This document shows, in pieces, positions 1 through 64,000 of a stretch of DNA of 64,000 nt (position 1 is the first letter of the stretch; every line of letters begins with the position of its first letter). Location of the stretch: IMG/VR virus record IMGVR_UViG_3300044712_001255, positions 186,001 through 250,000 of that record. The stretch is one strand, 5' to 3'. The notes under the pieces were generated by a model. That model did not search any database. It had not been told where the DNA came from and worked only from the letters and a program-made list of their open reading frames with translations. A program made the position numbers and the translations under genes.

Positions 1-8
1 ATGAATCA

Positions 9-242
9 ATGTTTCTTGAACGTACAAGAATATGGGATCAATTTTTGTTTCCGTGGAATGGAAACGATCAATATGAACCCGGAGATCTTGTTTATCGACG
101 AGGCGATAGAAGATTGCTAGGACTTGTCATCTCGGTTGTCAATGAAGACATGACAATTTTGTGGAACAAACATAAACGCGGCGTAGGATTGCCTGTGCCT
201 GGCGTGTATGTAAATATCTTTTCCAACATAGTGCAATCGTGA
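9..242 (+). CDS. small SH3/KOW-like 'PGD' family protein (outlier copy)
   Basis: YEPGDLVY...LGLVISVV pattern as in the 13-26 kb array; start uncertain. Confidence 0.6.
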   Translation: MFLERTRIWDQFLFPWNGNDQYEPGDLVYRRGDRRLLGLVISVVNEDMTILWNKHKRGVGLPVPGVYVNIFSNIVQS

Positions 243-264
243 TCACCAAATGATACGGTGAATC

Positions 265-1215
265 ATGAGTTTAGGACTTTGTTGCCACTACCTGTCAGAG
301 GTTCCAAATAAACGTGGGACATATCAAAACATCCTCAAACAACGTGTGTTGCAATTGGGTCGGTGGCAGGCTGGCGCGTATAGCGAAAAGTACGTGCGAC
401 AGTTATACATCGACAATGTCAATACGTTGATTACGCAGTTGCCTGACATCTTCGAGCGTTACAAGGTATTTCGCTTTCCAAGTGGTATCTTTCCGCTTTA
501 CGATGTCGTGCCACGCGAGTGGTGGGACAATGGCGTTATTACCACGATGCTCAGCGTATTGGGTAACATTGTCAAAGCGCATGGTGTCCGCGCGACATTT
601 CATCCTGGACAATTTTGCTCTTTGACTTCTGACGATTCGCGTATCATTGCAAATTCTGTGCGCGAAATTAACCACCACGCGTGGATCTTTGATGAAATGA
701 AGTTGCCTGCCACGCCGTTTCACGCTATCAATGTGCATGGTGGAAAAAGTGATAGGCAGGAACGCCTTGCGTTCATGTTAGACACGCATTCTGTCGGTCT
801 TGATGAACATGAGTTATCATCCTCAGCGCGTGCTCGCATTACACTCGAAAATGATGAGTCATGTTACTCGGTTATTGATCTTCTTGAGATACACAAATTG
901 ACCGGCGTCCCAATTGTCTTTGACTCTCACCATCACACATTCAATGATGATGGAATTGACATGGATCTTGCTTCCAAAGCATGCAAGGCGACGTGGTTGC
1001 CAAGCGGTTGCAAGCCGCTTCAGCACATCAGTAACAGCGATCAATTGCTTTCTGAATCAGCGTCGTTTATCAAGCGTCGAGCCCACAGTGATTACATCTG
1101 GCACATTCCTGAATGCCAGAGAATTGACGTAGTTAATGATATGATTAGCCTCGACGTAGAATGCAAGATGAAGAATTTGGCTGTAGACGCCCTCCAGAGG
1201 CTGTTGACTGGATGA
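265..1215 (+). CDS. uvsE: UV damage endonuclease (UvsE/UVDE family, TIM barrel)
   Basis: Motifs LGLCC, FRFPSGIFPL, FHPGQFCSL, NVHGG, LENDE, FDSHHH, HSDYI, VECKMKNLAV. Confidence 0.9.
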   Translation: MSLGLCCHYLSEVPNKRGTYQNILKQRVLQLGRWQAGAYSEKYVRQLYIDNVNTLITQLPDIFERYKVFRFPSGIFPLYDVVPREWWDNGVITTMLSVLGNIVKAHGVRATFHPGQFCSLTSDDSRIIANSVREINHHAWIFDEMKLPATPFHAINVHGGKSDRQERLAFMLDTHSVGLDEHELSSSARARITLENDESCYSVIDLLEIHKLTGVPIVFDSHHHTFNDDGIDMDLASKACKATWLPSGCKPLQHISNSDQLLSESASFIKRRAHSDYIWHIPECQRIDVVNDMISLDVECKMKNLAVDALQRLLTG

Positions 1216-1256
1216 ACACAACGCTCTAAAGATAGGAAAGAAAAGGTACAATACTT

Positions 1257-1544
1257 ATGAATGCGATGTCAGCGACCCGCAACCCCGACGCAGCTTCTCT
1301 TGGTCCCAATCAGACGGAGTTTCAGATCTACGTTGGCAGTAGGTCGCTCTTGAAAGATGGGCTTCACAAGCTTCTAGACTTCACAGAACACAAGCTTCTT
1401 AGATATGCAGAGAATGTTTTTGGTACCGAGAAGTTGAACGTAATGGTCTTGATCACAGAATATCGCAAGGGAAATGTGGCAGTGTGTTGGAAGCACGGCA
1501 AGCCACACTACATCCAGGTGAAACGAGAGTCTACTGGTCGTTGA
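1257..1544 (+). CDS. hypothetical protein
   Basis: ORF between uvsE and groEL; TACAAT just upstream. Confidence 0.6.
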   Translation: MNAMSATRNPDAASLGPNQTEFQIYVGSRSLLKDGLHKLLDFTEHKLLRYAENVFGTEKLNVMVLITEYRKGNVAVCWKHGKPHYIQVKRESTGR

Positions 1545-1578
1545 GTACATTGATCTCAATGCGGTATAAGATTGCCGC

Positions 1579-3159
1579 ATGCTTGATGATTCAAAGTCAG
1601 ATAAGTCAACGCACGTCTTGTTTGGAGACGATGCAAAGAAAGCACTTTTAGCAGGCGCAGAGATTGTCGCCGAGGCTGTGGGTTGCACGATGGGTCCCCG
1701 CGGCAAGACAGTGTTGATTCAGCAACAGGGAAAGGCACCCGTCCTAACGAAGGACGGCGTCACCGTTGCACGATCCCTGCGTCTCAAAGATCCGGTGAAG
1801 CGCATGGGTGGCGACTTGCTTCGAGACGCAGCAACGCGCACCAATGAAGTCGCTGGTGATGGCACCACAACCGCCACAGTAATTTCGTATGCATTGATGC
1901 GCGAAAGTTACAAGCTGATCGCCGCTGGCGTTGATCCCATTGTGTTAGCAGATGACATCAAGAACGCATCAGAAGTTGCCCTGCGAACGTTGAAGGACGT
2001 TTCTCGCAAGGTTGAGACACGTGAAGACATTGAACACGTTGCGACAATCTCTGCGAATGGTGACTCTGAGATTGGCGCCATTATCGTTGATGCCCTAACG
2101 AAGGTGGGACGCGACGGCATAGTCACCGTCGAGGACGCTAAGGGCACACGCACGTCAATGGAACTCGTTGAGGGCCTGCAATTCGACAGAGGGTATCTTT
2201 CGCCATACTTTGTTACCAACAATGATCGTATGGTTGCGCAGTACTCAGATTGCCAAGTTCTTGTGACAGACAAGAAGCTGTCAACATTGAACGACCTCGT
2301 GCCCGTGTTGGAATACGTTCATCGGCAAGGGCAGTCGTTGCTCATCATAGCGGATGACATTGATGGTGATGCCTTACACGGGTTGGTGCTCAATAGAGTG
2401 AAGTCAAATCTGCGAGTCGTAGCTGTAAAGGCGCCAGGTATCGGTCCAGTGAAGGCACATATCCTAGAGGACATTGCGACTCTTGTGGGTGCACAGTTAA
2501 TCTCCGCCAAGAAGGGTACTGAGATGAAAGACGCTCCCACACTCTTGGGCACTGTGAAGAGGCTTACGGTGAGTGCAAAGGCAACCACACTTGTGGGCAC
2601 AGGAAAAACTCGAGAGGCTGTGGATGCCCGGATTGTTGACCTGCGAGCTCAGTTGGCAGACCCAACGCTCGATCCTGATGAGCGCAACTTGCTTGGTACT
2701 CGACTTGCCAGGCTCGCAGGTGGCGTCGCGGTAATCAAGGTCGGTGGAGCAACAGAACTTGAGATGGTTGAACGTCGCTATCGTATTGAAGATGCCCTGA
2801 ATGCTACGAGGGCAGCGATCGAAGAGGGATACGTTGCCGGTGGCGGAATCACGTTGATGCGAATTGCAGAGACGCTTGCCGTAGACGTGCCGTCGCTGTC
2901 TGCTGCTTGTATGGAACCACTGCGACGAATCTGTAACAATGGCGGTGTGAACTTTGACGTTGTTCGTCACAGGTGGAATGCGTTGAAGGACGCTTCACTT
3001 GGAATGGGATACAATGCAGCCACAGATGAAGTCGTGGACATGTACATGGCAGGCATCATCGACCCAGTGAAAGTGTCTAGAACAGCACTTGAAAATGCAG
3101 TGTCTGTTGCAATCGCATTTTTGACACTCGACGCAGCGATCTACGAAGACGAGGAATAA
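1579..3159 (+). CDS. groEL: group I chaperonin GroEL (phage-type, no GGM tail)
   Basis: TMGPRGKTV, TKDGVTVA, AGDGTTTAT, GLQFDRGYLSPYF, RLARLAGGVAVIKVG, IIDPVKV. Confidence 0.95.
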   Translation: MLDDSKSDKSTHVLFGDDAKKALLAGAEIVAEAVGCTMGPRGKTVLIQQQGKAPVLTKDGVTVARSLRLKDPVKRMGGDLLRDAATRTNEVAGDGTTTATVISYALMRESYKLIAAGVDPIVLADDIKNASEVALRTLKDVSRKVETREDIEHVATISANGDSEIGAIIVDALTKVGRDGIVTVEDAKGTRTSMELVEGLQFDRGYLSPYFVTNNDRMVAQYSDCQVLVTDKKLSTLNDLVPVLEYVHRQGQSLLIIADDIDGDALHGLVLNRVKSNLRVVAVKAPGIGPVKAHILEDIATLVGAQLISAKKGTEMKDAPTLLGTVKRLTVSAKATTLVGTGKTREAVDARIVDLRAQLADPTLDPDERNLLGTRLARLAGGVAVIKVGGATELEMVERRYRIEDALNATRAAIEEGYVAGGGITLMRIAETLAVDVPSLSAACMEPLRRICNNGGVNFDVVRHRWNALKDASLGMGYNAATDEVVDMYMAGIIDPVKVSRTALENAVSVAIAFLTLDAAIYEDEE

Positions 3160-3160
3160 T

Positions 3161-3706
3161 ATGGCACAGAAACCAACACAGGCAGATTACGACGCTCTCA
3201 TCGCGGCCATGCAGGCTGAATTTCCGGGATGGCAGGTTGTCAAGAAGTCTGAATCGCCTCTCATGCAATGGATTAGACGCATTTTATTCTTCAATAAGAC
3301 GTTCATGACAAATTTCGTGACGTCATTTGGATTTTGGATGTGGACGCCTACTATGTGGGAATCGTGGAGCCTATCGACAAAGTGTGAAATTATCCGCCAT
3401 GAGCGCGAGCATTTTCGTCAACAAAAGCGTTTAGGTTTTCCTATGTTTGCGTTTCAATACCTGTTGTGGCCTCTCCCGCTGTTTTACGCAAAGAGTCGAG
3501 CTGAGTTTGAAAAGCAAGGATATGCAGAAAGCATGCGTGCTACTGCCGAATACTTTGGAGTGCAAGAGCTTGAGGACGTGGAATACCGTGAATTTGTGAT
3601 TGGTTGCTTCACAGGCCCAGACTACGGATGGATGTGGCCGTTTAGGGACGACCTCGATAAGTGGTACGACGGCATTGTCGCCGATATCAAGAAGAAGAAC
3701 AAATGA
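3161..3706 (+). CDS. HExxH zincin-like putative metallopeptidase
   Basis: IIRHEREHFRQQ motif, downstream E (EKQGY). Confidence 0.5.
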   Translation: MAQKPTQADYDALIAAMQAEFPGWQVVKKSESPLMQWIRRILFFNKTFMTNFVTSFGFWMWTPTMWESWSLSTKCEIIRHEREHFRQQKRLGFPMFAFQYLLWPLPLFYAKSRAEFEKQGYAESMRATAEYFGVQELEDVEYREFVIGCFTGPDYGWMWPFRDDLDKWYDGIVADIKKKNK

Positions 3707-4158
3707 TTGAAGAGGACGCAGAGTATAAGTCTATTGATGGCGCTACGATCTATGTTTCTAGCATAGAGGTAGCTCTTACGCTGTTGCTTGCAAACATCGA
3801 TCATCTTGATCAAGTAATAAACAAGTACCAACGTGGAGAGATTGCACACCTTACGAATGAAGCGTTGGGAGCGTTTACTGGACGCAATACATGGGCAATC
3901 CTATACTCAGCGAAGCTCATTGAGCTTGTGTTGATGGCGGCCACAATTGGCGTGTGTTTCGTCATTGGATATAGCGCATTGACAACGTTGATGATTGGTG
4001 TTGCTGCAAATATTGCGTTTGCGTTGTTCGCTAGCCTTGCGTATCGAGGGTTTACGCTGTTGGCAAATCGTGCCAACGAAGCGCTTGTTAAGCGACTCGC
4101 AGAACTTAACAGGGGATACGTTATTCAGCTTAACGCATTGAAGTCAAAGGACAATTGA
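3703..4158 (+). CDS. hypothetical membrane protein (2 TM segments)
   Basis: Two hydrophobic stretches; ATGA overlap with upstream gene. Confidence 0.6.
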   Translation: MIEEDAEYKSIDGATIYVSSIEVALTLLLANIDHLDQVINKYQRGEIAHLTNEALGAFTGRNTWAILYSAKLIELVLMAATIGVCFVIGYSALTTLMIGVAANIAFALFASLAYRGFTLLANRANEALVKRLAELNRGYVIQLNALKSKDN

Positions 4159-4159
4159 T

Positions 4160-4492
4160 ATGGTGACACCTGGCGCGTTCAAACATCACGATGATGAATT
4201 GATCGAAGTTCTCACTCAACGCGTTGAAGCGCTTGAATTGATTATCGAAAACTTGTCTTCTTCAATAGAGAGACTGCAAGCACTATCAACTAAACATCAA
4301 CGTCAAGACATAGCTGATGCCGCTGCTGAATTGGGTACAGCTTTGCAGGACGTCAAGGGATTTCTGTACGTCGCGGTGACGAAGGATGTCATTATCATTT
4401 ATGCGACTCGCAAGACGTTGAAGGAAGCGCCCGCAGAGTGGCACGGGTATCCTGTTGAAGTGAAGAAGACGACGGCACCACGACCGGCGTAA
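4160..4492 (+). CDS. hypothetical protein
   Basis: Abuts upstream gene, same strand. Confidence 0.55.
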   Translation: MVTPGAFKHHDDELIEVLTQRVEALELIIENLSSSIERLQALSTKHQRQDIADAAAELGTALQDVKGFLYVAVTKDVIIIYATRKTLKEAPAEWHGYPVEVKKTTAPRPA

Positions 4493-4681
4493 CGCTTCTA
4501 ACGGGTGGAATATCCCAACGACGTTCACATGTGACCATGTACGTGCAGTCTGCGTCTACACGTGGACCTTCGCACACTACTGCGGGACCACACACGATAT
4601 GTCCTACGCAACCCACCGTGATGGCACATGTGAACGCAATGTGTAGAAAAGACAAACGCATATTAGGATGAAAGTGTAAAT

Positions 4682-5722
4682 ATGAAGTACGCGTCAAAGA
4701 ATGATTCATACAATTCACGTTTGCTCAAGAAGATTGCATACGCATGTAAGTTGCCATTTGATGCAAAAGTTTTTGGTGAGTCCAAGATACCTGCGTTCAA
4801 CACGTTTCCATTCAACCCAGAATCTAAGACGGGGTTGAAAGGCGCCCAACGTTGGGCAGTGTGCGGATGGCGCGACATCTTTAAGCACGGCGATGCAATT
4901 CCATACGACGTTGTGGACAATACGCCAATCAAACTTCGGTTGATAGATCTTGAAGTTCGAAATCGAGGTGGAAGAGCTTATAAGGTATTAGATGAGCAGA
5001 ATCGTATGTTTGATCTGCGTGAAGATCAACTTATTGATACGATTAAGCTTTTTGGTATTGGGCCCGGTGGCCACTTGAACGGCGTTTTTGTGTGGGGGAT
5101 TCAAGGATCACAGATCAAGCTCGTTGTTGTTGGTGGCACACTTTATCGCGCAATGGTTGAAGGTGCCAAACTAACTGACGCTGTAAAGACGAACGCAATC
5201 ACAGCGTCGCAGCTAAAGCTTAATCATGTTTATCAACGTCGTAATGGTGATAACGTTTTCTTCGCTGGCAAAGTGATTATGCCTTTTGAGAAGACGGTAT
5301 CTTATGCGTTTTTGGAGGCGCCTTCACTCGAGCTCCCAGAATGGGAGCAAGATGAGTCCGATCGCGAAAAGTATCGTAATATGTCGTGGCGCCAAAAGTG
5401 TGCGAGATCTCACACATTTAATTACGGTTTGAACGTGCTTGTCATAAAAGATCCAAAGTTCGTTGCGCATCTCGGTGAGTCAGATATTGATTGCCAAGAG
5501 CGTATCAATTCATACGATAAAGAAAAGGTAAGTTTCAACAATCATCGTACATGTTCTCATATCCTCGCAGAGGCTGCGTATGAAAAGCAATATGGCAAAC
5601 GACCTGCGATTTCACATGGATATCGATATACTGATTACTGGGACAAGTACAGTCGTCGTGAACAAGATATACAAGATTGGGCTATGAAATTCAACGCTCT
5701 TGTCGAATGGAAAAAGGAATAA
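4682..5722 (+). CDS. hypothetical protein (346 aa)
   Basis: Long ORF, no recognised motif. Confidence 0.7.
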   Translation: MKYASKNDSYNSRLLKKIAYACKLPFDAKVFGESKIPAFNTFPFNPESKTGLKGAQRWAVCGWRDIFKHGDAIPYDVVDNTPIKLRLIDLEVRNRGGRAYKVLDEQNRMFDLREDQLIDTIKLFGIGPGGHLNGVFVWGIQGSQIKLVVVGGTLYRAMVEGAKLTDAVKTNAITASQLKLNHVYQRRNGDNVFFAGKVIMPFEKTVSYAFLEAPSLELPEWEQDESDREKYRNMSWRQKCARSHTFNYGLNVLVIKDPKFVAHLGESDIDCQERINSYDKEKVSFNNHRTCSHILAEAAYEKQYGKRPAISHGYRYTDYWDKYSRREQDIQDWAMKFNALVEWKKE

Positions 5723-5726
5723 TTCT

Positions 5727-5987
5727 ATGATTGTAAAGGCTTGCGTTACGCTTGTGCTGTTGATAGTTTTCTCTGCCGTCAGCGCTGGGTTGACAACTTA
5801 TCTACAACCACTCGAAACCACGGCTGCGCTTTCGCAGGCCGCTGATGGTGCCTTGTATCAACAGACCAAGGATCTTGTTGGATGGGCACGCGTATGTCTG
5901 TATGTCATGTTTGCCGTTGCATTTTCTATGTTGTGGATCAGGGAAATAGACGCGCTCGTCAGTCGATTCTTCGGTATGTTCAAGTGA
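5727..5987 (+). CDS. small membrane protein (2 TM)
   Basis: Two hydrophobic helices; precedes SPFH gene. Confidence 0.6.
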   Translation: MIVKACVTLVLLIVFSAVSAGLTTYLQPLETTAALSQAADGALYQQTKDLVGWARVCLYVMFAVAFSMLWIREIDALVSRFFGMFK

Positions 5988-6001
5988 TCAAAGGAAACAA
6001 T

Positions 6002-6961
6002 ATGAATATGAACAAGTATGCTCTGGTTTTGCTCCCGTTTCTTCTCATCGCATGTGGGCCGGCGCCCATCAAGCCGCTAGAGAATGTGGGCCCCAACGAA
6101 ACTGCGTTTGTGATCCCGTTGGAAGGCGATGTGGCTGAACAGAAGAAGGTGAACAGCGTAGAGTATTTGAACTCCACGAAGGTGATGGCAAAGCGAATCG
6201 AAATCCCGATTCGTCAGCGTACGACGGGACGCGGTCCGGGCGCATATGAGTGGGTTCCCACTGTGCGGGTGATCAAGGTCGACAGGTCGCTTGTGACTCG
6301 TGAGTGGACGTCGATGGATCCAAAGTCTGTGACGGCCATCGCCGTAGAGTCATCTGAGTCAATCAACTTCCACGTTGGCGTCAACCTCACTGCCACAATC
6401 CTCGAGGAGGATGCTGCGACGTATCTGTATTACCACACCACTGCGACGCTCGCGGCCGTGATCGACACCAATGTGCGTGGCTTCCTACAGGGAGAGCTGT
6501 CGAAGGAGTTCGGCAGCCGGCCGCTTGAGAAGTGTAAGGAGGATAAGGGAACAATCTTCCTTGAGATTGAGAAGCGTGCGAAGGAACACTTCAAGAAGTA
6601 CGGCATCACGATTCAGTATGTTGGCAATGCAAATGGTCTGTCGTACGATGACCCGAAGATTCAGGATGCAATCAACGAGGTGGCATCTTCGCGTATGAAG
6701 GTGCAGGTTGCGATTCAGGAGAAGGCAGCTGCAGATGAGCGCAACAAGACGTTGCTTGCGTCTGCAGAGAATGAAACGAAGATCGCCCGAGAGTTTGAGA
6801 AGACTCTGACGGTTCGACAGGCGCAGTTCCAGATGCAGCTCGAAAAGATGAGGGCCGAAGCTATGATCGAGGCTGCAAAGCACCTCCCTGCGAACATCCT
6901 GCCCGCGGGTTCTGGATTGCTCATGGGTCTTGATGTTCCGAAGGTGCCGACGGCGAAGTGA
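6002..6961 (+). CDS. SPFH/Band-7 domain lipoprotein
   Basis: Lipobox LLIAC; SPFH-like core (FHVGVNLTATI, GITIQYVG) followed by coiled-coil. Confidence 0.7.
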   Translation: MNMNKYALVLLPFLLIACGPAPIKPLENVGPNETAFVIPLEGDVAEQKKVNSVEYLNSTKVMAKRIEIPIRQRTTGRGPGAYEWVPTVRVIKVDRSLVTREWTSMDPKSVTAIAVESSESINFHVGVNLTATILEEDAATYLYYHTTATLAAVIDTNVRGFLQGELSKEFGSRPLEKCKEDKGTIFLEIEKRAKEHFKKYGITIQYVGNANGLSYDDPKIQDAINEVASSRMKVQVAIQEKAAADERNKTLLASAENETKIAREFEKTLTVRQAQFQMQLEKMRAEAMIEAAKHLPANILPAGSGLLMGLDVPKVPTAK

Positions 6962-7266
6962 GACTTATGACTGACGAAGAACTTGCAGATGAGTTGATCG
7001 TTAGGTTGAATGGACTCATCGCCGCTCCTGTGGTGAATGATGCGCTTACTCGATTGATAGAGACACGTATCGACGTAGGCGATACGCTAGATGCTCATCC
7101 TACAATTCAAGTGAGCTCGTCTGGGTTGCTTGGCTTTCAAGGTATGTTAAATGGTATTGTGGGCGCAATGCCGGGTTGTTGCTATCGTCAGAGAGGATTT
7201 GGATTCATCACTGTAATCATGAACGATGAACGTACGCAAATAATCAGATTCGAAAGGACGAAGTGA
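6958..7266 (+). CDS. hypothetical protein
   Basis: GTGA overlap with SPFH gene. Confidence 0.55.
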   Translation: MRLMTDEELADELIVRLNGLIAAPVVNDALTRLIETRIDVGDTLDAHPTIQVSSSGLLGFQGMLNGIVGAMPGCCYRQRGFGFITVIMNDERTQIIRFERTK

Positions 7267-7464
7267 ATGTGTACTGAGGACAAAGACGTCATTGACGAAG
7301 CGATCGGCATCCTGAAGGGCGCGGCAAACTGCGACGGCGCCCACCACAAGCAGTACGACATCGTTCGAGCATTGAAGGTGTTGATGGGGCCACGTGATTT
7401 TGATCTATGGACAAAGCAATTGGAAAATGAGTACGATTGCGTCCTAGATGAAGGCATTCCATGA
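7267..7464 (+). CDS. hypothetical protein
   Basis: Abuts upstream gene. Confidence 0.55.
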   Translation: MCTEDKDVIDEAIGILKGAANCDGAHHKQYDIVRALKVLMGPRDFDLWTKQLENEYDCVLDEGIP

Positions 7465-7548
7465 ATTCTAGAATGCGTGGTTGAACCATTTGTTGGGTGG
7501 TGACAAAAATTGTTGATACACGAGACCCTGATTTGATAGATACTGGCC

Positions 7549-7749
7549 ATGCAAAATTTTTCAAATCTTGTATCTTATACGTGTCTGCTCGTCTTTGGAA
7601 CCATCATGCTCTACGCCTCTACGGTGGGATGTGAGTCTAACACTGCGTTTACCGCGGGAGGAGCCGCTGGTGCTTCTGGCATTGCAAGTGGTGCGGGAAT
7701 CGCTGGTGGATTGTCTGGCGGGGCTGGCGGCGGATTGAACGCTCGATAA
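7549..7749 (+). CDS. small Gly/Ala-rich putative lipoprotein
   Basis: Hydrophobic N-terminus, TVGC lipobox-like site, GGAAG repeats. Confidence 0.45.
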   Translation: MQNFSNLVSYTCLLVFGTIMLYASTVGCESNTAFTAGGAAGASGIASGAGIAGGLSGGAGGGLNAR

Positions 7750-7831
7750 GCAACAATCGATAGTAGTCGATAGATTGGATGGGTCAAGGAAACTTGACCC
7801 ATTCGTCGTTAATGGTGTACGATAGTTAAAG

Positions 7832-8110
7832 GTGTTGGCCAGTCAGAACATTGTACCGGGTGACTTTGTGCTCTTCTTGGAAGACTACTTCCAAGCCAGT
7901 GGAGTTGTCATCGCTGCACTGCACGCCAATCACGGCACATACAACGCAAGCTTACACACCCAATCATTGAAGAATTTGGGACCATTGCAGTACTACGTTC
8001 TTCCAGATGGAAAAGGCGCCTATGATGGTATCATCGGTCCCTTTTGGGCGGAGGAGCTTACCAAGGTATGTGATTCAGAGGTTCCAGACCCACCCGTGCC
8101 CATCCAATAA
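7832..8110 (+). CDS. 'PGD' family SH3-like protein (outlier)
   Basis: NIVPGDFVLF...GVVIAA. Confidence 0.55.
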   Translation: MLASQNIVPGDFVLFLEDYFQASGVVIAALHANHGTYNASLHTQSLKNLGPLQYYVLPDGKGAYDGIIGPFWAEELTKVCDSEVPDPPVPIQ

Positions 8111-8137
8111 ATTGGCCAGCCCGGTATAAGGTTACCC

Positions 8138-8389
8138 TCACTGGTCCGTGTCAATTATCCTGCGCCAATTGATCCATACTGCATGTTTATCGCATCGAAA
8201 TAATACAAGGCAGTTTGCCAGCAAGACGCGCAGGTGTACTCGCCTTTCAAATTCACGAACTTCTACGACAAGGCAACGGGCGCCTGGCTCAGTCCACAGT
8301 GGTCCAACGCCACTACGATTTATCATCGCCTTGCAGAAGACAAGGTAATCACCGGGAACCGGCAGATCGTCAGACATATGAACCATCAT
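8138..8389 (-). CDS. 'PGD' family SH3-like protein (outlier)
   Basis: PVPGDYLVF...CLVVEV. Confidence 0.55.
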   Translation of the reverse strand: MMVHMSDDLPVPGDYLVFCKAMINRSGVGPLWTEPGARCLVVEVREFERRVHLRVLLANCLVLFRCDKHAVWINWRRIIDTDQ

Positions 8390-8412
8390 ATACCTATTGT
8401 GAGAGAATTACC

Positions 8413-8631
8413 ATGAAGATCAAGTTGGGCGCACTACGCAAGATCATTAGAGAAGAACTTGAGAGCGACATCCAACGAATGGCTAAGGGCGGCGTAGAGC
8501 TCAAGCGGCCGGTGACAACGCCAGAAGAAGAGCAACGTACTGTGCCTGACTGCGATGACGAAGACCTCAAGTTGGGTGATGACATTCTTCATGATGATCC
8601 TGACGTTGTACAACCTGTCAGAGGTGGGTAG
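8413..8631 (+). CDS. hypothetical protein with MKxxLxxLRxIIREE N-terminal leader
   Basis: Starts MKIKLGALRKIIREELE. Confidence 0.65.
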   Translation: MKIKLGALRKIIREELESDIQRMAKGGVELKRPVTTPEEEQRTVPDCDDEDLKLGDDILHDDPDVVQPVRGG

Positions 8632-8659
8632 ATTATCCACAACAGGAAAAGGAAACTAA

Positions 8660-8884
8660 ATGGCAAGAGAAGAGAGAGACGATCGGATTGAGTTTGAAGG
8701 CATTGTTGACGAGGTTATGCCTGGAACGATGTTTCGAGTCAAAGTCTCAGACAATCACATGGTGCTTTGTACGTTGAGCGGAAAGATGCGCCAGCACAAG
8801 ATTCGCGTTTTGCTTGGTGACAGAGTTCGTATCGAAGTTAGCCCGTATGACCTTACGCGTGGGCGTTTGTCCCGGCGTCTATGA
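8660..8884 (+). CDS. infA: translation initiation factor IF-1
   Basis: [18 protein letters not shown]...[34 protein letters not shown]; SD-like AGGAAA upstream. Confidence 0.92.
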
Positions 8885-9037
8885 GCATGTGGTCGAAATC
8901 TCGGCAGCTTGAGAGGCGAATACGAAAGTGTTCGCCTTGTCGTTGTTGGAGTTGCTCACCCATGTTGCGAAAAGAGACGTTCAACAAGAAGCGTCTGGCT
9001 TTGATGACGCCTGATAGAGAACTCGATACCTATCAAG

Positions 9038-9739
9038 GTGATACTCCTGAGAGAGTTTGTGAAGATGACGCTCGCGGAAGCCGGTGTCTCACTGAAACAG
9101 GCGACAAACCCTGACAACCCGCTTGGACTTGTCGTCAAAAATGATGGCACACAGCTCACGCTGGTGCTCTATAACCCATTTGCATTAGCAATCAAAGCAC
9201 AAAAGTGGGCGCAGGATGACATCTTTGGTGATCAAAATGAGCTGATGAAGCACGTTGTTGATCAGATCTTCATGAGCGAAAGCTTCCTTGGAGTCATCAA
9301 AGGGTACCTCACCGCCGTACCAAGCAAACAATTCCCTAGCGTTTGGGAAGTATCAGAATCATATGCCGTTGGAAAGCATGGGCCGCTTCTGTATGACATT
9401 GCCATGTCACAGCTCGGGTGGCTTACAAGCGACCATGAAGGTGATTCAAGCACAGACGCACAAGGCGTGTGGCAGTTTTATTTGAACAACAGGACAGATG
9501 TTGTTTCAAAACCGCTGGTTGCGCAACCCATATCTGCTGCTGATTATGCCTTCAAGGCGAAGCGTAAGGCAAACATCACACCATTGGTAACAGCTCATAA
9601 CAACGCAGCACAAAGTATTGCCACTGACATACGAAGTTCAAACCCACGCATAGGTGGAAACTTCAATGCAGATTTAGGTGAACTGTTGACACGTGGAGCA
9701 ATGAAACACTTTAGCGGTTATCGTCGCTCTGACTTCTGA
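9038..9739 (+). CDS. hypothetical protein, possible GNAT-like fold
   Basis: HGPLLYDIAM...SSTDAQGVWQFY resembles an acetyltransferase motif (weak); starts ILLREFVKMTLAE. Confidence 0.45.
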   Translation: MILLREFVKMTLAEAGVSLKQATNPDNPLGLVVKNDGTQLTLVLYNPFALAIKAQKWAQDDIFGDQNELMKHVVDQIFMSESFLGVIKGYLTAVPSKQFPSVWEVSESYAVGKHGPLLYDIAMSQLGWLTSDHEGDSSTDAQGVWQFYLNNRTDVVSKPLVAQPISAADYAFKAKRKANITPLVTAHNNAAQSIATDIRSSNPRIGGNFNADLGELLTRGAMKHFSGYRRSDF

Positions 9740-10004
9740 CGCCTCTGCATCATCCAGAACCCGACGTCAGCAAGTCGCTCAAAGAACCACGATACGATGC
9801 CAGGCAGCATATCGTTGACATGCAGGTAGTGCGACGCCTGTACGCTGAACCTTACGATGCTTGTACCAATCTGATTCCACATGCCAATATTGTAACCAGT
9901 GTTGGGGCAGAATACATATCTGCATGCTGACGATCCTTTTTAGAGCGATGGTTCATGCCGTCGACTCAGCCCCACACGTCGGAACAGTGAGGGCAACAGA
10001 CTCT

Positions 10005-10625
10005 ATGAAGGAACGAGTAAAGGCACAGAAGGAACGCATCCGTCGTCTGATAGCTCGAACAGCAGAGGCTCTTACCGCGGCAAAGAATCACTCTCACGGT
10101 GGAACACTATTGATGTCAACATCACAGCGTTCACGTGGCGGGCGCGCAGTCATAGACGTATACGTGGATTCAAAAGATCCGCTGAAAGACGAGCTCGTCA
10201 GCTACTTGCGTAAGAAGCTTCCCAAGGAGTTCAAGCGAGTTCACGAAGACAAGCAGGAAGAACTGCACCTTGAATCGCTATTGAGAGAGTACGTTGACAT
10301 CACGCTTCGTGGTGGAGGTGGGTGGAACTCACAAGCCCAACCAATACCGTCTGCAACGGCTCCCAAGGGCACACCGCTTGGTCTGGATATTCAACCGAAC
10401 AACTCTAAGTGGAATAAGGATGCTCTTGATGCAGATGAAGCAGGCGTAGCTGATCACTTGCAAGATCCAGACGCAGAGGATCCTGCTGGTGACACGTTTG
10501 GCCCGCTCTACTCAAAGGATCGCTACAAGACTGCACGCTGCAAAATGGACCCGGTGCCCAAGGGTGCCGTGGTGCAGGACGACCCGTTTGTTGGTGACGC
10601 TTATCCTTCGCGCCGCATTGGGTGA
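10005..10625 (+). CDS. hypothetical protein
   Basis: ORF; start placed at MKERVKAQ. Confidence 0.55.
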   Translation: MKERVKAQKERIRRLIARTAEALTAAKNHSHGGTLLMSTSQRSRGGRAVIDVYVDSKDPLKDELVSYLRKKLPKEFKRVHEDKQEELHLESLLREYVDITLRGGGGWNSQAQPIPSATAPKGTPLGLDIQPNNSKWNKDALDADEAGVADHLQDPDAEDPAGDTFGPLYSKDRYKTARCKMDPVPKGAVVQDDPFVGDAYPSRRIG

Positions 10626-10832
10626 TTAGTCGAACTCAATTACCTCAAAAACAAAATCATTTTTGATGTCATAGCGTTCAATACCCATCGATCGTCGAAG
10701 GACAACGACCTTGCGATAGTGCTCAGCATCGCTGTCGGTGTTTGCAATGACGATGCCTACCTCAAATTCATTCTTTGCAGGAATGAACACCAGCGTTCCT
10801 GGCTCGAGTTTTGAGGCAAGTTCATAGAACAT
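10626..10832 (-). CDS. 'PGD' family SH3-like protein
   Basis: KLEPGTLVF...GIVIAN. Confidence 0.6.
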   Translation of the reverse strand: MFYELASKLEPGTLVFIPAKNEFEVGIVIANTDSDAEHYRKVVVLRRSMGIERYDIKNDFVFEVIEFD

Positions 10833-11105
10833 CTACTCATAAGTAGACTCTCTGATGACTCCAAATCGTACAGCGTTGGAATCAGAATAAGAAAGATTCC
10901 AATAATCAAAGATCACATTGTTACGCAATATTGAGAGTTCAACTCGTGAGTCAAAAACTTTAACAGCAATTACAAGTGATTTGGGATATTTCGCCACAGT
11001 GCCGAGTGGCGTAGAAAATGCTACTATAACATCACCCGGGAGTGTCTTGCGATAGTCTACCCAGGTGACATTGCGATCAAAGTACAGCGATGTAATAGTC
11101 GACAT
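10833..11105 (-). CDS. 'PGD' family SH3-like protein
   Basis: TLPGDVIV...SLVIAV. Confidence 0.6.
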   Translation of the reverse strand: MSTITSLYFDRNVTWVDYRKTLPGDVIVAFSTPLGTVAKYPKSLVIAVKVFDSRVELSILRNNVIFDYWNLSYSDSNAVRFGVIRESTYE

Positions 11106-11847
11106 CGCGATTACGCTCCAGCTCTCCTGACAAGACACGCTCCTTCAACGAAGAGATAGCCTTACCCAAAGCAGGACCAGGGGCAATGCCAAACTTCTCA
11201 GAAATGACAAGTCCAAGTCCCTTGGGAAGAACGTTGCGATCGGCGTCGGCCTTCTTGATCTTTTCAATATAGGATTCAAGGTCATCAATGCGACGTTGGT
11301 GCTGCAAGAACTTCTCACGACGACCGGTGGTGACGTCTGCGCGTACAAAGCGCAAGAGAGCAGGCAGCCGAGGCCCACACTCAGTGATCAAGCGACGAAC
11401 GCCCGAATCCGACCACTCATCAACGCATTCCACGCGACCAGAATTGCGAATGAGCCATTCGATTTCCTCTGCCTGATCCTGTTCGTCATCCCACAGGTGA
11501 GTGCGCTTGGCAATAACGCGGAACATGTCAGCGCCACACGCTTCGTGGCCGTGAAAGGTCACCTCACGATTGATGATGCGAAAACATATAGGCTTACCGA
11601 TGTCGTGTAGTAGAGCAGTCCAACGCTGCGAAAGCGTCAGAGTGGTCTGAGCGACCACCTGGCGGGTGTGAGCCCACAGATCCTTGTGATGAACGCCATC
11701 GCCGAACCCAATGATGTTCATGAGCTCGGGAAAGAACAGCTTCACATCTGCCTGTTGCACGAGGTGCGTGAGTCGATCATTCGAGATAGTATGAGCGAGC
11801 AATTGAGAATCGATATATTGCTTCGTCAATGACATTGTGCTAATCAT
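11077..11847 (-). CDS. stand-alone HD phosphohydrolase resembling the C-terminal HD region of CCA-adding enzymes
   Basis: HHKDLWAHT, ALLHDIGKP, TFHGHEACGA, RADVTT; no nucleotidyltransferase head (no DxD domain). Confidence 0.8.
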   Translation of the reverse strand: MISTMSLTKQYIDSQLLAHTISNDRLTHLVQQADVKLFFPELMNIIGFGDGVHHKDLWAHTRQVVAQTTLTLSQRWTALLHDIGKPICFRIINREVTFHGHEACGADMFRVIAKRTHLWDDEQDQAEEIEWLIRNSGRVECVDEWSDSGVRRLITECGPRLPALLRFVRADVTTGRREKFLQHQRRIDDLESYIEKIKKADADRNVLPKGLGLVISEKFGIAPGPALGKAISSLKERVLSGELERNRDVDYYIAVL

Positions 11848-12028
11848 CCCAACTAGGGTTATGTGTCACGGGCTCAATGTGAAGTTCAACTGTCAACTTT
11901 GTTTTTGCGCCTTGAAGGATTTCATTTACAATTGTCCAATTCTCGGCGAGATAACTGTCATCAGTAACGATGCTCTCAAGTGTGACAGCAAGCTTCGTAG
12001 CTAACGCGACAAGTTCTTCCTTACTCAT
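11840..12028 (-). CDS. hypothetical protein
   Basis: SD AGGAGG upstream; overlaps HD gene start. Confidence 0.55.
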   Translation of the reverse strand: MSKEELVALATKLAVTLESIVTDDSYLAENWTIVNEILQGAKTKLTVELHIEPVTHNPSWDD

Positions 12029-12085
12029 ATGACAATACCTCCTGTCGGCGCGATCTGCACCGACACAATGATAGATATCGAAAAA

Positions 12086-12433
12086 TCAACCAACGATTTG
12101 ATTGATCAGCGTATCTAACGCATGTCTCACGCGACAGAGGTCAACAACGTCAACTCGCCGCAAGTATGATTTTGAAATGGGCCATTGAATTCCTTCAACG
12201 TTGTCGTATGCTGGCATGAGGTCAGTTGCCTCAACGCACCATACCATTTCACCTTCAATTTTGTCAACTCTATAAAGAGTCTTAGAGATCATCCCAGACA
12301 TTTCAGCATAGGCTACAATATCACCAACGTTTATCCTTGGGATGAGTCCTGTGGTGACTAGCATACGTCCACCCGTAGATTGTAGAGGTCCTGTGGCCCC
12401 CATGGGTCCAAATGTAATTGTGTTTGACATCAC
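12086..12433 (-). CDS. SH3-like protein with C-terminal 'DLCxxRxxLD' helix (paralog 1 of 3)
   Basis: INVGDIVAY...LYRVDK...VDVVDLCRVRHALDTLIN. Confidence 0.65.
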   Translation of the reverse strand: MMSNTITFGPMGATGPLQSTGGRMLVTTGLIPRINVGDIVAYAEMSGMISKTLYRVDKIEGEMVWCVEATDLMPAYDNVEGIQWPISKSYLRRVDVVDLCRVRHALDTLINQIVG

Positions 12434-12717
12434 GTGCCTTGCACACCGTCTTCGTCATCTTTGGCGATCGAATCGACTTCGGCGTTAATGAATAGATCAA
12501 TCTTTAGGCGTGCCGCCGCGAGGTCAGTCAAGACAACTGGCCGCATGTAACACGCTTGGAAACGTTTCTTGCGCCCTCTTGGCCCATCAAGATTTCCCCA
12601 CAACGATATCACAGGTTCTACGAGAAAATAGCTTGGATCTTTGTACGTTTCCACCACACGATACACAAAATCATGATGATCTACGTGCGTACACAACGAT
12701 CCAATCTTATACATCAA
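12430..12717 (-). CDS. SH3-like protein (paralog 2 of 3)
   Basis: YKIGSLC...VYRVVE...VVLTDLAAARLKIDLFIN. Confidence 0.65.
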   Translation of the reverse strand: MMYKIGSLCTHVDHHDFVYRVVETYKDPSYFLVEPVISLWGNLDGPRGRKKRFQACYMRPVVLTDLAAARLKIDLFINAEVDSIAKDDEDGVQGT

Positions 12718-12965
12718 TTGCTCTTTTCGTTTTTGTTTGCTGAGAACACTCTCACATTTTCAATGTTCAATAGAATACGGCACCCAATGCACTCTTTCTG
12801 AGTTATGAACACTTCTTGCAGATCGTGATGATCTATGATGGGTAGTCCACATGCTGGACACCGCACCTCAATTGTGCCTGCCGCATGGCACTTTATGATG
12901 TCATTCACGGTGTCACGGACGGTGTCACTCAGTTCCTGTTGCTTCTTCTTGTGCTTCATTGCCAT
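12714..12965 (-). CDS. small zinc-ribbon protein
   Basis: CPAC...CIGC. Confidence 0.6.
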   Translation of the reverse strand: MAMKHKKKQQELSDTVRDTVNDIIKCHAAGTIEVRCPACGLPIIDHHDLQEVFITQKECIGCRILLNIENVRVFSANKNEKSN

Positions 12966-13416
12966 CTGCAGCTCCTGTGCACGATTCTACAACGTCTGAA
13001 ACGAGCTGATCAATGAGCGTGCGGAGTTTGCAAAGGTCTACGATGTCAATCCGCATCAACCTACAAGAGTCGTAAGTTGTGCGACCACGATCACGTGCTG
13101 CCCTGTTGGGAACAGGAGATAATAACACAAGTGGCTTCACTTGCGTACGCCATATTGGTGATCCAGCGACTGGCGTCTTCGTTGTTTTGTACCGCGTGCG
13201 TCCTGTTTTTGGGTCTTTGTATGATCTCGACCAATTCGTCTTGGTTCGAAAACGTATCTTGCCTGGCTCTTCGTGCTTTTCAACCCTGTAGATCGTATTA
13301 GCCGCTGATCCGGTGGCGCCAACAACATAGACATATGATCCCACCGGAAATGCATTTTCTGGCGTGTCTTCAATCGTCTTGAATCTTGTCCTTAATTCCT
13401 TGAGAGTGCGTGCCAT
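12925..13416 (-). CDS. SH3-like protein (paralog 3 of 3)
   Basis: FPVGSYVY...IYRVEK...IDIVDLCKLRTLIDQLVS. Confidence 0.65.
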   Translation of the reverse strand: MARTLKELRTRFKTIEDTPENAFPVGSYVYVVGATGSAANTIYRVEKHEEPGKIRFRTKTNWSRSYKDPKTGRTRYKTTKTPVAGSPIWRTQVKPLVLLSPVPNRAARDRGRTTYDSCRLMRIDIVDLCKLRTLIDQLVSDVVESCTGAADGNEAQEEATGTE

Positions 13417-13447
13417 ACTAACATTTTACGCACCGGGAACGCAATTT

Positions 13448-13690
13448 TCAACTCGCAAGACGCTCTATGATTGCAAACCATTCATAGGCAAGGATTATCT
13501 CATCAGATGCTTCGCCCGTGGGCAGGAGCAATTTTATGCGTACAGCAGTATCGTATCTCCTGCTATTTTTCTTCACCTCGATAACGATACCAGTGCGTTG
13601 CGACAAGAACGTCAATGGAACGTTGGTCTCGGACCGCCACGCAAGCACGTAGTCACCGGGTACGATTTCGCATGTCTGTACTTGTTCCAT
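13448..13690 (-). CDS. 'PGD' array paralog
   Basis: EIVPGDYVL...GIVIEV. Confidence 0.7.
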   Translation of the reverse strand: MEQVQTCEIVPGDYVLAWRSETNVPLTFLSQRTGIVIEVKKNSRRYDTAVRIKLLLPTGEASDEIILAYEWFAIIERLAS

Positions 13691-13732
13691 TTAGAACATC
13701 CTAACTCGTGTGTCACGATGCTACACAAATAA

Positions 13733-13981
13733 TTACGTCTTCACAGATACAGAAGCCCCCACAGGCACCTCAAGATTTAACACGTAGTCGTCTTGCAGCA
13801 CCTGAAGCTTTATGACATGAGGATTGTCGCTTGAGCAGACGGGACCACTTACGATGACGCCCCAGTTCCAACGGAAGTAGGTGACGCGGAGGCCGTTTGT
13901 CGTCTTCCACTCCCAATCTCCAAGAACTTCGTCTCCTTCAAGCAGATCTTTGACGTTTCTACGAACGCTGTTGGCTGACAC
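13733..13981 (-). CDS. 'PGD' array paralog
   Basis: DLLEGDEVL...GVIVSG; SD GGAGGAG. Confidence 0.65.
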   Translation of the reverse strand: MSANSVRRNVKDLLEGDEVLGDWEWKTTNGLRVTYFRWNWGVIVSGPVCSSDNPHVIKLQVLQDDYVLNLEVPVGASVSVKT

Positions 13982-14028
13982 TTCACGGCCCTCCTCCCGT
14001 TGATAGGTAGGCTGTGAATCAATGTCGT

Positions 14029-14304
14029 TTATCTCTCGTAGATTCTAAATGGACATTTGTATGAGTAGAAACGTGTGTGTACGCTATTTGACGTATCAAG
14101 TGTGGTTATGTCGATCCATTTCATACCATCAACATTTTCTTCTGTCAAGATGCTGATGACCATTTGTGGTCCACTTTGCACGAGTAACGCGTCACCAGGA
14201 TGTTCAGAGTCGATGAAATATCCGACAACGACATCACCCGGTATCAAATCACATGCCGAGATGTCGATTGTATTTTCACTCGTTTGAGTACACTTCATAT
14301 TCAA
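14029..14304 (-). CDS. 'PGD' array paralog
   Basis: DLIPGDVVV...MVISI. Confidence 0.7.
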   Translation of the reverse strand: MNMKCTQTSENTIDISACDLIPGDVVVGYFIDSEHPGDALLVQSGPQMVISILTEENVDGMKWIDITTLDTSNSVHTRFYSYKCPFRIYER

Positions 14305-14506
14305 GAATTACTGAGCAGGTGATGACAATCACATTTGACTTCAAAAGTAATTTGACACGATTAAATTTCCAGTTTTCTTCACGGCCTATCACGAGCGCGT
14401 TCTTGAACGCCTCTTGCTTGCCATCTTCGCCAGTTACAGCATAGCGTACATTACCCGTCAACAAATCGCCAGGACTAAAATCATAAGCATATTTCCACTC
14501 AATCAT
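14276..14506 (-). CDS. 'PGD' array paralog
   Basis: DFSPGDLLTG...ALVIG. Confidence 0.7.
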   Translation of the reverse strand: MIEWKYAYDFSPGDLLTGNVRYAVTGEDGKQEAFKNALVIGREENWKFNRVKLLLKSNVIVITCSVILEYEVYSNE

Positions 14507-14765
14507 GAGCGTAGATTTCTATTTGTTCTTCTTTGTTGCGATGAATTGTGACTATGTGATGATTCTGTAAAAAGAGAGTGATGACGTATACGTCATAAGA
14601 GAAATTTCCTCTTAGCGTTGTGATAAATGAACATTTGCTAATCACCATTGCATTCACCCATGCCTTACTTTTAATAGACGGAGTTGGATTAAGAAGACCA
14701 TCTTTCCAAGTGCCTGTAAGCAAATCACCAGGCACAAGTTCGTCAACTGTGACATACTTCAACAT
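14499..14765 (-). CDS. 'PGD' array paralog
   Basis: ELVPGDLLTG...AMVISK. Confidence 0.7.
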   Translation of the reverse strand: MLKYVTVDELVPGDLLTGTWKDGLLNPTPSIKSKAWVNAMVISKCSFITTLRGNFSYDVYVITLFLQNHHIVTIHRNKEEQIEIYAHD

Positions 14766-15018
14766 CGCGAAAGACCTCGTAGCGCTCATGTTGAGAGCCT
14801 GACGCGTTATACCATCTGTGACACACTTCACCATTTGGTAGCATCACTGTCAACCCGAATAAGTCACTGTGCTGTGAGCTGATGATCATGACGTTTGCAT
14901 AATCGCGCACGTAAGAAATATCAGCTTTACGCGGTGGTGGATTTAAGAACTTGATTTTACCAGTCAACACGTCACCAGGTATCAGTTCACTGCCATGTAC
15001 GTAGATACACTCATTCAT
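14743..15018 (-). CDS. 'PGD' array paralog
   Basis: ELIPGDVLTG...VMIISS. Confidence 0.7.
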   Translation of the reverse strand: MNECIYVHGSELIPGDVLTGKIKFLNPPPRKADISYVRDYANVMIISSQHSDLFGLTVMLPNGEVCHRWYNASGSQHERYEVFRDVEVCHS

Positions 15019-15349
15019 CGTACTTTTCCCTTACACAACGCAAAGAACAACCACGTACGAACCCGGAAATAACCCCTGAGTCTGATGCTGATAATGGCAC
15101 GACCTCATTGTTTGTTGTGAGCACCGTAATCTTCCAAGGAAAAGTTATATGTTCACCTTCAACCAACGTAGTGCTACACAACGTAGGCGTCTTTGAAAGC
15201 AAGATGCAGCGTTTAGTCAGCGTGTATTTCAGTCCATCGTTCGCCCAAATTTGCGACGGCTCATATTCTGAATGATAGTTGTGCCATATCCACGTGACTG
15301 CATCACCCGGTTCAATGAGAGCTATGCCAACAGCGTCTATGGGCTTCAC
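15011..15349 (-). CDS. 'PGD' array paralog
   Basis: LIEPGDAVTW...CILLSK. Confidence 0.7.
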   Translation of the reverse strand: MKPIDAVGIALIEPGDAVTWIWHNYHSEYEPSQIWANDGLKYTLTKRCILLSKTPTLCSTTLVEGEHITFPWKITVLTTNNEVVPLSASDSGVISGFVRGCSLRCVREKYDE

Positions 15350-15361
15350 ATTTCAATGATA

Positions 15362-15622
15362 TCACATTTTACACACGTCTGCATCGCGCTTGAGTCGAAG
15401 GGTGTACCAATCACCCAAGCAATACGTTTGCAGTACAGCATCATGGTAGATATAGCTTATGGAATATAGATCGTTTTTAGCGCCTTTTAGCTCAATGCTA
15501 ATCACAAGCTTTGGAAATGATTGCTCTTCTACATAACATGACATCGATGTAGGGTAAAATGCACAGAATATTGTGTCTCCCGGTTCAAGCTGATTGACTT
15601 CTATATGTTCTAAGTTGTTCAT
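15362..15622 (-). CDS. 'PGD' array paralog
   Basis: QLEPGDTIF...KLVISI. Confidence 0.7.
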   Translation of the reverse strand: MNNLEHIEVNQLEPGDTIFCAFYPTSMSCYVEEQSFPKLVISIELKGAKNDLYSISYIYHDAVLQTYCLGDWYTLRLKRDADVCKM

Positions 15623-15831
15623 TCATTATCTCGTGGTCTGTATATGTCAATTTCTTCTTCACCGCTCAACGGATAACACGATTCGCCGTGAAATGCAGGC
15701 ATAAACGTGATGTTCCAAAATCTGGACATGAGCTTGTGCGGTGGGATGACAGACACGATGAGGTAATGCTTGCCTTGAAAGAGATTGACGTCTCCTGGCA
15801 TAACGTCTTTGACTTTCATTTTTTCAAACAT
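15619..15831 (-). CDS. 'PGD' array paralog
   Basis: DVMPGDVNL...YLIVSV. Confidence 0.7.
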   Translation of the reverse strand: MFEKMKVKDVMPGDVNLFQGKHYLIVSVIPPHKLMSRFWNITFMPAFHGESCYPLSGEEEIDIYRPRDNE

Positions 15832-16078
15832 CGTCGTCCCTAAGCAACGTGACAAAGCCATCTGCGTCATCTTTTACGACAAGCGTCTCAGCTAGCAATT
15901 CATTGTGGTGTATTTCTCCGTCTTCTAACCAATAAACACATACCATCGATTTGGTGAATACGCTATCAGGGACGAGGCGCGTGACTGCGACTATTATTTG
16001 TGACGTTGGTGAATCATCTCGCTTGCGACCGACCAACCAATCGCCAGGAACGAGCTCGTCCATTCTGCAATTCATCAT
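15824..16078 (-). CDS. 'PGD' array paralog
   Basis: ELVPGDWLV...QIIVAV. Confidence 0.7.
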   Translation of the reverse strand: MMNCRMDELVPGDWLVGRKRDDSPTSQIIVAVTRLVPDSVFTKSMVCVYWLEDGEIHHNELLAETLVVKDDADGFVTLLRDDDV

Positions 16079-16317
16079 TCACCTTCGCGTGAAAATCGGT
16101 ACACTTCTCGTGTCTTCCAATGCGTTACTCTAAATAGATGTCCCTGAGTATTGAGAAATGTCAAACTACATGACCCGCTATCGAAAAAAATTGCAATCAA
16201 TAACTTGTGAAAGTGAGCATTTCCTTTATGACCTTCCCACGCAAACACATCACCGGGCAGCAGTCGCGCTATGTAAGTCTTTGTGAAAAGTTTATCTGAT
16301 GACATAGATGATATCAC
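16075..16317 (-). CDS. 'PGD' array paralog
   Basis: RLLPGDVFAW...KLLIAI. Confidence 0.7.
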   Translation of the reverse strand: MISSMSSDKLFTKTYIARLLPGDVFAWEGHKGNAHFHKLLIAIFFDSGSCSLTFLNTQGHLFRVTHWKTREVYRFSREGE

Positions 16318-16519
16318 TTGGAGAAGTTACGTACTCGCTTACGTCTGTTCTACCACGTTCTAACATCGTAAACTTAATGCTACCATGACGCAATTCATTA
16401 ACAGCAACAATTAAACATGCGTGAAGCCACTCATACACAAGGTGTTCGATACCCAGCCCAACGATTGTATCGCCAGGATATGCATCTTTTGCGCGCAGCT
16501 TTATCGCATCACTCTGCAT
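16292..16519 (-). CDS. 'PGD' array paralog
   Basis: DAYPGDTIV...CLIVAV. Confidence 0.7.
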   Translation of the reverse strand: MQSDAIKLRAKDAYPGDTIVGLGIEHLVYEWLHACLIVAVNELRHGSIKFTMLERGRTDVSEYVTSPSDIIYVIR

Positions 16520-16718
16520 ATCGCCAACACGCTACGTGCAAGTTGCCGTAATTCGTTATCGAATGATACCCATATTTCCCAATATAAGTGATATTAACTT
16601 TATCACCATGATTTTCATGAATTACAGAGATTACCAATTTACGATCCCCTAGATACCAAAGCCTAGCGTATAGATCTCCTGGCAGAAGATCATTGTACGT
16701 GCACTCTGAAAATTGCAT
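16509..16718 (-). CDS. 'PGD' array paralog
   Basis: DLLPGDLY...KLVISV. Confidence 0.7.
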   Translation of the reverse strand: MQFSECTYNDLLPGDLYARLWYLGDRKLVISVIHENHGDKVNITYIGKYGYHSITNYGNLHVACWRYAE

Positions 16719-16764
16719 ATCCTCTACAATAGAACAACACAATCATGTGATGTACCATCATTGC

Positions 16765-17472
16765 ATGCTAAAGTATCTCGTGTGCACAATGTATTGCGGT
16801 GAGCCTGACCTTCCGCATCATCTGAAGGCGATATCGCAACAAGGCGTTGAGATTGATCACAGGATCATCAGCTTCAAGAACGAGATGGAGGCACACAATG
16901 CCGTGTACTCTGCCTTCAACACAGCAGGTCCTGAGTGGATTCGTGCCAAGATTGATGCAGATGTGGTGCTGACGCCCAGTGTACTGGCTCGCATAGACGC
17001 GCCGTCAAACGCGTGGATTGACCCACAGACACACGACTTCTTCACGGATAAACTGCTACATGCCGGTGTGGCAATATATGGTAGCAGCGTCAGATTTCGA
17101 GTGCAGACTGACCCTCTGAAGTGTGATCGCAATGTGATAATCCCACCAGTAAATCAATGCGGTATTGGAGTGATTGGAACACACGCTGCACACGCAGATG
17201 AAATCACCGGATTTCACTTTGGATTTCACAGGGGCCTGAAGAGCCAGCTTCCCGTCTATGAGGACTTGCTGGCTGCATATAAGAAACACGGAGATCGAGT
17301 GCGGCTCATGGCAATTCGCGGGTTTGAACTCGGACAGTCAGATCGCTACAAGGAATGGCACCTTGGAGGAAAGCCTGTGACTGCAGACCACAACTACGGC
17401 GACGGCTTGCGACAGTTATTCGATGAGTTCAAGGGCGATGACGCACCCGTGCTTACTCGTACGTGGCGATAG
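16765..17472 (+). CDS. putative glycosyltransferase (GT-A-like) on the opposite strand inside the array
   Basis: YLVCTMYCGE N-terminal strand and AKIDADVVL DxD motif; TACCAT-6nt-ATG start. Confidence 0.55.
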   Translation: MLKYLVCTMYCGEPDLPHHLKAISQQGVEIDHRIISFKNEMEAHNAVYSAFNTAGPEWIRAKIDADVVLTPSVLARIDAPSNAWIDPQTHDFFTDKLLHAGVAIYGSSVRFRVQTDPLKCDRNVIIPPVNQCGIGVIGTHAAHADEITGFHFGFHRGLKSQLPVYEDLLAAYKKHGDRVRLMAIRGFELGQSDRYKEWHLGGKPVTADHNYGDGLRQLFDEFKGDDAPVLTRTWR

Positions 17473-17473
17473 A

Positions 17474-17704
17474 TCACTTTATTCGCAACACTGGATCATT
17501 CTTTGTGAATTGTAGCTCTTTGTAGCAGTTATTCCATCTTGGCCACAAGACACCAATAAGCCAGTGAAATGGCATCTCAGGGTCGCGACGTGACGTTATT
17601 GCTATGGCGAAAAATTTTGGATGGAATGCACATTCAACAAAGAACATGTCACCAGGCAAAATGTCTTTGGCAAGTACCGGTTCAGTGTATTGATCATCAT
17701 TCAT
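17474..17704 (-). CDS. 'PGD' array paralog
   Basis: DILPGDMFF...FFAIAI. Confidence 0.7.
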   Translation of the reverse strand: MNDDQYTEPVLAKDILPGDMFFVECAFHPKFFAIAITSRRDPEMPFHWLIGVLWPRWNNCYKELQFTKNDPVLRIK

Positions 17705-17901
17705 GCTAGTCGACTCACAAGGTAGATTGAGTCATATTGTCCCAAGTACCATTCTTGTACATTTGTGTCTGATAAACAGATTAACTTACGACTACGTTCA
17801 CGATTATCAACGAGTATGGCAATCACGAGTAGCAATGATTCATCCCTTGCGACCAAGAGATCACCAGGATGGATTTTATCATATTGAATGTAGACGCCCA
17901 T
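17701..17901 (-). CDS. 'PGD' array paralog
   Basis: KIHPGDLLV...LLVIAI. Confidence 0.7.
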   Translation of the reverse strand: MGVYIQYDKIHPGDLLVARDESLLLVIAILVDNRERSRKLICLSDTNVQEWYLGQYDSIYLVSRLA

Positions 17902-18233
17902 TATCCCTCGATCCCGTAGTACCCATAACAATTCGCCCACCGCGGCATAATCCACGTGCTGAAGAGACCACGATTGTCGATCACAAAGAACCCGCGGTGT
18001 GAAGAAGATATACCCACTTCATTGCTTATCTCCGACACAATAAGACAACGACATATTGTTAACGATCCAGAGTCAAATGCTAATGCTTGCGTCCCAGGAG
18101 AAAAGTCCTGTATGATATATGGTCGCAAAATTTTGAGCATTTCTACCTTTGATAATCCAACGTAAGGTTCTGATGAGAACGATGCTTGTGGCAACGATAG
18201 AAAAAACTCTTCAAGTTCCGGATTGATTATCAT
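17901..18233 (-). CDS. 'PGD' array paralog (extended N-terminus)
   Basis: DFSPGTQAL...CLIVSE. Confidence 0.6.
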   Translation of the reverse strand: MIINPELEEFFLSLPQASFSSEPYVGLSKVEMLKILRPYIIQDFSPGTQALAFDSGSLTICRCLIVSEISNEVGISSSHRGFFVIDNRGLFSTWIMPRWANCYGYYGIEG

Positions 18234-18534
18234 GTTCTTCGCTATTGTCTATGGCAAAGCTGGACTCGGTACGCGAAACATACCCTAAACTTGCATCAAT
18301 AACTGTTCGTCGCAACACACCACAAGCGTCTAACACATAGATTGATGAGTATGCATGTATGTCGTCTTCGCTTAGTTTGTCCTTATTCACCGCTATGACA
18401 AGTAGCGGATTGTGTATTAGCCTGTTATATCCTTCATCAAAATCAGGTAGCGTACTCTTGTGAGGAATGTTATTGAAATCACCTTCTCGTGTCCAGTACA
18501 CAAGGTCACCAGGCTTTGGAACGCAAAACCTCAT
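18211..18534 (-). CDS. 'PGD' array paralog
   Basis: PKPGDLVYW...LLVIAV. Confidence 0.7.
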   Translation of the reverse strand: MRFCVPKPGDLVYWTREGDFNNIPHKSTLPDFDEGYNRLIHNPLLVIAVNKDKLSEDDIHAYSSIYVLDACGVLRRTVIDASLGYVSRTESSFAIDNSEEHDNQSGT

Positions 18535-18719
18535 AGGATTTCACCATCTCTCAGGACGACGAAGCGTTCATTGTTAACAATTCGACATGTTACAACGTGC
18601 GTCGTTCCAAATTGAATTATTGATAACATGACGTAGACATCAAATTGAATTGACACGACAAGATAGTTCGTATCTCTATACAAGATGATATCGCCCGGTT
18701 GTATGTCCTTGATCAACAC
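18531..18719 (-). CDS. 'PGD' array paralog
   Basis: DIQPGDIIL...YLVVSI. Confidence 0.7.
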   Translation of the reverse strand: MLIKDIQPGDIILYRDTNYLVVSIQFDVYVMLSIIQFGTTHVVTCRIVNNERFVVLRDGEIL

Positions 18720-18934
18720 GATTCATCTCGTATGATGTTCCAAATTGGATGAATGGGATGACGATCTACGAAGCACAACTTACCTTGCGTTAGGTAGTGC
18801 AAATTCACATATCCATAATGATTGTCTACGCTAACAATAAGTATGTGGCGACGATTAGATGGCCATCCAGGCATTATTGCCAAATCACCGGGCAATAGCT
18901 GATTAGTTTTGACTTCAATCATTGATGCACTCAA
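18713..18934 (-). CDS. 'PGD' array paralog
   Basis: QLLPGDLAI...ILIVSV. Confidence 0.7.
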   Translation of the reverse strand: MSASMIEVKTNQLLPGDLAIMPGWPSNRRHILIVSVDNHYGYVNLHYLTQGKLCFVDRHPIHPIWNIIRDESC

Positions 18935-19118
18935 CAGAAAGCGTCTCTAGATAGCGCTTATATACGCGGCCAGTGAGTATGTCTGAATCATTCAAGACAG
19001 TAAATTCACATACATCATTCTCGAATACGAGAATTGATATCAGCATAGTCAACTTACTACCGCCGACGTAGTACACATCGCCTGGTGTAAGGTTGATTGC
19101 CGTTTTACGTGACATCAC
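18915..19118 (-). CDS. 'PGD' array paralog
   Basis: NLTPGDVYY...MLISI. Confidence 0.7.
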   Translation of the reverse strand: MMSRKTAINLTPGDVYYVGGSKLTMLISILVFENDVCEFTVLNDSDILTGRVYKRYLETLSVECIND

Positions 19119-19366
19119 AATCCTACTTCATCTTCGCAATCTACGCGTATGATTTTATCAGTATACCGCAATGTACCACGTATTACTTGCATTGTAGGAG
19201 AAACAACCGCGACGTAATACATGTCGTCCCCATATCCAGAGTGTTGTATCGAAACAATCATGCCGAGTTTCGTAGCACCGACACCGCCCAGACCGCCGCC
19301 TCCCCCGCAGTACACTATGTTACCCGGGACCAGGCTACCAAATTCGACAGTTTTGTAACCGCTCAT
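19115..19366 (-). CDS. 'PGD' array paralog
   Basis: SLVPGNIVY...GMIVSI. Confidence 0.7.
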   Translation of the reverse strand: MSGYKTVEFGSLVPGNIVYCGGGGGLGGVGATKLGMIVSIQHSGYGDDMYYVAVVSPTMQVIRGTLRYTDKIIRVDCEDEVGL

Positions 19367-19545
19367 TGTATTATGTCCAGTTCTTGATCTAGCGCCCAAG
19401 CGAAGCTGTGCAATTCACTTTTGCAAGTAAGGATTGTCACGTAAACGCCTGTGCCCGCATGCAGTACAGAAATGACAATAAATGTCATATGACTGTTAGA
19501 CATGTATCGTCCTAAACTTCCTGGTGTGATATCACGTACGTACAA
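19363..19545 (-). CDS. 'PGD' array paralog
   Basis: DITPGSL...FIVISV. Confidence 0.7.
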   Translation of the reverse strand: MYVRDITPGSLGRYMSNSHMTFIVISVLHAGTGVYVTILTCKSELHSFAWALDQELDIIQ

Positions 19546-19548
19546 GCA

Positions 19549-19761
19549 TCACCCCTCTTCAAGGCGCATAATCACCGCCGTCCAAGCGCCAACCCACTCT
19601 CCCGGCAATGGAATACATCCCTTGGGCGATAGAAGCGTAAGCAAGTGAAGATCAGATTCCCTACGTTCTACGCTTATGACCAACCACAGGGCGTTTTTGT
19701 TATCGTCAGTGACGATGATATCACCTGGTATGATATCTCGAGTCATCATCCTACGCAACAT
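19549..19761 (-). CDS. 'PGD' array paralog
   Basis: DIIPGDIIV...WLVISV. Confidence 0.7.
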   Translation of the reverse strand: MLRRMMTRDIIPGDIIVTDDNKNALWLVISVERRESDLHLLTLLSPKGCIPLPGEWVGAWTAVIMRLEEG

Positions 19762-19984
19762 CGCGTATCACTCTCATCTTTTTCATGTGATGCATGATTT
19801 CTTTAATCAGTTTACCATCGTATGTCAGCAAACTACACTCGATGAGTCCAACGTGAATGTAATCGTCTCTACAACAACGAACGACAGCAATCACAAGCGC
19901 AAACCGTGAATTTACAATCATAACGTCGCCAGGAACTATTTCAATATCCAATGATCTTGCGTCATTCTTGTAGCCTCTCGACAT
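19751..19984 (-). CDS. 'PGD' array paralog
   Basis: EIVPGDVMI...ALVIAV; start uncertain. Confidence 0.65.
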   Translation of the reverse strand: MSRGYKNDARSLDIEIVPGDVMIVNSRFALVIAVVRCCRDDYIHVGLIECSLLTYDGKLIKEIMHHMKKMRVIRDVA

Positions 19985-20228
19985 ACAACGTCAACCTGCT
20001 AAAGCTAATGTTTGTCGGTAAATTGTACAGCTTACCATCACCATTTACGACGCATATGCAATTTATGCCTTCACCCGCCCGTATTTTTACGCTAATTACT
20101 AAAGCAGGCGGTCGTAAGATGCATAATTTTGGCGTTGCGTTGACCCACATAGTTCCTTGAGTCCACCAGATCAAATCACCTGGCAAAACATTGTCGAATA
20201 AATCCTGGCAACATGTTACAGTGATCAT
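19962..20228 (-). CDS. 'PGD' array paralog
   Basis: NVLPGDLIWW...ALVISV. Confidence 0.7.
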   Translation of the reverse strand: MITVTCCQDLFDNVLPGDLIWWTQGTMWVNATPKLCILRPPALVISVKIRAGEGINCICVVNGDGKLYNLPTNISFSRLTLYVERLQE

Positions 20229-20464
20229 GTTTCCTCTTCGCGAGGAAACCGCTTGAATTTAAAATCTGTTCTGTACATCACGTGTGTCGGACCAACGCTG
20301 TCTACGGAATTGAGAATCATCATAGCGACATTATCAACTATGCGTCCATTATACGTGTATATGAGCTGCGTAGAAATTATCAACCACTGCGTTTTGAACC
20401 ACAACACCACATCACCTGGGAGCAGTTCATCTGCTCGGCAATCGATCATATCATTATGAGTCAT
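20225..20464 (-). CDS. 'PGD' array paralog
   Basis: ELLPGDVVLW...WLIIST. Confidence 0.7.
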   Translation of the reverse strand: MTHNDMIDCRADELLPGDVVLWFKTQWLIISTQLIYTYNGRIVDNVAMMILNSVDSVGPTHVMYRTDFKFKRFPREEET

Positions 20465-20687
20465 CTTGCTTTAATCGACGTATTGTTCCAAATTGATGCT
20501 CCCCGATTGTTTTCTTACTCACCCTACCATTGTCATAAATCATCGTAAGCATGCGATATTGATAATCATCTAGTGCTGTAGATTTGACATTCTGCGCCGC
20601 AATGACCAACCGCCACACATTTGCCCACATGATCATGTCACCGGGCACAATTTCAAAGGGGTTGACGTATTCGTATTCGTCAGTCAT
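20454..20687 (-). CDS. 'PGD' array paralog
   Basis: EIVPGDMIMW...RLVIAA. Confidence 0.7.
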   Translation of the reverse strand: MTDEYEYVNPFEIVPGDMIMWANVWRLVIAAQNVKSTALDDYQYRMLTMIYDNGRVSKKTIGEHQFGTIRRLKQDDS

Positions 20688-20896
20688 GATTCATCCACTG
20701 CGAAACGATGTATCATAGTGTCACCTATAGGAAATGTTCTTTCTATCAACTTTTGTGTTTGAAGCACTATGAGCGTATATCCAATGTGTTTATGGTATTT
20801 CATTGTGATGACAAGACATAGGCCATCACCAAATACAGACACATACGCATCACCCGGCTGAAGATCACGTACGCACGCGTTTTTAGCAAACTTCAT
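20684..20896 (-). CDS. 'PGD' array paralog
   Basis: DLQPGDAYV...CLVITM. Confidence 0.7.
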   Translation of the reverse strand: MKFAKNACVRDLQPGDAYVSVFGDGLCLVITMKYHKHIGYTLIVLQTQKLIERTFPIGDTMIHRFAVDES

Positions 20897-21125
20897 GATG
20901 CATCCTCTCCCTTGAACACACGGGTGACTGTTCCATCATAGACAAAATACCTACTTTGATAACGCCCTTGTGACATACAACCAACTCACAAAGGTTGTGG
21001 CATTGATATGAAGTAGGGAGATTTTTAACGCTGATGACAATAGAGGGACTGTTAAAGTAATAAATCACATCACCAGGGCATAGGTCGCCCACATACGTTT
21101 GTTCGTGATGTATCCACTTGCTCAT
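20883..21125 (-). CDS. 'PGD' array paralog
   Basis: DLCPGDVIY...SIVISV. Confidence 0.7.
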   Translation of the reverse strand: MSKWIHHEQTYVGDLCPGDVIYYFNSPSIVISVKNLPTSYQCHNLCELVVCHKGVIKVGILSMMEQSPVCSRERMHHEVC

Positions 21126-21319
21126 GTGTTGTATCTACGGATGTGGCATATTGAGTATACAAAGTAATGCCTATGTTTCACAACGTCATCCAATATAATG
21201 GCATGAATACGTTCTTTTTCAACACATACGCTGAGCACAAGACACCATCGTAAGCCAACTTCCATTACGTCTCCTGGAAAAAGTCCCATTGCCGCTATCA
21301 ACATTTCATCATCATTCAT
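21122..21319 (-). CDS. 'PGD' array paralog
   Basis: GLFPGDVME...CLVLSV. Confidence 0.7.
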   Translation of the reverse strand: MNDDEMLIAAMGLFPGDVMEVGLRWCLVLSVCVEKERIHAIILDDVVKHRHYFVYSICHIRRYNT

Positions 21320-21539
21320 GAGCGTACTTCCATAGCGTCACAGTCCAATTTTCTGCGTAGTGAAATGAATCAACTTTACCATCGATCAACACTGATACGA
21401 TGATTCGCTCATATGATACACGCATGTTTATGGCTACGCCTACGACCATGCGCATGGCGCCAAGACAAAGTAACAGATCGCCCGGCTCGATTTCACAAGC
21501 GCGATGGCGATATTCGTCAGTAAGTTCGTCCTTAAACAT
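21312..21539 (-). CDS. 'PGD' array paralog
   Basis: EIEPGDLLL...RMVVGV. Confidence 0.7.
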   Translation of the reverse strand: MFKDELTDEYRHRACEIEPGDLLLCLGAMRMVVGVAINMRVSYERIIVSVLIDGKVDSFHYAENWTVTLWKYAHE

Positions 21540-21738
21540 GGATGTGACGCACGAACTTGACTGTTTCCAACTGCTCAAAGAGATAAGGGACATTCCGTCC
21601 GTTTATCAGAACGTCTGCTCGGATGTTATCGTACACTACTCTCCAAACTGCGATCACTAGCTTCTCACCCATACCAGACACGACAAGCATGTCTCCAGGT
21701 TGAAGCTCGTACGCAAAACCCATCTTTGCGTTTGTCAT
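21532..21738 (-). CDS. 'PGD' array paralog
   Basis: ELQPGDMLV...KLVIAV. Confidence 0.7.
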   Translation of the reverse strand: MTNAKMGFAYELQPGDMLVVSGMGEKLVIAVWRVVYDNIRADVLINGRNVPYLFEQLETVKFVRHIHV

Positions 21739-21947
21739 GATCTCTGCTCTTCTCCCCACTGCCAGGTATACATGGTGAAATTGAAGTGGAATTCTCTTTT
21801 CACTATAGCGTTGTTGCTGGTGAGTAACACAGTCAAACACGTAGAATTCCAATCGTGATATACACTTACGATGAGGCAGTATCTCGAGCCTTCGAGTATC
21901 ATATTACCGGGCACGAGATGCCGCACTTCCATTCTTGAAAAAGTCAT
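21735..21947 (-). CDS. 'PGD' array paralog
   Basis: HLVPGNMIL...CLIVSV. Confidence 0.7.
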   Translation of the reverse strand: MTFSRMEVRHLVPGNMILEGSRYCLIVSVYHDWNSTCLTVLLTSNNAIVKREFHFNFTMYTWQWGEEQRS

Positions 21948-22153
21948 GTTCGATACTTCACGCAATGCACAGTCCACCATCTCTGACATAGTTTGCGTTC
22001 TAATGTATTGTCACTGCGCAAGACAATAAAATTGATGTACGCCGAAGAACGACGTACGCTGACGACAAGTTTACCTTCAACTATGTCGCCTGGCTCAACG
22101 TCGTTCACAACCATTACGCCATCAAATACATCATCAACATAGTTTATTTTCAT
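21944..22153 (-). CDS. 'PGD' array paralog (close duplicate of neighbour)
   Basis: DVEPGDIVEGKLVVSVRRS. Confidence 0.7.
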   Translation of the reverse strand: MKINYVDDVFDGVMVVNDVEPGDIVEGKLVVSVRRSSAYINFIVLRSDNTLERKLCQRWWTVHCVKYRT

Positions 22154-22344
22154 ATTTGATATTTTGCACAATGCACCGTTGAACCTGTGATGCACACGAA
22201 TCGTTCCAATACGCTGTCGCGGTGCAGGACAGTAAAAACAACTCGAGTCACAGAACGATGAACACTGATGACGAGCATTCCCTCGACTATGTCGCCGGGT
22301 TCAACAACATCCACGGACATTATCCCAATGCTCTCGTCAGTCAT
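22150..22344 (-). CDS. 'PGD' array paralog (close duplicate of neighbour)
   Basis: VVEPGDIVEGMLVISVHRS. Confidence 0.7.
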   Translation of the reverse strand: MTDESIGIMSVDVVEPGDIVEGMLVISVHRSVTRVVFTVLHRDSVLERFVCITGSTVHCAKYQI

Positions 22345-22589
22345 ATAGCTTGTGCCAATTCAACACGCTCGAGCTGCACATGCTTGTGGAACTTATACTG
22401 TTGAACTTGTGTGCCAACGAGCACAGACAATGTTACACTTACGTTGGAATTGTCAATATCAACACTCACGATAATGCACCACCACTTCTTGGTATTGTGG
22501 TCAACCCATAATCCTACGATATCACCAGGGCAGATATCTGTTACAAATACCAATTTGCAATTTTCTCGAACAGGTCTCCAATTAGACAT
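22341..22589 (-). CDS. 'PGD' array paralog
   Basis: DICPGDIVG...CIIVSV. Confidence 0.7.
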   Translation of the reverse strand: MSNWRPVRENCKLVFVTDICPGDIVGLWVDHNTKKWWCIIVSVDIDNSNVSVTLSVLVGTQVQQYKFHKHVQLERVELAQAI

Positions 22590-22794
22590 ACAGCTTCACT
22601 TGTGTGTCGCACAAATAGCGCAATTCACGCACCCCAGAACGCCAAAGAACGCGCAGGAGAATGAAATGTTTTTGTTCGTAGACAATGCTTAATATAAGCA
22701 CCCGTTCTGGAGGAAAACATAACATATCGCCCGGCTCAAGATCACAGGCCAATACAGATATGTACTGTGGCAATTCGATCGTGTCTTTCATCAC
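22582..22794 (-). CDS. 'PGD' array paralog
   Basis: DLEPGDMLC...VLILSI. Confidence 0.7.
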   Translation of the reverse strand: MMKDTIELPQYISVLACDLEPGDMLCFPPERVLILSIVYEQKHFILLRVLWRSGVRELRYLCDTQVKLYV

Positions 22795-23021
22795 AGCTTG
22801 AGCTTTTTCAAGACAGACATACTGGAATACCCAATCTCAAGAAGGCCAAATTCTGTGAGAAACTGTAACTTCATAAGACGCTGACTATTAGTTTCTCTAC
22901 ATGTACCGATCACAAGCGCCCATCCAATTTGATGTCCGTGAAACCGCCACTGCGCAATGTCTCCCGGAACAATGTTGCCAGCATATTCCCATTCCCAATC
23001 GATTGCTTTACGCTCGTTCAT
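22791..23021 (-). CDS. 'PGD' array paralog
   Basis: NIVPGDIAQW...ALVIGT. Confidence 0.7.
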   Translation of the reverse strand: MNERKAIDWEWEYAGNIVPGDIAQWRFHGHQIGWALVIGTCRETNSQRLMKLQFLTEFGLLEIGYSSMSVLKKLKL

Positions 23022-23254
23022 GACCACTTCGCCCTGCGAATGTGCACACATGACGTTAGCGCAAACACATGTTCGGTTATTGCGCCATAGCGCAAACACG
23101 AAACAAAGATACGTTTGTTGCCTTGATATTCTCCTGATCGTACGCTAATCACAAGGGAAAATTCCATGCCAAATTCACGCAGAAGATCACCAGGTTCAAT
23201 CGAACATGCTTGGACGTATTCAATACCGAAGCTTGTGTGGGAATCAATAATCAT
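23018..23254 (-). CDS. 'PGD' array paralog (RSGEY subfamily)
   Basis: SIEPGDLL...SLVISVRSGEYQGNKRIFV. Confidence 0.7.
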   Translation of the reverse strand: MIIDSHTSFGIEYVQACSIEPGDLLREFGMEFSLVISVRSGEYQGNKRIFVSCLRYGAITEHVFALTSCVHIRRAKWS

Positions 23255-23480
23255 CAGCTCTTATCATGACAAAATACAAATCGTTGTTATCTACCCAAGT
23301 AGACATTAGCGTTGAATCTCGTAAGGTTGTCACATAGCTACGTTGTACGTCAACATTCTTGTGATGCTTCACACTCACTACAAGCACAGCACGCTTATTA
23401 GAGTAATTGCTATAGAACACAACATCGCCGGGAACCAAGTTCCCTGCACGTTCCCAACCTTGCCCACATTTATTGCTCAT
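23244..23480 (-). CDS. 'PGD' array paralog
   Basis: NLVPGDVVFY...VLVVSV. Confidence 0.7.
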   Translation of the reverse strand: MSNKCGQGWERAGNLVPGDVVFYSNYSNKRAVLVVSVKHHKNVDVQRSYVTTLRDSTLMSTWVDNNDLYFVMIRADDY

Positions 23481-23709
23481 TGTTCATCCTACGAACGTGA
23501 ATATGCGTCGTTGGAATAAACAGAGTCTCTAGCACAACACCGTGCTCAATATATGAGACAAACACGCGTTTTGCACCTCGATATTCTCCTGATCGTATGC
23601 TGATAATGAGGTGAAATTTCCCGTCGTAGTCGTACATCATATCACCTGGTTCAACCTTGTGGATTGGAACGTAAGCGACATCTGGGTCTGTGTGGGAACC
23701 AAAAATCAT
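23470..23709 (-). CDS. 'PGD' array paralog (RSGEY subfamily)
   Basis: KVEPGDMMYD...HLIISIRSGEYRGAKRVFV. Confidence 0.7.
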   Translation of the reverse strand: MIFGSHTDPDVAYVPIHKVEPGDMMYDYDGKFHLIISIRSGEYRGAKRVFVSYIEHGVVLETLFIPTTHIHVRRMNNEQ

Positions 23710-23906
23710 GTATCCCTCTCAAGAATCATAACGCCGTCACTTGGTAAGAATGTAACAGTTGCAAGTTGATTTCCTAACAATGTTGTAAGTTTGATGTAGT
23801 AATTTTCTGGCGTGGGAAGAAACACCGATATCACAAGTCCCCATCGAAACAACACATCACCCGGAATAACATTGCGAGCAGCTACGTGCATGATGTTATG
23901 GCTCAA
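23706..23906 (-). CDS. 'PGD' array paralog
   Basis: NVIPGDVLF...GLVISV. Confidence 0.7.
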   Translation of the reverse strand: MSHNIMHVAARNVIPGDVLFRWGLVISVFLPTPENYYIKLTTLLGNQLATVTFLPSDGVMILERDT

Positions 23907-24141
23907 TGTTCATCCTGCGAATGTGCAGGTATACTACTGGTATAAGTTTAATTTCTACCACCACACCACATTTCAAATATGAAATAAAGATGCGTGTTGC
24001 GTTGTGATATTCTTCTTGCCTTGCAGCGACCACGAGGTGAAATTTTCCAAGGTGATCATACAACATATCGCCCGGTTTAACCTCGTCCGCGCGAATGCAA
24101 TCAATTGTCATATCTGTGACGTCTGCATGAGTATCAAACAT
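23896..24141 (-). CDS. 'PGD' array paralog (RSGEY-like subfamily)
   Basis: EVKPGDMLYD...HLVVAARQEEYHNATRIFI. Confidence 0.7.
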   Translation of the reverse strand: MFDTHADVTDMTIDCIRADEVKPGDMLYDHLGKFHLVVAARQEEYHNATRIFISYLKCGVVVEIKLIPVVYLHIRRMNIEP

Positions 24142-24322
24142 TACAACACTCGCAAAGCACCAAGAATAATTCGTCGAGGCGTTCGCAACGCATGACAAGA
24201 AAATTCTCACGTAACATCATCACAGTGACATTGTGTGTATTTGGTCGAACACTCACCACAAGACAGACGTATCCACCATGAAAGACAAGATCGCCGGGTG
24301 TTAGGTTCTCAGCTTGTTTCAT
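24134..24322 (-). CDS. 'PGD' array paralog
   Basis: NLTPGDLVF...CLVVSV. Confidence 0.7.
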   Translation of the reverse strand: MKQAENLTPGDLVFHGGYVCLVVSVRPNTHNVTVMMLRENFLVMRCERLDELFLVLCECCNV

Positions 24323-24522
24323 TGTTCTCTCGTCAAAATCACGTACGAGTTTTCGATCGGTTGCCAAGGCCATGTTATAACACACCCCCTATACAATGTG
24401 ATTATCTTTGCAGAATGCTCAAGAGCGTTAAATTGCACTTTGATCACAAGAGCGGGACCGCCGCCAAAAATGATGACGTCGCCCGGGACAAGGTCAGCTA
24501 CTGGACACGCCTCGTTGTTCAC
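24319..24522 (-). CDS. 'PGD' array paralog
   Basis: DLVPGDVII...ALVIKV; GTG start. Confidence 0.7.
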   Translation of the reverse strand: MNNEACPVADLVPGDVIIFGGGPALVIKVQFNALEHSAKIITLYRGCVITWPWQPIENSYVILTREQ

Positions 24523-24773
24523 AGGTCCCTCACCAAGATTATGTGACCTGTACAATATTCTTTGTAGTAATTCCCTAAGACACCGTTAATCAATGTTGTC
24601 ACTTTGACGTGGTTACCATCATGCATCACACTTATCACAAGACCAGTATAACGCCCACGTCGATAGAAAACGATATCACCCGGAACCAGGTCTTCCGCTG
24701 CACACCATTGTTGGTCGCTCACTGAACTTGAGCTATCATCGATCGTCGAGCTCGTGGGGGAACCAAAAATCAC
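24519..24773 (-). CDS. 'PGD' array paralog
   Basis: DLVPGDIVFY...GLVISV; GTG start. Confidence 0.7.
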   Translation of the reverse strand: MIFGSPTSSTIDDSSSSVSDQQWCAAEDLVPGDIVFYRRGRYTGLVISVMHDGNHVKVTTLINGVLGNYYKEYCTGHIILVRDL

Positions 24774-25003
24774 GATTCCCTCACCATGCACGCATACCGA
24801 GACTCATTGACTGCGTGTAGAGTGATCACTTCACTGCCGAACAGATAGACAAGAACAGTACAATCCAAATGCGCTCGACACGACCTAACGCTTATGACAA
24901 GTGCCATGTCCTTTATGACATCGCCTGGCTCAAGAGATATCGCTCTACGCCATTCGTAGTTCTTGATCAACATGTCTTTGACGATAAAATCTGAATAGTT
25001 CAT
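24770..25003 (-). CDS. 'PGD' array paralog
   Basis: SLEPGDVIKDMALVISV. Confidence 0.7.
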   Translation of the reverse strand: MNYSDFIVKDMLIKNYEWRRAISLEPGDVIKDMALVISVRSCRAHLDCTVLVYLFGSEVITLHAVNESRYACMVRES

Positions 25004-25317
25004 AGCTCAACCACGGGAATCAACGTGAATTCATTGCTGAATTCAAATGAACTAATCGTCCCTCGCGCGGCAGACAAAATCCAAATCTTCCTCGCGTCTT
25101 CATTGTGAATACTGGCAATCACCATGCCCTTGTGCATCCGAAGCTCAACAAATCTGTCACCCACTGTCCAAGTACCACCTATGCTGTTGTGCAACAAGTC
25201 TCCAGACTCGAGCTCATACGGATATTTCAAGACTACACCCTCAATAGGCTCCAAGTACGGAGGCAGACCTCGCTTGTAGGGGACATACACAGCCTCAGGA
25301 TACTCTATGCTAATCAT
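25000..25317 (-). CDS. 'PGD' array paralog (extended)
   Basis: ELESGDLL...GMVIAS. Confidence 0.65.
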   Translation of the reverse strand: MISIEYPEAVYVPYKRGLPPYLEPIEGVVLKYPYELESGDLLHNSIGGTWTVGDRFVELRMHKGMVIASIHNEDARKIWILSAARGTISSFEFSNEFTLIPVVEL

Positions 25318-25568
25318 GGACTACACTCGAACATGTCCGTGCCGTCACGAAACCAACAATCACAATCCATCGTTGATTTTTCATGATAGTACATGGAATA
25401 CAATTCATAGTTGAGCGTGGCGGGATGATGTCCAAGCCAGTGCACAGAAATCCCGTTATGTTCAATGCGTTCCGTGGAGACAACAATGCGTGCACCACGA
25501 CGACCACGTACAATCATGTCTCCGGGCAGGAGTTCACCCACAATAACGTAATGATCCACTGACATCAT
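25314..25568 (-). CDS. 'PGD' array paralog
   Basis: ELLPGDMIV...RIVVST. Confidence 0.7.
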   Translation of the reverse strand: MMSVDHYVIVGELLPGDMIVRGRRGARIVVSTERIEHNGISVHWLGHHPATLNYELYSMYYHEKSTMDCDCWFRDGTDMFECSP

Positions 25569-25685
25569 AGTTCTCGTCGATCGTCGAATTCACATGCGTC
25601 ATCGATCGTCGAACCACGTCGACAACGCAATCAACCATGATGTCTCTCGATCTCCAACACATCTTCACGGCACCGCAACCAAAAA

Positions 25686-25916
25686 TCAAATCCATAAAAT
25701 ACGGACAGTGTCCCAGTATCTCAGCTTCTTATGGTAAACAGACTTACGCTTTAAGAAAGTCACATCATACCAGGCAGAATCACCACCATCACCCTTCTTC
25801 ACGCTGATCACTAGGCTCCACTGATCATTAGGCATGAAAGGTCTGTCTCCTAGAACATAGACAAGGTCTCCCGGCAGCAACTCACAAGCCGGCTTGTACT
25901 TCAAGTCGTCACTCAT
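25686..25916 (-). CDS. 'PGD' array paralog
   Basis: ELLPGDLVY...SLVISV. Confidence 0.7.
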   Translation of the reverse strand: MSDDLKYKPACELLPGDLVYVLGDRPFMPNDQWSLVISVKKGDGGDSAWYDVTFLKRKSVYHKKLRYWDTVRILWI

Positions 25917-26164
25917 TGCTCTCTCAATACAAGCAACAGCTCGTTCATCCAGATCCAAGGACCAAATGTTCGCAAATAGAAAGTCCCGTCCGATGTCAGG
26001 AGCTGCATTGATTTGCAATAGGCTGATATGACAAGCGTAGGCCTTCGAACATATTGCATCTCTGCATGCACATCCCAGGGTTTAGAGTGCCCTTTGACTC
26101 GAGCATCTACTATCAAATCTCCAGGTAGGGCATCTCCCCATGCTATCTCGATAAGTCTCTGCAC
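25913..26164 (-). CDS. 'PGD' array paralog (first in array)
   Basis: DALPGDLIV...TLVISA; GTG start. Confidence 0.65.
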   Translation of the reverse strand: MQRLIEIAWGDALPGDLIVDARVKGHSKPWDVHAEMQYVRRPTLVISAYCKSMQLLTSDGTFYLRTFGPWIWMNELLLVLREQ

Positions 26165-26762
26165 TGTACAACAGTACCACACGAACTCCCACAGCTGCAT
26201 CGAGTGAGTGCAGCGTCTCACCGCACTCACCTTCCATACAGGGGTGCGTGACAGGTGGATGCGTACCTGTTGACGCATAGGGGGCACAGGGTAAGGCGAT
26301 GTGTGCGAGGGGCTGCGGTGTGACGTGGTGGGTGGCATTATGCTGATATCTTTGATTTCAGGCACTTACGCACATCGCGCATAGTGCAGTTCACCAGCGA
26401 TGCGCAGTGGGCCCTTCGACCACCTTGCGCCACCTGCCCCCATATTTATCGCAATCGACATCGACTTACGCACAGCTCACGCAACACGCGAGCTGCACCG
26501 GCCCCGGCTAACCCTAGGGCGTGGTGACTGGAATACCCTCTTGCACCCATCTCAGCTGCACCAGATACATCAACGTTGATTGTAAGCATTGCAGATCTTT
26601 GGGATGCATCGACGGGAGCTGCACCCCGGCCCTCCGACAATCTGAGCACGGGATTGGTAAGTGGCTTAGAATAAATGGGACAGTGAGAGTGGGTGCTATG
26701 GGAGGCTGGTGACCCGGCAGGCTGTAGTGTAGGTGACCTTAACCTTATGGTAGTATTGGCTC

Positions 26763-27005
26763 ATGAGTGCAATACTATTCGTTTTCAATGTGTTCCGGTG
26801 GGTGACGCTCATCGGTGAAGTTTACTTCTATACATCGGTGTTTCTCATTGTGCCGACGTTCGCTGCTACACTCGCGTTCTTAGAGTACATGCGTGAACAA
26901 CCGGTACGATTCTTTGAGCACTTCGCGTGGTACACCCTGTGTTGGTGCATCGGCAGAACGATTAGGATCGCTGTCGATATCTGGCGCGTGTACACTGCGA
27001 AGTGA
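26763..27005 (+). CDS. small membrane protein
   Basis: Hydrophobic helices; TAGTAT-6nt-ATG leaderless-type start. Confidence 0.55.
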   Translation: MSAILFVFNVFRWVTLIGEVYFYTSVFLIVPTFAATLAFLEYMREQPVRFFEHFAWYTLCWCIGRTIRIAVDIWRVYTAK

Positions 27006-27086
27006 TGCACATATGCGCCTAACCCAGGGTGCAACGGTCTTAAATGCCGGCACGCGACAACGTCAATTGCACCGTGTAGATCATAG

Positions 27087-27326
27087 TTGAAAATGTCTAA
27101 TGAGCTTATATTCTTGCCCGGTGACATCGTGCAGTGTGATATCATCAGTGGTAAGCCAATTTTGATTGTCGCAGTCGTAAAAACATATTCTGTGGGTTGG
27201 CCACCAGATGTTCCTGTCTGGCAAGTGTGGTTTATGCGGTCTGCGTGTGAACGACATGAAGCAACATTTACATCGTGGATTTGGTCCACGAAAGATTGGA
27301 ATCAAGCAGTGATCAAGTTGAATTGA
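27087..27326 (+). CDS. 'PGD' family protein (plus strand)
   Basis: IFLPGDIVQ...ILIVAV. Confidence 0.6.
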   Translation: MKMSNELIFLPGDIVQCDIISGKPILIVAVVKTYSVGWPPDVPVWQVWFMRSACERHEATFTSWIWSTKDWNQAVIKLN

Positions 27327-27410
27327 GCGTAGATCATAGTTGATCTCATTCGAGCAACGTGCATGCCGTATACAACGCGCGACGGACAGCCCTCATGCGG
27401 GCGAGAGGAG

Positions 27411-27484
27411 TGCACCCCCTCGGGTTCGAACCGAGACTAGCCGGTTTATGAGACCGGGGCTCTGACCGATTGAGCTAGAGGTGC
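27411..27484 (-). tRNA. tRNA with anticodon CAT (elongator Met or Ile2); CCA not encoded
   Basis: Acceptor GCACCTC/GGGGTGC+A; D-arm TAGCTCAATCGGTCAGAGC; anticodon arm CCGGT-CTCATAA-ACCGG; T-arm CTCGG-TTCGAAC-CCGAG; G1-C72 argues against initiator. Confidence 0.92.
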
Positions 27485-27487
27485 AGG

Positions 27488-27721
27488 TCACAGTAGCTTA
27501 AAGACGATTCCCCTCGTATCAAGTTCGTGTGCAGCACTTACAAGGCCACCTTTGTACAAGAAAGTGATTTTGTACATATTATTGTCAATCATAGAGACAC
27601 CCAATACTAGCGCTGGCATGACATCTTTTAGGTCTGTCATCTCGGGCATTTGTGCAGCCTCAGGTGTCCATGTTACCATGTCTCCGGGTAAGAACGGCGG
27701 ATCATCAGAAGACTTTGTCAC
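27488..27721 (-). CDS. 'PGD' family protein (tandem duplicate)
   Basis: DPPFLPGDMVTW...VMPALVLGV. Confidence 0.7.
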   Translation of the reverse strand: MTKSSDDPPFLPGDMVTWTPEAAQMPEMTDLKDVMPALVLGVSMIDNNMYKITFLYKGGLVSAAHELDTRGIVFKLL

Positions 27722-27960
27722 AGTACTTTTACATAGTGGGCAGACATCGTTCGTGATGACTCTTTGCCACGCCCCAAGACGTTGTTCTTATACAAAACAA
27801 CTACGTCCCAAACATCGTCATCATCGACGCAACGATCATGTTCAACGCTCACGACCATCGCGGGCATTAGGTCTTTGGACGTAGGCATTAGGTCGGCCAA
27901 TTTTGAAATTTGAGGAGCCCATGTTACCATGTCTCCCGGTAAGAATGGCGGGTCAATCAT
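27718..27960 (-). CDS. 'PGD' family protein (tandem duplicate)
   Basis: DPPFLPGDMVTW...LMPAMVVSV. Confidence 0.7.
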   Translation of the reverse strand: MIDPPFLPGDMVTWAPQISKLADLMPTSKDLMPAMVVSVEHDRCVDDDDVWDVVVLYKNNVLGRGKESSRTMSAHYVKVL

Positions 27961-28156
27961 CTGGTCCCTTGAACTTGAGGTAGACAGGAGCCTCCACCTC
28001 TCCTTCACCCGGCACGTTGGCAACAACGATGATTGACATGAATCCTAGAGGAATTGTGAAGTGAATGACCTCAGTCCCGCGAGACGTGGGCTTGATTTTC
28101 CCAGTCACAACACGCTGGAAGAGGATGCCCTGCATGTTCTTGTTGTCCATGAACAT
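27953..28156 (-). CDS. hypothetical protein
   Basis: ORF overlapping next start. Confidence 0.5.
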   Translation of the reverse strand: MFMDNKNMQGILFQRVVTGKIKPTSRGTEVIHFTIPLGFMSIIVVANVPGEGEVEAPVYLKFKGPDD

Positions 28157-28233
28157 ATCCTATCAGGAGTTCGCGCCGATTGCACACAGTCCTACGATGA
28201 TAGCGATGATTATCACCAGTGCGAAGAGCTCTG

Positions 28234-28488
28234 TCACTTGCCCACCGCCTCAAAGTCAGCAGCAGTGATGCAGATCTCTCTCCCGTCCGGTGAGCGAGCG
28301 AACAGCTCAGCATAGGAGCCTTCATCATTGAGAGTCTCCCGCTTGATGCGTAGGAGCCAGACGACAGTATTCTCTGGCAGAGTATAGCGAGCAGGTTCGT
28401 CTGTGAATGTGACAGTCTTGTCGACTCGCGTGTCACGAAGGGCGATAGCCTGGCACGGGAGCTGTGATGAATTGAAGATGTGAATCAT
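28234..28488 (-). CDS. hypothetical protein
   Basis: ATGA overlap with upstream gene. Confidence 0.55.
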   Translation of the reverse strand: MIHIFNSSQLPCQAIALRDTRVDKTVTFTDEPARYTLPENTVVWLLRIKRETLNDEGSYAELFARSPDGREICITAADFEAVGK

Positions 28489-28925
28489 ACTTTTACCTCA
28501 ACGTAGGGAGCATCCTCTAGACGCGTCCTGCCAAGTGATGTGATTCCCCACGTGCCGTAGTGGATCTTTTCCGCAGCACCACTAGCATGCAAGTCGTAAA
28601 GTGTCCGCTGAACTTGCGACAAGGTGCCAATTAACCGTACAACGTTAGACGCCGTGAGAGTTGCCCAAATATGGTATGCACTGCACTCGCCGTCCACAAA
28701 CAAGATCTGAAGAATTGCGTCAGAACGATGTCGAAATGTGTGTAAAGGTCTCATCGGTTCTGGTGCATATGGGTTAGCCTTGTTAGGTTGCTTGTCTTGC
28801 ACCTTCTCAGCTGCCGCCACGCGATCTCGGACCTTTTGCGCCTCGAGACCAACCCACTTTGACAGTTCCTCGGGACTCCCCTCCAGTTCGACGGGAGTCC
28901 CATTAATGGTATACGTTATCTTCAC
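28485..28925 (-). CDS. hypothetical protein, possible winged-helix C-terminus
   Basis: ILQILFVDGECSAYHIW...VQRTLYDLHASGAAEK...TWGITSLG resembles a wHTH (weak). Confidence 0.5.
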   Translation of the reverse strand: MKITYTINGTPVELEGSPEELSKWVGLEAQKVRDRVAAAEKVQDKQPNKANPYAPEPMRPLHTFRHRSDAILQILFVDGECSAYHIWATLTASNVVRLIGTLSQVQRTLYDLHASGAAEKIHYGTWGITSLGRTRLEDAPYVEVKV

Positions 28926-29581
28926 TTGCGTTTGCCTCTCCGGGCGCGCTTCGCAGCACGCTCCTCGCGACGAGCTGTCTTCTCAGCAGTGATCGTCGCC
29001 TTGTCACGGTTCTTGGAACCCTTGGGTCGACCGCGCCCGCGCTTCTCTCCCGTCGTCGGAGCTGCAGGCTTCTGCGCAAGTTCTGCGACGACCTTGCGCT
29101 TGCGGCGGACCTGACCCGTCGACTCAAACACGGTCTCCGGGTTGCGTCCCTTGGGCGGACGCTTGAAAGAGAATCCCTCGATGATTCCACGCTTCCAATT
29201 ATTCATGCATTGTTGCTGCCTAACGGGATCTGACAACCGAAGAGATCCATCAGGATATGCGTCTTCTTTCATTAGGTAGACTCGAGTGTCCAACCATGGT
29301 TTTCCAGGTAAACAGGTGATGTATCTTTCGATAATGACGTAATCACCCTTTTTAGGAAGAAAAGTCGGGAGCTCATCTGCAGTATCCCAATCAATTGCGT
29401 CTTCCATCCATGAAATATCGGGTCGTTGAGCTTGACGTCGTGCAACAAGTTCTTCATTAGACATGGACGCAATCGCCCATGAAGTATCTTCATCTTCAAT
29501 GATCTCAGAAGATGATTCATTTGACTCGACAGGAATTGTCGCGTCAACAATCTCAATATCTTCGTTTTCTTCCGAATTCAT
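28922..29581 (-). CDS. acidic N-terminus, SH3-like middle, AT-hook basic tail (putative DNA-binding protein)
   Basis: LPKKGDYVII; KRGRGRPKGSKNRDK AT-hook. Confidence 0.65.
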   Translation of the reverse strand: MNSEENEDIEIVDATIPVESNESSSEIIEDEDTSWAIASMSNEELVARRQAQRPDISWMEDAIDWDTADELPTFLPKKGDYVIIERYITCLPGKPWLDTRVYLMKEDAYPDGSLRLSDPVRQQQCMNNWKRGIIEGFSFKRPPKGRNPETVFESTGQVRRKRKVVAELAQKPAAPTTGEKRGRGRPKGSKNRDKATITAEKTARREERAAKRARRGKRK

Positions 29582-29584
29582 GAT

Positions 29585-30277
29585 TCATTCTACCTTATTA
29601 GGTGTGGAACTACACTTGACGTCTTTCCAAAGAAAACCACAAACGGGTCTCACATGACGAGCGCGATAAATTTGATGAGCATCATCATGACCCTGTGAAG
29701 TTAGTTCAAGCACCGCGTGTTTGATAGAGGGAAAGATTTTGATAACGTTTCCCTCTAGATCACATTGCGCAATTTGTTTTCGTTGTAGTTTTGATAACTT
29801 TTCGCAGGTTTCTTGACGTACTTTACGCCCGCTTAACGCAATGCTAAGTTTTTGTTTCGTCTTTTCAGAGGTGACTTTCCCTTGATGAGACGCTTTCATT
29901 TTCAAGATTGAATCAGCTGAATGCGGCCCAAGTTTTTTGCCTTTATGAGCAAGACTCATTTTACGTCGAGTTTCTTCACTATGTTTTCCTCGAAAGCCGT
30001 CACCACCATCTGTACAGTTATATCCCTTAGGGGCTTTTGCGCCATGAGAGATTATATGGTGACGCTCTAACTCGTCCAACTCAGATTGAGTTTCTACATT
30101 TTCAAGGATTACCCACAGAAATTTATCACCTGAGCAACGCAACGCTCGGTGAAATGGAAAACTTGATCCATGGGTGGCGAAATAGAAGTGCTGAGCACAG
30201 CGATGTTCAAGATCAAATTTTGTTTGACCTACATACGCTTTCTCAGAAGAAATATTGAAGGCGAGGTAAACTATCAA
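29585..30277 (-). mobile_element. free-standing GIY-YIG homing endonuclease with NUMOD3/NUMOD1 repeats
   Basis: IVYLAFN...AYVGQT...R..QH, GYNCTDGGDG; HSEETRRKMSLAHKGK (NUMOD3); KQIAQCDLEGNVIKIFPSI (NUMOD1). Confidence 0.88.
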
Positions 30278-30495
30278 TCCTTGTCACCCACCCACACGTT
30301 ACCGTGAATATCAAGCGATGTCGAGAACCCTAGCACACGGGCACGGTACTCGAATGCATTCGCTCGATCTGGGTCGACGAACTTGAAGTGATATTTGCGG
30401 TCAGAATGGTCCCTGTCTGCTAGAGAGACCTCGTACTCATTATCTGCTTCGTCTCGGGCAATGCCTTCTAGACGACGATACTCTTCATTTGTCAT
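30274..30495 (-). CDS. hypothetical protein
   Basis: Start placed at MTNEEYRR after SD GGAGA. Confidence 0.55.
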   Translation of the reverse strand: MTNEEYRRLEGIARDEADNEYEVSLADRDHSDRKYHFKFVDPDRANAFEYRARVLGFSTSLDIHGNVWVGDKD

Positions 30496-30510
30496 GTGGT
30501 TCTCCACGTT

Positions 30511-30848
30511 GAGGTACAGTGGGAATCGAACCCACGAACGCTGTAGCCCTTGCAAACTACCGTCAATGGCGTCCACCACCAGGCACCAAATAATTCGAAA
30601 CCAGTATCGAAGTTGGTCTACCCTTGGTTGTACAAAATAGCGACGAGTGACCCGCAGATTCTAACATGCAGAAACATCCGAAAACAAGCTGGATCGAAGT
30701 CGCTCGTCAGCAGGTTGGAAAGGTCATGAGCCTTTTGGGCGCCCCATTTGCGCACCCAACCCAAAAACGTTACTGACACCTAGTGCACAGCGTTGTTCAC
30801 GTTTGATTTACAAATGTCCACAAGCCTGTCGACCTGACACCTGGACCC
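30511..30848 (-). ncRNA. candidate tRNA-ended structured RNA (about 338 nt), or a 76-nt pseudo-tRNA at 30511-30587
   Basis: Perfect T-arm GTGGG-TTCGATT-CCCAC then TGTACCT, which pairs 6/7 with GGGTCCA at 30848 or 5/7 with GGTGCCT at 30587; internal hairpins. Confidence 0.4.
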
Positions 30849-30913
30849 TAAGCGTCGTCATCAATTTTTGTTTTTTCTGTTTCGTGACATCGACGAGTTC
30901 ATCGCTCGTCGAC

Positions 30914-31001
30914 TGGTGGAACATCCCGAGAATCGAACCGGTGCCCCGAAGGGGCGGGAGCTCCGACTAAGCTCGGTATCCCAAGCTCTGGTCTACGCCC
31001 C
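30914..31001 (-). ncRNA. tRNA-like RNA (88 nt) with encoded CCA and non-canonical anticodon arm
   Basis: GGGGCGT/ATGTTCC-A-CCA acceptor (G3.U70, A73); GG-TTCGATT-C T-loop; GCCCC-TTCG-GGGC arm; upstream GGTTATACT -10. Confidence 0.6.
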
Positions 31002-31098
31002 CGAGAGCATCCTGCTCACAAGACGTCCCGTACGGCAGGTTACCCTGCAGCAGGTAAGTATAACCATACCACAGGGCCGTGCCGTGTACACATGTGGG

Positions 31099-31929
31099 TT
31101 ACTGGTAGGAGAACTCACCAACCTTGAAGAGACCCTCACCACCCATACCCAACAGCATTTGCTTGCCCGAAGATCCGAAACGATTCTTTGTGGTGCCGAG
31201 GATGCGTTGGCCGTAGAACTCTGACTTCTTATCGTCGTCGATGTAAAGATGCATATGGGCATCTACGGCATGCTTGACAGTGTTCTTACCTGCAAACTCT
31301 CCCGATTTGGTCACCTGGCCCACCAGGACGAGGATGGGATACACACCGTTGTATCCCTGCTTGCAGAAGTCGGTGAGCTGCTCGACCACGCGGACCTGAG
31401 ACGCCGGGATGATGTTGCCCGGACCGTACTTGCCGTCGTTGAAGGTCTGGAGAGAATCCGCCATGAGGAAGAAGTCCTTGCCCGGATTCATGTCCATGAG
31501 GTACTTGGCGTGGTCCACCATCGAAGACGAGTGGCCTGACCAGAGTTTGGGGTTCTCGACGCTGGCGAGGGGACCCACCAGCTCGTCCTGACCAACGTAG
31601 AAGTGAGAGTCGAGCTTCATGCGCTCTGACTGCATCTTGGTCTGGAAGAGTGACTCCTCCCGGGTGTTGAAGAGGACGATCGCGTCATTCCGCAGCGAGA
31701 TGGCGTTGGCCAGCTGCAGGGAGAGCGTGGTCTTGCCGGCACCGGGGGTGCCAGTGAAGAGGATTGCCGTGGAGGGGACCGCACCGTTGCCGGTTGCGGA
31801 GGCGAACAGTTCATCCACCCAGTCGATGCCGAATGAGATCCGCCGCCGCATGTGGGCCGGGACCTCGATGGAGTCGATGGTGGCTCCCTGAGGGAGATCG
31901 CGTAGCGAAACATTCAGTTTCATTGACAT
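31099..31929 (-). CDS. RadA/Sms-like RecA-family ATPase (no Zn finger or Lon domain)
   Basis: Walker A GTPGAGKTT; MADSLQT; VGQVTKSGEFAG...KHAVDAHMHL; KNRFGS. Confidence 0.85.
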   Translation of the reverse strand: MSMKLNVSLRDLPQGATIDSIEVPAHMRRRISFGIDWVDELFASATGNGAVPSTAILFTGTPGAGKTTLSLQLANAISLRNDAIVLFNTREESLFQTKMQSERMKLDSHFYVGQDELVGPLASVENPKLWSGHSSSMVDHAKYLMDMNPGKDFFLMADSLQTFNDGKYGPGNIIPASQVRVVEQLTDFCKQGYNGVYPILVLVGQVTKSGEFAGKNTVKHAVDAHMHLYIDDDKKSEFYGQRILGTTKNRFGSSGKQMLLGMGGEGLFKVGEFSYQ

Positions 31930-32090
31930 GGTTTCAATTTATCTTCTGGTCTGTTTAGCAGCACCGTGTGGTTGTTGGTTCCTGCGCTGGCTGTCTTGTG
32001 AGCCAGAATTACCATAACCCCAGAATGGTATACTAGGCCCTCGTGCCCTACACCTGTGCCGCTCGCGACGTGATAGAGTAAAGGTAGACC

Positions 32091-32330
32091 ATGGGCAACG
32101 TAATTGAGCATCCCGCGCAACACGCAAATAACTGGATCGAGAGCGTCGCAGAGGACTTGGAGTCCATGTTCCGCATCGGGCTCCCGCGAGCTCGTCGTCT
32201 CGCTCAGCAGGCTGCGTTCGTCAATGACGACGAGATGCTGCGGGCGATCGCTCGCATTCACGGAATCTACCAGGAACACCTCCTGGATGAATTTGTTGAC
32301 TACTGGACATATTCCGAGTCAGACAGCTGA
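32091..32330 (+). CDS. hypothetical protein
   Basis: AGACC-ATG start context. Confidence 0.55.
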   Translation: MGNVIEHPAQHANNWIESVAEDLESMFRIGLPRARRLAQQAAFVNDDEMLRAIARIHGIYQEHLLDEFVDYWTYSESDS

Positions 32331-32395
32331 GTGCACTCCATGTCTTGACAGGGTAAAGTAGACTCACCAACTAGACAAGGCACCAATAGAGGACT

Positions 32396-33613
32396 ATGGC
32401 AAAGACTACGCTATCAATCACCAACTTCCTAAACTGCGCCAAGCTGCTGCCGGCGTTCGTATCAATATTGATTCGCGCAGACCATGGCGTTGGGAAAAGT
32501 GACCTGACGAGAGAACTTGGTGAGTTCTTCAGGAATCGCGACTTCGATGGTAAGGGTTTTCCCGTCATCGACCGGCGACTCTCTCAGCTCACTGAGGGTG
32601 ACATGGTGGGTCTTCCCAGCACCGACGGCGAGGTCACCCGCTTCAATCCTCCCGATTGGGTGAAGCGTGCGTGCCTTGAGCCGTGTATGTTGTTCCTTGA
32701 CGAGATCAACCGCGCTACCCCTGAGGTGATGCAGGCTGCATTCCAGTTGGTGCTCGACCGTGAGCTCAATGGGTGGAAGCTGCATCCGCAGACTCGGGTG
32801 TTTGCTGCCGTCAACACCGGTGCGAGCTACACGGTGAACGAAATGGACCCGGCGCTGTTGGACCGTTTCTGGGCAATCGACCTGAAGCCCACCGTTGAGG
32901 AGTGGCTTGCATGGGCTCGGAAGCGCGAAGACATCCCCGAGATGATCGTGGACTTCATCCAGGCGAATGAGCGTCACCTCGACCCTCCCGTTGACTATGA
33001 GCTCGGTAGCAATACGTCGTCTCGTCGTTCGTGGCACCGCCTCGGCCGTGCTCATATCGAGGCAAAGGTGGATGACAAGCCCGATGATCCGATCTTCTTC
33101 CACATGTCCCTTGGCTTCGTAGGTCTGGAGTCTGCAACTGCATACGTGGACTTTGCCAAGCACTATGATGCCCAGGTCTCTGGCACTGAGATCCTCAACA
33201 AGTTCGCCAAGAAGCTGCACAAGGATTTCAAGCCAGGTGACATCGGTACCCCCGATGACAAGACTGTGTACACTCCCAAGGTCCTGAAGCGCCTGGAGCG
33301 CATGGGCCAGGAGCGTTTGGTGGGCCTGATCGAAAAGGTTGCTGACGCTATCCGCACTGAGTGTGCCGGGAAGGGTCTCACCCCCGAACAGGGTGCATCG
33401 GTTGGCAAGTTTGCCACGCTGCTCCCAGCAGAACTGCGAGTTGCACTGTGGTCCAAGGTCACTGACAACGAGCTGAATGACATGAAGCTCAACAAGGACG
33501 TGCACAGGTACATCGCGCCGTTTATCATGAAATCGTTTGGAGTTCCCATGGGCCGCGCAGGTGTCGGCGTAGCGCCCAACATTCCAGATGCTTTCAAACC
33601 TGGTAACAAGTGA
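32396..33613 (+). CDS. MoxR-like AAA+ ATPase
   Basis: HGVGKS Walker A, LFLDEINRA Walker B, FAAVN, MDPALLDRF, SRRSW. Confidence 0.85.
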   Translation: MAKTTLSITNFLNCAKLLPAFVSILIRADHGVGKSDLTRELGEFFRNRDFDGKGFPVIDRRLSQLTEGDMVGLPSTDGEVTRFNPPDWVKRACLEPCMLFLDEINRATPEVMQAAFQLVLDRELNGWKLHPQTRVFAAVNTGASYTVNEMDPALLDRFWAIDLKPTVEEWLAWARKREDIPEMIVDFIQANERHLDPPVDYELGSNTSSRRSWHRLGRAHIEAKVDDKPDDPIFFHMSLGFVGLESATAYVDFAKHYDAQVSGTEILNKFAKKLHKDFKPGDIGTPDDKTVYTPKVLKRLERMGQERLVGLIEKVADAIRTECAGKGLTPEQGASVGKFATLLPAELRVALWSKVTDNELNDMKLNKDVHRYIAPFIMKSFGVPMGRAGVGVAPNIPDAFKPGNK

Positions 33614-33637
33614 TCGATCGCTCGTCGATCGTCGAAC

Positions 33638-34003
33638 ATGCGCTACGGCGAAAGGAGTCTAATAGTGAACTCAACTGATGAGATCGATCGCCTGCTCACC
33701 TACGAGGTGATGCATGAGCTCGGCATCCTGCCGCTCAATATGGCGCAGTGCAACGTAAAGAAGATGCTCGATTCTCTTGACGAGATCGATGCCACTTCTG
33801 CGCGTCGGAAGTTCCGCAAGTTGTGGCGATCACTCGTCGCAGCGGCAAATACTACTCCTGAGAATCGAAAGAGAATGTACGGGTTGGGCGCTCCACAGCC
33901 AACCGTAGGACAACGTACTGCTCGTAAACAGATCGTCCTGATTCATGTCAGGCGCATCGTAGCGCAACGACGAAAGGCAATTGCTGATTCTCTGAACGGG
34001 TAA
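33638..34003 (+). CDS. hypothetical basic protein
   Basis: ORF downstream of ATPase. Confidence 0.55.
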   Translation: MRYGERSLIVNSTDEIDRLLTYEVMHELGILPLNMAQCNVKKMLDSLDEIDATSARRKFRKLWRSLVAAANTTPENRKRMYGLGAPQPTVGQRTARKQIVLIHVRRIVAQRRKAIADSLNG

Positions 34004-34106
34004 AGTTGGTGTCTTGGTAGACGGACATGGGAAGTACACTTGCTTCCCATCGTTCGTCGATCGTCGCGCGTTGTATACGGCGCGCAGCCACTCGCGGGGT
34101 GCCCGC

Positions 34107-34568
34107 TCACTCGGACGGCTGCACCAGCGACAGCGTCCACGGGGCGACAATCCTGTCGCGCAGGAGGAACGTGTGAATGATGTCCTTCGTTGTCACAGTT
34201 CGTCCGCTCTTGCGGTCCTTTGCCATGCGCTCCACTTCACGTGGACCGATGTACAGCATCATGTGACCAGGACCACAGATTTTATTAGCGTCCCCCTCAT
34301 GAGTCAACATGACGTTGCACTCATCGCCTTCCTTAGCGTCCCAGTCTGCTTTCATTGACGCAGAACTGAGCCACATCGTTCCTGGCACCAACGCAGTGTG
34401 GTACGCAGCAACTTGGTCGGCAGTCATGTCAAGAAAGGGATTGACATGGTGCTTGAGGTTGTGTTTCTTGCCCGTGGTTTGCTTGGGCACTACACCAGTG
34501 TATTTCTGCTGTGGATTTGCCACCAACACAACTTTGGTGCGCTGAACACGACGTCCATGAAGTTTCAT
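34107..34568 (-). CDS. hypothetical protein
   Basis: SD GAGG upstream. Confidence 0.55.
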   Translation of the reverse strand: MKLHGRRVQRTKVVLVANPQQKYTGVVPKQTTGKKHNLKHHVNPFLDMTADQVAAYHTALVPGTMWLSSASMKADWDAKEGDECNVMLTHEGDANKICGPGHMMLYIGPREVERMAKDRKSGRTVTTKDIIHTFLLRDRIVAPWTLSLVQPSE

Positions 34569-34585
34569 GAAGCCTCTTTCTGGTT

Positions 34586-34963
34586 CTAAGGTACCACACC
34601 AGACGGCTTGAGTGCATCAGGGTTGACTGGATATTCTGCCCAGTGGATTTCTCCCTCAGCTGTTTCAACAGCGCTCTTGTATTGGCTCTCGAGGGCCTCG
34701 ACGTTCTTTTCGAGGGCCAGAATGGTGGTTTCCACATCTTCTCCCTCTTCCAATTGTTTGGCACCAAACCGCGTATCGGCAAGCAGCCGTCGCCCGTCGA
34801 CGACCCGCTCGAGGGTGTCAATGACCGTAAAAGGAACGCCGATATCTGTGAGGGCTGTCTTGTATCCGTTATATTCTGCGCGAAGCGTGGGGTCGTCAAG
34901 GGTAAGTGTGTACCTGTCCTGGGCGCTGCGTAAGATGTCCGAGAGGTCTAAAACGTGTCTCAT
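34586..34963 (-). CDS. hypothetical protein (leaderless)
   Basis: Perfect TATAAT-ggattc-ATG at MRHVLD. Confidence 0.65.
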   Translation of the reverse strand: MRHVLDLSDILRSAQDRYTLTLDDPTLRAEYNGYKTALTDIGVPFTVIDTLERVVDGRRLLADTRFGAKQLEEGEDVETTILALEKNVEALESQYKSAVETAEGEIHWAEYPVNPDALKPSGVVP

Positions 34964-35080
34964 GAATCCATTATATAGCATATGCAGGAAGGTGGACCAT
35001 TGGATACGGTGGGACATGAGGCAATCATGGTACGCCATGAGGCCGGTGAACTCAACCCTAACATGAGGTATTCTACCACC

Positions 35081-35446
35081 ATGAAGATTGGTCGCATTTA
35101 CGCTAACATCGCCGGGGATTCTCGGTATTGCCAAATGCTCGAGGTACACCTTGAGGGCAACGAGGTAACCGTGCAGATCTGGGAGACTTCTCCTGTAGGT
35201 GGCATGGACGGTCCTGGTGGCTGCTATCCGACACGCTGCAGGGTGGAACGCAAGATCGAGAACTGCACCGGCAAGGCGCTCGCTGCTGTCATCAAGGACT
35301 TCATTGGGTACTACGGTGACACCATCCGACACTACGGCAAGCCCATGAAGAACTTCATCTGGTACGGCGACGGGTGCGACAAGCTGCGAGGCTACTCTGC
35401 CAAGACTTGTCAGGTTGCACTGGACGCCAACACCCGTCAGGGGTGA
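35081..35446 (+). CDS. hypothetical protein (leaderless)
   Basis: GTGAAC-17-TATTCT-accacc-ATG. Confidence 0.7.
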   Translation: MKIGRIYANIAGDSRYCQMLEVHLEGNEVTVQIWETSPVGGMDGPGGCYPTRCRVERKIENCTGKALAAVIKDFIGYYGDTIRHYGKPMKNFIWYGDGCDKLRGYSAKTCQVALDANTRQG

Positions 35447-35451
35447 ACCCA

Positions 35452-35703
35452 ATGCCTTCCTTAATCGCTTCATTCAACTTCTACAACGCCACCCCGGCCG
35501 CACTGCGTACCGAGGTGATCAACATGGTCCGTCGCATGAGCGATTTCATCGACTGGAACAACATCTCTGCTGCTCACCGTGAGCGTGACAACATCAACAC
35601 CCTCCTCACCCAGGTGCAGGCCTCACGTCCTGACCTCCTGGACGGGCGTACCTCGACCGAGTACTTGCGGCACCTGCTCCGGCCGGTGCAACAGAGGACC
35701 TAA
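35452..35703 (+). CDS. hypothetical protein
   Basis: Follows upstream stop; C-ending codon bias. Confidence 0.6.
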   Translation: MPSLIASFNFYNATPAALRTEVINMVRRMSDFIDWNNISAAHRERDNINTLLTQVQASRPDLLDGRTSTEYLRHLLRPVQQRT

Positions 35704-35720
35704 CAGGGTAAAACCAAACC

Positions 35721-35954
35721 ATGGACAACGGAAGCAACAACGGCAACGACGGCAAGCAAATGCCGGTCACCATCACGGTGGCTGGTCCTGGCACCCTGAC
35801 CAACTGGTCGATTGCCAAGGAGATTGCTGCCCTCCTCGAGGGTCTCAACGCTAACGTCACCGTGAAGTTCAACAAGAGTCCTCGCATCGACATCGGGACC
35901 GCCCAGTGCATCCAGCGCTCCGCGGTCACGGTGCAAATCACCAACGAAAACTAA
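35721..35954 (+). CDS. hypothetical protein (leaderless)
   Basis: TAAAAC-caaacc-ATG. Confidence 0.65.
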   Translation: MDNGSNNGNDGKQMPVTITVAGPGTLTNWSIAKEIAALLEGLNANVTVKFNKSPRIDIGTAQCIQRSAVTVQITNEN

Positions 35955-36065
35955 GGTAACAGATTGCGGTGGGTGAGTGTAGAACGAACCCCACCATGGT
36001 AGAACAGAACAGTCAACGGCAACCAAGCCAACCAACATCAACCAAGTAGAAAGAAGAGAAATCAA

Positions 36066-36806
36066 ATGACCGACATCAACACCTCCACCGTTTCCGAGAC
36101 CGCTTCCCTCACCGACATCGACGCTGCTCTCGCCAAGGCCAAGTCGGCCAAGCCCGGCCGTGTCGCCAAGCCCGCCAAGGTGGCCACCGAGTCCACCGAG
36201 GCTCCTGCAACTCCCACCGAGCCCAAGACCAAGCGCCCGGTGAAGTCGGAGGAGGAGAAGGCGGCCGAGCTGCAGGCTCGGAAGGATGCCGCTGCGGCCC
36301 GGAAGGCCGAGAAGGCGGTGGTTCGGGAGGGCAAGCTGAAGGAGCTCGAGGCTGTGAAGGCCGAGAAGAAGGCCGCTCGGGCTGCCAAGAAGGAGGCTCG
36401 GCTGGCGGGTCTCGCCAACCGCACTCCCCACCTCGCCAAGGTCGAGAAGGCGGCTGCACGGCTCCCCTCCATCTCCGAGGCTGAGCAGGGTCTGATCGAC
36501 GCTGTCATCGCCCTCGGTGCGGAGAACGCTTCGAAGGTGATCGCCCGGATCGAGCACTCCCTCCGCGAGGTGCAGACCAAGGCGTCCCTCGGTCGCAAGC
36601 TGACGGTCGGCCAGGTGGTCACCATCACCTCGGGTCCCGCCGCTTACCTCGGCGCCACCGGCACGGTTGTCAAGGTGCAGCGGATCCGCTGCCTGGTCGA
36701 GGTCCCCGGTCACACCAAGCCGGCCTACGTCTTCACCGCGGATTGCACCCCGGTCACCGGTGAGGCCTCCATCGAGGCCACCGAGTCGACTGCGGTCGCG
36801 GTCTGA
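36066..36806 (+). CDS. Lys/Ala-rich histone-H1-like protein with C-terminal KOW/SH3 domain
   Basis: AKAKSAKPGRVAKPAK and AEKKAARAAKKEAR tracts; LTVGQVVTITSGPAAYLGATGTVVKV KOW motif; very strong codon bias. Confidence 0.7.
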   Translation: MTDINTSTVSETASLTDIDAALAKAKSAKPGRVAKPAKVATESTEAPATPTEPKTKRPVKSEEEKAAELQARKDAAAARKAEKAVVREGKLKELEAVKAEKKAARAAKKEARLAGLANRTPHLAKVEKAAARLPSISEAEQGLIDAVIALGAENASKVIARIEHSLREVQTKASLGRKLTVGQVVTITSGPAAYLGATGTVVKVQRIRCLVEVPGHTKPAYVFTADCTPVTGEASIEATESTAVAV

Positions 36807-36833
36807 GAAACAGCAACACCAACAAGGAGGTAA

Positions 36834-36853
36834 GGCCCTGGGAAACCGGGGCC
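36834..36853 (+). terminator. GC hairpin after the histone-like gene
   Basis: GGCCCTGG-GAAA-CCGGGGCC; U-tract weak. Confidence 0.5.
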
Positions 36854-36914
36854 ACACCCGTTTAAACAGAGACGAGTTGCACGATCGATCGTCCGTGACG
36901 CTCGCGAGGGAAAA

Positions 36915-37070
36915 ATGTATACTGACGAAACGGCAGATTTCTTTTTCGAGTATTCAGAAGCTGAACACATCGTAGTTGGAATGCCACTTTGGTTTCGTGG
37001 TACGTCGTGGCGTGTCGTTAGGAAACGTTGCAGTCACGATGGTATTTGGTTAACACTGACTGCTTGGTGA
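36915..37070 (+). CDS. 51-aa protein, SH3-like pattern (below ORF-track cutoff)
   Basis: EAEHIVVGMPLWFRGTSWRVV; its TGA lies in the next -35. Confidence 0.55.
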   Translation: MYTDETADFFFEYSEAEHIVVGMPLWFRGTSWRVVRKRCSHDGIWLTLTAW

Positions 37071-37101
37071 AGCTCGTCCTCAACAGGAATATATTGAGAC
37101 C

Positions 37102-37500
37102 ATGGAAAATATTCAAGTCACCATCCTCCCCCACCACGAGAACGGCTTCAAGGCCTCGCACATCTGGCTCGATCGCGATCACCCCGCTCGCGCAAAGCTC
37201 ACCAACGACAACGGTCCGAGCTGGGTGCATTGCCCGCTGCGTGGGTTGAAGAAGGAGCACTGGGACAAGGAAGTGTTCGTCGACGGCAAATGGAAGCCCG
37301 CCACACTCACCCGGTGGACCGTGAAGACTGTTGTCGTCACCCTCACCCTCGAGGTGAATTCTGGTGCCGTGGCAGACGACATCGTGAACTCAGTCGCGGC
37401 TCCCGACAGCGATTTCATCGCTAACATCCACGCTTTCTTCAACGAAGGTTACAGTGAGAACGTTGTCAACATCACTGCCGTCGATTCTGAGATGCTGTGA
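37102..37500 (+). CDS. hypothetical protein (leaderless)
   Basis: TATATT-gagacc-ATG. Confidence 0.7.
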   Translation: MENIQVTILPHHENGFKASHIWLDRDHPARAKLTNDNGPSWVHCPLRGLKKEHWDKEVFVDGKWKPATLTRWTVKTVVVTLTLEVNSGAVADDIVNSVAAPDSDFIANIHAFFNEGYSENVVNITAVDSEML

Positions 37501-37532
37501 CAATCCACTCATAGAAGGGTATACTAAAGACC

Positions 37533-37916
37533 ATGGCAAGTCAACTGATCAAGGTCATCTTTTCAGACTCCACCACGTTCTTCCTCTCACCCAATGCGCC
37601 GGCACGGCGGTTCACCTCCGAGGCCGGGTGGGAGTACGGTACCATTCAGGAACGCATCTTCATCAAGGATGACTTCCAGGTGTGGAACGGCGAGGACTGG
37701 GTTCCTGCCCGCCGTACACCCGCGAAGACTAAGGTGCGGCGCAAGTTTGCGGTTGAGGTGGAGTTCGATGTGGACGGTGATCCCACTGACGAGGACGATG
37801 AGGATGTTCGCCTCAAGATTCAAGGAATTGAGATGTCAATGGTTGACGCCATTTCTGGCTGCGCTGATGACAACAAACTGACAGTGCTCACCATGGACCA
37901 CGGTCCCGCTCTGTGA
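37533..37916 (+). CDS. hypothetical protein (leaderless)
   Basis: TATACT-aaagacc-ATG. Confidence 0.7.
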   Translation: MASQLIKVIFSDSTTFFLSPNAPARRFTSEAGWEYGTIQERIFIKDDFQVWNGEDWVPARRTPAKTKVRRKFAVEVEFDVDGDPTDEDDEDVRLKIQGIEMSMVDAISGCADDNKLTVLTMDHGPAL

Positions 37917-37947
37917 CGATCGTCAGCGGGCGAGATAGAGTGGGACC

Positions 37948-38247
37948 ATGGCAAAGAAGCTCCCTGGCATCCCGCTCTACAAGGCGGCTGACATCGACTG
38001 GCATCTCGACACAAAGCCCGTCCAGGGCGTGGTTGAGATCTCCACACTCACTCGCAACAACGCACCCAGCCAGAATTGGAAGACGCGCATCTACCCGGAC
38101 GCGGCTGACATCGGGTTTCACGTCATCGGGCGTACCCGCACCCTCCTGTTCACGCTCATCGACACTGACCAGACCCATGAGGAGACTCTTGCCTGGCACT
38201 TCCGCAATGACGAGACCGGCATCGTGCTCACTGTGTTGAACGACTGA
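37948..38247 (+). CDS. hypothetical protein (leaderless)
   Basis: TAGAGT-gggacc-ATG. Confidence 0.7.
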   Translation: MAKKLPGIPLYKAADIDWHLDTKPVQGVVEISTLTRNNAPSQNWKTRIYPDAADIGFHVIGRTRTLLFTLIDTDQTHEETLAWHFRNDETGIVLTVLND

Positions 38248-38267
38248 AGAAAGGGTATACTGAGACC

Positions 38268-38768
38268 ATGGAAACCAACTCAATCGAAACCATCGCTTCC
38301 CCTGCCCTCTCCACGCTTGCGAAGGCAAACCCCACTCGCGCGGAGCTGATTGACGTCATCATCGACGAGATCGATGCAAAGCTCCAAGCGGCAAATAACG
38401 CTATCAACGCCCGTCTTGAGGAACTCGAGAAGGTGGAGTTCACCGCCGAGGAATGCGCAAACTCTCTCAAGGACGTGAAATACACGTTGGGATCTTACTC
38501 AGGCGCATTGCGTATGAACCTGGGCCGTGGCATGGATCTTGTCGTGGATACGCAGGATGCAAAGGTGTTTGCCGTAGCTCAGGAAATGAAGGAACTCCGA
38601 AAGCAGCAAAACAACATTCGTCACCACAAGTGTCTTGTCGAGCAGCCTCGCAAGATCAAGGCTTACATCACGAAGCGCCTTCTGGAGCAGTCCAAGGATG
38701 GGTGTACTCTTCTCGAGGCACTCAAGAACATCGCTAACACGTTCACGGCATCAACTCCCATCGAGTGA
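38268..38768 (+). CDS. hypothetical coiled-coil protein (leaderless)
   Basis: TATACT-gagacc-ATG. Confidence 0.7.
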   Translation: METNSIETIASPALSTLAKANPTRAELIDVIIDEIDAKLQAANNAINARLEELEKVEFTAEECANSLKDVKYTLGSYSGALRMNLGRGMDLVVDTQDAKVFAVAQEMKELRKQQNNIRHHKCLVEQPRKIKAYITKRLLEQSKDGCTLLEALKNIANTFTASTPIE

Positions 38769-38799
38769 AGGGCAGCTATGGGGGGGATAGAGTGGAATC

Positions 38800-39051
38800 A
38801 TGGTAAAACTCCACATCAATGAAGACGGTTTCTTCGCGATCCTGTACAAGGACGCGGGGGTAGACGACCCTAACAATTCGCTTGATTGCTCGAGTACACT
38901 AACGGAAACACGTGAAGAAGCGTTGAAGTCGCTTGTCGAAAACCGCTCTAAGGTTGCCCAGTTTCTGGAGAAGCGCATTGCACGTGACCAGGCAGAGCTC
39001 GCTGCTGTCAAGGCAGCGTCAATCGATGTGGTCGTGGACATAGTAAGGTAG
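38800..39051 (+). CDS. hypothetical protein (leaderless)
   Basis: TAGAGT-ggaatc-ATG. Confidence 0.7.
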   Translation: MVKLHINEDGFFAILYKDAGVDDPNNSLDCSSTLTETREEALKSLVENRSKVAQFLEKRIARDQAELAAVKAASIDVVVDIVR

Positions 39052-39060
39052 ATTGCTATC

Positions 39061-39606
39061 ATGAAACCAATCAAGACTCCACACGTTCTCACCCTCACCT
39101 CTCCTTCCGCGGTGTCCCTCTGGAAGGGCGAGTTCCTCGGCCAGCTCAGCGACGGCATGTGGGAGAACACCCGTCCGCTCGATCACTGGCGCTTCTGGCA
39201 CCACTGCGACGTCGTCCTGGGTGCGGTGAACAACCTCGACTTCGCCCTGGACAACTGGGAGCGCCCTCGCAAGGTGGGTTACAACTTCGCTGCACTCATC
39301 CCGATCGTCGGCGACCGGATGCTCAAGTGTGGTCGCTTCGGCAAGGCTCTGCCTGAGCTCTTGCGCCACGAGCTTGGGGGTTGCATCCTCGACGGGATGC
39401 CTGACACCCTCGAGGAGTTCACCACCAATCATGCCAAGCGTGGTGACATGCCGCGATATGCTGCTGCGGTCTACGAGATGGTCACCCTCGAGCAAGCTGC
39501 ACGGTACTACGCTACCGCCTACACGATGAAGGAGATGCGCGAGGACATCGAGCGCATCAAGACTGCGCTCCGGTCCGCCAATCCGAAGTCTTCCTTCAGG
39601 GGCTAA
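39061..39606 (+). CDS. hypothetical protein (leaderless)
   Basis: -10 TAGATT begins with the upstream gene's TAG stop. Confidence 0.7.
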   Translation: MKPIKTPHVLTLTSPSAVSLWKGEFLGQLSDGMWENTRPLDHWRFWHHCDVVLGAVNNLDFALDNWERPRKVGYNFAALIPIVGDRMLKCGRFGKALPELLRHELGGCILDGMPDTLEEFTTNHAKRGDMPRYAAAVYEMVTLEQAARYYATAYTMKEMREDIERIKTALRSANPKSSFRG

Positions 39607-39718
39607 CATCCCACCCACGTTCCCTCACGAGGGTCCCTCACGTTGAGGATGGGGTAACCCCTATCCCGCTTGGGGGATTCTCACGTGGGCCGTGAGAGCC
39701 CGATGCGGCGCGGGCGGG
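39607..39718. repeat. dispersed palindromic intergenic element, copy A
   Basis: CCCTCACG motifs; core GGGGTAACCCCTATCCC is the reverse complement of the copy B core. Confidence 0.7.
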
Positions 39719-39737
39719 AAAGGAATATACAGAGATC

Positions 39738-40022
39738 ATGAACGCAAAGAAGACGAAAGTCAAGTTGTTGAAAGCCAAGTCGCTCTACGCCGTCGTGGGG
39801 TATGCCACTACGGGATCAGGAACACTTACCTATCCCGAGGACTTTGATTTTGTGGGTGTCTTCCAGAGTTCTGGTGCTGCGCAAAAGTGTGCTGACCAGA
39901 AGAACAAGGAAGTCATTGAAGAGAATGAAATCGAGTATGATGATGACGATTGTCTCGAAGAAGCGTTGATGAGCTGTGGCGCGATGTGCTACGACGTCGT
40001 CGCGCTCCCGTTCATGGGGTGA
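39738..40022 (+). CDS. hypothetical protein (leaderless)
   Basis: TATACA-gagatc-ATG. Confidence 0.7.
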   Translation: MNAKKTKVKLLKAKSLYAVVGYATTGSGTLTYPEDFDFVGVFQSSGAAQKCADQKNKEVIEENEIEYDDDDCLEEALMSCGAMCYDVVALPFMG

Positions 40023-40024
40023 CC

Positions 40025-40231
40025 ATGAAAATCGTGGGCGCAGGTAATCTACGAGTAGGGATGAGAATCCGAAACGGGTTTGGCATCACCGCGACTGTCA
40101 CGGAGATCGAAGCTCCAAGTGATGAAAGTGATGGTCGTAGCCACATCGTGGTCGATTCTGGTCGCGATGGAGTGAACTCTGGCACCGGGTGGTGGATGAC
40201 ATACGTCCTTGAGCGGTGGGAACTGCTGTGA
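40025..40231 (+). CDS. hypothetical SH3-like protein
   Basis: AGNLRVGMRI...TATVTEI. Confidence 0.55.
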   Translation: MKIVGAGNLRVGMRIRNGFGITATVTEIEAPSDESDGRSHIVVDSGRDGVNSGTGWWMTYVLERWELL

Positions 40232-40262
40232 AAGTCTTGACCTACTGAGATATACTCGAATC

Positions 40263-40505
40263 ATGGCAAAGACCACTGAAGACATCGCCCAACTCGAGTT
40301 CAACACGCGAGGAATCGACTTCCTGGCACCGTGTTGCGAGATTTGTGGCTGCACGATGAGCAAGTCAGTGCAGAAGTGGTGGGTGGAATGGGAGGGAGCA
40401 CCAGAAGGTGATTGGCCTCGCTTTCACCCAGACTGCCTTGACGCGCAGATCGGCAAAGAGAAGTGCGACGGCGTTCCTTACACTGATGTATTCGCGTTCT
40501 CGTGA
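40263..40505 (+). CDS. small Zn-finger-like protein (leaderless)
   Basis: CEIC...HPDC; TATACT-cgaatc-ATG. Confidence 0.65.
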   Translation: MAKTTEDIAQLEFNTRGIDFLAPCCEICGCTMSKSVQKWWVEWEGAPEGDWPRFHPDCLDAQIGKEKCDGVPYTDVFAFS

Positions 40506-40520
40506 GGGTAGAAAAGAATC

Positions 40521-40748
40521 ATGGCAAACAAAATGATCGTTCCCCCGTACATCGCTCAGATCTGCTACCGCGAGGGTGAGCCCATCCTCTCGACGGTGAC
40601 GTTCCTCGAGAGGTCAGACGGCATGTTCTTTGCCGAGGCAGCTCACGACTTCATGCCTACCGAGCAGACCGTCTGCACACTCGAGCAGGCTCAGACCATC
40701 TACACCCGCCTAATGGCGAACGGCTTCATCCTCCCGGGTGTGGCTTGA
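40521..40748 (+). CDS. hypothetical protein (leaderless)
   Basis: TAGAAA-agaatc-ATG. Confidence 0.65.
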   Translation: MANKMIVPPYIAQICYREGEPILSTVTFLERSDGMFFAEAAHDFMPTEQTVCTLEQAQTIYTRLMANGFILPGVA

Positions 40749-40772
40749 TAGTTGAAGGGGTATACTAAGACC

Positions 40773-41732
40773 ATGTCAAGAGAACGAATCAATCCTGCGC
40801 CCGAGCGCGACAAGGTGCTCGACATCCTCAAGAGCCACAAACTCACTCTTCAGATGAAGGTTCACCCTGATTACGCCCGTGGGTCTCGGAAGCGGAATCT
40901 GCCGGTCGTCACCAAGAAGAAAGATAAGTTGTGGAACAGTGCATTTGATGAGATCGTCAGTGATCTGCGGGCGTATCTGGAGCTGTGTCGCCAGACAAGC
41001 TGCTCCACCCAGAACCGCCACATCATCTGCAACGTCTTCGCTAATGACGTTGGTCGCATCGGTACTGTGGAACTCACCTCCGATGAGAACGCCGTGCTGC
41101 GGTGCTGCGAGGGTTACACGGTGTGTGACACCGGTTCGCTGCTCGCTGCCGAGAAGGCCAAGGCTGCCCGCGATGCACTGATCAACAGCGAACGAGCTGT
41201 CATCGCCAATGCTTCTTGCGCTCTCCTGGAGAAGTTCGCAAGCACTGTGATGTTTGCATTCGAGAACACTGGGATTCGGGCAATGCCGAATGTCGAGGTC
41301 TCCTTCGATGCCAAGCGCTGTGCTGAAGTCATCAGGATGATGCGCGACAACCAGACTCGAGTGCTTCCTCCCGGCCAGGCGCCTACACCGGGGTGGTCGT
41401 ATGACATTCCCAAGCTGCGCATCAACTTCATCGCGCTGGGTATGAACGGTAGGCGGATGGATTCGGTGGAGATCTATGTCGATCCCCGCATCAGCATGTC
41501 CGAGTACGACTACTCGGAGAACCAGGTACCAGTGCGGTTCCACACGGGATTCAACTCGTCAGTTACGTGTGATCGTCCTGAGTACCTCAACGAGATCATG
41601 ATGATCCTGGCGCAGGTGAAGAGCATGATCGACTCCATCAATGAGCTGCACCCAACCATCAACGAGGAACTGCACGAGCTCCGCAGCAAGTGGAACGAGG
41701 TTCCCAAGCTGCACCCTGCTCCCGCTGTGTAA
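40773..41732 (+). CDS. hypothetical protein, 319 aa (leaderless)
   Basis: TATACT-aagacc-ATG. Confidence 0.75.
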   Translation: MSRERINPAPERDKVLDILKSHKLTLQMKVHPDYARGSRKRNLPVVTKKKDKLWNSAFDEIVSDLRAYLELCRQTSCSTQNRHIICNVFANDVGRIGTVELTSDENAVLRCCEGYTVCDTGSLLAAEKAKAARDALINSERAVIANASCALLEKFASTVMFAFENTGIRAMPNVEVSFDAKRCAEVIRMMRDNQTRVLPPGQAPTPGWSYDIPKLRINFIALGMNGRRMDSVEIYVDPRISMSEYDYSENQVPVRFHTGFNSSVTCDRPEYLNEIMMILAQVKSMIDSINELHPTINEELHELRSKWNEVPKLHPAPAV

Positions 41733-41761
41733 CGGAATCATCCTGGAGGTATAACAAGACC

Positions 41762-42127
41762 ATGGCAACTACCAAGGAAATCATCGAGAAGGCGTACAAC
41801 ACCGAGTTCCAGAGCGATGCCGCGCTGGCGGATGCAATCGCATACGAGTATGCCTATAGCAACATGGGCAAGTCGCTGGATGAGGTCTTCTATCGCGCCA
41901 ATCCCAAGTGGCTCGAGAATGAGCCCACTCGCATCTTCGTGACTGCATGGCGCGGCCTGTGTGAGGATTGCGGGTGCGAGGGGATCGACATCGAGGATGA
42001 ACTCCTCTATTGGAAGAAGGTGGCTCCCCTCTATGTGAAGGCGATTCGCAAGGCGGGTCTGCCGCTGACGGTGAAGTCGGCGCAGGACGTCAAGGTCAAG
42101 CTTCCCAAGATGGGCAAGCGCCGGTGA
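41762..42127 (+). CDS. hypothetical protein (leaderless)
   Basis: TATAAC-aagacc-ATG. Confidence 0.7.
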   Translation: MATTKEIIEKAYNTEFQSDAALADAIAYEYAYSNMGKSLDEVFYRANPKWLENEPTRIFVTAWRGLCEDCGCEGIDIEDELLYWKKVAPLYVKAIRKAGLPLTVKSAQDVKVKLPKMGKRR

Positions 42128-42158
42128 AGGCAACGGCGGGACGTGATAGACTGAGACC

Positions 42159-42383
42159 ATGAGCTACCTATCACGTCCCCTCGGCAACGGCCGATTCGAG
42201 GTCACCAAGTGGGGCGACGAGACGCGACCCCTGGAGGTCTACACCTTGCAAGACAAGGGAAAACGTGGGTGGGTCTGTGACTCACCCGGGTGTCGTGGCA
42301 AGCGCACCTGCAAGCACGTTGTCATCGTCCAGAAGCGCCTGGCAATGCCGCTGCATGAGGTACCTGATACTCTGATCACATGA
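42159..42383 (+). CDS. SWIM-type zinc finger protein (leaderless)
   Basis: WVCDSPGC...TCKHV. Confidence 0.65.
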   Translation: MSYLSRPLGNGRFEVTKWGDETRPLEVYTLQDKGKRGWVCDSPGCRGKRTCKHVVIVQKRLAMPLHEVPDTLIT

Positions 42384-42760
42384 GGACGGAAATGAAAGCT
42401 AAGAAGGACATGAACATTGACGCAAAGCACGATATCCTCATGGCGGAGTTCCTTAACCGCTATCAAGAGGTGAAGATGGAATACATGTGCTTGAAGCTTG
42501 ACATTGATCACAAGGCTTTCTTCACGCTTGTGCCGATTCTGACCCAACGGTTTGACATGGTCATCTTCTCGCTCCATGCGGAGAACTGCAAGTACACCGT
42601 TACCGTGACGCCCTCATGCGATGTGCGGCCATTCCACAATACCAATGCGTCGCGGGTAACTCGGTTGGAACACATGTTCGCGAACGGACCAATCTGGCCC
42701 AGCGTTGAGGTGCTAACTGCATTCATCGATGGGTATAATGCCAAGCTCTACGAGTGCTGA
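42380..42760 (+). CDS. hypothetical protein
   Basis: ATGA overlap. Confidence 0.55.
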   Translation: MRTEMKAKKDMNIDAKHDILMAEFLNRYQEVKMEYMCLKLDIDHKAFFTLVPILTQRFDMVIFSLHAENCKYTVTVTPSCDVRPFHNTNASRVTRLEHMFANGPIWPSVEVLTAFIDGYNAKLYEC

Positions 42761-42805
42761 CGTCGATCGTCGTGCGTCGATCGTCCGTTACACGCGAGAG
42801 GTAAC

Positions 42806-43054
42806 ATGAAGAACATTCTCCAATCAGAAGTCGTTGTATACGCGATGCTTGCATTTGGATTCGTGGCGATGATGACCATCGCATTGATTTGCGGGTTTGC
42901 TGCACCTGCAAAGGCAGCCTCATCGCGCGACGGGGAGTGCCGCAACAAGTCGTGCCCAGCGAACCACGTGAAGGTGTGGGTGGAGGGAACGAGCACGATC
43001 ACAGTCTTCAACATGCGTGACTGTGCGTGCCTGTGTATTCCCGAGGCGCAGTAG
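42806..43054 (+). CDS. small secreted Cys-rich protein
   Basis: Signal/TM helix then CxxxxC...CxCxC; SD GAGG. Confidence 0.55.
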   Translation: MKNILQSEVVVYAMLAFGFVAMMTIALICGFAAPAKAASSRDGECRNKSCPANHVKVWVEGTSTITVFNMRDCACLCIPEAQ

Positions 43055-43067
43055 GTATACTGAACCC

Positions 43068-43274
43068 ATGATAACGGAAGACCAAATCAAGCGACTCGCC
43101 TCTCGCAAAGGTGTGAAGGCAATTGCTGTGGAAAACTTTTTAGGCAGTATCGATTGTAATGCCGATGCGTCAACCGCATTCGGTAACGCTGCCATCGACG
43201 CCAAGCTGTACAAGTGGAACGCTGCCACGGTGCGAGCTATCAACGACGGCATCGCGTTGCACTTCAAGAGGTAA
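43068..43274 (+). CDS. hypothetical protein (leaderless)
   Basis: TATACT-gaaccc-ATG. Confidence 0.7.
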   Translation: MITEDQIKRLASRKGVKAIAVENFLGSIDCNADASTAFGNAAIDAKLYKWNAATVRAINDGIALHFKR

Positions 43275-43275
43275 C

Positions 43276-43428
43276 ATGTTCAACTTCGACTTCAACAACT
43301 TCATGTCTTCCTGGTGGGAGAACGACATCAAGCCAGAGCTCAAGTGGCTCGGCTGTGTGATTCCCATCATCATGGCGTGGGCGGTGATCTCTCTCATCCT
43401 CATTGTGTTGCTAATGATCTATTGGTGA
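43276..43428 (+). CDS. small membrane protein
   Basis: C-terminal TM helix. Confidence 0.5.
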   Translation: MFNFDFNNFMSSWWENDIKPELKWLGCVIPIIMAWAVISLILIVLLMIYW

Positions 43429-43442
43429 TATAGGTACCAGAC

Positions 43443-43640
43443 ATGAGAGACCACGACGACGAGGACGAAGACGTTGCGCAGGAAGACAGACACATTCGCT
43501 ATGAGCTGACGATCACTGCAACGAAGTCGCTCTATAACTCGTTTAGCGCAACTGAGTTGCAAGAAACGATCGAAAACTTCCTATCTCGAGAGCTTGACGA
43601 CGACACAGTGACGGCAGAGCTCGAGTACATAGACGACTAG
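43443..43640 (+). CDS. small acidic protein
   Basis: D/E-rich ORF. Confidence 0.55.
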   Translation: MRDHDDEDEDVAQEDRHIRYELTITATKSLYNSFSATELQETIENFLSRELDDDTVTAELEYIDD

Positions 43641-43719
43641 GGTCTTCCTTACAGGATAAGTCGCTGCACTGCTCACCTGCACCGGTGATAATGGTTTGCG
43701 CCTAGGGTATACTGAGACC

Positions 43720-43962
43720 ATGGACAACGCCAAGGCCTACTACGAAAACCGAATCGCTCGGCTCCGCTCCCTCAGGGACTACATCGCAGCCGCGATGGAC
43801 GAGGCTGACGTCTTCATTGACACCGAGGAGACCATGCCGGTGGCTGTCACCGACATTGACGTTGCTGCACACGTCAAGGGTGAACTCGCGAAGCTGCACA
43901 GTGCGGTGATCGGTGACATCGAGGCAACCCGTGTCATGGTGGAGATGAGTGGAGGCAAGTGA
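43720..43962 (+). CDS. hypothetical protein (leaderless)
   Basis: TATACT-gagacc-ATG. Confidence 0.7.
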   Translation: MDNAKAYYENRIARLRSLRDYIAAAMDEADVFIDTEETMPVAVTDIDVAAHVKGELAKLHSAVIGDIEATRVMVEMSGGK

Positions 43963-44174
43963 AGAACATCGATCAGCTGGAGGCTGAGAACAACGGGTGT
44001 AGTGGGCTCCTCAATCGAGTGTCCCACATCTCGTGCTACAAGGATGATGCTGTTCGCGACATCGCTGGCATCTTCGAGGTGGACACTGCGACTGCATTCC
44101 TGCTCGATGCCGCTGCGACCATGCGGGAACAGTGGGACGCCGAGTCGGGCCGAGTTACTCGGCCCATTCTCTGA
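43959..44174 (+). CDS. hypothetical protein
   Basis: GTGA overlap. Confidence 0.55.
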   Translation: MKNIDQLEAENNGCSGLLNRVSHISCYKDDAVRDIAGIFEVDTATAFLLDAAATMREQWDAESGRVTRPIL

Positions 44175-44221
44175 CACCACCGGCAGGTGCTCCCTGCCGG
44201 CGCGGGTTGTATCTTGAGACC

Positions 44222-44761
44222 ATGGACAACGGACTCACCCGTCAGCCCACGATGGAAGCGATCCTCCACGCCCTGGAGACCATTCCCGGCCTCGAGCGTG
44301 GCATCACCCTTATCGCTGCTCGGCAGACTGCGGACGAGCGGCAGGAGTTCACCACCAAGTACGACAACGACAAGGGCTTCGAGGCCTGGGCAGCTCGCAA
44401 GGGCACCCGCATCGCCAACGAGATCAGTGAGGGAATGAAGCTCTCCACCAACGCCGAGTGGCTCGCCTTCACCAAGAAGGTGCTGAAGCGCAATCGCTGG
44501 CAGCTGCTCGAGGAGGCGTGGAAGAAGTGGTGGAAGGCCAACGCTGACCGCATCCACGAAGGCGCTGGGCTCGTTATCAAGTACGGCTTCACCCTCAGCG
44601 ATGGCACCAAGGTTCGCCACGGGGCGATGTTCCTCCTGCTCGAGACCACGGAGCCTCGACCAGGATTCCCCGAGGGTAGCATCCGGTTCCTGTACAAGGA
44701 CATTGTGCATGAAGAGACTCCCTCTTACGTCTTCCGGCGTATGCAGGAAGTGGTGGTTTGA
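44222..44761 (+). CDS. hypothetical protein (leaderless)
   Basis: TATCTT-gagacc-ATG. Confidence 0.7.
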   Translation: MDNGLTRQPTMEAILHALETIPGLERGITLIAARQTADERQEFTTKYDNDKGFEAWAARKGTRIANEISEGMKLSTNAEWLAFTKKVLKRNRWQLLEEAWKKWWKANADRIHEGAGLVIKYGFTLSDGTKVRHGAMFLLLETTEPRPGFPEGSIRFLYKDIVHEETPSYVFRRMQEVVV

Positions 44762-44776
44762 GGGTATAACAAGAAT

Positions 44777-45031
44777 ATGACCAACTCCAAGTCCGAGATC
44801 AAGTACCGCCGCAACAACGCATTCCTCGCCGGTGTGGACTATGCTGGCGACGTCGTCAGTGACGTAGCTCGCGACCGTGTGCTGACGGCAGCCGAGGCCG
44901 CTGACCTCGACAATGAATTCCAGAGTAATGCCCCAGATCTCGCGGGTGATAACATGGACGCTGACATGGTGTACGAGGGAATGCTGTGGGTGCTCCAGGA
45001 GCGCCAGAAGAAGGCAACTCTCAGCCGGTAA
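44777..45031 (+). CDS. hypothetical protein (leaderless)
   Basis: TATAAC-aagaat-ATG. Confidence 0.7.
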   Translation: MTNSKSEIKYRRNNAFLAGVDYAGDVVSDVARDRVLTAAEAADLDNEFQSNAPDLAGDNMDADMVYEGMLWVLQERQKKATLSR

Positions 45032-45095
45032 TCGATCGTCCGTCGACACGCGAGGGCCCTGTGTGGCCATCAGTCACTTGAGATACAGTACGATC

Positions 45096-45323
45096 ATGCC
45101 TAAGCCAAAACATACCAAGAGGGTTTCTGTCCTCGTCACCGTCCAGTTCGAGGTGGATGCGCTCGAAGACCACGATGAAATCGCCAACGCATGTGCGGAA
45201 GACATCAAGGAGGTGTTCAAGGTTGATGACATCTTTGACACTGCATTTGGAACCGCAGCTGCCGCCAAGGGACGAGCTACTTATCTTGGATACACTGTGA
45301 AACCAACTCCTCGCTGGTGGTAA
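45096..45323 (+). CDS. hypothetical protein (leaderless)
   Basis: TACAGT-acgatc-ATG. Confidence 0.65.
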   Translation: MPKPKHTKRVSVLVTVQFEVDALEDHDEIANACAEDIKEVFKVDDIFDTAFGTAAAAKGRATYLGYTVKPTPRWW

Positions 45324-45335
45324 AGTAAAAACACA

Positions 45336-45545
45336 ATGGCAAACTGCAACAATATGCTCCCGATGATCTCCGAGAAGAACCTTTCCGAGGCTCGCAACCA
45401 TGTCGGCGGGGGGTACCGAGCTGCACGCTGGGAAAAGAAGCACTCTCACCGCAAGGACCGCCGGGTGAACAAGACTCTCCTGGAGCGTGACCTCGAGGAC
45501 TACGAGCCCGATGTGGTGCGGGGGAGTGGATGGAACGTCTCCTGA
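45336..45545 (+). CDS. small basic protein
   Basis: RWEKKHSHRKDRR. Confidence 0.55.
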   Translation: MANCNNMLPMISEKNLSEARNHVGGGYRAARWEKKHSHRKDRRVNKTLLERDLEDYEPDVVRGSGWNVS

Positions 45546-45796
45546 TCCTCATCGTCCTGCTGGTGATCGGCTGTGGCGGTGCTGAGCACTACCCGAACAC
45601 CGACACCACTGGACCGATGCCGAGTTCGTCTTCGGTCGGCGTCCCGTGTCTCAAGGGTTCGCAAGCAGAGTGCACGCTCTACCTCCAGACGCACGGAGAC
45701 GTCACCTTTTGCTTCAAGGGATTGGTGACATGCGATGTAAATGGTCACTGGGGTCCCTGTGTTGGACCCGGTACGGTTGTTCCCAATAGTCAGTGA
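45530..45796 (+). CDS. Cys-rich lipoprotein
   Basis: Lipobox LVIGC; CFKGLVTCDVNGHWGPCVG. Confidence 0.65.
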   Translation: MERLLILIVLLVIGCGGAEHYPNTDTTGPMPSSSSVGVPCLKGSQAECTLYLQTHGDVTFCFKGLVTCDVNGHWGPCVGPGTVVPNSQ

Positions 45797-45827
45797 TCTT
45801 TCCACCTGAACGAGATATATTCAGACC

Positions 45828-46028
45828 ATGGACAGCCCAAGTACGAGTGATCCCGTCGCAATCGATGTGGATCAGCAACGTTCGCTCCTTCAGGCCTTGC
45901 ACAACAGGCCGCTCACCCCCGTCCAGTTCGCCGCATGGACACACGTGTATGACGCAGTCCACCGCGGCTATCCTACTGACTCAGCGTCTGTCGCTGCACT
46001 GCGCAAGCTGGTGATGAACGCAGCGTGA
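45828..46028 (+). CDS. hypothetical protein (leaderless)
   Basis: TATATT-cagacc-ATG. Confidence 0.65.
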   Translation: MDSPSTSDPVAIDVDQQRSLLQALHNRPLTPVQFAAWTHVYDAVHRGYPTDSASVAALRKLVMNAA

Positions 46029-46383
46029 CAATCAAATAAATCTGCTGGAAAGACCCGGTGCAGGAGAGACAGTAAGGTGGTATCCTGCAACAGTAAGGAC
46101 GGTAACCAAGAAACAAAGGCGGATATGACATGAGTTGAAAGCGTGCAGTTGGTGGCTGCTCACTGATGTATGGCGAAAGCAATTGGAAAAAATAAAAAGC
46201 TTGTTCGACGTCCACGAAAATGACAGAAAAGACATTCCTTCTAATCGTGCGGCTTGCGGCCGCACACTCAATTCGCTCGCCAAAGAGCACCAAAAACTAA
46301 ACGGGTAACAATCCCATGACAGCCGAGACCATGTACAGCACAATGTCGCTGGAAATCTCGGCTGTCACCTATTTAAGCTTACT

Positions 46384-46731
46384 ATGAAGGTACGTCTTGG
46401 TGAGCTTCGACAGGTGATTCGCAATGTTGTTTCTGAGGGTGCTGAGGTAAACTTGCCTCCTGGCACTGTTTCAGGTCCAGGTGAACGTGGCGGGTGGACC
46501 GTTGAGCTGCGAGGTTTTGCAGTGACAAAGCCGACTCAGGAAGAAGCAGAAGCTGCATTCGCACAGCACTGGCCAATGATGGCAGAGTACTTCCCAGAGC
46601 CTGCACCTCGCAAACCGGTTGCGCCCGCAGGTAGTGCAAAGCCTTACAATCCAACAGCAGGATGGTCCGAAGAGGATTTCGTCCGCGGTGGTCCAGAGAA
46701 TACCAGAGCAGGCCGTGGGTTAGGGTCCTGA
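46384..46731 (+). CDS. hypothetical protein with MKxxLxELRxxIR leader
   Basis: MKVRLGELRQVIRNVVSE; CACCTATTTA 8 nt upstream. Confidence 0.65.
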   Translation: MKVRLGELRQVIRNVVSEGAEVNLPPGTVSGPGERGGWTVELRGFAVTKPTQEEAEAAFAQHWPMMAEYFPEPAPRKPVAPAGSAKPYNPTAGWSEEDFVRGGPENTRAGRGLGS

Positions 46732-46822
46732 GCCCTCACGTTCGTTTCAGGTTCCCCTTCCTTTCATAGGTAGGTAGAACCACCATCAAGGCTCCAAGAC
46801 TCCCACGTGGCGATCTGGAGCC
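46730..46822. repeat. degenerate copy D of the dispersed palindromic element
   Basis: GAGCCCTCACG, GGTTCCCCTTCC, GACTCCCACGTGG. Confidence 0.45.
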
Positions 46823-46859
46823 TGGTGTCGTTAAAGCAACTACGTTGTATACTACGACC

Positions 46860-47555
46860 ATGGCACGATGGTTCATTGCAATACTGTTCGCAATAGTAAG
46901 TTGCGCATGTGGTCCTGCCGAACCGCCCACAGAATGCAGGCTTCCAGATTCACTTGCAACGACTTCACAGTATCCATACACTGTGAGGATCTCAGCGCGA
47001 CACGCAAACGGTAAGTCTGATCGTTGCGTTGGCGTCATCATCAGCCAGAAAACGGTGCTTACTACTGGGCATTGCGTGAATACGGCTGTGAAATGGACGA
47101 TTAGATCTATGACTGGCGAAGCTTTGACGACTTCCACGGACGCCATTGCTATGTCACCATTGACTATACCCAACAGCGATATTATACCCGATGTCGCTGA
47201 CGTCGGATTGATTTTTGTTGAGACTTTTGCGAAACTGATAGCGTATCCAGAACTTGATGCCAATTCAGCTGAAAATGCAAGCGCTGAGATTGTTGACACG
47301 AACAATATGTCGCATCCAGTGACGCTATACTCTGGCACTGAGTATTCTTATCATGATGGCGCGAGTTTTGTGATCTTTGAGTGGGATTACTTTGCCGATA
47401 AGGTCACTGTTCCTGGCGATTCAGGAGGTCCCGTATTTGCACGAGATTCTCATCGCCTACTTGGTATCACTCATGGTCTTGGTCGAGATAGGTGCATGTC
47501 GTACATCACTCGTCTTGACAAGGTGTTGCCCTGGATCAAGGCGAACATGCGCTAA
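46860..47555 (+). CDS. trypsin-like (S1) serine protease lipoprotein (leaderless)
   Basis: Lipobox VSCAC; CVGVII..TVLTTGHC (His), DVGLI (Asp), GDSGGP (Ser); TATACT-acgacc-ATG. Confidence 0.88.
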   Translation: MARWFIAILFAIVSCACGPAEPPTECRLPDSLATTSQYPYTVRISARHANGKSDRCVGVIISQKTVLTTGHCVNTAVKWTIRSMTGEALTTSTDAIAMSPLTIPNSDIIPDVADVGLIFVETFAKLIAYPELDANSAENASAEIVDTNNMSHPVTLYSGTEYSYHDGASFVIFEWDYFADKVTVPGDSGGPVFARDSHRLLGITHGLGRDRCMSYITRLDKVLPWIKANMR

Positions 47556-47590
47556 GTGTATAACGAATTCCAGCGTGATAGAACGTTTCC

Positions 47591-47854
47591 ATGGCAAATA
47601 AGAAGCTCACTGCGACTCAGGTGAAGGCGATCTACAACGCAGGATTGCGGGCGTTCATGAATTCCAACGCAATGTTGGTGGATGACATCCTGACCGGTGT
47701 GAAGCCACGTGCAAGCGCATACGGTAAGTTGGCTTGCAATGATTCGCTCTGGTTCCAAGCAATGGCATTGCACATTTGGAAGTGCATCAAGTGGGAGAGC
47801 CTTAGCGACACCCGTCGCGGCAATATCATTGCGCTGGTGAATCTTGGCAAGTGA
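47591..47854 (+). CDS. hypothetical protein (leaderless)
   Basis: TAGAAC-gtttcc-ATG. Confidence 0.65.
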   Translation: MANKKLTATQVKAIYNAGLRAFMNSNAMLVDDILTGVKPRASAYGKLACNDSLWFQAMALHIWKCIKWESLSDTRRGNIIALVNLGK

Positions 47855-47886
47855 CGCTGCGATTGGCAAGGGGGTATCTTAGGACC

Positions 47887-48075
47887 ATGACAAGCGAACA
47901 AACCATGCTCGATAAGATGATGGTTCTCGGCGAGGGGCTTGTGAAGAACAGAGCATCAGTGGAACAATGCAGACTGCTGGCTAAGGATGTCGCCAAACTC
48001 ACTAGTCGGCCGTATGCAACGGTGCGTAAGGTGCTCAACGCGGTACTGCTCATGCACGGGATGCCGCTCATCTGA
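47887..48075 (+). CDS. small helical protein, paralog of 56232..56414
   Basis: EQTMLDKMMVLGE...LAKDVAK...LMHGMPLI. Confidence 0.75.
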   Translation: MTSEQTMLDKMMVLGEGLVKNRASVEQCRLLAKDVAKLTSRPYATVRKVLNAVLLMHGMPLI

Positions 48076-48095
48076 ACGTGGGGTAAGGTGAGATC

Positions 48096-48317
48096 ATGGC
48101 AAAAGTAACGGTGAACGTCCAACTAACCTTCGAGGTTGATGAGAATGCAAACATCACTATCCCGCTTGAGGCCATCGAGGATGAACTCAAGGCTGAGCTG
48201 AACGAAGTCCTACACCCCGGTGGCTGCATGTTAGTCGATCTCGCAGGCGTTACTGTCTTTCGTAAGAATAGCACCTTCATCCCGGTGGAGCTTGTTTCTG
48301 CTTGTGTGGTTGACTAG
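48096..48317 (+). CDS. hypothetical protein (leaderless)
   Basis: TAAGGT-gagatc-ATG. Confidence 0.65.
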   Translation: MAKVTVNVQLTFEVDENANITIPLEAIEDELKAELNEVLHPGGCMLVDLAGVTVFRKNSTFIPVELVSACVVD

Positions 48318-48338
48318 CTCTTGAGGTATACTAAGACC

Positions 48339-48692
48339 ATGAAAAACCCCTCCCTGTTCGGCATGATCATCGTTTTCGTGGTTCTCGCAGGAGTAGCTGT
48401 CCTGCTCAGCGCTGCTTGGCAGGGAGCCACGGCTGACACCGAGACGATCAAGGTGACTGAGAAGTACATCAAGCCCGGCAGCAAAGATGTATCCAGCTCG
48501 TACCGCATCGTGGGTGAGAGTGAAACGTTCGAGCTCGAGGACAGCATCGTGCAAGGCGCTTTCGATTCTGCTGATCGCTTCGCCCGGATGAAGGTGGGTC
48601 ACTGCTACAAGGTGAAGACTGTCGGCGTCCGAGTGCAGGTGGTGTCGTCGTTCCGGTCGATTTTCGACCCCGTTGAGGTTCCCTGCGGGTGA
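48339..48692 (+). CDS. membrane-anchored secreted protein, DUF1523-like
   Basis: N-terminal TM; ETFELEDSIVQGAFDSAD...VGHCYKVKTVGVRV. Confidence 0.55.
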   Translation: MKNPSLFGMIIVFVVLAGVAVLLSAAWQGATADTETIKVTEKYIKPGSKDVSSSYRIVGESETFELEDSIVQGAFDSADRFARMKVGHCYKVKTVGVRVQVVSSFRSIFDPVEVPCG

Positions 48693-48723
48693 ATTCGCAA
48701 TGCGCCGGGGGTATACTGAGACC

Positions 48724-48912
48724 ATGGAAAACATCGAAAAGTTCCTCTACAACGTAAACACTGGCATGATCAAGAAGGCTGATCAGGACCTTGTCACTTC
48801 GCACTACGCCTTCGAGCTCGGTCTCATCGACATCGATGATAATGGCAAGATCAAGATCACCTCTGCCGGTTGGAGCAAGCTGCTCCGGCAGCCTGCACGC
48901 CGCGTCCGGTGA
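48724..48912 (+). CDS. hypothetical protein (leaderless)
   Basis: TATACT-gagacc-ATG. Confidence 0.7.
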   Translation: MENIEKFLYNVNTGMIKKADQDLVTSHYAFELGLIDIDDNGKIKITSAGWSKLLRQPARRVR

Positions 48913-48943
48913 CAGCTAGCGTGAGCTAAGGTATACTAAGACC

Positions 48944-49168
48944 ATGGCAAATACTCCGCCCGACGCACTCACCCTCGCCCAGGACTTCATTGACAACGCG
49001 GGCCTTGTCACCGTTGACAGTGTAGATTCCAAAGCGACCGGTGATGCGCAGATGGCAACCTTCCTCGCGTACTGGTACGCTTCCACGGGGTTCACTCGTC
49101 GCACGTTTCGTATCACTGTGACAGAGATCCCGGACGAGTCCAACGAAGACGGGTGTCAGCTGGCGTAA
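48944..49168 (+). CDS. hypothetical protein (leaderless)
   Basis: TATACT-aagacc-ATG. Confidence 0.7.
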   Translation: MANTPPDALTLAQDFIDNAGLVTVDSVDSKATGDAQMATFLAYWYASTGFTRRTFRITVTEIPDESNEDGCQLA

Positions 49169-49187
49169 CCTGAGGTATAACAAGACC

Positions 49188-49490
49188 ATGGAAATTAAGA
49201 CCAATCTCAACTGGTTCAACAGCGGTATCACACCTGACACTGTGGTACACGCTCGTGCACTCCGGGAGCCTGAGACTCTTACGGCGATCCTGGTGAACGT
49301 GTTCGTCACGAACGCCATCCAAAACCTTCAGGATAACAACGCCCTGATGCGTATCACCCCTGCACGTCTTCAGGCGATTGTGGATGATGTTGCGACCAAG
49401 GTGACATCGAACATCGAGAATGACCTGCATAACGCGTTCGAGGAGATTACCGAGCGGGTGGTCCGTGCTGGGGATGAGAAAACCAAGTGA
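49188..49490 (+). CDS. hypothetical protein (leaderless)
   Basis: TATAAC-aagacc-ATG. Confidence 0.7.
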   Translation: MEIKTNLNWFNSGITPDTVVHARALREPETLTAILVNVFVTNAIQNLQDNNALMRITPARLQAIVDDVATKVTSNIENDLHNAFEEITERVVRAGDEKTK

Positions 49491-49638
49491 TCCCATAATG
49501 GGTGGCTCAAGTCACTCTTGTACCACTCTAATCGCTTTCTACGAGTGGGATGGGGTCCAATACCATCCCGTGGTGGGACCCTCGTGAGGGCTTCGGTGGG
49601 CGGTGATAATTGCGTCTGCGGGTTGTATATCTAAGACC

Positions 49639-49785
49639 ATGGACAAGCAACGAAAGTCACGCTCGATCTCAGCCCTGGTGGCGATCACCAAGTGCAAGGG
49701 TGGTGCCATGGCTGATCGCCGCACCCATCGTCGTCGCTCACGCGGTGACAATCGCCGTGCTGCGATCCGTGATGCGTCCTTCTGA
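49639..49785 (+). CDS. small Arg-rich peptide (leaderless)
   Basis: MDKQRKSR...DRRTHRRRSR. Confidence 0.6.
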   Translation: MDKQRKSRSISALVAITKCKGGAMADRRTHRRRSRGDNRRAAIRDASF

Positions 49786-49806
49786 CGAGAAGGGTAGGAT
49801 CGAACT

Positions 49807-50097
49807 ATGGAACTGTCTGAGAGTTTCTATCCCCTGTTCGATAATGACTGCATACGAGAGGTATTCCCGTGGGTCAGGCAGCTGTTTGTCATTCGAGACG
49901 AGAAGGGCAATATCTGTCATGTCACTGGTGAGCTTGAGCACAATCGTATTGGGCAACCTCCTGTTCATGTGATTTTCACCTTTCCCGGAAGCAAGCCAGC
50001 AAGAGTGAAGCAACTTGTGGATACGCTCGAAAAGTGGCTCCCAAATGAACTGGTTGTTCGCGTCACAGACCACGACATTATGGTGTTGAATTCATGA
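49807..50097 (+). CDS. hypothetical protein (leaderless)
   Basis: TAGGAT-cgaact-ATG. Confidence 0.6.
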   Translation: MELSESFYPLFDNDCIREVFPWVRQLFVIRDEKGNICHVTGELEHNRIGQPPVHVIFTFPGSKPARVKQLVDTLEKWLPNELVVRVTDHDIMVLNS

Positions 50098-50312
50098 AGC
50101 CCTACGGACTCCGAGTGATCGAATTCCCTGACGTTGGCGATATCAAGGAGATGGGTGCCAAGAGTTCCTGCGGTAGATTCCGCAAGAAGGGCGGTGATTA
50201 TAACGGCTATGCCTCTGGCACCGTCAAGGATCGCACCCGGCGCAGATGGAAGCGTAAGGCTCGCCGACAGGGACTCAACGACATCTGCGCCCAAGGGAGT
50301 GAGTGCGACTGA
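50094..50312 (+). CDS. small basic protein
   Basis: MKPYG...RTRRRWKRKARRQG; ATGA overlap. Confidence 0.6.
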   Translation: MKPYGLRVIEFPDVGDIKEMGAKSSCGRFRKKGGDYNGYASGTVKDRTRRRWKRKARRQGLNDICAQGSECD

Positions 50313-50351
50313 ACGCGTGTCGCTTGTAGCCAACTGAGATATCTAGAGATC

Positions 50352-50792
50352 ATGCTCACCAAGGACGATTTCGAAGAGATTCAGGCGTATGAGAGCGAGG
50401 TTGCTGCTGGCATGAACCCGCCAGACAATGCTCGCCCACGCATCTACGCCAAGTATGCTGGCGCTCCCAACACCTACATGGAACTGCGCCTTGACACTGA
50501 CAACATCGGTGGAGGCATTTACAGCGATGAGGTGAGCGTCTTCCTGGCACCAAACAGCAAGCCACTCCAGTGGCCAGTGTCCCAGATCATCACTGACCTC
50601 AACATCCCGCCTGACGTAAAGGTGATTCCCTTCGGCGACTTTGGTAAGATCGCCCTCGAGTCGTTGGTGCGCGAGGTTGTTGAAAGCGAGAAGAAGCCCA
50701 AGAAGGTGAAGAAGTGGAGCAAGGCCTTCGGCAAGGACAGCAAGTGGGCCAAGCGACTTGAGAAGCGCCGTGCAGAAAAGAACAAGGCGTGA
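50352..50792 (+). CDS. hypothetical protein with basic tail (leaderless)
   Basis: TATCTA-gagatc-ATG. Confidence 0.7.
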   Translation: MLTKDDFEEIQAYESEVAAGMNPPDNARPRIYAKYAGAPNTYMELRLDTDNIGGGIYSDEVSVFLAPNSKPLQWPVSQIITDLNIPPDVKVIPFGDFGKIALESLVREVVESEKKPKKVKKWSKAFGKDSKWAKRLEKRRAEKNKA

Positions 50793-50804
50793 TACCATGA
50801 CTTC

Positions 50805-51125
50805 ATGGTACCCATTCATGTAGAAGGCGGCAAGGAAACATACTTCCCGTGGTCGGGCACTGCGACTCGCTATCAGGTGGGAGACACAACCTGGTGGCTG
50901 TGGAAGTCGTATGTACCTGAGCTGAAGACCTATATGTGGGCAATCTACGGTCACTCGAGATCGTCTGGATATGTGGGTAGGGGAACCATAAGGCTGGTCG
51001 GTTCAGAGGGCACGCGCCCCATCCGCGAAGCACCGGCAGCCAACGTGACCAACTGCGGACCGGATGTCTGGTACGCTCCCGAGGTGAGCATGTTGGTTAC
51101 CATTGTGAAGCCACAGAAACGTTAG
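50805..51125 (+). CDS. hypothetical protein
   Basis: ORF in array. Confidence 0.55.
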   Translation: MVPIHVEGGKETYFPWSGTATRYQVGDTTWWLWKSYVPELKTYMWAIYGHSRSSGYVGRGTIRLVGSEGTRPIREAPAANVTNCGPDVWYAPEVSMLVTIVKPQKR

Positions 51126-51139
51126 GGTATAAAGAGACC

Positions 51140-51382
51140 ATGGCAAGCAAGACTGCTGTTCGCATCGACATCAGCGTGTACAAGAACACCTACACCGGCG
51201 AGTTCGCAGAGGATGACTCTTTGGAAGTCATTGAGGATGGGTTCGATCACCTCGGCAATGAACGCCCACGGCGGATGGTGGAGCTGACTCTCGTGCAGGC
51301 TCTGAATGAACTGCGTGAAGAAAATCTGCGCTTGGCAGAACGTATTGCTGAGCTCGAGCGAGTGCCATATACTCAACCGTGA
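51140..51382 (+). CDS. hypothetical protein (leaderless)
   Basis: TATAAA-gagacc-ATG. Confidence 0.7.
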   Translation: MASKTAVRIDISVYKNTYTGEFAEDDSLEVIEDGFDHLGNERPRRMVELTLVQALNELREENLRLAERIAELERVPYTQP

Positions 51383-51396
51383 GATATTCTACGACC

Positions 51397-51651
51397 ATGG
51401 AAACCACCCGTCCCACCTCCCTCTCGATCCTCCTCGCTCCCCGCTCGAACGAGGTCTCCTACCTCACCCTCGGCTACGCCCTCACCGGTGCCTCTGACGA
51501 CACGGTGCGCTGCATGCTCGGTGAGCTCATCGGAGATGTGGATGACGGTGACTACGAGGAGGAAGAGTACCGCGTGGGTCAGCTTCTCCCCGAGCTCGCC
51601 CGTGACCTCGACATCCTCGCTGTCTACGCCCAGGAAACGAGCGCGGTGTGA
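51397..51651 (+). CDS. hypothetical protein (leaderless)
   Basis: TATTCT-acgacc-ATG. Confidence 0.7.
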   Translation: METTRPTSLSILLAPRSNEVSYLTLGYALTGASDDTVRCMLGELIGDVDDGDYEEEEYRVGQLLPELARDLDILAVYAQETSAV

Positions 51652-51682
51652 AAGACTCATCCCACCGAGGTATAACAAGACC

Positions 51683-51925
51683 ATGATAAAGATCACGGTT
51701 GCCCCGGCAGGAATCATCGCGGGTCTCTATTCGACACCCTCAGAACTACACTACCTCGGTGTCATGGGGGACTGGTGTACGAATCAGGAAGACGCGATCG
51801 CATCGTGCATCAAGGATCGTGATCACAAGGTGAAACTTCTTAAGAAGAGGGTTCAGAAACTCCAGGATGAAATCAATCTCCTTGAGTCTGCGTCACTCGA
51901 CGTGGGATCGAGTGAAAGACTCTGA
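51683..51925 (+). CDS. hypothetical protein (leaderless)
   Basis: TATAAC-aagacc-ATG. Confidence 0.7.
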   Translation: MIKITVAPAGIIAGLYSTPSELHYLGVMGDWCTNQEDAIASCIKDRDHKVKLLKKRVQKLQDEINLLESASLDVGSSERL

Positions 51926-51946
51926 TCGTTGAAGTATAACAAGACC

Positions 51947-52270
51947 ATGAAGAAGATCAGTCGTTTCTATCCCAAGTGGAGCTTGGGTGTTCGTGCCCAG
52001 GTCGAGGTACTTTACTGGACACTTGGCGTGGTGGGCTTTTTGTTTCTCGTTGTCTACGTACCTGCATACGTGTTGGCGCTGCCACACAAGCTTCTCGAGT
52101 GGGTGGACGAACGCATTGGTGCGTTTTACGCACGTTGTTACAGGACTCGTGAACTCGTCAATGGGCGAGTGCGGCGGAGCGACATCTCCTGTTCGCCAGG
52201 AATGGAGGGTGAACCCAGCAAATACTTCCTGGCGCAGACTGGTGAGCAGGTCGAGTTCCTCGAGGAGTGA
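51947..52270 (+). CDS. membrane protein (leaderless)
   Basis: TATAAC-aagacc-ATG; TM helix. Confidence 0.65.
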   Translation: MKKISRFYPKWSLGVRAQVEVLYWTLGVVGFLFLVVYVPAYVLALPHKLLEWVDERIGAFYARCYRTRELVNGRVRRSDISCSPGMEGEPSKYFLAQTGEQVEFLEE

Positions 52271-52596
52271 ATATGATAGATGAACGAGTGGCTGCGATCT
52301 TCGCGCTCATGATGTATGCGCATGGGTTGTTCACTGGATGGTACTTGAAGCGTTATAAAAACGCTGTGAAGGACTCGTCAAAGGTATATACTGTTTGCGT
52401 CAAAGAAGGCGACGCGGCTGCGTTCTTCGCGTTCCTCACCCGTGAGGATGCCCTGGCGCAGCATAACAAACTTGTCGCACAAGGATATGATTCAACGGTG
52501 TATGCATGTGATGAAGGCCTGATCATTTCTACCGGTCCAGCTGACCTTGCTACGCGATTGACAATTGCCCTTCGGCACGGTGACCCTCATCCGTGA
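52267..52596 (+). CDS. membrane-anchored hypothetical protein
   Basis: N-terminal TM; overlaps upstream stop. Confidence 0.55.
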   Translation: MNMIDERVAAIFALMMYAHGLFTGWYLKRYKNAVKDSSKVYTVCVKEGDAAAFFAFLTREDALAQHNKLVAQGYDSTVYACDEGLIISTGPADLATRLTIALRHGDPHP

Positions 52597-52614
52597 GCGA
52601 GGTAGAACTAGACC

Positions 52615-52818
52615 ATGGCAAAGAAGAACTATCTCATAGGTCGGTCGGCATTCATCAATGACATCCATCTTAGTTCAGGTGAAACTGGGCTTGTGAGGAT
52701 CGTTGCCTTTTCTGTGAAGGGACCCGAATGGGTGATCGTCGAGTACCAACGTGAGGACCATCGACATTTTGTCGGTGACGTCATGGTCATCCCTCTGAAT
52801 TATCTCTCAGTCAGGTGA
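52615..52818 (+). CDS. small SH3-like protein (leaderless)
   Basis: TAGAAC-tagacc-ATG. Confidence 0.65.
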   Translation: MAKKNYLIGRSAFINDIHLSSGETGLVRIVAFSVKGPEWVIVEYQREDHRHFVGDVMVIPLNYLSVR

Positions 52819-52852
52819 ATGTCTCCCAACGATGAGGTAATCTAAAACTAAC

Positions 52853-53032
52853 ATGGCAAAGGACATCAACGACAACCTGGGCTTTCTCGGTAAAATGCTC
52901 AACGGGGTGGGCAAGCTCGCCGATGATGTGATCGGATTCTTCATCATGCTCATCCTGGGCATGGCTGTCATTCCGGTGATCTCGCTCATCGCGTGGGGAG
53001 CGTACCTCCTCGTGAAGCTGCTGACGTACTGA
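52853..53032 (+). CDS. small membrane protein
   Basis: 59 aa with TM helix. Confidence 0.55.
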   Translation: MAKDINDNLGFLGKMLNGVGKLADDVIGFFIMLILGMAVIPVISLIAWGAYLLVKLLTY

Positions 53033-53044
53033 GGTAAGACCATA

Positions 53045-53272
53045 ATGTACTCTGTTTACCTGTGGCACGAAGACGATCATTTGCTCTGGCTCACGATTCA
53101 CACGTCTCTTGGGTCTGCGCAAGCGTGTTTCGCAGATGCCAAGGGAGACACGTCGTATCCAGAGTCATTGACGCTAGCTGGCCCGTGGGAAGACGGCGAT
53201 AACATCCTGAGTGAGTGCAACAACTGCGATAGCGTGATTGACAACTTCACGCCCGACTACCCCAGCACCTAG
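53045..53272 (+). CDS. hypothetical protein
   Basis: Resembles the 58114..58323 product. Confidence 0.6.
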   Translation: MYSVYLWHEDDHLLWLTIHTSLGSAQACFADAKGDTSYPESLTLAGPWEDGDNILSECNNCDSVIDNFTPDYPST

Positions 53273-53306
53273 TGAAAGACTTGCTTCGTTGTGGTAAGGT
53301 GAGACC

Positions 53307-53534
53307 ATGATCGTAGATGAATTGATGGTTGACGCCAAGGGAGTCATCTGGCACGCGGAGAGCTTTGAGAATTACGTCTGCATCTCACGTCGTGAACCCC
53401 CGCCAAGTCAGTGGCCCAATGATCCTTCCACGTTTATCGCGGTTGAGATTCAGGACGGTGAGGTACACCTGTACCAACGTGTGCCAACGGACGTTGTCCA
53501 GAAGGCGCTGGAACTCTGGACTTGGCGACCGTGA
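53307..53534 (+). CDS. hypothetical protein (leaderless)
   Basis: TAAGGT-gagacc-ATG. Confidence 0.65.
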   Translation: MIVDELMVDAKGVIWHAESFENYVCISRREPPPSQWPNDPSTFIAVEIQDGEVHLYQRVPTDVVQKALELWTWRP

Positions 53535-53568
53535 GTGAAAGACTCTGAGCTCTGAGGTAGTATAAACC

Positions 53569-53802
53569 ATGGAAAACGAGCAACTCGTAATTGTTATCAA
53601 GGGTGACTGCGCCTCGGGCAAAACCACGCTGGCACTCGCCTTGCACGACTTCCTTTTGTCACGGGGTTTCACCAACGTTGATGTGAATGACTACGACATC
53701 GACAATGATATCTGTTATCCCGCTCTTCAAGAGTCTCGGATGAATGCGATCAAGGATCGTAAGGTCACCATCAACACAATACAGGGACGTCTTTCTTGGT
53801 GA
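53569..53802 (+). CDS. 77-aa protein with Walker A motif (leaderless)
   Basis: IVIKGDCASGKTTLA. Confidence 0.65.
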   Translation: MENEQLVIVIKGDCASGKTTLALALHDFLLSRGFTNVDVNDYDIDNDICYPALQESRMNAIKDRKVTINTIQGRLSW

Positions 53803-53833
53803 AAGACCCGCCTCACTGAGGTAAAGTGAGACC

Positions 53834-53998
53834 ATGACGAAGACAGAGGCTGTTCAACAACTCGCCCAGGTGAAGCGGATCCTAGCTCGACTCGCAGAGT
53901 GTGCTGAGTTGATACCCGCTGAACATTTTGACATCATCGAGCTGCAACGTCACGCGGACCAGGTCGAGATCGATCCTGAAGAGTGTGAAGAGGGGTGA
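53834..53998 (+). CDS. hypothetical protein (leaderless)
   Basis: TAAAGT-gagacc-ATG. Confidence 0.6.
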   Translation: MTKTEAVQQLAQVKRILARLAECAELIPAEHFDIIELQRHADQVEIDPEECEEG

Positions 53999-54001
53999 CA
54001 C

Positions 54002-54217
54002 ATGACGCAGAAGACAGTATCGAAGACCACGGTGACCTGCGACAGGTGTAACGCGGAGGGTGAGCCCTTCAGGGGTCCCTTCGCGAATGGTCACACTACC
54101 ATCACTGCAGACCACAGCGTTCGAAGCTGTCAGGGTGATTCTGGTGGGTGGAAGACGACGTACGACCTTTGTGCGACTTGTCAGGAGTTGTTCCTCCAGT
54201 TCATGGACGGCAAGTGA
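54002..54217 (+). CDS. small Zn-finger protein
   Basis: VTCDRC...DLCATC. Confidence 0.65.
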   Translation: MTQKTVSKTTVTCDRCNAEGEPFRGPFANGHTTITADHSVRSCQGDSGGWKTTYDLCATCQELFLQFMDGK

Positions 54218-54248
54218 AAGTCGCGTGGGGACAGGGTAGAACTAGATC

Positions 54249-54476
54249 ATGGAAACCAACATCGAACTCTACACGAAGTACCTCGCTCAGATCGGTCGCC
54301 GGATAACACCTCCTACTGGTAAGCTTACCGTCTGGGTGGTGCAGTCTGTCATTGCATTCAAGGGACTCGGCGGTGGCATTGAGTTCAGGCTCGAGCTAAC
54401 CGCCAGTGATTGGACCGAGGCACGCTTGACACTTGAGGAGCTAGGCGATCTGGAACGTGGTGTAATCTCCTTTTGA
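54249..54476 (+). CDS. hypothetical protein (leaderless)
   Basis: TAGAAC-tagatc-ATG. Confidence 0.65.
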   Translation: METNIELYTKYLAQIGRRITPPTGKLTVWVVQSVIAFKGLGGGIEFRLELTASDWTEARLTLEELGDLERGVISF

Positions 54477-54493
54477 GAAGGGTAAGGTGAATC

Positions 54494-54736
54494 ATGTCGG
54501 ACAGAACATGTTTGGGCGATCCCGAGTTCAGCGTCTCCGTTGGACGAGATGACATCGACGTCACCTGCTACGTGGACGCCGGTCGTGTCAACGTCCAAGT
54601 GGACAACTACCGTGGTTCTTTCTACGGCAATGAATCATGCGACATCAACCTGAGTGAAGATCAGGCTCGTGAGCTGCGTGACGCCCTGAACGATTTCCTG
54701 GAGCTGAGGGCTGCCAGGGCAAGCATCCCGGCGTGA
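54494..54736 (+). CDS. hypothetical protein (leaderless)
   Basis: TAAGGT-gaatc-ATG. Confidence 0.65.
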   Translation: MSDRTCLGDPEFSVSVGRDDIDVTCYVDAGRVNVQVDNYRGSFYGNESCDINLSEDQARELRDALNDFLELRAARASIPA

Positions 54737-54825
54737 CCCACGGGTCCCTCACGTGAGACTCCCACAGGTGGGATAGGGGTTACCACCTTGGGCGAGAGGG
54801 ATTCTCGTGAGGGACCCTCTCGCCA
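54737..54825. repeat. dispersed palindromic intergenic element, copy B
   Basis: GGGTCCCTCACG...GGGATAGGGGTTACC...CGTGAGGGACCC (12-bp terminal inverted repeat). Confidence 0.7.
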
Positions 54826-54860
54826 GTGCAGGAACGGCGAGAGAAAGGTATAAACAGACC

Positions 54861-55187
54861 ATGGCGAGCAAGAAGATCAAGTTCCCGCATGACTTTGCGA
54901 ATCGTCCCGATAGCGAGCGACACCGAGGGATGGCCCGGTACGTCTTGGTGAAAGAGCCACTCGAGGCTCACATCACAGTTCAGCGCGCGGACGGCAATAC
55001 GGATGCCGTGTTCGTCTCCGTGTGGATCGGCAAGGGTGCCGTGGGCGAAGGGTGGGGTGGGTACGGTGCCATCACCCACCAGGAAGACCTGCTGCCCATC
55101 ATGAACAAGGCTCGTGAAGACATTCTCGAGTACATGCGTAAGGAAGTGGTGAAGTGGAAGGCAACGCTCAACGCTGCGAAGGTGTGA
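54861..55187 (+). CDS. hypothetical protein (leaderless)
   Basis: TATAAA-cagacc-ATG. Confidence 0.7.
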   Translation: MASKKIKFPHDFANRPDSERHRGMARYVLVKEPLEAHITVQRADGNTDAVFVSVWIGKGAVGEGWGGYGAITHQEDLLPIMNKAREDILEYMRKEVVKWKATLNAAKV

Positions 55188-55218
55188 CGTACTCAATACG
55201 TTGGGGTATACTCTGACC

Positions 55219-55466
55219 ATGGCAGGTATCTCAACGGTGAGCGCCTCTGCATGCCGGGCAACGAGGCTGAGGCTGCGTTCCGCCTTGTCACCTCCCGCCT
55301 AGTGGCCGAGATGGTGGAGAATGAAGAGGAGATCGACATCGATTGCTGTGATGAGTGTTCTTCTTGGACTGTGACTGACCGCCGCTGCTCGTGCGGCAAT
55401 CGTCGGATGGAACTCACCTGGACTGGTACCTTCGAGGACCCTACCTACTACGCCGAGGCTTACTGA
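55219..55466 (+). pseudogene. Zn-finger gene whose leaderless ATG is out of frame (1-nt deletion or sequence error)
   Basis: TATACT-ctgacc-ATG GC AGG TAT CTC...; downstream frame encodes CCDEC...CSC. Confidence 0.5.
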
Positions 55467-55505
55467 CACTGTGATCTTCCGGCTTCCTTAGCTTATACTG
55501 AGACC

Positions 55506-55670
55506 ATGGAAAACCTGATCACCGAGAGCGGACGCTCTGATCTCTCACTCATCAACCGCGTCCGCACCTTGCTGGGATACGGGCTGAATGATGCCGAGAT
55601 TGCGGGCATCCTCAACGTCTCTCGCGGCGATGCGTTCCTCATCATCACTGCCACCAAGATTCTCGAGTGA
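55506..55670 (+). CDS. small HTH-like protein (leaderless)
   Basis: GYGLNDAEIAGILNVSRGDA. Confidence 0.6.
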   Translation: MENLITESGRSDLSLINRVRTLLGYGLNDAEIAGILNVSRGDAFLIITATKILE

Positions 55671-55701
55671 TTCAAACGAGCGCGAAGGGTATAAAGAGAC
55701 C

Positions 55702-56115
55702 ATGGTAAACACCAAAGAGTTCCCCAACGTCGGCGATACCATCACGATCCACAACTGCAACATCGGTAAGGAGTACGACAAAAAGAACTGGGCTTGCACG
55801 CAGCGTGCCCGGAAGGGCAACGCCCTCACCATGAAGGTGACCAAGACGGCGTGGAATGGTGGAGGTCAGGCTCCCGACACCAACTTCCCCAACGGGTGGC
55901 ACGTGACGGCGACTGTCATTGCCACGGGCGAGGTGGTCCACTTCTATCGCAAGGACACGGGTTTCTTCAATGACCACATCACTGTCGCTCCCGGTGAGAT
56001 CCGCCTCGTTGAGGCGGGTGAGGTCACCAAGGCGAATCGGCGGGCCCGCATCGCTGAGATTGATGCCGAAGTCGCTGCCCTCCAGGCCGAGAAGGCTTGC
56101 CTCATTGATCTGTGA
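55702..56115 (+). CDS. hypothetical SH3-like protein with coiled-coil tail (leaderless)
   Basis: FPNVGDTITI; TATAAA-gagacc-ATG. Confidence 0.7.
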   Translation: MVNTKEFPNVGDTITIHNCNIGKEYDKKNWACTQRARKGNALTMKVTKTAWNGGGQAPDTNFPNGWHVTATVIATGEVVHFYRKDTGFFNDHITVAPGEIRLVEAGEVTKANRRARIAEIDAEVAALQAEKACLIDL

Positions 56116-56181
56116 GCCCTCACGAGGGCCTCGCGTCAGCGGGATAGGGGAACCTACCTTTGGCGCTTGAGGCCCTCACGT
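56114..56181. repeat. dispersed palindromic intergenic element, copy C
   Basis: GAGCCCTCACGAGGGC...GGGATAGGGGAACC...GGCCCTCACG. Confidence 0.65.
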
Positions 56182-56231
56182 AGCGAACGGTGACCGGTGT
56201 TTCTCCAGCGGGGGAAGGATATACTCTGATC

Positions 56232-56414
56232 ATGGAACAAACCACGCTCGACAAGATGAAGGTTCTCGGTGAGATGTTGGTGAAGGACAAGGCGACCCCT
56301 GCGCAGTGCCAGGCACTGGCCAAGGATGTTGCCAAGATCACGAACTACAGTTATGCAGACGTGAAGCGCCTGCTCAACTCAGTCTTCCTCATGCACGGAA
56401 TGCCGCTGATCTGA
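56232..56414 (+). CDS. small helical protein, paralog of 47887..48075
   Basis: MEQTTLDKMKVLGE...LAKDVAK...LMHGMPLI. Confidence 0.75.
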   Translation: MEQTTLDKMKVLGEMLVKDKATPAQCQALAKDVAKITNYSYADVKRLLNSVFLMHGMPLI

Positions 56415-56434
56415 CAACGGGATAAGGTGAGACC

Positions 56435-56563
56435 GTGGCAAGTTTCTTCAAGCGACTCGATGACAACAACTGGCTCATGTGCGGGGTGCTACTCACCGGC
56501 ATCGTTGTCATCGTGTGTGTCTTCGCGTACTTCGGCGTTGAAATGCCCCTCGTCATTCGGTGA
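56435..56563 (+). CDS. small membrane peptide (leaderless, GTG start)
   Basis: TAAGGT-gagacc-GTG; TM helix. Confidence 0.55.
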   Translation: MASFFKRLDDNNWLMCGVLLTGIVVIVCVFAYFGVEMPLVIR

Positions 56564-56594
56564 CGTGGCGCGGCAAGAAGGGTAAAACAAGACC

Positions 56595-56906
56595 ATGGCA
56601 AAGACCAAGGCTGAGATTGCAGAGACCCGGAAACTGAAGCGCATGGCGAAGCAGGTTGCTGCGCAGCTTGCACGTGAAGAGGCAGCTGTTGCAGAGCAGG
56701 CGGCACGAGAAGCGCGCCTCGCAAACATCTGCACGCTTGCGCAGCTGCGTACCTTCAATGAGATCCCCTACGACGGTATCTGGCCTGCGGATGAGGGCAC
56801 CCTCGGTGAGTACGTCCTGCGCGAGGAGGTGGAAGCGCTGGTGAAGAACCTCGAGAAGCGCATCGCAGAGGCGCAGCGGCTGCCGTTCCCCGACGAGATC
56901 CGGTGA
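56595..56906 (+). CDS. hypothetical coiled-coil protein (leaderless)
   Basis: TAAAAC-aagacc-ATG. Confidence 0.7.
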   Translation: MAKTKAEIAETRKLKRMAKQVAAQLAREEAAVAEQAAREARLANICTLAQLRTFNEIPYDGIWPADEGTLGEYVLREEVEALVKNLEKRIAEAQRLPFPDEIR

Positions 56907-56936
56907 CGCCAACGAACCACTGGGTATAACAAGACC

Positions 56937-57179
56937 ATGGCAAGGAACCTCAATCACCAGGTCGCAAACGTAGTCCTCTCCCTCCCATGCTGCGTCATGT
57001 CCACCATGGTGGCGTTCGTGGCAATCTTCATCACAGTGGCGGGGGTCACGGGACTCGCCTTCAGCATCCTCCTCGGTGTGGACTGGAACATGGGGTGTGC
57101 CCTTGGCATGGTTGCCTGGTTCGGCGTCTACGTCATCGTGGGCCTCATCATTGAGGTGGTGAAGGCCCGCTCTCACTGA
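56937..57179 (+). CDS. membrane protein, 2 TM (leaderless)
   Basis: TATAAC-aagacc-ATG. Confidence 0.7.
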   Translation: MARNLNHQVANVVLSLPCCVMSTMVAFVAIFITVAGVTGLAFSILLGVDWNMGCALGMVAWFGVYVIVGLIIEVVKARSH

Positions 57180-57193
57180 GGTATAACAAGACC

Positions 57194-57367
57194 ATGCACG
57201 GCAAACACTACTACCACTTCACTGTCGAAGGCACCTACATGGGCAAGAAGACGACGCTCTTCATCAACGCCACGTCTCCTCTCCACGCCATGAAAGCATG
57301 GTGCCGCAAGATGAAAGCAAACATCGAACTCGTCGCGTTCAGCTACGTCAACGTGGACGGCGAGTGA
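57194..57367 (+). CDS. hypothetical protein (leaderless)
   Basis: TATAAC-aagacc-ATG; 57 aa. Confidence 0.65.
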   Translation: MHGKHYYHFTVEGTYMGKKTTLFINATSPLHAMKAWCRKMKANIELVAFSYVNVDGE

Positions 57368-57420
57368 CAGAGACTCTTCCTTAGCTTATACTGATCTCAG
57401 GTAACGGAAACAAAAACAAC

Positions 57421-57523
57421 GGCCTGCGGGTGTTGGTGGAATCTCTGCTGCAGAGGAGATGAAACCACGGAAGCATATGGCGTCTATGACGACAAGGTTT
57501 AGGTTCAAATCCTGAGCGGGTCA
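57421..57523 (+). ncRNA. tRNA-like RNA (103 nt): acceptor and T-arm intact, interior non-tRNA
   Basis: GGCCTGC/GCGGGTC-A; TTAGG-TTCAAAT-CCTGA; own promoter GTGACA-17-TATACT. Confidence 0.6.
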
Positions 57524-57578
57524 CTGTGAAGATATGATCTTCCAAGGTTATACTCTTCTTAGATACGGAAACAAACAT

Positions 57579-57717
57579 AGTCTGTTGGTGTGGATGTTCT
57601 CCGACGCTGGAGCTTGCTCCAGCATAGGGAATACACGGTCAACACACAGCGTTGAAGGCGCAAGCGCTTTCATTGAAGGCGCTGAGTCGCTAGGTTCAAA
57701 CCCTGCACAGACTACCA
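57579..57717 (+). ncRNA. tRNA-like RNA (139 nt) with encoded CCA and two long internal hairpins
   Basis: AGTCTGT/ACAGACT-A-CCA perfect acceptor; AGG-TTCAAAC-CCT T-arm; hairpins GCTGGAG-CTTG-CTCCAGC and GAAGGCGC-AA-GCGCTTTC; own promoter GTGAAG-17-TATACT. Confidence 0.7.
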
Positions 57718-57793
57718 TGCCCTGGAACGCCTCTGGAGGTGGACGGGAAGTGATATCACCCGAACGAATGAAGTTCGAATCTTCACTGGGGCA
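57718..57793 (+). tRNA. degenerate tRNA (possible GAT anticodon, pseudo-tRNA-Ile)
   Basis: TGCCCTG/CTGGGCA with one mismatch; perfect T-arm TGAAG-TTCGAAT-CTTCA; imperfect anticodon stem around GT-GAT-AT. Confidence 0.45.
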
Positions 57794-57832
57794 CTGAGTG
57801 ACAACAGACCTCCACTGAGGTACAACTGGACC

Positions 57833-58075
57833 ATGGCAAACACCTCCTACCGAGTCGAGCTCTTCAAGATCAATCCCAACGCCCAGGAGAATGACGTCTG
57901 CGGCAACGTGACCACCTCCACGTTCTCCACCCTCGAGGCTGCTCATGACTGGTTCGAGTTCTTCAAGGCTCAGTGTGTCCACGCTGACGACACTGTGGAG
58001 CTCCTCCGGGCCGAGCACGCCTCGGACGGCAGTGACGACTTGGTTGACCTCCAGGCGATTTCCTACTACCCCTGA
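57833..58075 (+). CDS. hypothetical protein (leaderless)
   Basis: TACAAC-tggacc-ATG. Confidence 0.7.
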   Translation: MANTSYRVELFKINPNAQENDVCGNVTTSTFSTLEAAHDWFEFFKAQCVHADDTVELLRAEHASDGSDDLVDLQAISYYP

Positions 58076-58113
58076 TCGGTGATCCCAACAACTCACAAGG
58101 GTATAACAAGACC

Positions 58114-58323
58114 ATGGAAAACATCTACGCGGTAACTCATATTGATTACGAGGGTACCTACTCCGTCAAGGTCTACCGCTCCGTGGTTGACGCCTTTACC
58201 AGCTTCGCTGCCATCAAACTCTACGGCAATTGATCTTTCAAGCAGCTGGTCGGTCCCTGCACCTTCGGCGAGGATGTTACTTCCTCCACCAACGTCATCC
58301 GTCAGGAGTTCAACGAGGGGTGA
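58114..58323 (+). pseudogene. leaderless gene interrupted by an in-frame TGA at 58231
   Basis: Frame continues 29 biased codons (SFKQLVGPCTFGED...) to the next TGA. Confidence 0.5.
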
Positions 58324-58336
58324 TACCTACACAGGG

Positions 58337-58550
58337 AGGGCCCCCTATCCACGTCGAAGAGTGGCACGGTGAAGGGGCCCCATGGCCCCCTGGCTACGTC
58401 GAAGAATGTGGCTAAAAGGGCCCCGTGGCAGCCCCCTTCGATAGCCCCCTAAGAGCCCCCATGTAGCCCCCTTCGTGAAGGGGGCCCCCGGCCCCCTGCT
58501 TAAACCTTTGTGGGGCCTCCCCGTGCAGCTGCCCCGCGCTTAGCCCATAC
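58337..58550. repeat. GC-rich C5/G5 run repeat region
   Basis: AGCCCCC at 58430, 58443, 58454, 58465 plus GGGGCCCCC palindromes. Confidence 0.7.
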
Positions 58551-58671
58551 GCAAATCCCGGGAAAATTTCTCAAATCCCACTCAGCCATTCTTGACGCTG
58601 CGTCTGCTATTCCACAACACCCCCCGCACAAAATTTCCCACGGGAATTTCTCACACCTATTTACTCATACC

Positions 58672-58977
58672 ATGAAGATCACTGTAAAGCAATTTAGACA
58701 ATTGATTCGAGAAGCAACGGATTCAGGTGACGATTGGTCGGGTGGGCCGTGGATCGTTGCTATGCATAATCAATATGAGGGCCTCAGTGAAATCACCTAT
58801 TTTGCAACAGGCGACGTGGCACAAAAAGAATTCAATTCACGAAAAAAGCCACAATACACTGTTGTAGCATATAGACTCACTAACGGCATGGTTTTAGATG
58901 ATTCCTCTAAATCTAAACCGACGCATGTTGCCGACGGAAGCAACGAGTTCGAAGAAGTTAACGTCGGGTGGGAATGA
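58672..58977 (+). CDS. hypothetical protein with MKITxxQxRxLIRE leader
   Basis: MKITVKQFRQLIREA; CACCTATTTA 8 nt upstream. Confidence 0.65.
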   Translation: MKITVKQFRQLIREATDSGDDWSGGPWIVAMHNQYEGLSEITYFATGDVAQKEFNSRKKPQYTVVAYRLTNGMVLDDSSKSKPTHVADGSNEFEEVNVGWE

Positions 58978-59018
58978 CGCTTGTGTAACCCGTATGGGTC
59001 TGGTGTATACTAAGACCC

Positions 59019-59606
59019 ATGAGCAACGCCCCTACATTCATGCCGCCAATCAAGTTCTGTGGTGCTGATCGACTTGAAACACTCCCAACACATGGTTTAC
59101 ATAGCTATGTCTATAGTTTCAATGGTGATCTGCCGTATCTTACGTTCAAAGATGTTCATACCTGTATAAGGGTGACACATTGTCCCGACGTGGAGTGCTC
59201 CACTTGGGACGTGAGTTATGGTGGAACTCACATCACTGTCAACAGCGAAGATGAACTTCGATTTGCGATGTTCACTTTGCGAGACGCGATGGTTGACACA
59301 TTCTGGTCTATTGCAAAAACACTTTCAAAGAATCTTGCTCGAACTGAGAGCGTTACAAGAAAATTGCAAGATGCTGATGACTCTGCGTACGTTGCAGACA
59401 AGCCTGTTCACACTCTAACGCTGCAGCTGAAATGGACGGGAGACATTTCTCCTGAAACCGCAGAAGACTGCATCATCAGTTATGTAGAGGGCGAGCATCC
59501 GGGCGCTCCCACTCATGGCCCGTTCACTGTTACCGAAGTGAACGTTGTGGAACAACATCATCACATTGATGACGATGAGACCATTGATTACATGCACAAC
59601 CGCTGA
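59019..59606 (+). CDS. hypothetical protein (leaderless)
   Basis: TATACT-aagaccc-ATG. Confidence 0.65.
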   Translation: MSNAPTFMPPIKFCGADRLETLPTHGLHSYVYSFNGDLPYLTFKDVHTCIRVTHCPDVECSTWDVSYGGTHITVNSEDELRFAMFTLRDAMVDTFWSIAKTLSKNLARTESVTRKLQDADDSAYVADKPVHTLTLQLKWTGDISPETAEDCIISYVEGEHPGAPTHGPFTVTEVNVVEQHHHIDDDETIDYMHNR

Positions 59607-59687
59607 CAGGTGTCACTCGACCCACTTGCAATTATTCGAGGTGTCCCGATGTGGGTTCCATTTTTCTTTTGCAAGAATATTTCGTGA

Positions 59688-60662
59688 TCAATAATTCTCG
59701 TTTGGGAGATCGAATAGACCCGGGTCTGAGATGACGACTGTGCCGTCGTGACGTGCCATTACGTTGCAACGTCGCACGTCCGAGAATTTCACATTGTTTT
59801 TCTTGAACCAGATAAGTGCTTTTTGTAGCTCTTGTACTGTTGGATCTAGGCCCGCTGGATCTACATTTGCCGGATCATCATATGATTCTTCTGGCAGTTT
59901 CTTGGAGCGGGAATTAAATTGGCGTCTTTTGATCCAATCATCTGCGAAATTGGCTCGTTCTGTGTCCGTTGCTCGGAACTGCAACATGTCAATGATTTCT
60001 TGTGGCATTGAACGCGTGTCATGTACGTCCATGAATTGCACAATGTTGCCCGGGCCGCGATTGAGGCGATTTCGCTTGAGGCCGTCTAACATCCAATTGT
60101 AAAGCAAGTCAACGTCTTTTGGCGTTAGGTCTGGCATGTTTGTGGTGATGAGTTCTTCGCCCTCGTGGTACCACAATGCCGCATCGCGATGCGATGTTTC
60201 TTGCTGATCAAAGCCACCTATGCCTGCTGCTTGGCCCCTGTGAAGTGGGACGAGTCGCTCTGTCACCACGGCAACCCACCTATTCTCTGCCCGATCAAGC
60301 GGCCCACGGCCCTCGACTTCCATGTCTAATGAAATGATGTCGAGCACTCTGATCATGTGAGTTGCGACTTCTGGCGGCGCCGATTTGCGTATTTCTTCCC
60401 ACTTGGTGTATTGTCGCGCCTCTGAGGGCGAGGTCACCTTGGCCACGCACGGCTTCCCTTTGTAGTTCACTTTGAACACTGCCGAGAATGAACCGTTACC
60501 CAAGAATGCCGATCCGAGCGATCCCCTGTCGACTGGTGGGATTCCTGCTCTGCGGAGCGCGTCCATAGCACCTGTGATCCATTCATCTTGGTCTTCACTT
60601 GATTCTGTTAGCACATTTCGTATGAACGTTCGTAGCTCGCTGATTGTGGGCTTCAATAGCAT
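59688..60662 (-). CDS. protein kinase-like (ePK/ELK fold) protein with the shared N-terminal leader
   Basis: LGNGSFSAVFKV Gly loop, CVAKV Lys, SDVRRCNVM catalytic loop, ISDPGL (DFG-like); starts MLLKPTISELRTFIRNVLTE. Confidence 0.75.
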   Translation of the reverse strand: MLLKPTISELRTFIRNVLTESSEDQDEWITGAMDALRRAGIPPVDRGSLGSAFLGNGSFSAVFKVNYKGKPCVAKVTSPSEARQYTKWEEIRKSAPPEVATHMIRVLDIISLDMEVEGRGPLDRAENRWVAVVTERLVPLHRGQAAGIGGFDQQETSHRDAALWYHEGEELITTNMPDLTPKDVDLLYNWMLDGLKRNRLNRGPGNIVQFMDVHDTRSMPQEIIDMLQFRATDTERANFADDWIKRRQFNSRSKKLPEESYDDPANVDPAGLDPTVQELQKALIWFKKNNVKFSDVRRCNVMARHDGTVVISDPGLFDLPNENY

Positions 60663-60796
60663 TCGACTAAATAGCGAGCTGGCGATATATTGTTTTGGTG
60701 CCTTCTGTTGAGGAATCGATGTTGTTTTGTCGCGCCGCGGCGCAAAAAGCCCATCTGTGTGCAACCGTGCGTGTGACTCCGGTGTGAGTGTAGAAC

Positions 60797-61171
60797 TTGG
60801 CGTGGGGGGGTTACGATGGGCCTATGATGAAAGGTTATTGTGTTGCAATGCCGTATCAAGCGATCCCGTGGCGACAGTGGAGAATGTTATCGAATCGAAT
60901 AAGGGCATATGTCGGTGTCGAGTGCGTATTTTTCGATAGCCTAACGAAGTCTGAGATCATTGACAAGATTGTCGAAGAGGTGCCACGTTTCCACTTCGAG
61001 TTCTTTCACAAGAAACCGAAGAAGTGGTACAAGATTCCACGCAAGCTCGCTCGTGATACGTTCGATCGCCTGATAAAGACTGGACACGTGTGGAAAGATG
61101 AGTGCGGATTTTTTCTGACGAGGCGTGGTGAGGAACACTTGCACCGCGTATTGAAGGCGTGTTGCCCGTGA
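60797..61171 (+). CDS. hypothetical protein
   Basis: ORF; start uncertain. Confidence 0.5.
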   Translation: MAWGGYDGPMMKGYCVAMPYQAIPWRQWRMLSNRIRAYVGVECVFFDSLTKSEIIDKIVEEVPRFHFEFFHKKPKKWYKIPRKLARDTFDRLIKTGHVWKDECGFFLTRRGEEHLHRVLKACCP

Positions 61172-61491
61172 GTTCAGAGATGCGTGGTTGGGCGTGCGTT
61201 TCCAGCGATTCAGTGCTTGGTTCTTCGCTCTATAGAAAGCGTATTGGTGAGCACATCGACCTCTACGCCCTAGATGCTGGCACAACTGTGCCAGAGGAAC
61301 AGCGCTTTTCTTTTTGGGCTTTTGTGATGAGTCATAGGGGAGAATATCCAAATCCTATGATGATCGTTGAACCTACGTATGCGCCAACGTTGATCACTGC
61401 ACGAGACAGTGTGATTGCATGCGCCATTGAGTGGTTCTCTGCACGTAACAACGAGATCATTGAATCACTTCATGCGCCTAATATGAATTGA
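61159..61491 (+). CDS. hypothetical protein
   Basis: ORF overlapping upstream stop. Confidence 0.5.
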   Translation: MLPVSSEMRGWACVSSDSVLGSSLYRKRIGEHIDLYALDAGTTVPEEQRFSFWAFVMSHRGEYPNPMMIVEPTYAPTLITARDSVIACAIEWFSARNNEIIESLHAPNMN

Positions 61492-61502
61492 TAAGTAGTT
61501 CT

Positions 61503-61850
61503 ATGAAAATTTCAATTGGTCAACTGCGTGGGTTCATTAATGAGACTTTGACGTCACAAGATGATGCGCTTCAGCAACGCATGCGTCAGCGATATTCTGC
61601 GTCTATTGCTGCTCGACTGTTTGATGAAATTAATGATTTTGGTGCTGATTCTGATAGACAAGAAGTCTTTCGGGATAGGGCTGGTGACATGTTCGGTAGG
61701 CATCTAGACCCACGTGATGTTGATCAGATCGTAGCTCACATGGAACGCATTTCTGATGGAGATATGTCAACACGACGTGAATCTTGCAATATGTTGGCAG
61801 ACGACATCGTGTCTCGCATGTATGCGCCCGACGTTCCAATTTACTTCTGA
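61503..61850 (+). CDS. hypothetical protein with MKISIGQLRxFINE leader
   Basis: N-terminal motif shared with 8413, 46384, 58672, 63816. Confidence 0.65.
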   Translation: MKISIGQLRGFINETLTSQDDALQQRMRQRYSASIAARLFDEINDFGADSDRQEVFRDRAGDMFGRHLDPRDVDQIVAHMERISDGDMSTRRESCNMLADDIVSRMYAPDVPIYF

Positions 61851-61917
61851 CGTGTGCAAAACGTAGCCCTCAGTGGTATGATGTTCTCTGTAATGTCAGA
61901 CCCTGAGGGTTGTTTGC

Positions 61918-62766
61918 ATGTCTAATGAAGCAAAGCTTATTGAAAAAATTCACAAAGTAATTGCAAATCGTGGTAGAGATCGAGTAAGCACATCATCGAT
62001 TGACGATATGTTGCTGCTTGGAAACACGACAATTAACACCGTATATCACGAGTCGTTGAGCAATTATCGCTATCATTACATGTCTGACGAAGATCAACCT
62101 GATGCTTTGGGACACGTGCCTGTTTATTCGGCGAGATACAAGCGATCATTTGATACTTCTCCTGATTCACGATCGTTGCGTTGGCCTCGATTCAACCCAA
62201 ATCGCCTTGATACAAAGGACGGGTGGCGAAAGATTGAGAGGTCGTACGTTCGAGCAACGCAAATTTCCCACCGTACGTGGAATAAATTGGGCGAAACGCT
62301 CCTACAAACAATAGAAGAATGTTCACTCGCGGTTGTCAATAACGTGTATGTGTTGTTCAGAGAAGATGACGAGATATCAGCCATTGTTTTTGAGTTTACC
62401 AAAGATGGTAAACTTCGATCGTTTGCGAATGTCACGAATAAGTCAGAGCTAGATTACACAAATCCTGGTATTGCGATCATTCATGAACAATTCTCGGCGA
62501 CGATAATCTCTGCGTTCCGCCAAAACAGAAACGCGCAAAGACGTTACGAACTCATGCGGTTTGTTCTGATGCGTTGGGCGTTCCCCAAATACCACGCAAA
62601 AGAAGAATTTGAGGTCATTGACGCGCCTGGATCTGTCGTTACGACCATTATCGCACGAGCTACACCTGATTGTCCATTTGACAGGGCATATGTGATGCAA
62701 GGCAGCTCGCAAGAGGTGCATTTTCCTGCGTTTTGGCCATACGGAAGTTTGAACACGATTGAGTGA
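61918..62766 (+). CDS. hypothetical protein (282 aa)
   Basis: Long ORF; TATGAT upstream. Confidence 0.65.
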   Translation: MSNEAKLIEKIHKVIANRGRDRVSTSSIDDMLLLGNTTINTVYHESLSNYRYHYMSDEDQPDALGHVPVYSARYKRSFDTSPDSRSLRWPRFNPNRLDTKDGWRKIERSYVRATQISHRTWNKLGETLLQTIEECSLAVVNNVYVLFREDDEISAIVFEFTKDGKLRSFANVTNKSELDYTNPGIAIIHEQFSATIISAFRQNRNAQRRYELMRFVLMRWAFPKYHAKEEFEVIDAPGSVVTTIIARATPDCPFDRAYVMQGSSQEVHFPAFWPYGSLNTIE

Positions 62767-62945
62767 TGTGTAGAAAAATCTTCTACATATTAGGATGATT
62801 GTATGTTGAATCCAAATCTTGTGTTGTTGATGCTTACGTTCGCGCTTGCCGGGTTTCTTATCGGCGGTACGACGGGCGCTGTGAGTGGTGCTCTTGTTGT
62901 TTGCATATTGGGACTTATTGCAAACTTTATTGACGTCTTTCGTCG

Positions 62946-63284
62946 ATGATGCGTATGAGAACATTTTCAACTCTAACGTTCAAGCGAATCGTAACGCGAT
63001 CAAAGACGCATGAAGAAACGTGGTGCGCTCACGTTGGTACGAATCGTCTGTACTTGAAACGTACTCGTAGCAAATTGTTTCCAGGTGATACGTGGTCTCT
63101 TGAGGCTTGGGGTCGAGGCCACAATAGATTCGGCCTTGGTGATACGTGGATCGTTTACGATGATGGTGATTTTGACATCATTGATCATCACAGACAGTGC
63201 AGTGATGCGCAAGATCCTGATGTTTGGTTGGCACGTGATCCTGACGTGCTAATTGCTTTCTGGTTGAAGATACACGGAAGATGA
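62946..63284 (+). CDS. hypothetical protein
   Basis: ORF, ATGA overlap with next. Confidence 0.5.
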   Translation: MMRMRTFSTLTFKRIVTRSKTHEETWCAHVGTNRLYLKRTRSKLFPGDTWSLEAWGRGHNRFGLGDTWIVYDDGDFDIIDHHRQCSDAQDPDVWLARDPDVLIAFWLKIHGR

Positions 63285-63808
63285 TCGATCAATCAAATTG
63301 GGCAAATACGCTTGAAAAGCTTGTGGGCGAAGAAGCGTCATTGTCAAATTGGGCGGCGTTTTTGTGGCGTAAACGGAAGCATACCCAAGTCAAAAAGATG
63401 CACGTAATTCATCTAAAGCATGAAGAACATAAAAATGCTTTTCGCCCTGGCGATGTTCTTCAGAACGTATACCGCCGCAGTGAGAAGGTGCGTGTTCAAT
63501 CATACGACGCAAAACGCGAACGTTATGATGTGGTGTATTGCGACTCAGGAACTTGTGGCTTTTACTCTGCGAGAAAACTTGAAGATGAATACACAAAAGT
63601 TTCATCTACGTTACAGACACGTCAGGAAAATTTGAATCTATTGCCAGGTATGATGTACAAGAACGTAAAAACTGGCGCATACATTTTCGTAGAAACAAAA
63701 CCAGATGCGAACATGAGAGTACTTGTGAACACTGATAATGGACATCGTACAATGAGCGTTGATGAATTTTGTGATGGTGACTGGCGTCGTGTTGATTTGC
63801 CTTATTAG
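63281..63808 (+). CDS. protein with two tandem 'PG(D/M)' SH3-like modules
   Basis: FRPGDVLQNV and LLPGMMYKNV. Confidence 0.6.
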   Translation: MIDQSNWANTLEKLVGEEASLSNWAAFLWRKRKHTQVKKMHVIHLKHEEHKNAFRPGDVLQNVYRRSEKVRVQSYDAKRERYDVVYCDSGTCGFYSARKLEDEYTKVSSTLQTRQENLNLLPGMMYKNVKTGAYIFVETKPDANMRVLVNTDNGHRTMSVDEFCDGDWRRVDLPY

Positions 63809-63815
63809 TTAAACA

Positions 63816-63992
63816 ATGAGAATTACGCTCGGTGAGTTGAAGGCGCTTATTCATGAGGCGGCATCGAATGATCGTGGTAAGTGTCAAAAGTGTGGCAAAA
63901 TTGTGATGTTGACCGACGACGGGTTAATTGATCAACACGACGATTGTCGTGGGGCTGGCGTAAAACCTGTTTCGACGGCACCACTTACGTAG
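63816..63992 (+). CDS. 58-aa protein with MRITLGELKALIHE leader and Cys cluster
   Basis: Leader followed by CQKC...HDDC. Confidence 0.6.
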   Translation: MRITLGELKALIHEAASNDRGKCQKCGKIVMLTDDGLIDQHDDCRGAGVKPVSTAPLT

Positions 63993-64000
63993 TTGCTTGC

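What the first reader, a model, noticed from the sequence alone, without database searches (positions are those of the whole stretch)
8413..63992. Shared N-terminal 'MK(I/V)xLxELRxxIRE' leader on unrelated proteins, with a CTATTTA upstream motif
Seen: MKIKLGALRKIIREE (8413), ILLREFVKMTLAE (9038), MKVRLGELRQVIRNVVSE (46384), MKITVKQFRQLIRE (58672), MLLKPTISELRTFIRNVLTE (kinase, 60662 minus), MKISIGQLRGFINE (61503) and MRITLGELKALIHE (63816). The bodies after the leader are unrelated. Three have CTATTTA 5-8 nt upstream instead of the TATACT tile. Established: T4 internal proteins carry a short N-terminal capsid-targeting sequence removed by the prohead protease after (I/L)xE. Inference: a late-expressed head-packaging signal delivering a cargo set, including a kinase, into the virion for injection.
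Basis: partly seen in the sequence, partly recalled or inferred. Interest (0 to 1): 0.66.

Follow-up and report, generated by a model that had tools for sequence, protein, structure and literature searches.

The report
Capsid-targeting leader on phage cargo proteins
A large uncultivated T4-like soil phage puts the same 14-20-residue N-terminal tag, ending in a prohead-protease cleavage motif, on a dozen or more unrelated proteins (two are kinase-like), most likely to load them into the head as T4 does with its internal proteins.

Summary
All seven N-termini lie where stated, and three have CTATTTA 5-8 nt before the ATG. A position matrix over the whole 324-kb genome finds 12 strong members, all at N-termini, with no hits in reversed frames. 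Looser copies occur on prohead-core proteins. The protein bodies are unrelated. Conservation is at the amino-acid level, not the codon level.

The genome is a distant T4-type phage from a rhizosphere metagenome. It encodes a gp21-family prohead protease and a gp23-type capsid protein. The capsid protein keeps an L-x-E site at the position where T4 gp23 is cut. Every strong leader ends in [ILVM]-x-E at residue 14-20.

The leader (consensus MKITxSQLRKIIREE) recurs on 65 distinct ORFs in related IMG/VR phages, 18 of them in one 211-kb relative. It also resembles the N-terminus of the capsid protein itself.

CTATTTA belongs to a wider TA(T/G)TTA element that sits where other genes carry a TATACT promoter tile. 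Its link to leader genes is significant, and it is replicated in a second genome.

Best reading: a T4-style capsid-targeting propeptide of a new sequence type. Packaging, cleavage, late timing and injection remain untested.

The parts
8413..8631 (+). Leader protein A, 72 aa, MKIKLGALRKIIRE|E; predicted mature part is acidic (pI 4.2)
   Evidence: (36.8 bits)
8392..8398 (+). ACCTATT, 14 nt before the ATG of A; a partial copy of the upstream motif
9038..9739 (+). Leader protein N, 233 aa, GTG start (in-frame ATC at 9032 would give IKVILLREFVKMTLAE|A); truncated or variant leader; the L011 orthologue has the full leader
46384..46731 (+). Leader protein G, 115 aa, MKVRLGELRQVIRNVVSE|G
   Evidence: 32.4 bits
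46369..46375 (+). CTATTTA, 8 nt before the ATG of G
58672..58977 (+). Leader protein C, 101 aa, MKITVKQFRQLIRE|A
   Evidence: 35.4 bits
58657..58663 (+). CTATTTA, 8 nt before the ATG of C
59688..60662 (-). Leader protein I, 324 aa, MLLKPTISELRTFIRNVLTE|S, followed by a protein-kinase-like domain (G-loop about 53-58, K70, D295, N300, D313)
   Evidence: orthologues with the leader in G001 and G005
60668..60674 (-). CTATTTA on the minus strand, 5 nt before the ATG of I
61503..61850 (+). Leader protein E, 115 aa, MKISIGQLRGFINE|T
   Evidence: 33.8 bits
63816..63992 (+). Leader protein F, 58 aa, MRITLGELKALIHE|A
   Evidence: 33.3 bits
63806..63812 (+). TAGTTAA, 3 nt before the ATG of F; the G-variant of the same upstream element

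Best explanation
The shared N-terminus is a capsid- (prohead-core-) targeting propeptide of a T4-type phage.

Proposed steps, all inferred except where noted:
1. The leader forms a short amphipathic helix: M-K-I-x-h-x-x-L-R-x-h-I-(R/K)-E, often extended as E-h-x-x-L-x-E.
2. The helix docks the protein onto the scaffolding core while the prohead assembles. The capsid protein and the core proteins of this phage carry the same kind of N-terminal helix.
3. Once the shell is closed, the gp21-family prohead protease cuts after the Glu of the terminal [ILVM]-x-E, at residue 14-20. This frees the body inside the head.
4. Bodies that stay, such as the two kinase-like enzymes, would enter the host with the DNA. 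Small acidic ones may instead be expendable core filler.
5. The upstream TA(T/G)TTA element (CTATTTA is one form) is most likely a -10-type promoter of a separate temporal class, probably late. It sits 4-8 nt from the ATG, so these mRNAs would be leaderless.

Shown by sequence: the motif, its N-terminal position, its conservation across the clade, the protease and capsid homologies, the cleavage-type ending, and the DNA-motif association.

Inferred: binding to the core, cleavage, timing and injection.
For: 1. The motif is real and N-terminal. There are 12 strong members in the genome and 0 reversed-frame hits. In relatives, 76 forward hits stand against 4 reversed, almost all 1-2 codons after a start. 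G002, a 211-kb fragment from a relative, has 18 N-terminal leader ORFs. Across the clade there are 65 distinct ORFs; position 13 is E in 56 of them and position 11 is I or V in all 65.

2. Selection acts on the peptide. Bodies are unrelated and codons differ where residues agree.

3. The machinery is present. PF03420 hits at E = 3.7e-26. The protease is 33% identical to T4 gp21 and keeps GELDHP and GISSRG. PF07068 gp23 hits at E = 3.5e-59.

4. Cleavage specificity looks T4-like. The capsid protein's GQVLLE|S aligns with T4's GSFLTE|AEIGG, and V-L-x-E|S is kept in about 80 relatives. All 12 strong leaders have [ILVM]-x-E ending at residue 14-20, against 19% of other proteins.

5. Leader-like N-termini occur on the proteins expected in the core: the gene right after the protease/deformylase pair (MKVTKEWLKGLIKE, conserved as MxITKxxLKxIVKECLVEIL in relatives), the next gene (NMLRKLILQE), and the capsid protein (MKxFTLxQLAxGIKE).

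6. T4 precedent, read from the T4 record: IPIII MKTYQEFIAE|A, Alt MELITE|, gp24 MAKINELLRE|S. From the literature: 10-19-residue CTS propeptides target diverse proteins to the core and are removed by gp21 after Glu (PMC9026906, PMC5694885, PMC3012670, PMC9958956).

7. Orthologues keep the leader while the body diverges: the kinase in G001 and G005 and protein N in L011.

8. The DNA motif is linked to leader genes (p = 1.7e-5 to 8e-7). The link is replicated in G002 (10/18 vs 27/300, p = 3e-6). The motif sits in the same place as the TATACT tile of neighbouring genes. It also precedes some structural genes at 27-36 nt with a Shine-Dalgarno-like sequence.
Against: No proteomic, N-terminomic or transcript data exist. 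The phage is known only from a rhizosphere metagenome, and no RNA runs hold it.

The leader is not alignable to the T4 CTS; the two share only a pattern.

Predicted mature small proteins are acidic (pI 4.2-5.9), unlike T4's basic DNA-associated internal proteins.

No gp55, gp33 or gp45 homologue was found by tblastn, so a T4-type late transcription apparatus is not shown. Enrichment of the DNA motif in the structural module is modest (4/32 vs 8/386, p = 0.009).

The E at matrix position 13 is partly built into how members were selected.
Confidence: 0.7

Rival explanations
1. The leader marks expendable prohead-core or scaffold components. They would be loaded and then chopped and expelled like T4 gp22, gp67 and gp68, so little or nothing is delivered to the host.
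For: The small members are acidic after the predicted cut, like T4 gp67/gp68. Several members carry the motif more than once: protein L has three copies in its first 70 residues, protein S has two, and the 596-aa scaffold-like protein has an internal NMLRRELRRMRAINE. The two clearest core genes next to the protease carry the motif.
Against: Members include folded enzymes that make little sense as filler: two kinase-like proteins and a PAP2 phosphatase in G002. Bodies are highly diverse and turn over between relatives, as T4's injected internal proteins do.
Confidence: 0.15
2. The leader is a shared N-terminal interaction helix unrelated to the capsid. It could be a tag for a common host or phage partner (chaperonin, RNA polymerase, membrane or pole localisation) or an N-degron that times turnover.
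For: The peptide is an amphipathic, charged helix of the kind used in many protein-protein contacts. The phage encodes its own GroEL. No direct evidence places these proteins in the head.
Against: This does not explain why the capsid protein and the core proteins beside the protease carry the same motif. It does not explain why the motif always ends in the T4-type [ILV]-x-E, or why it is strictly N-terminal.
Confidence: 0.1
3. The conserved start reflects a nucleic-acid constraint, such as translation initiation on leaderless mRNAs or a promoter-proximal element, or recent duplication of a 5' gene segment. In that case it is not a peptide function.
For: The promoter-like motif abuts the ATG, so the first codons are close to the transcription start.
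Against: Third-codon-position identity is 0.30 against 0.70 at second positions, and identical residues use different codons in 66% of cases. Conservation runs to residue 14-20. The 13 TATACT-tile genes in the window, which would be equally leaderless, have unrelated N-termini.
Confidence: 0.03

Closest known systems
Capsid-targeting sequence (CTS) of phage T4 internal proteins IPI, IPII, IPIII and Alt (Mullaney and Black 1996; reviewed in PMC9026906, PMC9958956)
   Same: Both are short N-terminal propeptides on otherwise unrelated proteins. Both start M-K, have hydrophobic residues spaced i, i+3, and end in (I/L)-x-E. Both phages encode a gp21-family protease. The cargo set is hypervariable between relatives, and an enzyme is among the cargo (Alt in T4, kinase-like proteins here).
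   Different: There is no alignable sequence similarity. This leader is 14-20 residues against 10 for IPIII, about one helical turn longer, with a conserved L-R and I-(R/K)-E. There are many more carriers: at least 12-20 per genome against about 4 in T4. The mature small proteins are acidic rather than basic. The same motif is also on the capsid protein's N-terminus. The genes carry their own promoter-like element 4-8 nt from the ATG.
N-terminal propeptides of T4 gp24 (MAKINELLRE|S) and gp23
   Same: gp24's 10-residue propeptide has the same pattern as this leader (K-I-x-E-L-L-R-E). Here too, the capsid protein starts with a leader-like helix and has a T4-homologous L-x-E maturation site.
   Different: In T4 these propeptides are not described as a transferable tag shared with the internal proteins. 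Here one consensus spans shell, core and cargo proteins.
Propeptides of ejection and inner-body proteins of phiKZ-like giant phages (phiKZ, 201phi2-1, SPN3US; PMC5694885)
   Same: Many head-internal proteins are processed after Glu at a short motif by a gp21-related protease. The SPN3US paralogues gp53 and gp54 share an identical 15-residue N-terminus while their bodies have diverged.
   Different: That protease family is S80, with an (S/A/G)-x-E motif. The propeptides there are long and not one common tag. The phage here has a T4-type (S77) protease and a T4-type capsid protein.

Membership tests
T4-type CTS-bearing head-internal proteins | Short propeptide (10-19 aa) at the extreme N-terminus | tested here: met
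   The core motif starts 1-3 codons after the start codon in 59 of 65 clade ORFs and in all 12 strong members of this genome.
T4-type CTS-bearing head-internal proteins | Propeptide ends in the gp21 cleavage motif, hydrophobic-x-Glu | tested here: met
   12 of 12 strong leaders have [ILVM]-x-E ending at residue 14-20, against 19% of other proteins. Position 13 is E in 56 of 65 clade ORFs. This is sequence only; cleavage was not observed.
T4-type CTS-bearing head-internal proteins | Phage encodes a gp21-family (S77) prohead protease and a capsid protein processed at L-x-E | tested here: met
   PF03420 E = 3.7e-26. The protease is 33% identical to T4 gp21 with GELDHP and GISSRG. The capsid protein's VLLE|S aligns with T4's FLTE|A and is conserved in relatives.
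T4-type CTS-bearing head-internal proteins | Same tag on otherwise unrelated, fast-evolving bodies | tested here: met
   No body-to-body hit better than E = 0.06. No close relatives were found for two of them in IMG/VR, nor for the kinase in the 5.8-billion protein set.
T4-type CTS-bearing head-internal proteins | Sequence homology to the T4 CTS (MKTYQEFIAE) | tested here: not met
   Read side by side, they share only a pattern (M-K start, spaced hydrophobics, I-x-E end). This leader is longer and has a different consensus, so it is an analogue or a very distant variant, not the same sequence family.
T4-type CTS-bearing head-internal proteins | Protein is found in proheads or virions with the propeptide removed, and the tag suffices to package a foreign protein | not testable with these tools
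   The phage is uncultivated and from a metagenome. The complex prediction of protease with leader gave no answer.
T4-type CTS-bearing head-internal proteins | Late expression together with the head genes | tested here: inconclusive
   The TA(T/G)TTA element is linked to leader genes and precedes some structural genes. There are no RNA data, and no gp55 or gp33 homologue was found by tblastn.
Protein kinase-like fold (Hanks-type), for the ORFs at window 59688-60662(-) and genome 250990-251769(-) | Gly-rich loop, beta3 Lys, catalytic D-x-x-x-x-N, and D-x-G | tested here: met
   In the 4-sequence alignment, G47, K70, D295, N300, D313 and G315 are invariant. The profile hits Ser/Thr kinases in PDB (best E = 3.8e-5), covering both the G-loop/Lys and the catalytic loop/DFG. 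All top Foldseek hits are kinases, although the model is poor (pLDDT 46, TM about 0.2).
Protein kinase-like fold (Hanks-type), for the ORFs at window 59688-60662(-) and genome 250990-251769(-) | Passes Pfam's curated Pkinase threshold | tested here: not met
   PF00069 scores E = 0.018 and 14.9 bits, against a cut-off of 31.7. This is a divergent kinase-like protein, and its activity is unknown.

The most novel reading that the evidence does not exclude
A large clade of uncultivated T4-type jumbo phages from soil and water may run a modular virion-loading system. Any gene would become head cargo by gaining a roughly 45-nt cassette: a -10-type late promoter abutting the ATG (giving a leaderless mRNA) plus a 14-20-residue tag that mimics the capsid protein's own N-terminal helix. 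With it each phage would load 12-20 different proteins. These include Ser/Thr-kinase-like enzymes and a PAP2 phosphatase, which would be injected to rewire host signalling before any phage gene is transcribed.
Probability: 0.35. Interest if true: 0.7.

Novelty: new variant of a known kind. Interest (0 to 1): 0.58.

Why it matters
If the tag works as a capsid-targeting sequence, it gives a sequence-only way to list the head-internal, possibly injected, proteins of a whole clade of uncultivated jumbo phages. Such proteins are otherwise invisible without virion proteomics. They are prime candidates for anti-defence and host-takeover functions.

It would extend the T4 CTS principle to distant relatives that use a different consensus. 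It would also suggest that the tag imitates the capsid protein's own N-terminus, which bears on the open question of what the CTS binds in the scaffolding core.

It would point to packaged kinase-like and phosphatase enzymes as a kind of cargo. It would also offer a second, longer targeting tag for phage-based protein delivery.

A practical point: the public gene call for the kinase starts 32 residues too late, so automated annotation hides the tag.

Tried and rejected
- Megablast of 32 kb of the window against 50,697 phage records found no match.
- Single-protein searches of IMG/VR with the kinase and with the 115-aa protein at 46384 found no relatives.
- The word search of 5.8 billion proteins with the kinase returned only the protein itself.
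- Pfam and PHROGs on the leader proteins were mostly empty. The exceptions were a SOD C-terminal domain and weak kinase hits.
- A single-sequence AlphaFold model of the kinase was unusable (pLDDT 36). With 4 sequences only the N-lobe was modelled.
- Complex prediction of the protease (residues 40-232) with the first 40 residues of protein A gave 'no answer' (score 0.00). This is no evidence either way.
- tblastn with T4 gp55, gp33, gp45, gp22, gp67, gp68 and Alt against the genome found nothing significant.
- tblastn of a 30-residue leader against cultured phages found no match.
- In the 41-kb head region of Microcystis phage Mel-JY01 there was no strict leader. It has only similar h-h-(K/R)-E endings on head-protein N-termini.
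- The sequencing-run search found two DNA runs from rhizosphere metagenomes and no RNA.
- The large profile search (search of protein representatives) was not spent, because the PDB profile search had already settled the kinase question.
- A weak gp23-like hit at genome 185435-185548 lies in a small paralogous ORF and was judged not relevant.
- Caution on statistics: the 'loose' leaders P-T were noticed through the DNA motif. Only the 'strict versus other' tests are unbiased.


Full report
WHAT THE WINDOW IS

The window is bases 186001-250000 of a single 324,468-bp IMG/VR virus record. The record is linear, CheckV estimates it 86% complete, and its GC is 46.6%. The DNA occurs in rhizosphere metagenomes. 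It has no near relative among 50,697 deposited phage genomes.

The genome is a distant member of the T4 superfamily. It encodes:
- a gp20-like portal;
- a gp21-family prohead protease (PF03420, E = 3.7e-26; 33% identity to T4 gp21, with the GELDHP His motif and the GISSRG Ser motif);
- a 635-aa gp23-type major capsid protein (PF07068, E = 3.5e-59);
- two roughly 1000-aa proteins that I take to be tail sheath from their N-terminal sequences alone (not checked against any family).

The closest named capsid proteins are only 37-52% identical: Microcystis phage Mel-JY01, a 484-kb 'huge phage', and Flavobacterium phage immuto. IMG/VR, however, holds at least 598 contigs with capsid proteins related to this one; the 80 best are 62-80% identical.

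THE OBSERVATION

I built a 13-column matrix from nine leaders and ran it over all six frames of the genome.
- The nine seeds score 30-37 bits.
- New, non-seed hits of 16-20 bits are again N-terminal: genome 257209, 141444, 73459 and 41606.
- No hit of 12 bits or more occurs in reversed translations.

This gives 12 strong members. Six more lie outside, at genome 282695, 119524, 251769(-), 257209, 141444 and 73459. Eight members sit within 25 kb (genome 232-257 kb).

With the first 22 residues removed, the bodies show no pairwise similarity better than E = 0.06. Where two leaders share a residue they share the codon in only 34% of cases. Identity is 0.70 at second codon positions and 0.30 at third. 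Selection therefore acts on the peptide, and the copies are old.

The ORF at 9038 starts at GTG and lacks the first four residues of the consensus. An in-frame ATC two codons upstream would give IKVILLREF. Its orthologue in contig L011 begins with the full leader, MKISVCNLRILVNMLSE. It is therefore a true member.

CONSERVATION ELSEWHERE

In the 1.06 Mb of flanks around the capsid gene of 80 related contigs, the matrix finds 76 forward hits against 4 reversed. Nearly all lie 1-2 codons after a start codon. I fetched two relatives whole.
- G002 is a 211-kb fragment whose capsid protein is 70% identical. It has 18 N-terminal leader ORFs and no reversed hits.
- G001 is a 140-kb fragment and has 3.

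Over 65 distinct non-core ORFs the consensus is M-K-I-T-(L/V/E/I)-(S/G)-Q-L-R-K-I-I-R-E-E-(V/I/L)-x-x-L-x-E. L7 occurs in 60 of 65, R/K8 in 64, I/V11 in 65 and E13 in 56. Positions 14-20 were not used for selection, yet they continue the helix and often supply a second L-x-E.

Bodies in G002 include a PAP2-family phosphatase (E = 3e-7, above Pfam's cut-off).

WHY A CAPSID-TARGETING PROPEPTIDE IS THE BEST READING

First, the ending. All 12 strong leaders have [ILVM]-x-E ending at residue 14-20, against 19% of the other predicted proteins. T4 gp21 cuts after Glu in such motifs. Reading the T4 record gives IPIII MKTYQEFIAE|A, IPI ...ITE|A, Alt MELITE|, gp24 MAKINELLRE|S and gp23 ...FLTE|AEIGG. 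The literature reports ITE-6 and LTE-619 for Alt (PMC5694885).

Second, the protease's specificity looks conserved. BLAST aligns this capsid protein's GQVLLE|S with T4's GSFLTE|A. V-L-x-E|(S/A) is kept in the roughly 80 relatives.

Third, proteins that must be in the prohead carry the same kind of N-terminus.
- The 152-aa gene right after the protease and a deformylase gene starts MKVTKEWLKGLIKE. In relatives it is conserved as M-x-I-T-K-x-x-L-K-x-I-V-K-E-C-L-V-E-I-L.
- The next gene, 89 aa, starts with NMLRKLILQE.
- The 596-aa scaffold-like protein has an internal NMLRRELRRMRAINE.
- The capsid protein itself begins M-K-x-F-T-L-x-Q-L-A-x-G-I-K-E. This is an extension ahead of the part that aligns with the N-terminus of T4 gp23.

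Fourth, orthologues keep the tag while bodies drift. The kinase-like protein's orthologues in G001 and G005 start MDNSLVRHYILSVLLE|E and MSSLRALIRAVLLE|D.

This is the logic described for T4: 10-19-residue CTS propeptides give unrelated proteins affinity for the scaffolding core and are removed by gp21. In the T4 CTS, hydrophobic residues 4 and 7 serve targeting, and residues 8 and 10 serve processing (PMC9026906; also PMC3012670, PMC9958956). Here the corresponding positions would be L5/L8 and I12/E14, one helical turn longer.

THE DNA MOTIF

CTATTTA lies 8, 8 and 5 nt before three of the ATGs. The genome has only 11 copies. By my own base-composition estimate, roughly 50 would be expected. 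Five of the 11 lie within 28 nt upstream of leader or leader-like genes.

CTATTTA is one form of a broader element, TA(T/G)TTA(A/C/G). ATAGTTA is the most enriched 7-mer upstream of genes, with 11 of its 17 copies there. The broader element lies within 16 nt of 5 of 12 strong leader genes against 4 of 418 other genes (p = 8e-7). Members that I noticed through the DNA motif itself are left out of that test.

The link is replicated in G002. TA-N-TTA lies within 20 nt upstream of 10 of 18 leader ORFs against 27 of 300 other ORFs (p = 3e-6). There it typically reads (G)TATA(T/G)TTA-N5-6-ATG.

The ATG falls 6-7 nt after the hexamer. It occurs on 13 genes between window 37533 and 59019, with one more at 64403, just past the window's end. 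None of them has the peptide leader.

The two elements therefore occupy the same place relative to the ATG. This argues that TA(T/G)TTA is also a -10-type promoter element and that both classes give leaderless or nearly leaderless mRNAs.

That the TA(T/G)TTA class is late is only suggested. The element also precedes a sheath-like gene, a core gene and other genes of the structural module at 27-36 nt, with a Shine-Dalgarno-like sequence between. In the 40 nt upstream it is found for 4 of 32 module genes against 8 of 386 elsewhere (p = 0.009). It resembles T4's TATAAATA in having no -35 partner. No gp55 or gp33 homologue was detected, and no RNA data exist.

THE 'KINASE'

Pfam is below threshold (Pkinase E = 0.018). 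An alignment of the protein with two orthologues and the second leader protein at genome 251769(-) has these residues invariant: G47, K70, D295, N300, D313 and G315.

A profile built from that alignment hits Ser/Thr kinases in PDB. The best is STE20-like kinase at E = 3.8e-5, and it matches both the G-loop/Lys region and the catalytic-loop/DFG region. A 4-sequence AlphaFold model is poor overall (pLDDT 46) but models the N-lobe at 65-79. All of its top Foldseek matches are protein kinases or pseudokinases.

So two leader proteins are protein-kinase-like with catalytic residues in place. Their activity and substrates are unknown.

CAVEATS AND RIVALS

Nothing here shows packaging, cleavage or injection. 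The predicted mature small proteins are acidic (pI 4.2-5.9), unlike T4's basic internal proteins. Some members carry several copies of the motif. Part of the set may therefore be expendable core components, like T4 gp67 and gp68 (rival 1).

A capsid-unrelated interaction tag (rival 2) does not explain the motif on capsid and core proteins, nor the invariant cleavage-type ending. A nucleic-acid constraint or recent duplication (rival 3) is contradicted by the codon analysis and by the TATACT-tile genes. The protease-leader complex prediction gave no answer and is not counted as evidence.

VERDICT

It is lower for late timing (about 0.55) and for injection of the cargo (about 0.4).

It works like the T4 CTS but is not the same sequence family: a new variant of a known kind.

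No alternative genetic code was used.

Noticed in passing
window 37520-59019 (ATGs at 37533, 38268, 40263, 40773, 43068, 43720, 46860, 48339, 48724, 48944, 55506, 56232, 59019; one more at 64403, just past the window's end): The 'TATACT tile' is a complete promoter-like unit: TGTGAC-like box, about 17 nt, GG-TATACT, (a/g)AGACC, then ATG 6-7 nt after the hexamer. It repeats gene by gene. This geometry predicts leaderless mRNAs for a whole block of small genes in the 55%-GC part of the window.
   Followed up: partly
window 8660-8884 (+): A phage-encoded translation initiation factor IF-1 homologue (PF01176, E = 1.6e-20) lies between two leader genes. It may relate to the apparently leaderless mRNAs.
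   Followed up: partly
genome 41124-41609 (+), outside the window (L001:2062-2547): A peptide deformylase gene (PF01327, E = 1.7e-39) sits inside the head-morphogenesis cluster, between the prohead protease and the first leader-like core protein. Its stop overlaps that protein's ATG.
   Followed up: partly
window 59688-60662 (-): The public gene call for the kinase-like protein (P0001, 292 aa) starts 32 residues downstream and drops the leader. Longest-ORF calls at 8215, 58510 and 60764 overshoot in the other direction. Automated annotation therefore hides the shared N-terminus.
   Followed up: no
genome 145113-145838 (+), outside the window (L100): A Fe/Mn superoxide-dismutase-like protein (Sod_Fe_C, E = 1.2e-19) has an N-terminal extension of about 45 residues containing LQKIVSE. 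TAGTTAA lies 10 nt before its ATG. It is a possible loose member of the leader set.
   Followed up: partly
window 265-1215, 1579-3159, 5882-6961, 32396-33613: Auxiliary genes: UvdE UV endonuclease, a GroEL-type chaperonin (PHROG E = 1e-144), an SPFH/Band-7 protein and an AAA_5 ATPase.
   Followed up: no
window 10626-31000 (- strand) and genome 185216-186242: A long run of tandem ORFs of about 65-110 aa on the minus strand, in a lower-GC (43-45%) block. Several share a pattern like G-D-x-V-x(10-20)-G-x-V/I-x-x-V-x(8-12)-W and look like a paralogous family. A weak gp23-Pfam hit at genome 185435-185548 falls in one of them and is probably spurious.
   Followed up: no
genome 73459-74064 and 256763-257209, outside the window: Two proteins carry the leader motif more than once. 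The first has three copies in its first 70 residues. The second has two LRxxIxDEAKK copies about 85 residues apart. This suggests multiple protease sites, as in T4 scaffold proteins.
   Followed up: no
G002 (L124:12743-13393, - strand): A 217-aa leader protein in the relative has, by eye, an R / S-x-W-T / E-x-E pattern reminiscent of ADP-ribosyltransferases such as T4 Alt. Pfam found nothing, so this is only a lead.
   Followed up: partly
genome 44829-46736 and 67355-73441, outside the window: The capsid protein is 635 aa against 521 in T4, with an insertion between the two Pfam-matched parts. There are two adjacent paralogues of about 1000 aa whose N-termini look like tail sheath by eye (not checked against any family).
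   Followed up: no

Follow-up and report, generated by a model that had tools for sequence, protein, structure and literature searches.

The 64,000-nucleotide window analysed here, meaning the whole stretch taken from contig IMGVR_UViG_3300044712_001255 (324,468 bp, an uncultivated jumbo phage), holds 51 small paralogous genes, designated PGD genes, within 12.75 kb. These genes very probably form an old array, and their products a new protein family of predicted small barrels. The best explanation of the whole, an old multigene family that serves as a repertoire of binders, is advanced tentatively, with somewhat less than even confidence.

Organization of the PGD array

The ORF map, with start choice, places 51 tiled ORFs on the minus strand at positions 13448-26200, all of them intact and encoding proteins of 60-112 aa (median 77). 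An array of about 51 genes had been proposed in an earlier note on this DNA and is confirmed. Neighbouring genes overlap at 45 of the 50 junctions, by 4 nt (ATGA or GTGA) in 20 cases, 8 nt in 8 and 11 nt in 6. ATG is the start codon in 44 of the genes, and Shine-Dalgarno-like pairing within the array is stronger at the chosen starts than at other start-like codons (means of -3.4 vs -2.0 kcal/mol, p=2e-4). The strict h-x-PGD motif occurs in 42 members, the rest carrying PGN, PGS, PGT, SGD or EGD. As had also been claimed, the array is AT-richer than its surroundings, with a GC content of 0.43-0.47 against 0.49-0.59 across most of the remaining window.

The description of the array as one co-directional block holds for the 51 minus-strand members, but a plus-strand gene that had gone unmentioned interrupts them (Table 1). 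This embedded gene has no match in Pfam or PHROG, and its orthologue in the related contig L006 is 85% identical, with a dN/dS of 0.05. It has 43 homologues, which in other relatives are flanked by glycosyltransferase, PD-(D/E)XK and NAMPT genes, with no array.

Given the long polycistronic blocks with stop-start overlaps, the PGD proteins are probably made together, the two units of 38 and 13 genes presumably being read through these overlaps. Plus-strand ORFs at 26763-27326 imply that a promoter or leader of the array, a role assigned provisionally, must sit in 26201-26760; this region shows no sigma-70-like excess and no Rfam match, and no promoter was identified in it. The neighbouring genes are of replication and homing-endonuclease types, not morphogenesis genes, which suggests early expression of the array. 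The window also encodes the translation initiation factor IF-1 (ORF 8660-8884). A scan of the window for tRNAs and RNA families returned a single tRNA (Met, 27411-27484) and no other RNA family, which leaves the 'tRNA-like RNAs' of the earlier note reduced to that one gene.

Table 1. Coordinates of the PGD array, outlying family members and associated features in the window
Feature	Position	Strand	Evidence
Upstream array block, 38 tiled, mostly overlapping PGD small-barrel genes	17474-26200	-	ORF tiling, HMM, split-half cross-validation, overlaps
First gene of upstream block (start uncertain)	25913-26200	-	ORF map
Last gene of upstream block	17474-17704	-	ORF map
Embedded gene, 235 aa from conserved Met, not PGD-family; splits array in two	16765-17472	+	Longest ORF from 16693
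Downstream array block, 13 PGD-family genes, from 16509-16718 down to 13448-13690	13448-16718	-	Tiling, HMM, L006 orthologues one-to-one in order
GC-rich region 5' of array without convincing ORF; putative promoter/leader site	26201-26760	-	Sequence and ORF map
Recent pair of family members, upstream of tRNA-Met on same strand	27488-27721, 27718-28026	-	HMM E 1.7e-5, 2.5e-8
Two family members, far end of same minus-strand gene block	10626-10832, 10833-11138	-	HMM E 1.8e-4, 4.7e-8
Isolated family member, VPGD motif	8138-8389	-	HMM E 2.5e-4
Family member at window edge	9-242	+	HMM E 8.9e-6
Marginal candidate, IVPGD motif	7832-8110	+	HMM E 0.011
Marginal candidate, FLPGD ... ILIVAV, sequence pattern fits	27087-27326	+	HMM E 0.079

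Family membership and outlying copies

Split-half cross-validation, with an HMM trained on alternate members, recovered 45 of the 51 held-out members at E<0.01 but no shuffled decoy out of 1020; the motif is thus not a chance effect of composition, the objection that the earlier note had raised against itself. Six members were marginal in this test (25913, 25000, 17901, 15011, 14276 and 13733). Matches weaker than about 1e-3 were not counted as family members, because the IF-1 ORF reaches E 0.012 and is a false positive. About ten outlying copies had been listed, six of which are retained (9, 8138, 10626, 10833, 27488 and 27718). Those at 7832 and 27087 are marginal, the former being left out of the count because its match is of the same strength as the IF-1 false positive, and 63281-63808 has no HMM support. 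The pair at 27488 and 27718 scored although neither gene was in the HMM training, and its genes are 40-57% identical to each other. Immediately before the window, one or two further copies occur (L019 9485-9763, E 6e-5). About six to eight additional copies lie near the array, and the family numbers roughly 57-60 in and just beside the window.

Among the proposed near-duplicates, 21944/22150 (56% identity), 23018/23470/23896 (34-45%), 14499/14743 (30-45%) and 27488/27718 stand, but 14276 shows no significant similarity to 14499/14743, with which it had been grouped. The few recent duplications in the array include a cassette of two genes that repeats every 426-455 nt.

Conserved scaffold and variable surfaces

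The paralogs share about 20% identity. In a 91-sequence profile, only the L-x-PGD turn and the buried strands are conserved across them: a hydrophobic residue followed by x-P-G-D where the chain turns into strand 1, the buried strand 2 (L-V-I-S-V), and alternating hydrophobics in strands 3-5. Every paralog has its own β1-β2 and β2-β3 loops, exposed strand faces and tails; insertions concentrate in the two loops, with indels of up to 16 residues. These findings bear out the proposal of a conserved scaffold with variable loops; the turn, the buried strand 2 and the alternating hydrophobics build the scaffold, and the remaining surface varies from paralog to paralog. No transmembrane segment was found in the 51 members.

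Searches of Pfam, PHROG, NCBIfam, PADLOC and PDB sequences gave no family match, in keeping with the remark that no named system fits, and known defence, anti-defence and host-takeover families (PADLOC, PHROGs, NCBIfam, Pfam) gave only scattered single-member matches at E>=0.007. The h-x-PGD pattern itself, previously held to be typical of SH3/KOW barrels, is not specific to them and also occurs in inteins, NlpC/P60, CHAP, RTX repeats and P-type ATPase A domains.

The median pI of the 51 members is 5.8, with values below 6 in 30 and above 8 in 3. This argues against general RNA or ribosome binding, one of the functions offered in the earlier note. It also weighs against nucleic-acid-binding regulators or chromatin-like proteins, comparable to the phage G zinc-ribbons or the SH3-like Sul7d/Cren7, as does the lack of any conserved basic or aromatic surface column in the profile. 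DNA and RNA binders do occur among SH3-like barrels, and a transcription-factor or DNA-binding role has been suggested for the phage G expansion (Iyer et al., PMC7824862); for the PGD proteins we consider such a role very unlikely.

Predicted fold and its nearest neighbours

Two AlphaFold2 models, both built with the family's own alignment and hence not independent tests of a shared fold, are five-stranded small barrels with pLDDT values of 78.4 (core about 90) and 88.8. They have the five-stranded, strongly bent antiparallel form of about 60 residues that defines the SH3-like small-barrel class. Nearly all top Foldseek PDB neighbours of both models are SH3-like barrels, at the weak E-values (0.04-1) that barrels of 60 residues usually give; among solved folds, EF-P/eIF5A domain I, the PcrA/UvrD Tudor, the 53BP1 Tudor and NusG KOW come closest. 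The first model has 5dma (PcrA/UvrD Tudor) as its top match (TM on target 0.67). For the higher-confidence 62-aa model, EF-P, EfpL or eIF5A domain I accounts for nearly all of the best matches, with a superposition at TM 0.73-0.80 and rmsd 1.6-1.7 Å over the whole model. NusG chains are weaker neighbours (TM on query 0.32-0.40), and those in BFVD are uncharacterised phage proteins of 60-90 aa (E about 1e-3 to 1e-2, TM 0.5-0.66). The guess of an SH3-like fold therefore holds at the level of predicted structure, and the PGD proteins are predicted to be five-stranded SH3-like small β-barrels, each a single soluble domain of 60-110 aa.

Membership of the EF-P/eIF5A or KOW families, which had also been suggested, was rejected. 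The single domains of 60-112 aa have no OB domains and no conserved basic loop: in columns 36-43, which follow strand 2, the information content is 0.2-1.0 bits and neither Lys nor Arg dominates, the β2-β3 loop columns reach at most 0.8 bits, and the length of the loop varies by up to 15 residues. None of the 51 members matches EFP_N, eIF-5a or KOW in Pfam at E<=1, the NusG/Spt5 KOW motif (PF00467) included, and hhalign against an alignment of EF-P from enterobacteria gave a probability of 1.3%, the EF-P profile being shallow and limited in sensitivity. Three other assignments were likewise discarded. A Tudor/chromo-like reader would require a conserved aromatic column, of which the profile has none. 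The resemblance to Hint/intein domains is confined to a short 'a-x-x-h-x-PGD-V-V' stretch matching the Pho RadA intein at E 0.18, the proteins being too short for a complete Hint module with its N-terminal nucleophile and C-terminal splice motif and having no Pfam match. MazF/CcdB-type toxins, SH3-like barrels of about 100-110 aa, gave no PemK/CcdB Pfam match at E<=1 and are absent from the top 50 Foldseek neighbours of both models.

The structural likeness to EF-P, EfpL and eIF5A domain I could nevertheless point to translation, with proteins that mimic this domain or a ribosome-binding KOW barrel and that tune host ribosomes or compete with EF-P or its modifying enzymes. The phage encodes IF-1, the tRNA-Met gene adjoins the array, and the arrays or neighbouring regions of relatives carry genes for IF-1, methionine aminopeptidase, PTH2 and tRNA-binding proteins. 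We nonetheless judge this reading improbable, given the missing Lys/Arg loop, OB domains and profile matches noted above, the mostly acidic members, and the poor fit between a single ribosomal site and fifty distinct conserved surfaces.

Orthologues, selection and distribution

Eight orthologue pairs retain their order in L006, with 38-72% aa identity, saturated synonymous sites (pS 0.59-0.96) and, where computable, a dN/dS of 0.2-0.4. Non-core positions are 47% identical between orthologues vs 10% between paralogs, the corresponding values for the core being 74% and 40%. These comparisons show that the paralog-specific surfaces are conserved and that the members are real coding genes under constraint. 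One L006 orthologue looks frameshifted.

Copies in a distant phage (L014) resemble the members just as closely as the members' own paralogs and neighbours do, which indicates that the PGD family is old. The proposed tandem birth followed by divergence consequently applies to a few pairs, but not to most paralogs, which are about 20% identical and for which adjacency hardly matters. L014/L020 carries at least 40 copies and L016 several, in each case close to the same RadA/KaiC-like ATPase, a protein with only 43-46% identity between these phages. L003 and L004 hold only a small PGD cluster, and L010-L013, which share the embedded gene, have no PGD copy within 10 kb on either side of it. The array is absent from relatives with the same surrounding core genes, and the number of copies varies between 0 and about 60. 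Together, these findings show that the PGD family is accessory, ancient and retained.

It might be argued that the array is largely neutral filler, produced by tandem duplication after capsid enlargement (a ratchet), with copies that lack individual functions. Arrays of >30 genes in phages G and 121Q have been interpreted as such a product (PMC5646251), and the few recent duplications, the two-gene cassette and the frameshifted-looking orthologue would fit. We assign this a low probability, as all 51 ORFs are intact, the orthologues are ordered, with saturated synonymous divergence and a dN/dS well below 1, paralog-specific non-core residues are conserved, and phages with about 45% identity in a core ATPase have the family in common.

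The variable copy number and the absence from relatives sharing the core genes also count against virion-associated proteins, whether internal proteins that are packaged or ejected, proteins that decorate the virion or parts of a many-paralog hetero-oligomer. Translational coupling would favour their co-production, and other jumbo phages are known to have sets of paralogs among their internal or structural proteins. With the array lying apart from morphogenesis genes and no N-terminal cleavage or targeting motif conserved in the profile, a virion role appears unlikely.

A possible repertoire of binders

Our preferred reading is that of an accessory, co-expressed set of soluble binders for host takeover or counter-defence, which we regard as possible but somewhat doubtful. 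It is drawn by analogy with small phage early and anti-defence proteins and with viral multigene families, and from the place of small SH3/Tudor-like barrels in the Viral AlphaFold Database, where they make up the largest structural clusters confined to phages, with function unknown (PMC12487901). Using a surface of its own, each paralog would bind a distinct macromolecular target, in most cases a host protein, with the role of a stoichiometric inhibitor or adaptor. To propose fifty different targets is to claim a great deal, and about 50 retained paralogs could instead have a joint function, for example as a hetero-oligomer. In its boldest form, this reading would make the array a library of about 50-60 natural mini-binders, encoded in the germline on a single SH3-like scaffold and long maintained in an uncultivated jumbo-phage clade, with each binder directed at a different host protein (such as a defence effector or a component of the machinery for transcription, translation or proteolysis); we consider this rather unlikely. 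Such a library would, to our knowledge, exceed any other single-fold effector set reported from a bacterial virus, and would parallel, in a phage, the multigene families known from large eukaryotic DNA viruses.

One operon-like block offers about 50 natural variants of a small SH3/Tudor-like scaffold, and since the orthologues place each surface under selection, what such barrels bind becomes directly testable with one pooled library. If the proteins inhibit host functions, a large number of bacterial targets or defence systems would be indicated together, and the proteins would provide compact binder scaffolds.

Comparison with known systems

The PGD proteins share with EF-P/eIF5A domain I the register of the hairpin ('F-R-x-G-l-k-i ... 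V' against 'L-x-P-G-D-h-h ... LVISV'), but are single-domain proteins without OB domains or a conserved modified Lys/Arg loop. Like the Tudor and KOW barrels of PcrA/UvrD, 53BP1, UHRF1 and NusG, they would be small stand-alone protein-binding barrels, yet they lack the aromatic cage, the KOW glycine/lysine motif and any sequence similarity. Viral host-interaction multigene families and polymorphic-toxin immunity arrays also consist of divergent one-fold paralogs that are clustered, accessory and copy-variable; the hosts, folds and mechanisms differ, and the likeness is one of analogy only. The SH3/Tudor-like phage proteins of the Viral AlphaFold Database (PMC12487901) have the same size and fold class, whereas a 50-copy array is not described in the literature examined and no PHROG family matches the PGD members.

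Tandem arrays of >30 'very similar genes' have been reported in jumbo phages G and 121Q (Hua et al. 2017, PMC5646251), and phage G has about 35 zinc-ribbon copies (Iyer et al. 2021, PMC7824862). The PGD array resembles these in its jumbo-phage setting (genome >200 kb), its >30 co-directional small paralogs in one block and its origin by tandem duplication. The families are different: the 121Q small-gene array (L023 31358-35194) is unrelated to PGD, and the PGD HMM gave E>0.07 across the 150 kb of 121Q scanned. Unlike those arrays, the PGD paralogs are only about 20% identical, ancient and common to distantly related phages. Tandem arrays of jumbo phages thus need not be recent duplications or filler, the PGD array being ancient, diversified and retained.

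Organization of the array and membership of the PGD family

The array comprises 51 tiled ORFs of 60–112 aa on the minus strand, read from position 26200 to 13448 and split by a plus-strand gene. Gene starts were inferred, being picked for minimal overlap with the upstream gene, and a few of them, notably that of the first gene, are uncertain. With these starts, 45 of the 50 junctions overlap (20 of the 4-nt ATGA/GTGA type), ATG is the start codon in 44 of the 51 genes, and Shine-Dalgarno-like complementarity is greater than at other start-like codons of the block (p = 2e-4). The GC content of the array is 0.43–0.47, compared with about 0.49–0.59 elsewhere in the window. Neither sigma-70 promoters (29 found, 32 expected) nor intrinsic terminators (13 found, 11 expected) were in excess. 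Directly upstream lies a GC-rich stretch of ~560 nt (26201–26760) with neither a convincing ORF nor an Rfam match, and beyond it an 80-aa ORF (26763–27005, plus strand) resembles a small membrane protein.

Coordinates of the array genes, the embedded gene and surrounding genes of the window
Feature	Position	Strand	Remark
Array genes 1–7	25913–26200, 25686–25916, 25314–25568, 25000–25317, 24770–25003, 24519–24773, 24319–24522	−	transcription order
Array genes 8–14	24134–24322, 23896–24141, 23706–23906, 23470–23709, 23244–23480, 23018–23254, 22791–23021	−
Array genes 15–21	22582–22791, 22341–22589, 22150–22344, 21944–22153, 21735–21947, 21532–21738, 21312–21539	−
Array genes 22–28	21122–21319, 20883–21125, 20684–20896, 20454–20687, 20225–20464, 19962–20228, 19751–19984	−
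Array genes 29–35	19549–19761, 19363–19545, 19115–19366, 18915–19115, 18713–18922, 18531–18719, 18211–18534	−
Array genes 36–38	17901–18233, 17701–17901, 17474–17704	−	before embedded gene
Embedded gene	16765–17472	+	between array genes 38 and 39
Array genes 39–45	16509–16718, 16292–16519, 16075–16305, 15824–16078, 15619–15831, 15362–15622, 15011–15349	−	after embedded gene
Array genes 46–51	14743–15018, 14499–14765, 14276–14506, 14029–14298, 13733–13981, 13448–13690	−
UvdE	265–1215
GroEL	1579–3159
SPFH/Band_7-like protein	5882–6961
IF-1	8660–8884	+	translation initiation factor, 74 aa
GIY-YIG homing endonuclease	29585–30277
RadA/KaiC-like ATPase	31099–31929
MoxR-type AAA_5 ATPase	32396–33613
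HD protein

The motif pattern of the array is more than chance. The strict h-x-PGD motif occurs in 42 array ORFs at a spacing of about 200–250 nt, and all-against-all BLASTP takes 34 members into a single connected component (E < 1e-3). In split-half cross-validation, an HMM from alternate members recovered 45 of the 51 members when left out (E < 0.01) and detected none of 1020 composition-matched shuffles, which excludes the chance composition effect that the earlier note had considered. The family profile (PGD HMM), whose construction that note had proposed, also detects copies outside the training set at 27718, 10833, 9, 27488, 10626 and 8138 (E 2.5e-8 to 2.5e-4), and the 10 kb that precede the window hold one or two extra copies. 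A weak match at 8660 (E 0.012) is a false positive, the gene being IF-1; matches were therefore counted only if better than about 1e-3. The ORF at 63281–63808 (plus strand, 175 aa), listed earlier as a further copy, is not detected by the profile. Like the HMM-negative ORF at 12925–13416 (minus strand, 163 aa), it carries a PGD-like or 'G-S-Y-V-Y-V-V' hairpin motif, and judging from sequence both may be other small-barrel proteins.

Predicted fold and conserved positions

Searches of Pfam, PHROGs, NCBIfam and PADLOC with all 51 members returned only scattered single matches (E ≥ 0.007), in keeping with the earlier statement that no named system matches the array. A PDB sequence search with the profile matched the PGD stretch alone, in an intein and a CHAP domain (E ≥ 0.18). 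AlphaFold2 models were generated for an 84-aa member (24519–24773; 51-sequence alignment) and for a 62-aa member (18531–18719; 58 sequences from the window and the contigs L014, L007, L009, L016, L015, L003 and L006), with pLDDT values of 78.4 (core about 90) and 88.8, respectively. Both are predicted to form a small barrel of five strands, although the models are not independent because the family alignment is common to both. Foldseek neighbours of the first model in the PDB were the PcrA/UvrD Tudor domain (5dma), eIF5A, EF-P, the 53BP1 and UHRF1 Tudor domains and NusG KOW; those of the second were nearly all EF-P, EfpL or eIF5A domain I (TM 0.73–0.80, rmsd 1.6–1.7 Å over 57–65 columns), the E-values being weak (0.04–1), as expected at such small domain size. 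The SH3-like fold proposed from the motif, with EF-P/eIF5A among its relatives, is thus supported by the predicted structures. In BFVD, the neighbours of the barrel model were uncharacterised phage proteins of 60–90 aa, which fits the report that the largest phage-only fold clusters are SH3/Tudor-like barrels (PMC12487901).

EF-P homology was rejected on profile comparison, and MazF/CcdB, AbrB-like, Hint and Sm/Hfq readings, drawn from motif or fold, were unsupported by Pfam and the top structural neighbours. The PGD family is outside EF-P/eIF5A, KOW, Tudor, Hint and MazF, each comparison failing at least one defining feature. Translation-directed mimics of the EF-P domain are an unlikely reading of the array.

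In a profile of 91 sequences from the window and L014, conservation is concentrated at the turn (a hydrophobic residue two before P; P 93%, G 100%, D 91%), at two hydrophobic positions of strand 1, in the L-V-I-S-V of strand 2, in alternating hydrophobic residues of strands 3–5 and in an Arg at the C-terminal end. Insertions cluster in two loops, reaching 16 plus 14 residues in β1–β2 and 15 in β2–β3, and the tails also vary in length; the earlier picture of a conserved scaffold with variable loops therefore holds. No conserved polar, basic or aromatic surface column was found in this profile, and no transmembrane segment in the array proteins, whose pI values lie mostly in the acidic to neutral range (median 5.8; above 8 in 3 of 51). 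Set beside these values, a family of nucleic-acid binders appears very improbable.

Divergence of paralogs and constraint between orthologues

Paralogs share on average 20% identity over match columns, and the nearest paralog is at most two genes away in only 9 of 51 cases. Recent duplicates are few (21944/22150, 23018/23470/23896, 27488/27718 and 14499/14743); 23018/23470/23896 are interleaved with a 426–455-nt period, that is, as a two-gene cassette. These duplicates agree with the tandem birth and divergence suggested earlier, but adjacent pairs in general are barely closer than random ones (21.3% versus 20.2% identity, p = 0.03). Since DNA-level repeats are confined to the few recent duplicates, the array is neither an assembly artefact nor a recent amplification.

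The Logan assembly L001 carries the same sequence, 100% identical to the window, and is therefore of no use for selection analysis. A closer relative, the 2.9-kb JGI contig L006, is collinear with window positions 15187–17664 and provides one-to-one orthologues for eight array genes (38–72% amino acid identity). Synonymous sites are saturated (pS 0.59–0.96), and the dN/dS check advised in the earlier note gave 0.2–0.4 where dS was computable, well below 1. Across these eight gene pairs from a single short contig, orthologues are 74% identical in core columns and 47% at non-core positions, compared with 40% and 10% for paralog pairs. Positions that differ between paralogs are thus conserved in orthologues, indicating a constrained surface specific to each paralog. 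Next to this constraint, neutral duplication filler is improbable. In L006, a contig of low coverage, the orthologue of 17701–17901 (L006 121–323) is broken up: one ORF carries the PGD half and a second, overlapping ORF the LVIS half, which reflects either a frameshift in a pseudogene or faulty assembly.

Distribution of the family

When 1.84 billion representatives were searched exhaustively with the profile, 66 hits were obtained, of which 25 were small proteins from other contigs; the long hits, in which NlpC/P60-like, RTX-like or low-complexity proteins repeat a PGD-like motif, were not accepted as homologues. In a word-indexed protein search, the profile matched the window's own proteins only, IMG/VR searched with single members or flank genes matched the source contig alone, and one metagenome scanned with one member gave no match.

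The 91.9-kb Logan contig covered by L014 and L020 holds an array in which about 60 small genes span some 15 kb, with 43 ORFs at E < 1e-3 and the strict motif in 44. It begins after a tandem DUF6197 family and a RadA/KaiC-like ATPase 46% identical to that of the window. At least eight tandem DUF6197 genes, on both strands, lie directly upstream of this array (L020 2752–8046 and L014 13990–14355), so multiple multigene arrays coexist in the clade. A few kilobases downstream, an 881-aa protein (L014 20199 onward) has MVP_shoulder and Vault_3 Pfam matches. The 78-kb contig L015 has methionine aminopeptidase and IF-1 next to about 45 small genes, of which the HMM detects 10; its eIF-1a/IF-1 gene adjoining the array is 60% identical to the window's IF-1. 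Several PGD members occur in L016 together with the AAA_5/RadA-like pair (43% identical) and DNA polymerase III alpha, and L009 and L007 each consist of a short piece of array. The GC-rich L003/L004 (ATPase 46% identical) hold a cluster of about 8–10 shorter 'KPGD' relatives, and in L005 the HMM detected no copy out to about 10 kb from the ATPase. The median best identity of window members is 30% to L014 members and 31% to their own paralogs. Together with the contig distribution, this similarity indicates an old, clade-restricted, accessory family of highly variable copy number.

Source contig and embedded gene

The source, IMGVR_UViG_3300044712_001255, is a 324,468-bp viral contig, of which the window occupies about positions 186,001–250,000. 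Its GroEL and ATPase are at most 45% and 30% identical, respectively, to any phage record. Against 50,697 phage records, megablast with the array gave zero matches, tblastn with one array member reached a best E of 0.9, and tblastn with the embedded gene and the AAA_5 ATPase likewise revealed no close cultured relative; by sequence comparison, no cultured phage is close to the source contig. The array sits among replication-type genes and mobile genes, not among genes for morphogenesis, a setting in which virion or assembly components seem unlikely.

The embedded gene encodes a well-conserved protein of 235 aa with 43 homologues and no Pfam or PHROG match; the L006 and window copies are 85% identical (dN/dS 0.05). 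In four relatives recovered by way of this gene (L010–L013; 53–73% identical, gene at about 10001–10700), the homologue is flanked by a PD-(D/E)XK nuclease on one side and two GT4 glycosyltransferases on the other, in a region with NAMPT, NUDIX and sugar-nucleotide or NAD-salvage genes, and no PGD copy occurs within 10 kb on either side.

Proposed function

Conservation among paralogs is limited to the scaffold, each paralog keeps a conserved surface specific to it, the proteins are soluble and not basic, the genes overlap and run in one direction, and the family is accessory in its distribution. The genes would be co-expressed from a promoter in 26201–26760 and again from one downstream of the embedded gene; no sigma-70-like signal stands out. 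Their products may form a repertoire of small binder proteins in which every member has a separate target, and this repertoire could serve host takeover or counter-defence, which is the preferred but still tentative reading.

Comparison with the arrays of phages G and 121Q

In phages G and 121Q, arrays with over 30 similar genes in tandem have been described (PMC5646251, which the review PMC13282480 cites), and phage G carries about 35 zinc-ribbon copies (PMC7824862). In Escherichia phage 121Q, L023 contains two adjacent arrays on opposite strands: about 15 RCC1-like 'DNA condensation' genes (17089–31255) and at least 16 genes of 60 aa starting 'M-H-K-E-Y-Y' (31358–35194). In this comparison, which covered 150 kb of 121Q (L021–L023), both 121Q arrays proved unrelated to the PGD family. 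Given these unrelated arrays and the published precedents, the PGD array therefore represents a new protein family within an already known type of genome feature; it exceeds the arrays of G and 121Q in size, is much more diverged than they are and is common to distant phages.

What the first reader, a model, noticed from the sequence alone, without database searches (positions are those of the whole stretch)
30914..31001. 88-nt CCA-ending RNA with alanine acceptor identity but no normal anticodon loop
Seen (minus strand): GGGGCGT/ATGTTCC-A-CCA with G3.U70 and A73, a T-loop, a UUCG-capped long arm, and a GAGCT-TAGTCGG-AGCTC hairpin lacking U33. It has an upstream TATACT box and a TCGACGAG/CTCGTCGA hairpin right after the CCA. 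Established: G3.U70 is the AlaRS determinant, shared by tRNA-Ala and tmRNA. Inference: it may be alanylated without decoding, like a minimal tmRNA acceptor domain or an Ala donor for non-ribosomal use.
Basis: partly seen in the sequence, partly recalled or inferred. Interest (0 to 1): 0.62.

Follow-up and report, generated by a model that had tools for sequence, protein, structure and literature searches.

The report
Anticodon-less alanine tRNA mimic in jumbo phages
An uncultivated 324-kb soil phage and three relatives carry a conserved small RNA shaped like a transfer RNA: it keeps the marks that the alanine-charging enzyme reads, but a closed helical rod stands where the anticodon loop should be, so it could probably be loaded with alanine yet cannot read codons.

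Summary
The feature is real, but its borders and fold were drawn wrongly. The conserved unit in the window is 116 nt (31029..30914, minus strand), not 88 nt.

Four distinct homologues were aligned: window, L002, G001 and L084. A fifth variant came from a read contig. Each aligned homologue folds on its own into the same five-arm cloverleaf:
- an 8-bp acceptor and a 4-bp T stem;
- a D arm with GG;
- a long variable arm;
- a closed rod in place of the anticodon stem-loop.

Ten pairs show compensatory double changes. G1-C72, G2-C71, G3.U70 and A73 never change.

ARAGORN and Rfam call neither tRNA nor tmRNA. The best weak hit is tRNA-Sec (18.6 bits against a cut-off of 47).

The closest known kind is the 8/4 "allo-tRNA", some of which carry G3:U70 and are charged with alanine. 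This RNA differs in having no anticodon loop.

Alanylation, expression and function are untested.

The parts
30914..31029 (-). Whole tRNA-shaped RNA, 116 nt as conserved (G1 at 31029, encoded CCA at 30916..30914).
   Evidence: CM R1/R2 matches over the full model. The MFE is a five-arm cloverleaf, z -3.24.
31022..31029 (-). Acceptor 5' strand GGGACGUC (G1, G2, G3).
   Evidence: Pairs with 30925..30918. Four of 8 pairs show double changes, and pairs 1-3 are invariant.
30918..30925 (-). Acceptor 3' strand GAUGUUCC (U70 at 30920). It is followed by A73 (30917) and CCA (30916..30914).
   Evidence: The tail is CAA in G001 and CUU in L084.
31003..31019 (-). D arm: GU-GAGC-AGGAU-GCUC-UC. The stem core is 31017..31014 with 31008..31005, and the loop holds the conserved GG.
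   Evidence: Two stem pairs show double changes. The Rfam tRNA-Sec alignment reads it as a 6-layer D stem in G001.
30956..31002 (-). Closed rod in place of the anticodon stem-loop. It consists of base helix GGGGGC/GCUCCC (31002..30997 with 30961..30956), 3x3 loop GUA/GGA (30996..30994 and 30964..30962), helix GAC/GUC (30993..30991 with 30967..30965), and a tip hairpin.
   Evidence: The base and the GUA/GGA loop are invariant across homologues apart from a C/U swap in L084 that keeps pairing. GAC/GUC becomes GGC/GCC in G001 and L084.
30968..30990 (-). Hypervariable tip of the rod: CA-GAGCUUGG-GAUA-CCGAGCUU-A.
   Evidence: Five different sequences, always a hairpin or a short loop. L002: GGGAUC-GAGUU-GAUCUC. 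X5 contig: GGUCCG-CUU-CGGGCC. G001: UAAACG. L084: UGCG.
30943..30955 (-).
   Evidence: Kept as a hairpin of 4-5 bp with different loops in the relatives.
30926..30941 (-). T arm CCGG-UUCGAUUC-UCGG: a 4-bp stem and an 8-nt loop here (7 nt in G001 and L084).
   Evidence: Two stem pairs show double changes, and UUCGA is invariant.
31030..31062 (-). A -10-like TATACT (31062..31057) and a conserved leader with hairpin GCAGG-GUAA-CCUGC (31048..31035).
   Evidence: Identical in L002 and the X5 contig except 3 bases just 5' of G1. No -35 by scan. Its role as a promoter is inferred.
30890..30912 (-). Hairpin UCGACGAG-loop-CUCGUCGA directly after CCA.
   Evidence: The stem is kept in L002 with a 5-nt shorter loop. 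There is no U tract, so it is not a consensus terminator. It is absent as such in G001 and L084.
31099..31929 (-). Upstream neighbour: complete RadA/Sms-like RecA-fold ATPase, 276 aa (not part of the RNA).
   Evidence: It is separated from the RNA by a homing endonuclease gene in L002 and by about 12 kb in G001.
30274..30495 (-). Downstream neighbour kept in every homologous locus: a 73-aa protein of unknown function.
   Evidence: Synteny in L002, G001/L077 and L084. The model has pLDDT 94 and no PDB match. Homologues also occur without the RNA.

Best explanation
This is a gene for a small, stable, tRNA-shaped RNA of a clade of uncultivated soil and freshwater jumbo phages.

The RNA folds as a tRNA-Sec/allo-tRNA-like cloverleaf:
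- an 8-bp acceptor plus a 4-bp T stem, giving a 12-bp acceptor branch;
- a compact D arm with GG;
- a canonical UUCGA T-loop;
- a long variable arm.

It carries the full alanine identity set: G1-C72, G2-C71, G3.U70 and A73. Where the 7-nt anticodon loop should be, the 6-bp stem continues through an invariant GUA/GGA internal loop into a closed helix with a freely varying tip.

Inferred life cycle:
1. It is transcribed from its own -10-like element.
2. Its 5' end is cut at G1 by host RNase P.
3. Its 3' end is trimmed, and CCA is added where it is not encoded.
4. It is charged with alanine by host AlaRS, which reads only the acceptor end.

It cannot pair with a codon. It therefore acts as a non-decoding alanyl-tRNA mimic. 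The invariant rod base is most likely the docking site for a partner that gives it its function. That function could be a decoy or competitor for enzymes that handle tRNA acceptor ends, or an alanine donor outside normal decoding.

Shown: the conserved fold, the invariant identity nucleotides and the absence of an anticodon loop. Inferred: transcription, processing, charging and the downstream role.
For: 1. Homologues. L002 is 81% identical over the intergenic region, with all change concentrated in the rod tip. G001 scores 59.8 bits with R1 and 88.1 with R2. L084 scores 69 bits. A read contig from run X5 is identical except for a different tip hairpin.

2. Covariation on alignment A9. 96% of cells are paired against about 50% for slid partners. 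Ten pairs show double changes. The covariation score is reached by 0 of 500 shuffles.

3. Acceptor identity. Pairs 1-3 and A73 are invariant, while pairs 4, 5, 7 and 8 change on both sides.

4. Independent folding. Each homologue alone has the same cloverleaf as its MFE, z -2.3 to -3.2.

5. Not coding. Indels of 3 and 5 nt in L002 and of 5 nt in the X5 contig exclude a reading frame.

6. Architecture. The only Rfam family that aligns end to end is tRNA-Sec, at 18.6 bits.

7. Precedent. 8/4 allo-tRNAs with G3:U70 are processed and charged with Ala in E. coli (PMC5389517).

8. AlaRS recognition. That AlaRS recognises G3:U70 in the acceptor stem alone is established knowledge, cited in the same paper.
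Against: - There is no evidence of expression. All runs that hold the locus are DNA.
- No consensus promoter or terminator was found.
- Only three independent lineages were found, so invariance of G3.U70 rests on few events.
- The T stem-loop of the window copy is irregular: an 8-nt loop, or a C.C mismatch in the other register.
- The phage encodes no AlaRS, SmpB or CCA-adding enzyme that would tie the RNA to a pathway.
- No partner for the rod was identified.
- The conserved neighbouring 73-aa protein also occurs without the RNA and has no informative fold match.
Confidence: 0.6

Rival explanations
1. An uncharged structural tRNA mimic. The cloverleaf serves only as a handle: for example an RNase P/RNase Z processing signal at the head of the downstream operon, or a decoy for tRNA-directed host nucleases or modification enzymes. 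In this reading G3.U70 is kept for structural or ancestral reasons.
For: The RNA always lies just upstream of the same small gene, on the same strand. CCA is not conserved. Some allo-tRNA-like RNAs are reported as inactive in translation and possibly regulatory (PMC5389517).
Against: Pairs 1-3 and A73 are invariant while the rest of the acceptor stem turns over, which points to recognition of the identity set itself. A wobble pair is normally the first to be 'repaired' if it has no function. The small gene occurs without the RNA in other relatives.
Confidence: 0.2
2. An intron-bearing decoding tRNA. The distal rod (C-GUAG...CGGA-G, 20-37 nt) is removed. What remains is a 75-79-nt tRNA with anticodon loop CUCCCGC (anticodon CCC) and alanine identity, that is, a Gly-to-Ala missense allo-tRNA.
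For: With introns allowed, ARAGORN draws this for all four copies, though only when its score threshold is lowered to 70-80%. The alternative stem GGGGG/CCCUU is 95% paired on A9.
Against: - It is found only at lowered thresholds. With introns allowed at the default threshold ARAGORN finds nothing.
- The alternative stem shows no double change and is broken in L084, whose loop would read UCCCCGC without U33.
- It requires melting two all-G-C helices that every copy forms as its MFE.
- The supposed intron holds the most conserved bases of the RNA.
- The 3x3 loop is symmetric, not a bulge-helix-bulge.
- From my own knowledge, no splicing route for such mini-introns is known in bacteria or their phages.
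Confidence: 0.07
3. One reading: acceptor GGGGCGU/AUGUUCC, with an anticodon-like hairpin GAGCU-UAGUCGG-AGCUC.
For: The pairings can be drawn in the window. The GGGGCGU strand still pairs at 6 of 7 positions in G001, so an alternative conformer is not excluded.
Against: The helix shows no double change and has one break. The hairpin is broken in L002 and absent in G001 and L084. It is not the MFE even of the isolated 88-mer. The 28 nt upstream are invariant and covary with the 3' strand.
Confidence: 0.03
4. A decaying tRNA pseudogene without function.
For: It is not recognised by tRNA finders. It lies among homing endonuclease genes in a region of gene turnover.
Against: About 90 nt are identical between the window, L002 and X5, while the flanks and the tip diverge. 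Compensatory changes keep every helix across 40% protein divergence.
Confidence: 0.05

Closest known systems
allo-tRNA, 8/4 type, G3:U70 subgroup (Mukai et al. 2017, PMC5389517)
   Same: 12-bp acceptor branch split 8/4. Long variable arm. 6-bp 'anticodon' stem. Compact tRNA-Sec-like D arm. G3:U70 gives Ala identity. Found in soil metagenomes and in phages. Some members are suspected not to serve translation. Found as sub-threshold tRNA-Sec model hits, as here.
   Different: Every allo-tRNA described in that paper has an anticodon. Here the loop is replaced by an invariant GUA/GGA internal loop and a closed helix. The discriminator is A73; most allo-tRNAs have G73 or U73.
tRNA-like domain of tmRNA
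   Same: Alanine identity (G3.U70, A73), a T arm and no anticodon. The phage's own tmRNA shares the first five acceptor pairs, GGGAC/GUUCC.
   Different: It has a base-paired D arm and a variable arm. It has no tag reading frame and no pseudoknots, and is 97-116 nt rather than about 350 nt. No tmRNA model matches it. A complete tmRNA lies elsewhere in the genome.
tRNA-Ala
   Same: The acceptor identity set and the T-loop.
   Different: 8/4 rather than 7/5 branch, a long variable arm, no anticodon loop, and no RF00005 hit.
Bacterial Y RNA YrlA and other non-decoding tRNA mimics (tRNA-Other of Bacillus cereus, mascRNA, plant-virus tRNA-like structures)
   Same: tRNA mimicry without decoding. D/T-loop elements are kept (PMC4201824, seen; the rest is my own knowledge).
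   Different: In YrlA the free ends form the Ro-binding stem and the acceptor-like end is closed, the opposite topology. None of these combines an 8/4 branch, Ala identity and a rod in place of the anticodon loop. No Rfam hit.

Membership tests
tRNA (Rfam RF00005 / ARAGORN) | Scores above threshold with general tRNA models. | tested here: not met
   No hit at the gathering score or at E<=10. ARAGORN at default finds nothing.
tRNA (Rfam RF00005 / ARAGORN) | 5-bp anticodon stem closed by a 7-nt loop with U33 and an anticodon. | tested here: not met
   All copies continue into a helix. The tips are loops of 3-6 nt of unrelated sequence.
AlaRS substrates (tRNA-Ala identity) | G3.U70 wobble pair with A73 and G1-C72/G2-C71. 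| tested here: met
   Invariant in 4 of 4 distinct homologues while pairs 4-8 vary.
AlaRS substrates (tRNA-Ala identity) | Actual aminoacylation with alanine. | not testable with these tools
   Needs a charging assay.
allo-tRNA / tRNA-Sec-like fold | 12-bp acceptor branch as 8/4 (or 9/3). | tested here: met
   8 + 4 in the window, L002 and G001. L084 can be read as 8/4 or 7/5.
allo-tRNA / tRNA-Sec-like fold | Long variable arm, 6-bp anticodon stem and a compact D arm. | tested here: met
   The tRNA-Sec model aligns end to end at 18.6 bits, below its cut-off of 47.
allo-tRNA / tRNA-Sec-like fold | An anticodon loop, and use as an adaptor in translation. | tested here: not met
   There is no 7-nt loop in the conserved fold. 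The 'spliced' reading is weak.
tmRNA | Tag-peptide reading frame with a resume codon, pseudoknots, and detection by tmRNA models. | tested here: not met
   Only 97-116 nt. ARAGORN -m and Rfam give no tmRNA call. The true tmRNA lies at G000:C1:49473-49828.
tmRNA | Works with SmpB. | not testable with these tools
   No SmpB gene in the phage. Host SmpB binding needs an experiment.
Intron-containing tRNA (bulge-helix-bulge type) | Two 3-nt bulges on opposite strands, separated by a 4-bp helix, at the exon-intron borders. | tested here: not met
   The internal loop is a symmetric 3x3 (GUA opposite GGA) followed by 3 bp.
YrlA / bacterial Y RNA | The 5' and 3' ends form the Ro-binding stem, and the tRNA-like module is internal. 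| tested here: not met
   The ends form the acceptor stem. No Rfam hit at E<=10.

The most novel reading that the evidence does not exclude
A phage-made, AlaRS-charged tRNA that has given up decoding. Its invariant rod recruits a host or phage partner, so that Ala-RNA or the mimic itself is used outside normal translation: for example entering stalled ribosomes without a tag, feeding a tRNA-dependent alanyl transferase, or blocking a tRNA-directed defence. It would be a natural 'anticodon-less allo-tRNA' class of its own. A second, unrelated anticodon-less tRNA mimic sits at the same locus in relatives.
Probability: 0.35. Interest if true: 0.8.

Novelty: new variant of a known kind. Interest (0 to 1): 0.62.

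Why it matters
Non-decoding uses of tRNA-shaped RNAs are few and mostly discovered by accident. Examples are tmRNA, cell-wall tRNAs, Y RNAs and viral tRNA-like ends.

This RNA is a compact natural case in which selection visibly keeps the alanine identity set and the tRNA elbow. It replaces the anticodon loop with a sequence-invariant helical module.

This gives a directly testable question: what reads an alanyl-tRNA body without a codon? It also gives a ready covariance model (R2) for finding more members.

It also shows that standard tRNA and tmRNA finders miss such genes in jumbo-phage genomes that already carry dozens of tRNAs.

Tried and rejected
- **Split RadA or group I intron.** Rejected. 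The 276-aa RadA-like protein is full length compared with hundreds of phage homologues of 250-290 aa, and there is no intron model hit.

- **Positional homologues next to RadA in 70 IMG/VR loci.** None found by blastn or nhmmer. CM R1 found nothing in the whole records G002-G005.

- **DNA pattern scans.** In viral contigs, one exact pattern found nothing and three degenerate patterns found only G001. The metagenome scan returned G001 again plus L079. L079 scores 12.6 bits, lies in coding sequence and has no acceptor pairing, so it was rejected.

- **Genome-contig scan.** It gave 7 hits.
  - Five lie in a conserved protein-coding gene of Nitrospinota and Tectomicrobia MAGs.
  - Five of the seven loci gave CM matches at E<=1. 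Three (L086, L088, L090) cover only part of the model around the rod words. The others (L090, L091) nominally span it at about 10 bits with the internal arms skipped. None has a recognisable tRNA body.
  - All were rejected as kin.

- **Other loci with P73/P219 homologues** (L080-L083, L092-L096, L003). No member apart from L084.

- **Repeated promoter motif in the genome.** None found. The element is single copy.

- **Partner genes in the phage.** No SmpB, AlaRS or CCA-adding enzyme.

- **tmRNA in G001, to compare acceptor ends.** None over the cut-off in that 56%-complete record.

- **The 73-aa neighbour.** No Pfam or PHROG family. The model is confident, but no PDB match reaches E<=0.001.

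- **Expression.** No RNA run holds the locus. Read laying gave contigs only.

- **Phage and E. coli collections.** No nucleotide match.

Full report
**Where the window lies.** The window is bases 186001-250000 of a 324,468-bp IMG/VR virus record, estimated 86% complete. Identical or near-identical DNA is held only by rhizosphere and freshwater metagenome runs. Across the whole genome ARAGORN finds 46 tRNAs, a putative ochre suppressor tRNA and a 356-nt tmRNA. None of these genes encodes CCA.

**Checking the observation.**
- ARAGORN at default settings, Rfam at gathering scores and Rfam at E<=10 call neither a tRNA nor a tmRNA here.
Its energy is unremarkable: z -1.49, with 17 of 200 shuffles folding as well.
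- The consensus scan finds no sigma-70 promoter, and no terminator at the hairpin after CCA, which has no U tract.

**Homologues redraw the borders.** The upstream gene (31099-31929, minus strand) is a complete RadA-like ATPase. Its closest relative, 91% identical, lies on contig L002.
- L002 holds the whole intergenic region at 81% identity.
- Conservation is very uneven. Nucleotides 30968-30990 are nearly all different yet still form a hairpin.
- RNAalifold on the pair pairs the 3' strand GAUGUUCC not with GGGGCGU but with GGGACGUC, 28 nt further upstream.
- The result is a five-arm cloverleaf of 116 nt, 31029..30914.

**More distant members.**
- A covariance model of this fold (R1) finds one copy in the genome.
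- It finds a 97-nt copy in G001, a 190-kb IMG/VR record whose RadA is 58% identical, at 59.8 bits and E 7e-14.
- Through relatives of the downstream 219-aa protein I reached contig L084. It carries a 95-nt copy, 69 bits with the rebuilt model R2.
- A contig from freshwater run X5 covers 30906-31061. It is identical to the window except for 8 substitutions and 5 deletions, all inside 30969-30990, and these make yet another hairpin.

**Covariation.** On the model-fitted alignment of the four distinct copies (A9), 96% of cells pair, against 40-58% when partners are slid. Ten pairs show changes on both sides. The covariation score is reached by 0 of 500 shuffles. These counts lean towards the model because the alignment was fitted to it. 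However, each sequence folded alone also gives the same cloverleaf as its minimum-energy structure, with z -2.3 to -3.2.

Helix by helix:
- Acceptor: pairs 1-3 (G-C, G-C, G.U) never vary. Pairs 4, 5, 7 and 8 change on both sides.
- D stem: two double changes.
- GAC/GUC becomes GGC/GCC.
- T stem: two double changes.

Its 'anticodon hairpin' is broken in L002 and absent in G001.

Length differences of 3 and 5 nt between close relatives rule out a reading frame.

**Anatomy, in window coordinates.**

| Part | Sequence | Coordinates |
|---|---|---|
| Acceptor | GGGACGUC / GAUGUUCC | 31029-31022 with 30925-30918 |
| Discriminator | A73 | 30917 |
| 3' end | CCA | 30916-30914 |
| D arm | GU-GAGC-AGGAU-GCUC-UC | 31019-31003 |
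| Rod | see below | 31002-30956 |
| Variable arm | GCCCC-UUC-GGGGC | 30955-30943 |
| T arm | CCGG-UUCGAUUC-UCGG | 30941-30926 |

The rod consists of a base helix GGGGGC/GCUCCC, a symmetric GUA/GGA internal loop, GAC/GUC, and a 23-nt tip hairpin.

Features that are not conserved:
- The tip is reduced to a loop of at most 6 nt in G001 and L084.
- The tail after A73 is CCA only in the window's close kin, CAA in G001 and CUU in L084.
- The UUCG loop is not kept.

Invariant features:
- the three top acceptor pairs and A73;
- GG in the D loop;
- UUCGA in the T loop;
- UC-GGGGGC-GUA-G and C-GGA-G..CCC-GCCC of the rod base. L084 swaps C and U there, which only moves the G.U pair.

**What it is like.** The 8+4 acceptor branch, long variable arm, 6-bp stem below the D arm and compact D arm are the architecture of tRNA-Sec and of the 'allo-tRNAs' described by Mukai et al. 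(PMC5389517).
- Those RNAs were themselves found as false positives of the tRNA-Sec model.
- They occur in soil bacteria and phages.
- They include G3:U70 members that insert alanine in E. coli.
- They include members suspected to be non-translating.

In keeping with this, the only Rfam family that aligns end to end with a copy is tRNA-Sec, on G001 at 18.6 bits against a cut-off of 47. The difference is decisive for function: no copy has an anticodon loop.

**The intron rival.** With introns allowed, and only when its threshold is lowered to 70-80%, ARAGORN draws all copies as 'tRNA-Gly(CCC)' with the distal rod as a 20-37-nt intron. I rate this low for these reasons:
- With introns allowed at the default threshold it finds nothing.
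- The alternative stem has no double change and is broken in L084, whose loop would lack U33.
- It requires melting two G-C helices that every copy forms.
- The 'intron' holds the most conserved bases.
- The internal loop is not a bulge-helix-bulge.
- The acceptor identity is Ala, not Gly.

**Context.**
- In every lineage the RNA lies just upstream, on the same strand, of a 73-80-aa protein, which is followed by a 219-262-aa protein with an AT-hook-like GRGRPKGSKN.
- RadA is adjacent only in the window's close kin.
- That gene pair also occurs without the RNA, so linkage may be positional only.
- The small protein models confidently as alpha-beta-beta-alpha-beta-beta but matches nothing solved.
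- The phage has no SmpB, AlaRS or CCA-adding enzyme.
- A -10-like hexamer precedes G1 by 10-27 nt in all three lineages. This is weak evidence for its own promoter.

**Mechanism.** From established knowledge, AlaRS needs only G3:U70 with A73 in an acceptor helix. RNase P, the CCA enzyme and EF-Tu read the 12-bp acceptor/T minihelix. The RNA should therefore be matured and alanylated by host enzymes. Without an anticodon it cannot be selected on a codon. The sequence-invariant rod base argues for a specific partner.

I commit to 'alanyl-chargeable, non-decoding tRNA mimic' at 0.6. An uncharged mimic or processing handle stands at 0.2.

**Limits.**
- Only three independent lineages.
- No expression data.
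- No experimental charging.
- E-values of my models are rough.
- The alignments used for pair counts were fitted to the model.

Noticed in passing
L080:941-1056 and L084:952-1072: A second, unrelated tRNA-shaped RNA at the same locus in relatives; in L084 it lies about 150 nt upstream of the family described here. It has a 7-bp acceptor CCUCGAG/CUCGGGG with G73, a canonical T arm, and a D loop AGGUGGUGAGG. Its variable arm is made of GACGATC repeats, and its oversized 'anticodon' loop differs in length and sequence between the two copies. Four pairs show double changes. ARAGORN and Rfam miss it, and it is absent from G000 and G001.
   Followed up: partly
window 30968-30990 (minus strand): The rod tip is replaced wholesale between near-identical relatives (window, L002, X5 contig), while the surrounding ~90 nt do not change at all. 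This is faster than the flanking non-coding DNA and is unexplained. It could be neutral drift under a pairing constraint, recombination, or selection for diversity.
   Followed up: partly
G000:C1:313007-313079 (minus strand; outside the window): ARAGORN calls a tRNA with anticodon UUA, which would read the UAA stop codon, in the same phage genome. Whether the phage recodes UAA was not examined.
   Followed up: no
G000:C1:49473-49828 (outside the window): The phage encodes its own tmRNA (tag ANDNATVLRAAA). Its first five acceptor pairs, GGGAC/GUUCC, equal those of the RNA studied here. There is no SmpB gene in the record.
   Followed up: partly
whole genome G000, tRNA genes (one in the window at 27410-27484, minus strand; the main arrays at C1:257926-283308): None of the 46 tRNA genes, nor the tmRNA, encodes CCA, whereas the window's copy of this RNA does. 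No CCA-adding enzyme (PF01743) was found in the record.
   Followed up: partly
window 29585-30277 (minus strand); L002:4814-5362 and 1538-2266; L092:3088-3891: GIY-YIG/NUMOD3 homing endonuclease genes sit at different places around the RadA / RNA / small-protein block in different relatives, so this region is a hotspot of insertion.
   Followed up: partly
window 28922-29581 (minus strand): A conserved 219-aa protein with an acidic N-terminus, a conserved core (DISWMEDAIDWD...GDYVIIER...PWLDTRVY) and a basic tail with an AT-hook-like GRGRPKGSKN. It has no Pfam or PHROG family and always follows the 73-aa gene.
   Followed up: partly
window 31035-31048 (minus strand): A leader hairpin GCAGG-GUAA-CCUGC (GNRA loop) between the -10-like box and G1. 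It is invariant in L002 and the X5 contig but absent in G001 and L084. Its role is unknown.
   Followed up: no
L085-L087, L089, L091 (Nitrospinota and Tectomicrobia MAGs): The words GGGGGCGTAGGC...GTCGGAGTCCCC recur in these bacteria inside what looks like a conserved protein-coding gene, with variation concentrated at every third base. This is a coincidence with the rod sequence, not a homologue.
   Followed up: yes
window 32396-33613 (plus strand): An AAA_5 (MoxR-like) ATPase gene is conserved next to the RadA block in relatives (Pfam mark in L002 and in the P0004 and P0128 contigs). Two other relatives (L081, L082) carry a DUF2201_N protein in the corresponding block.
   Followed up: no
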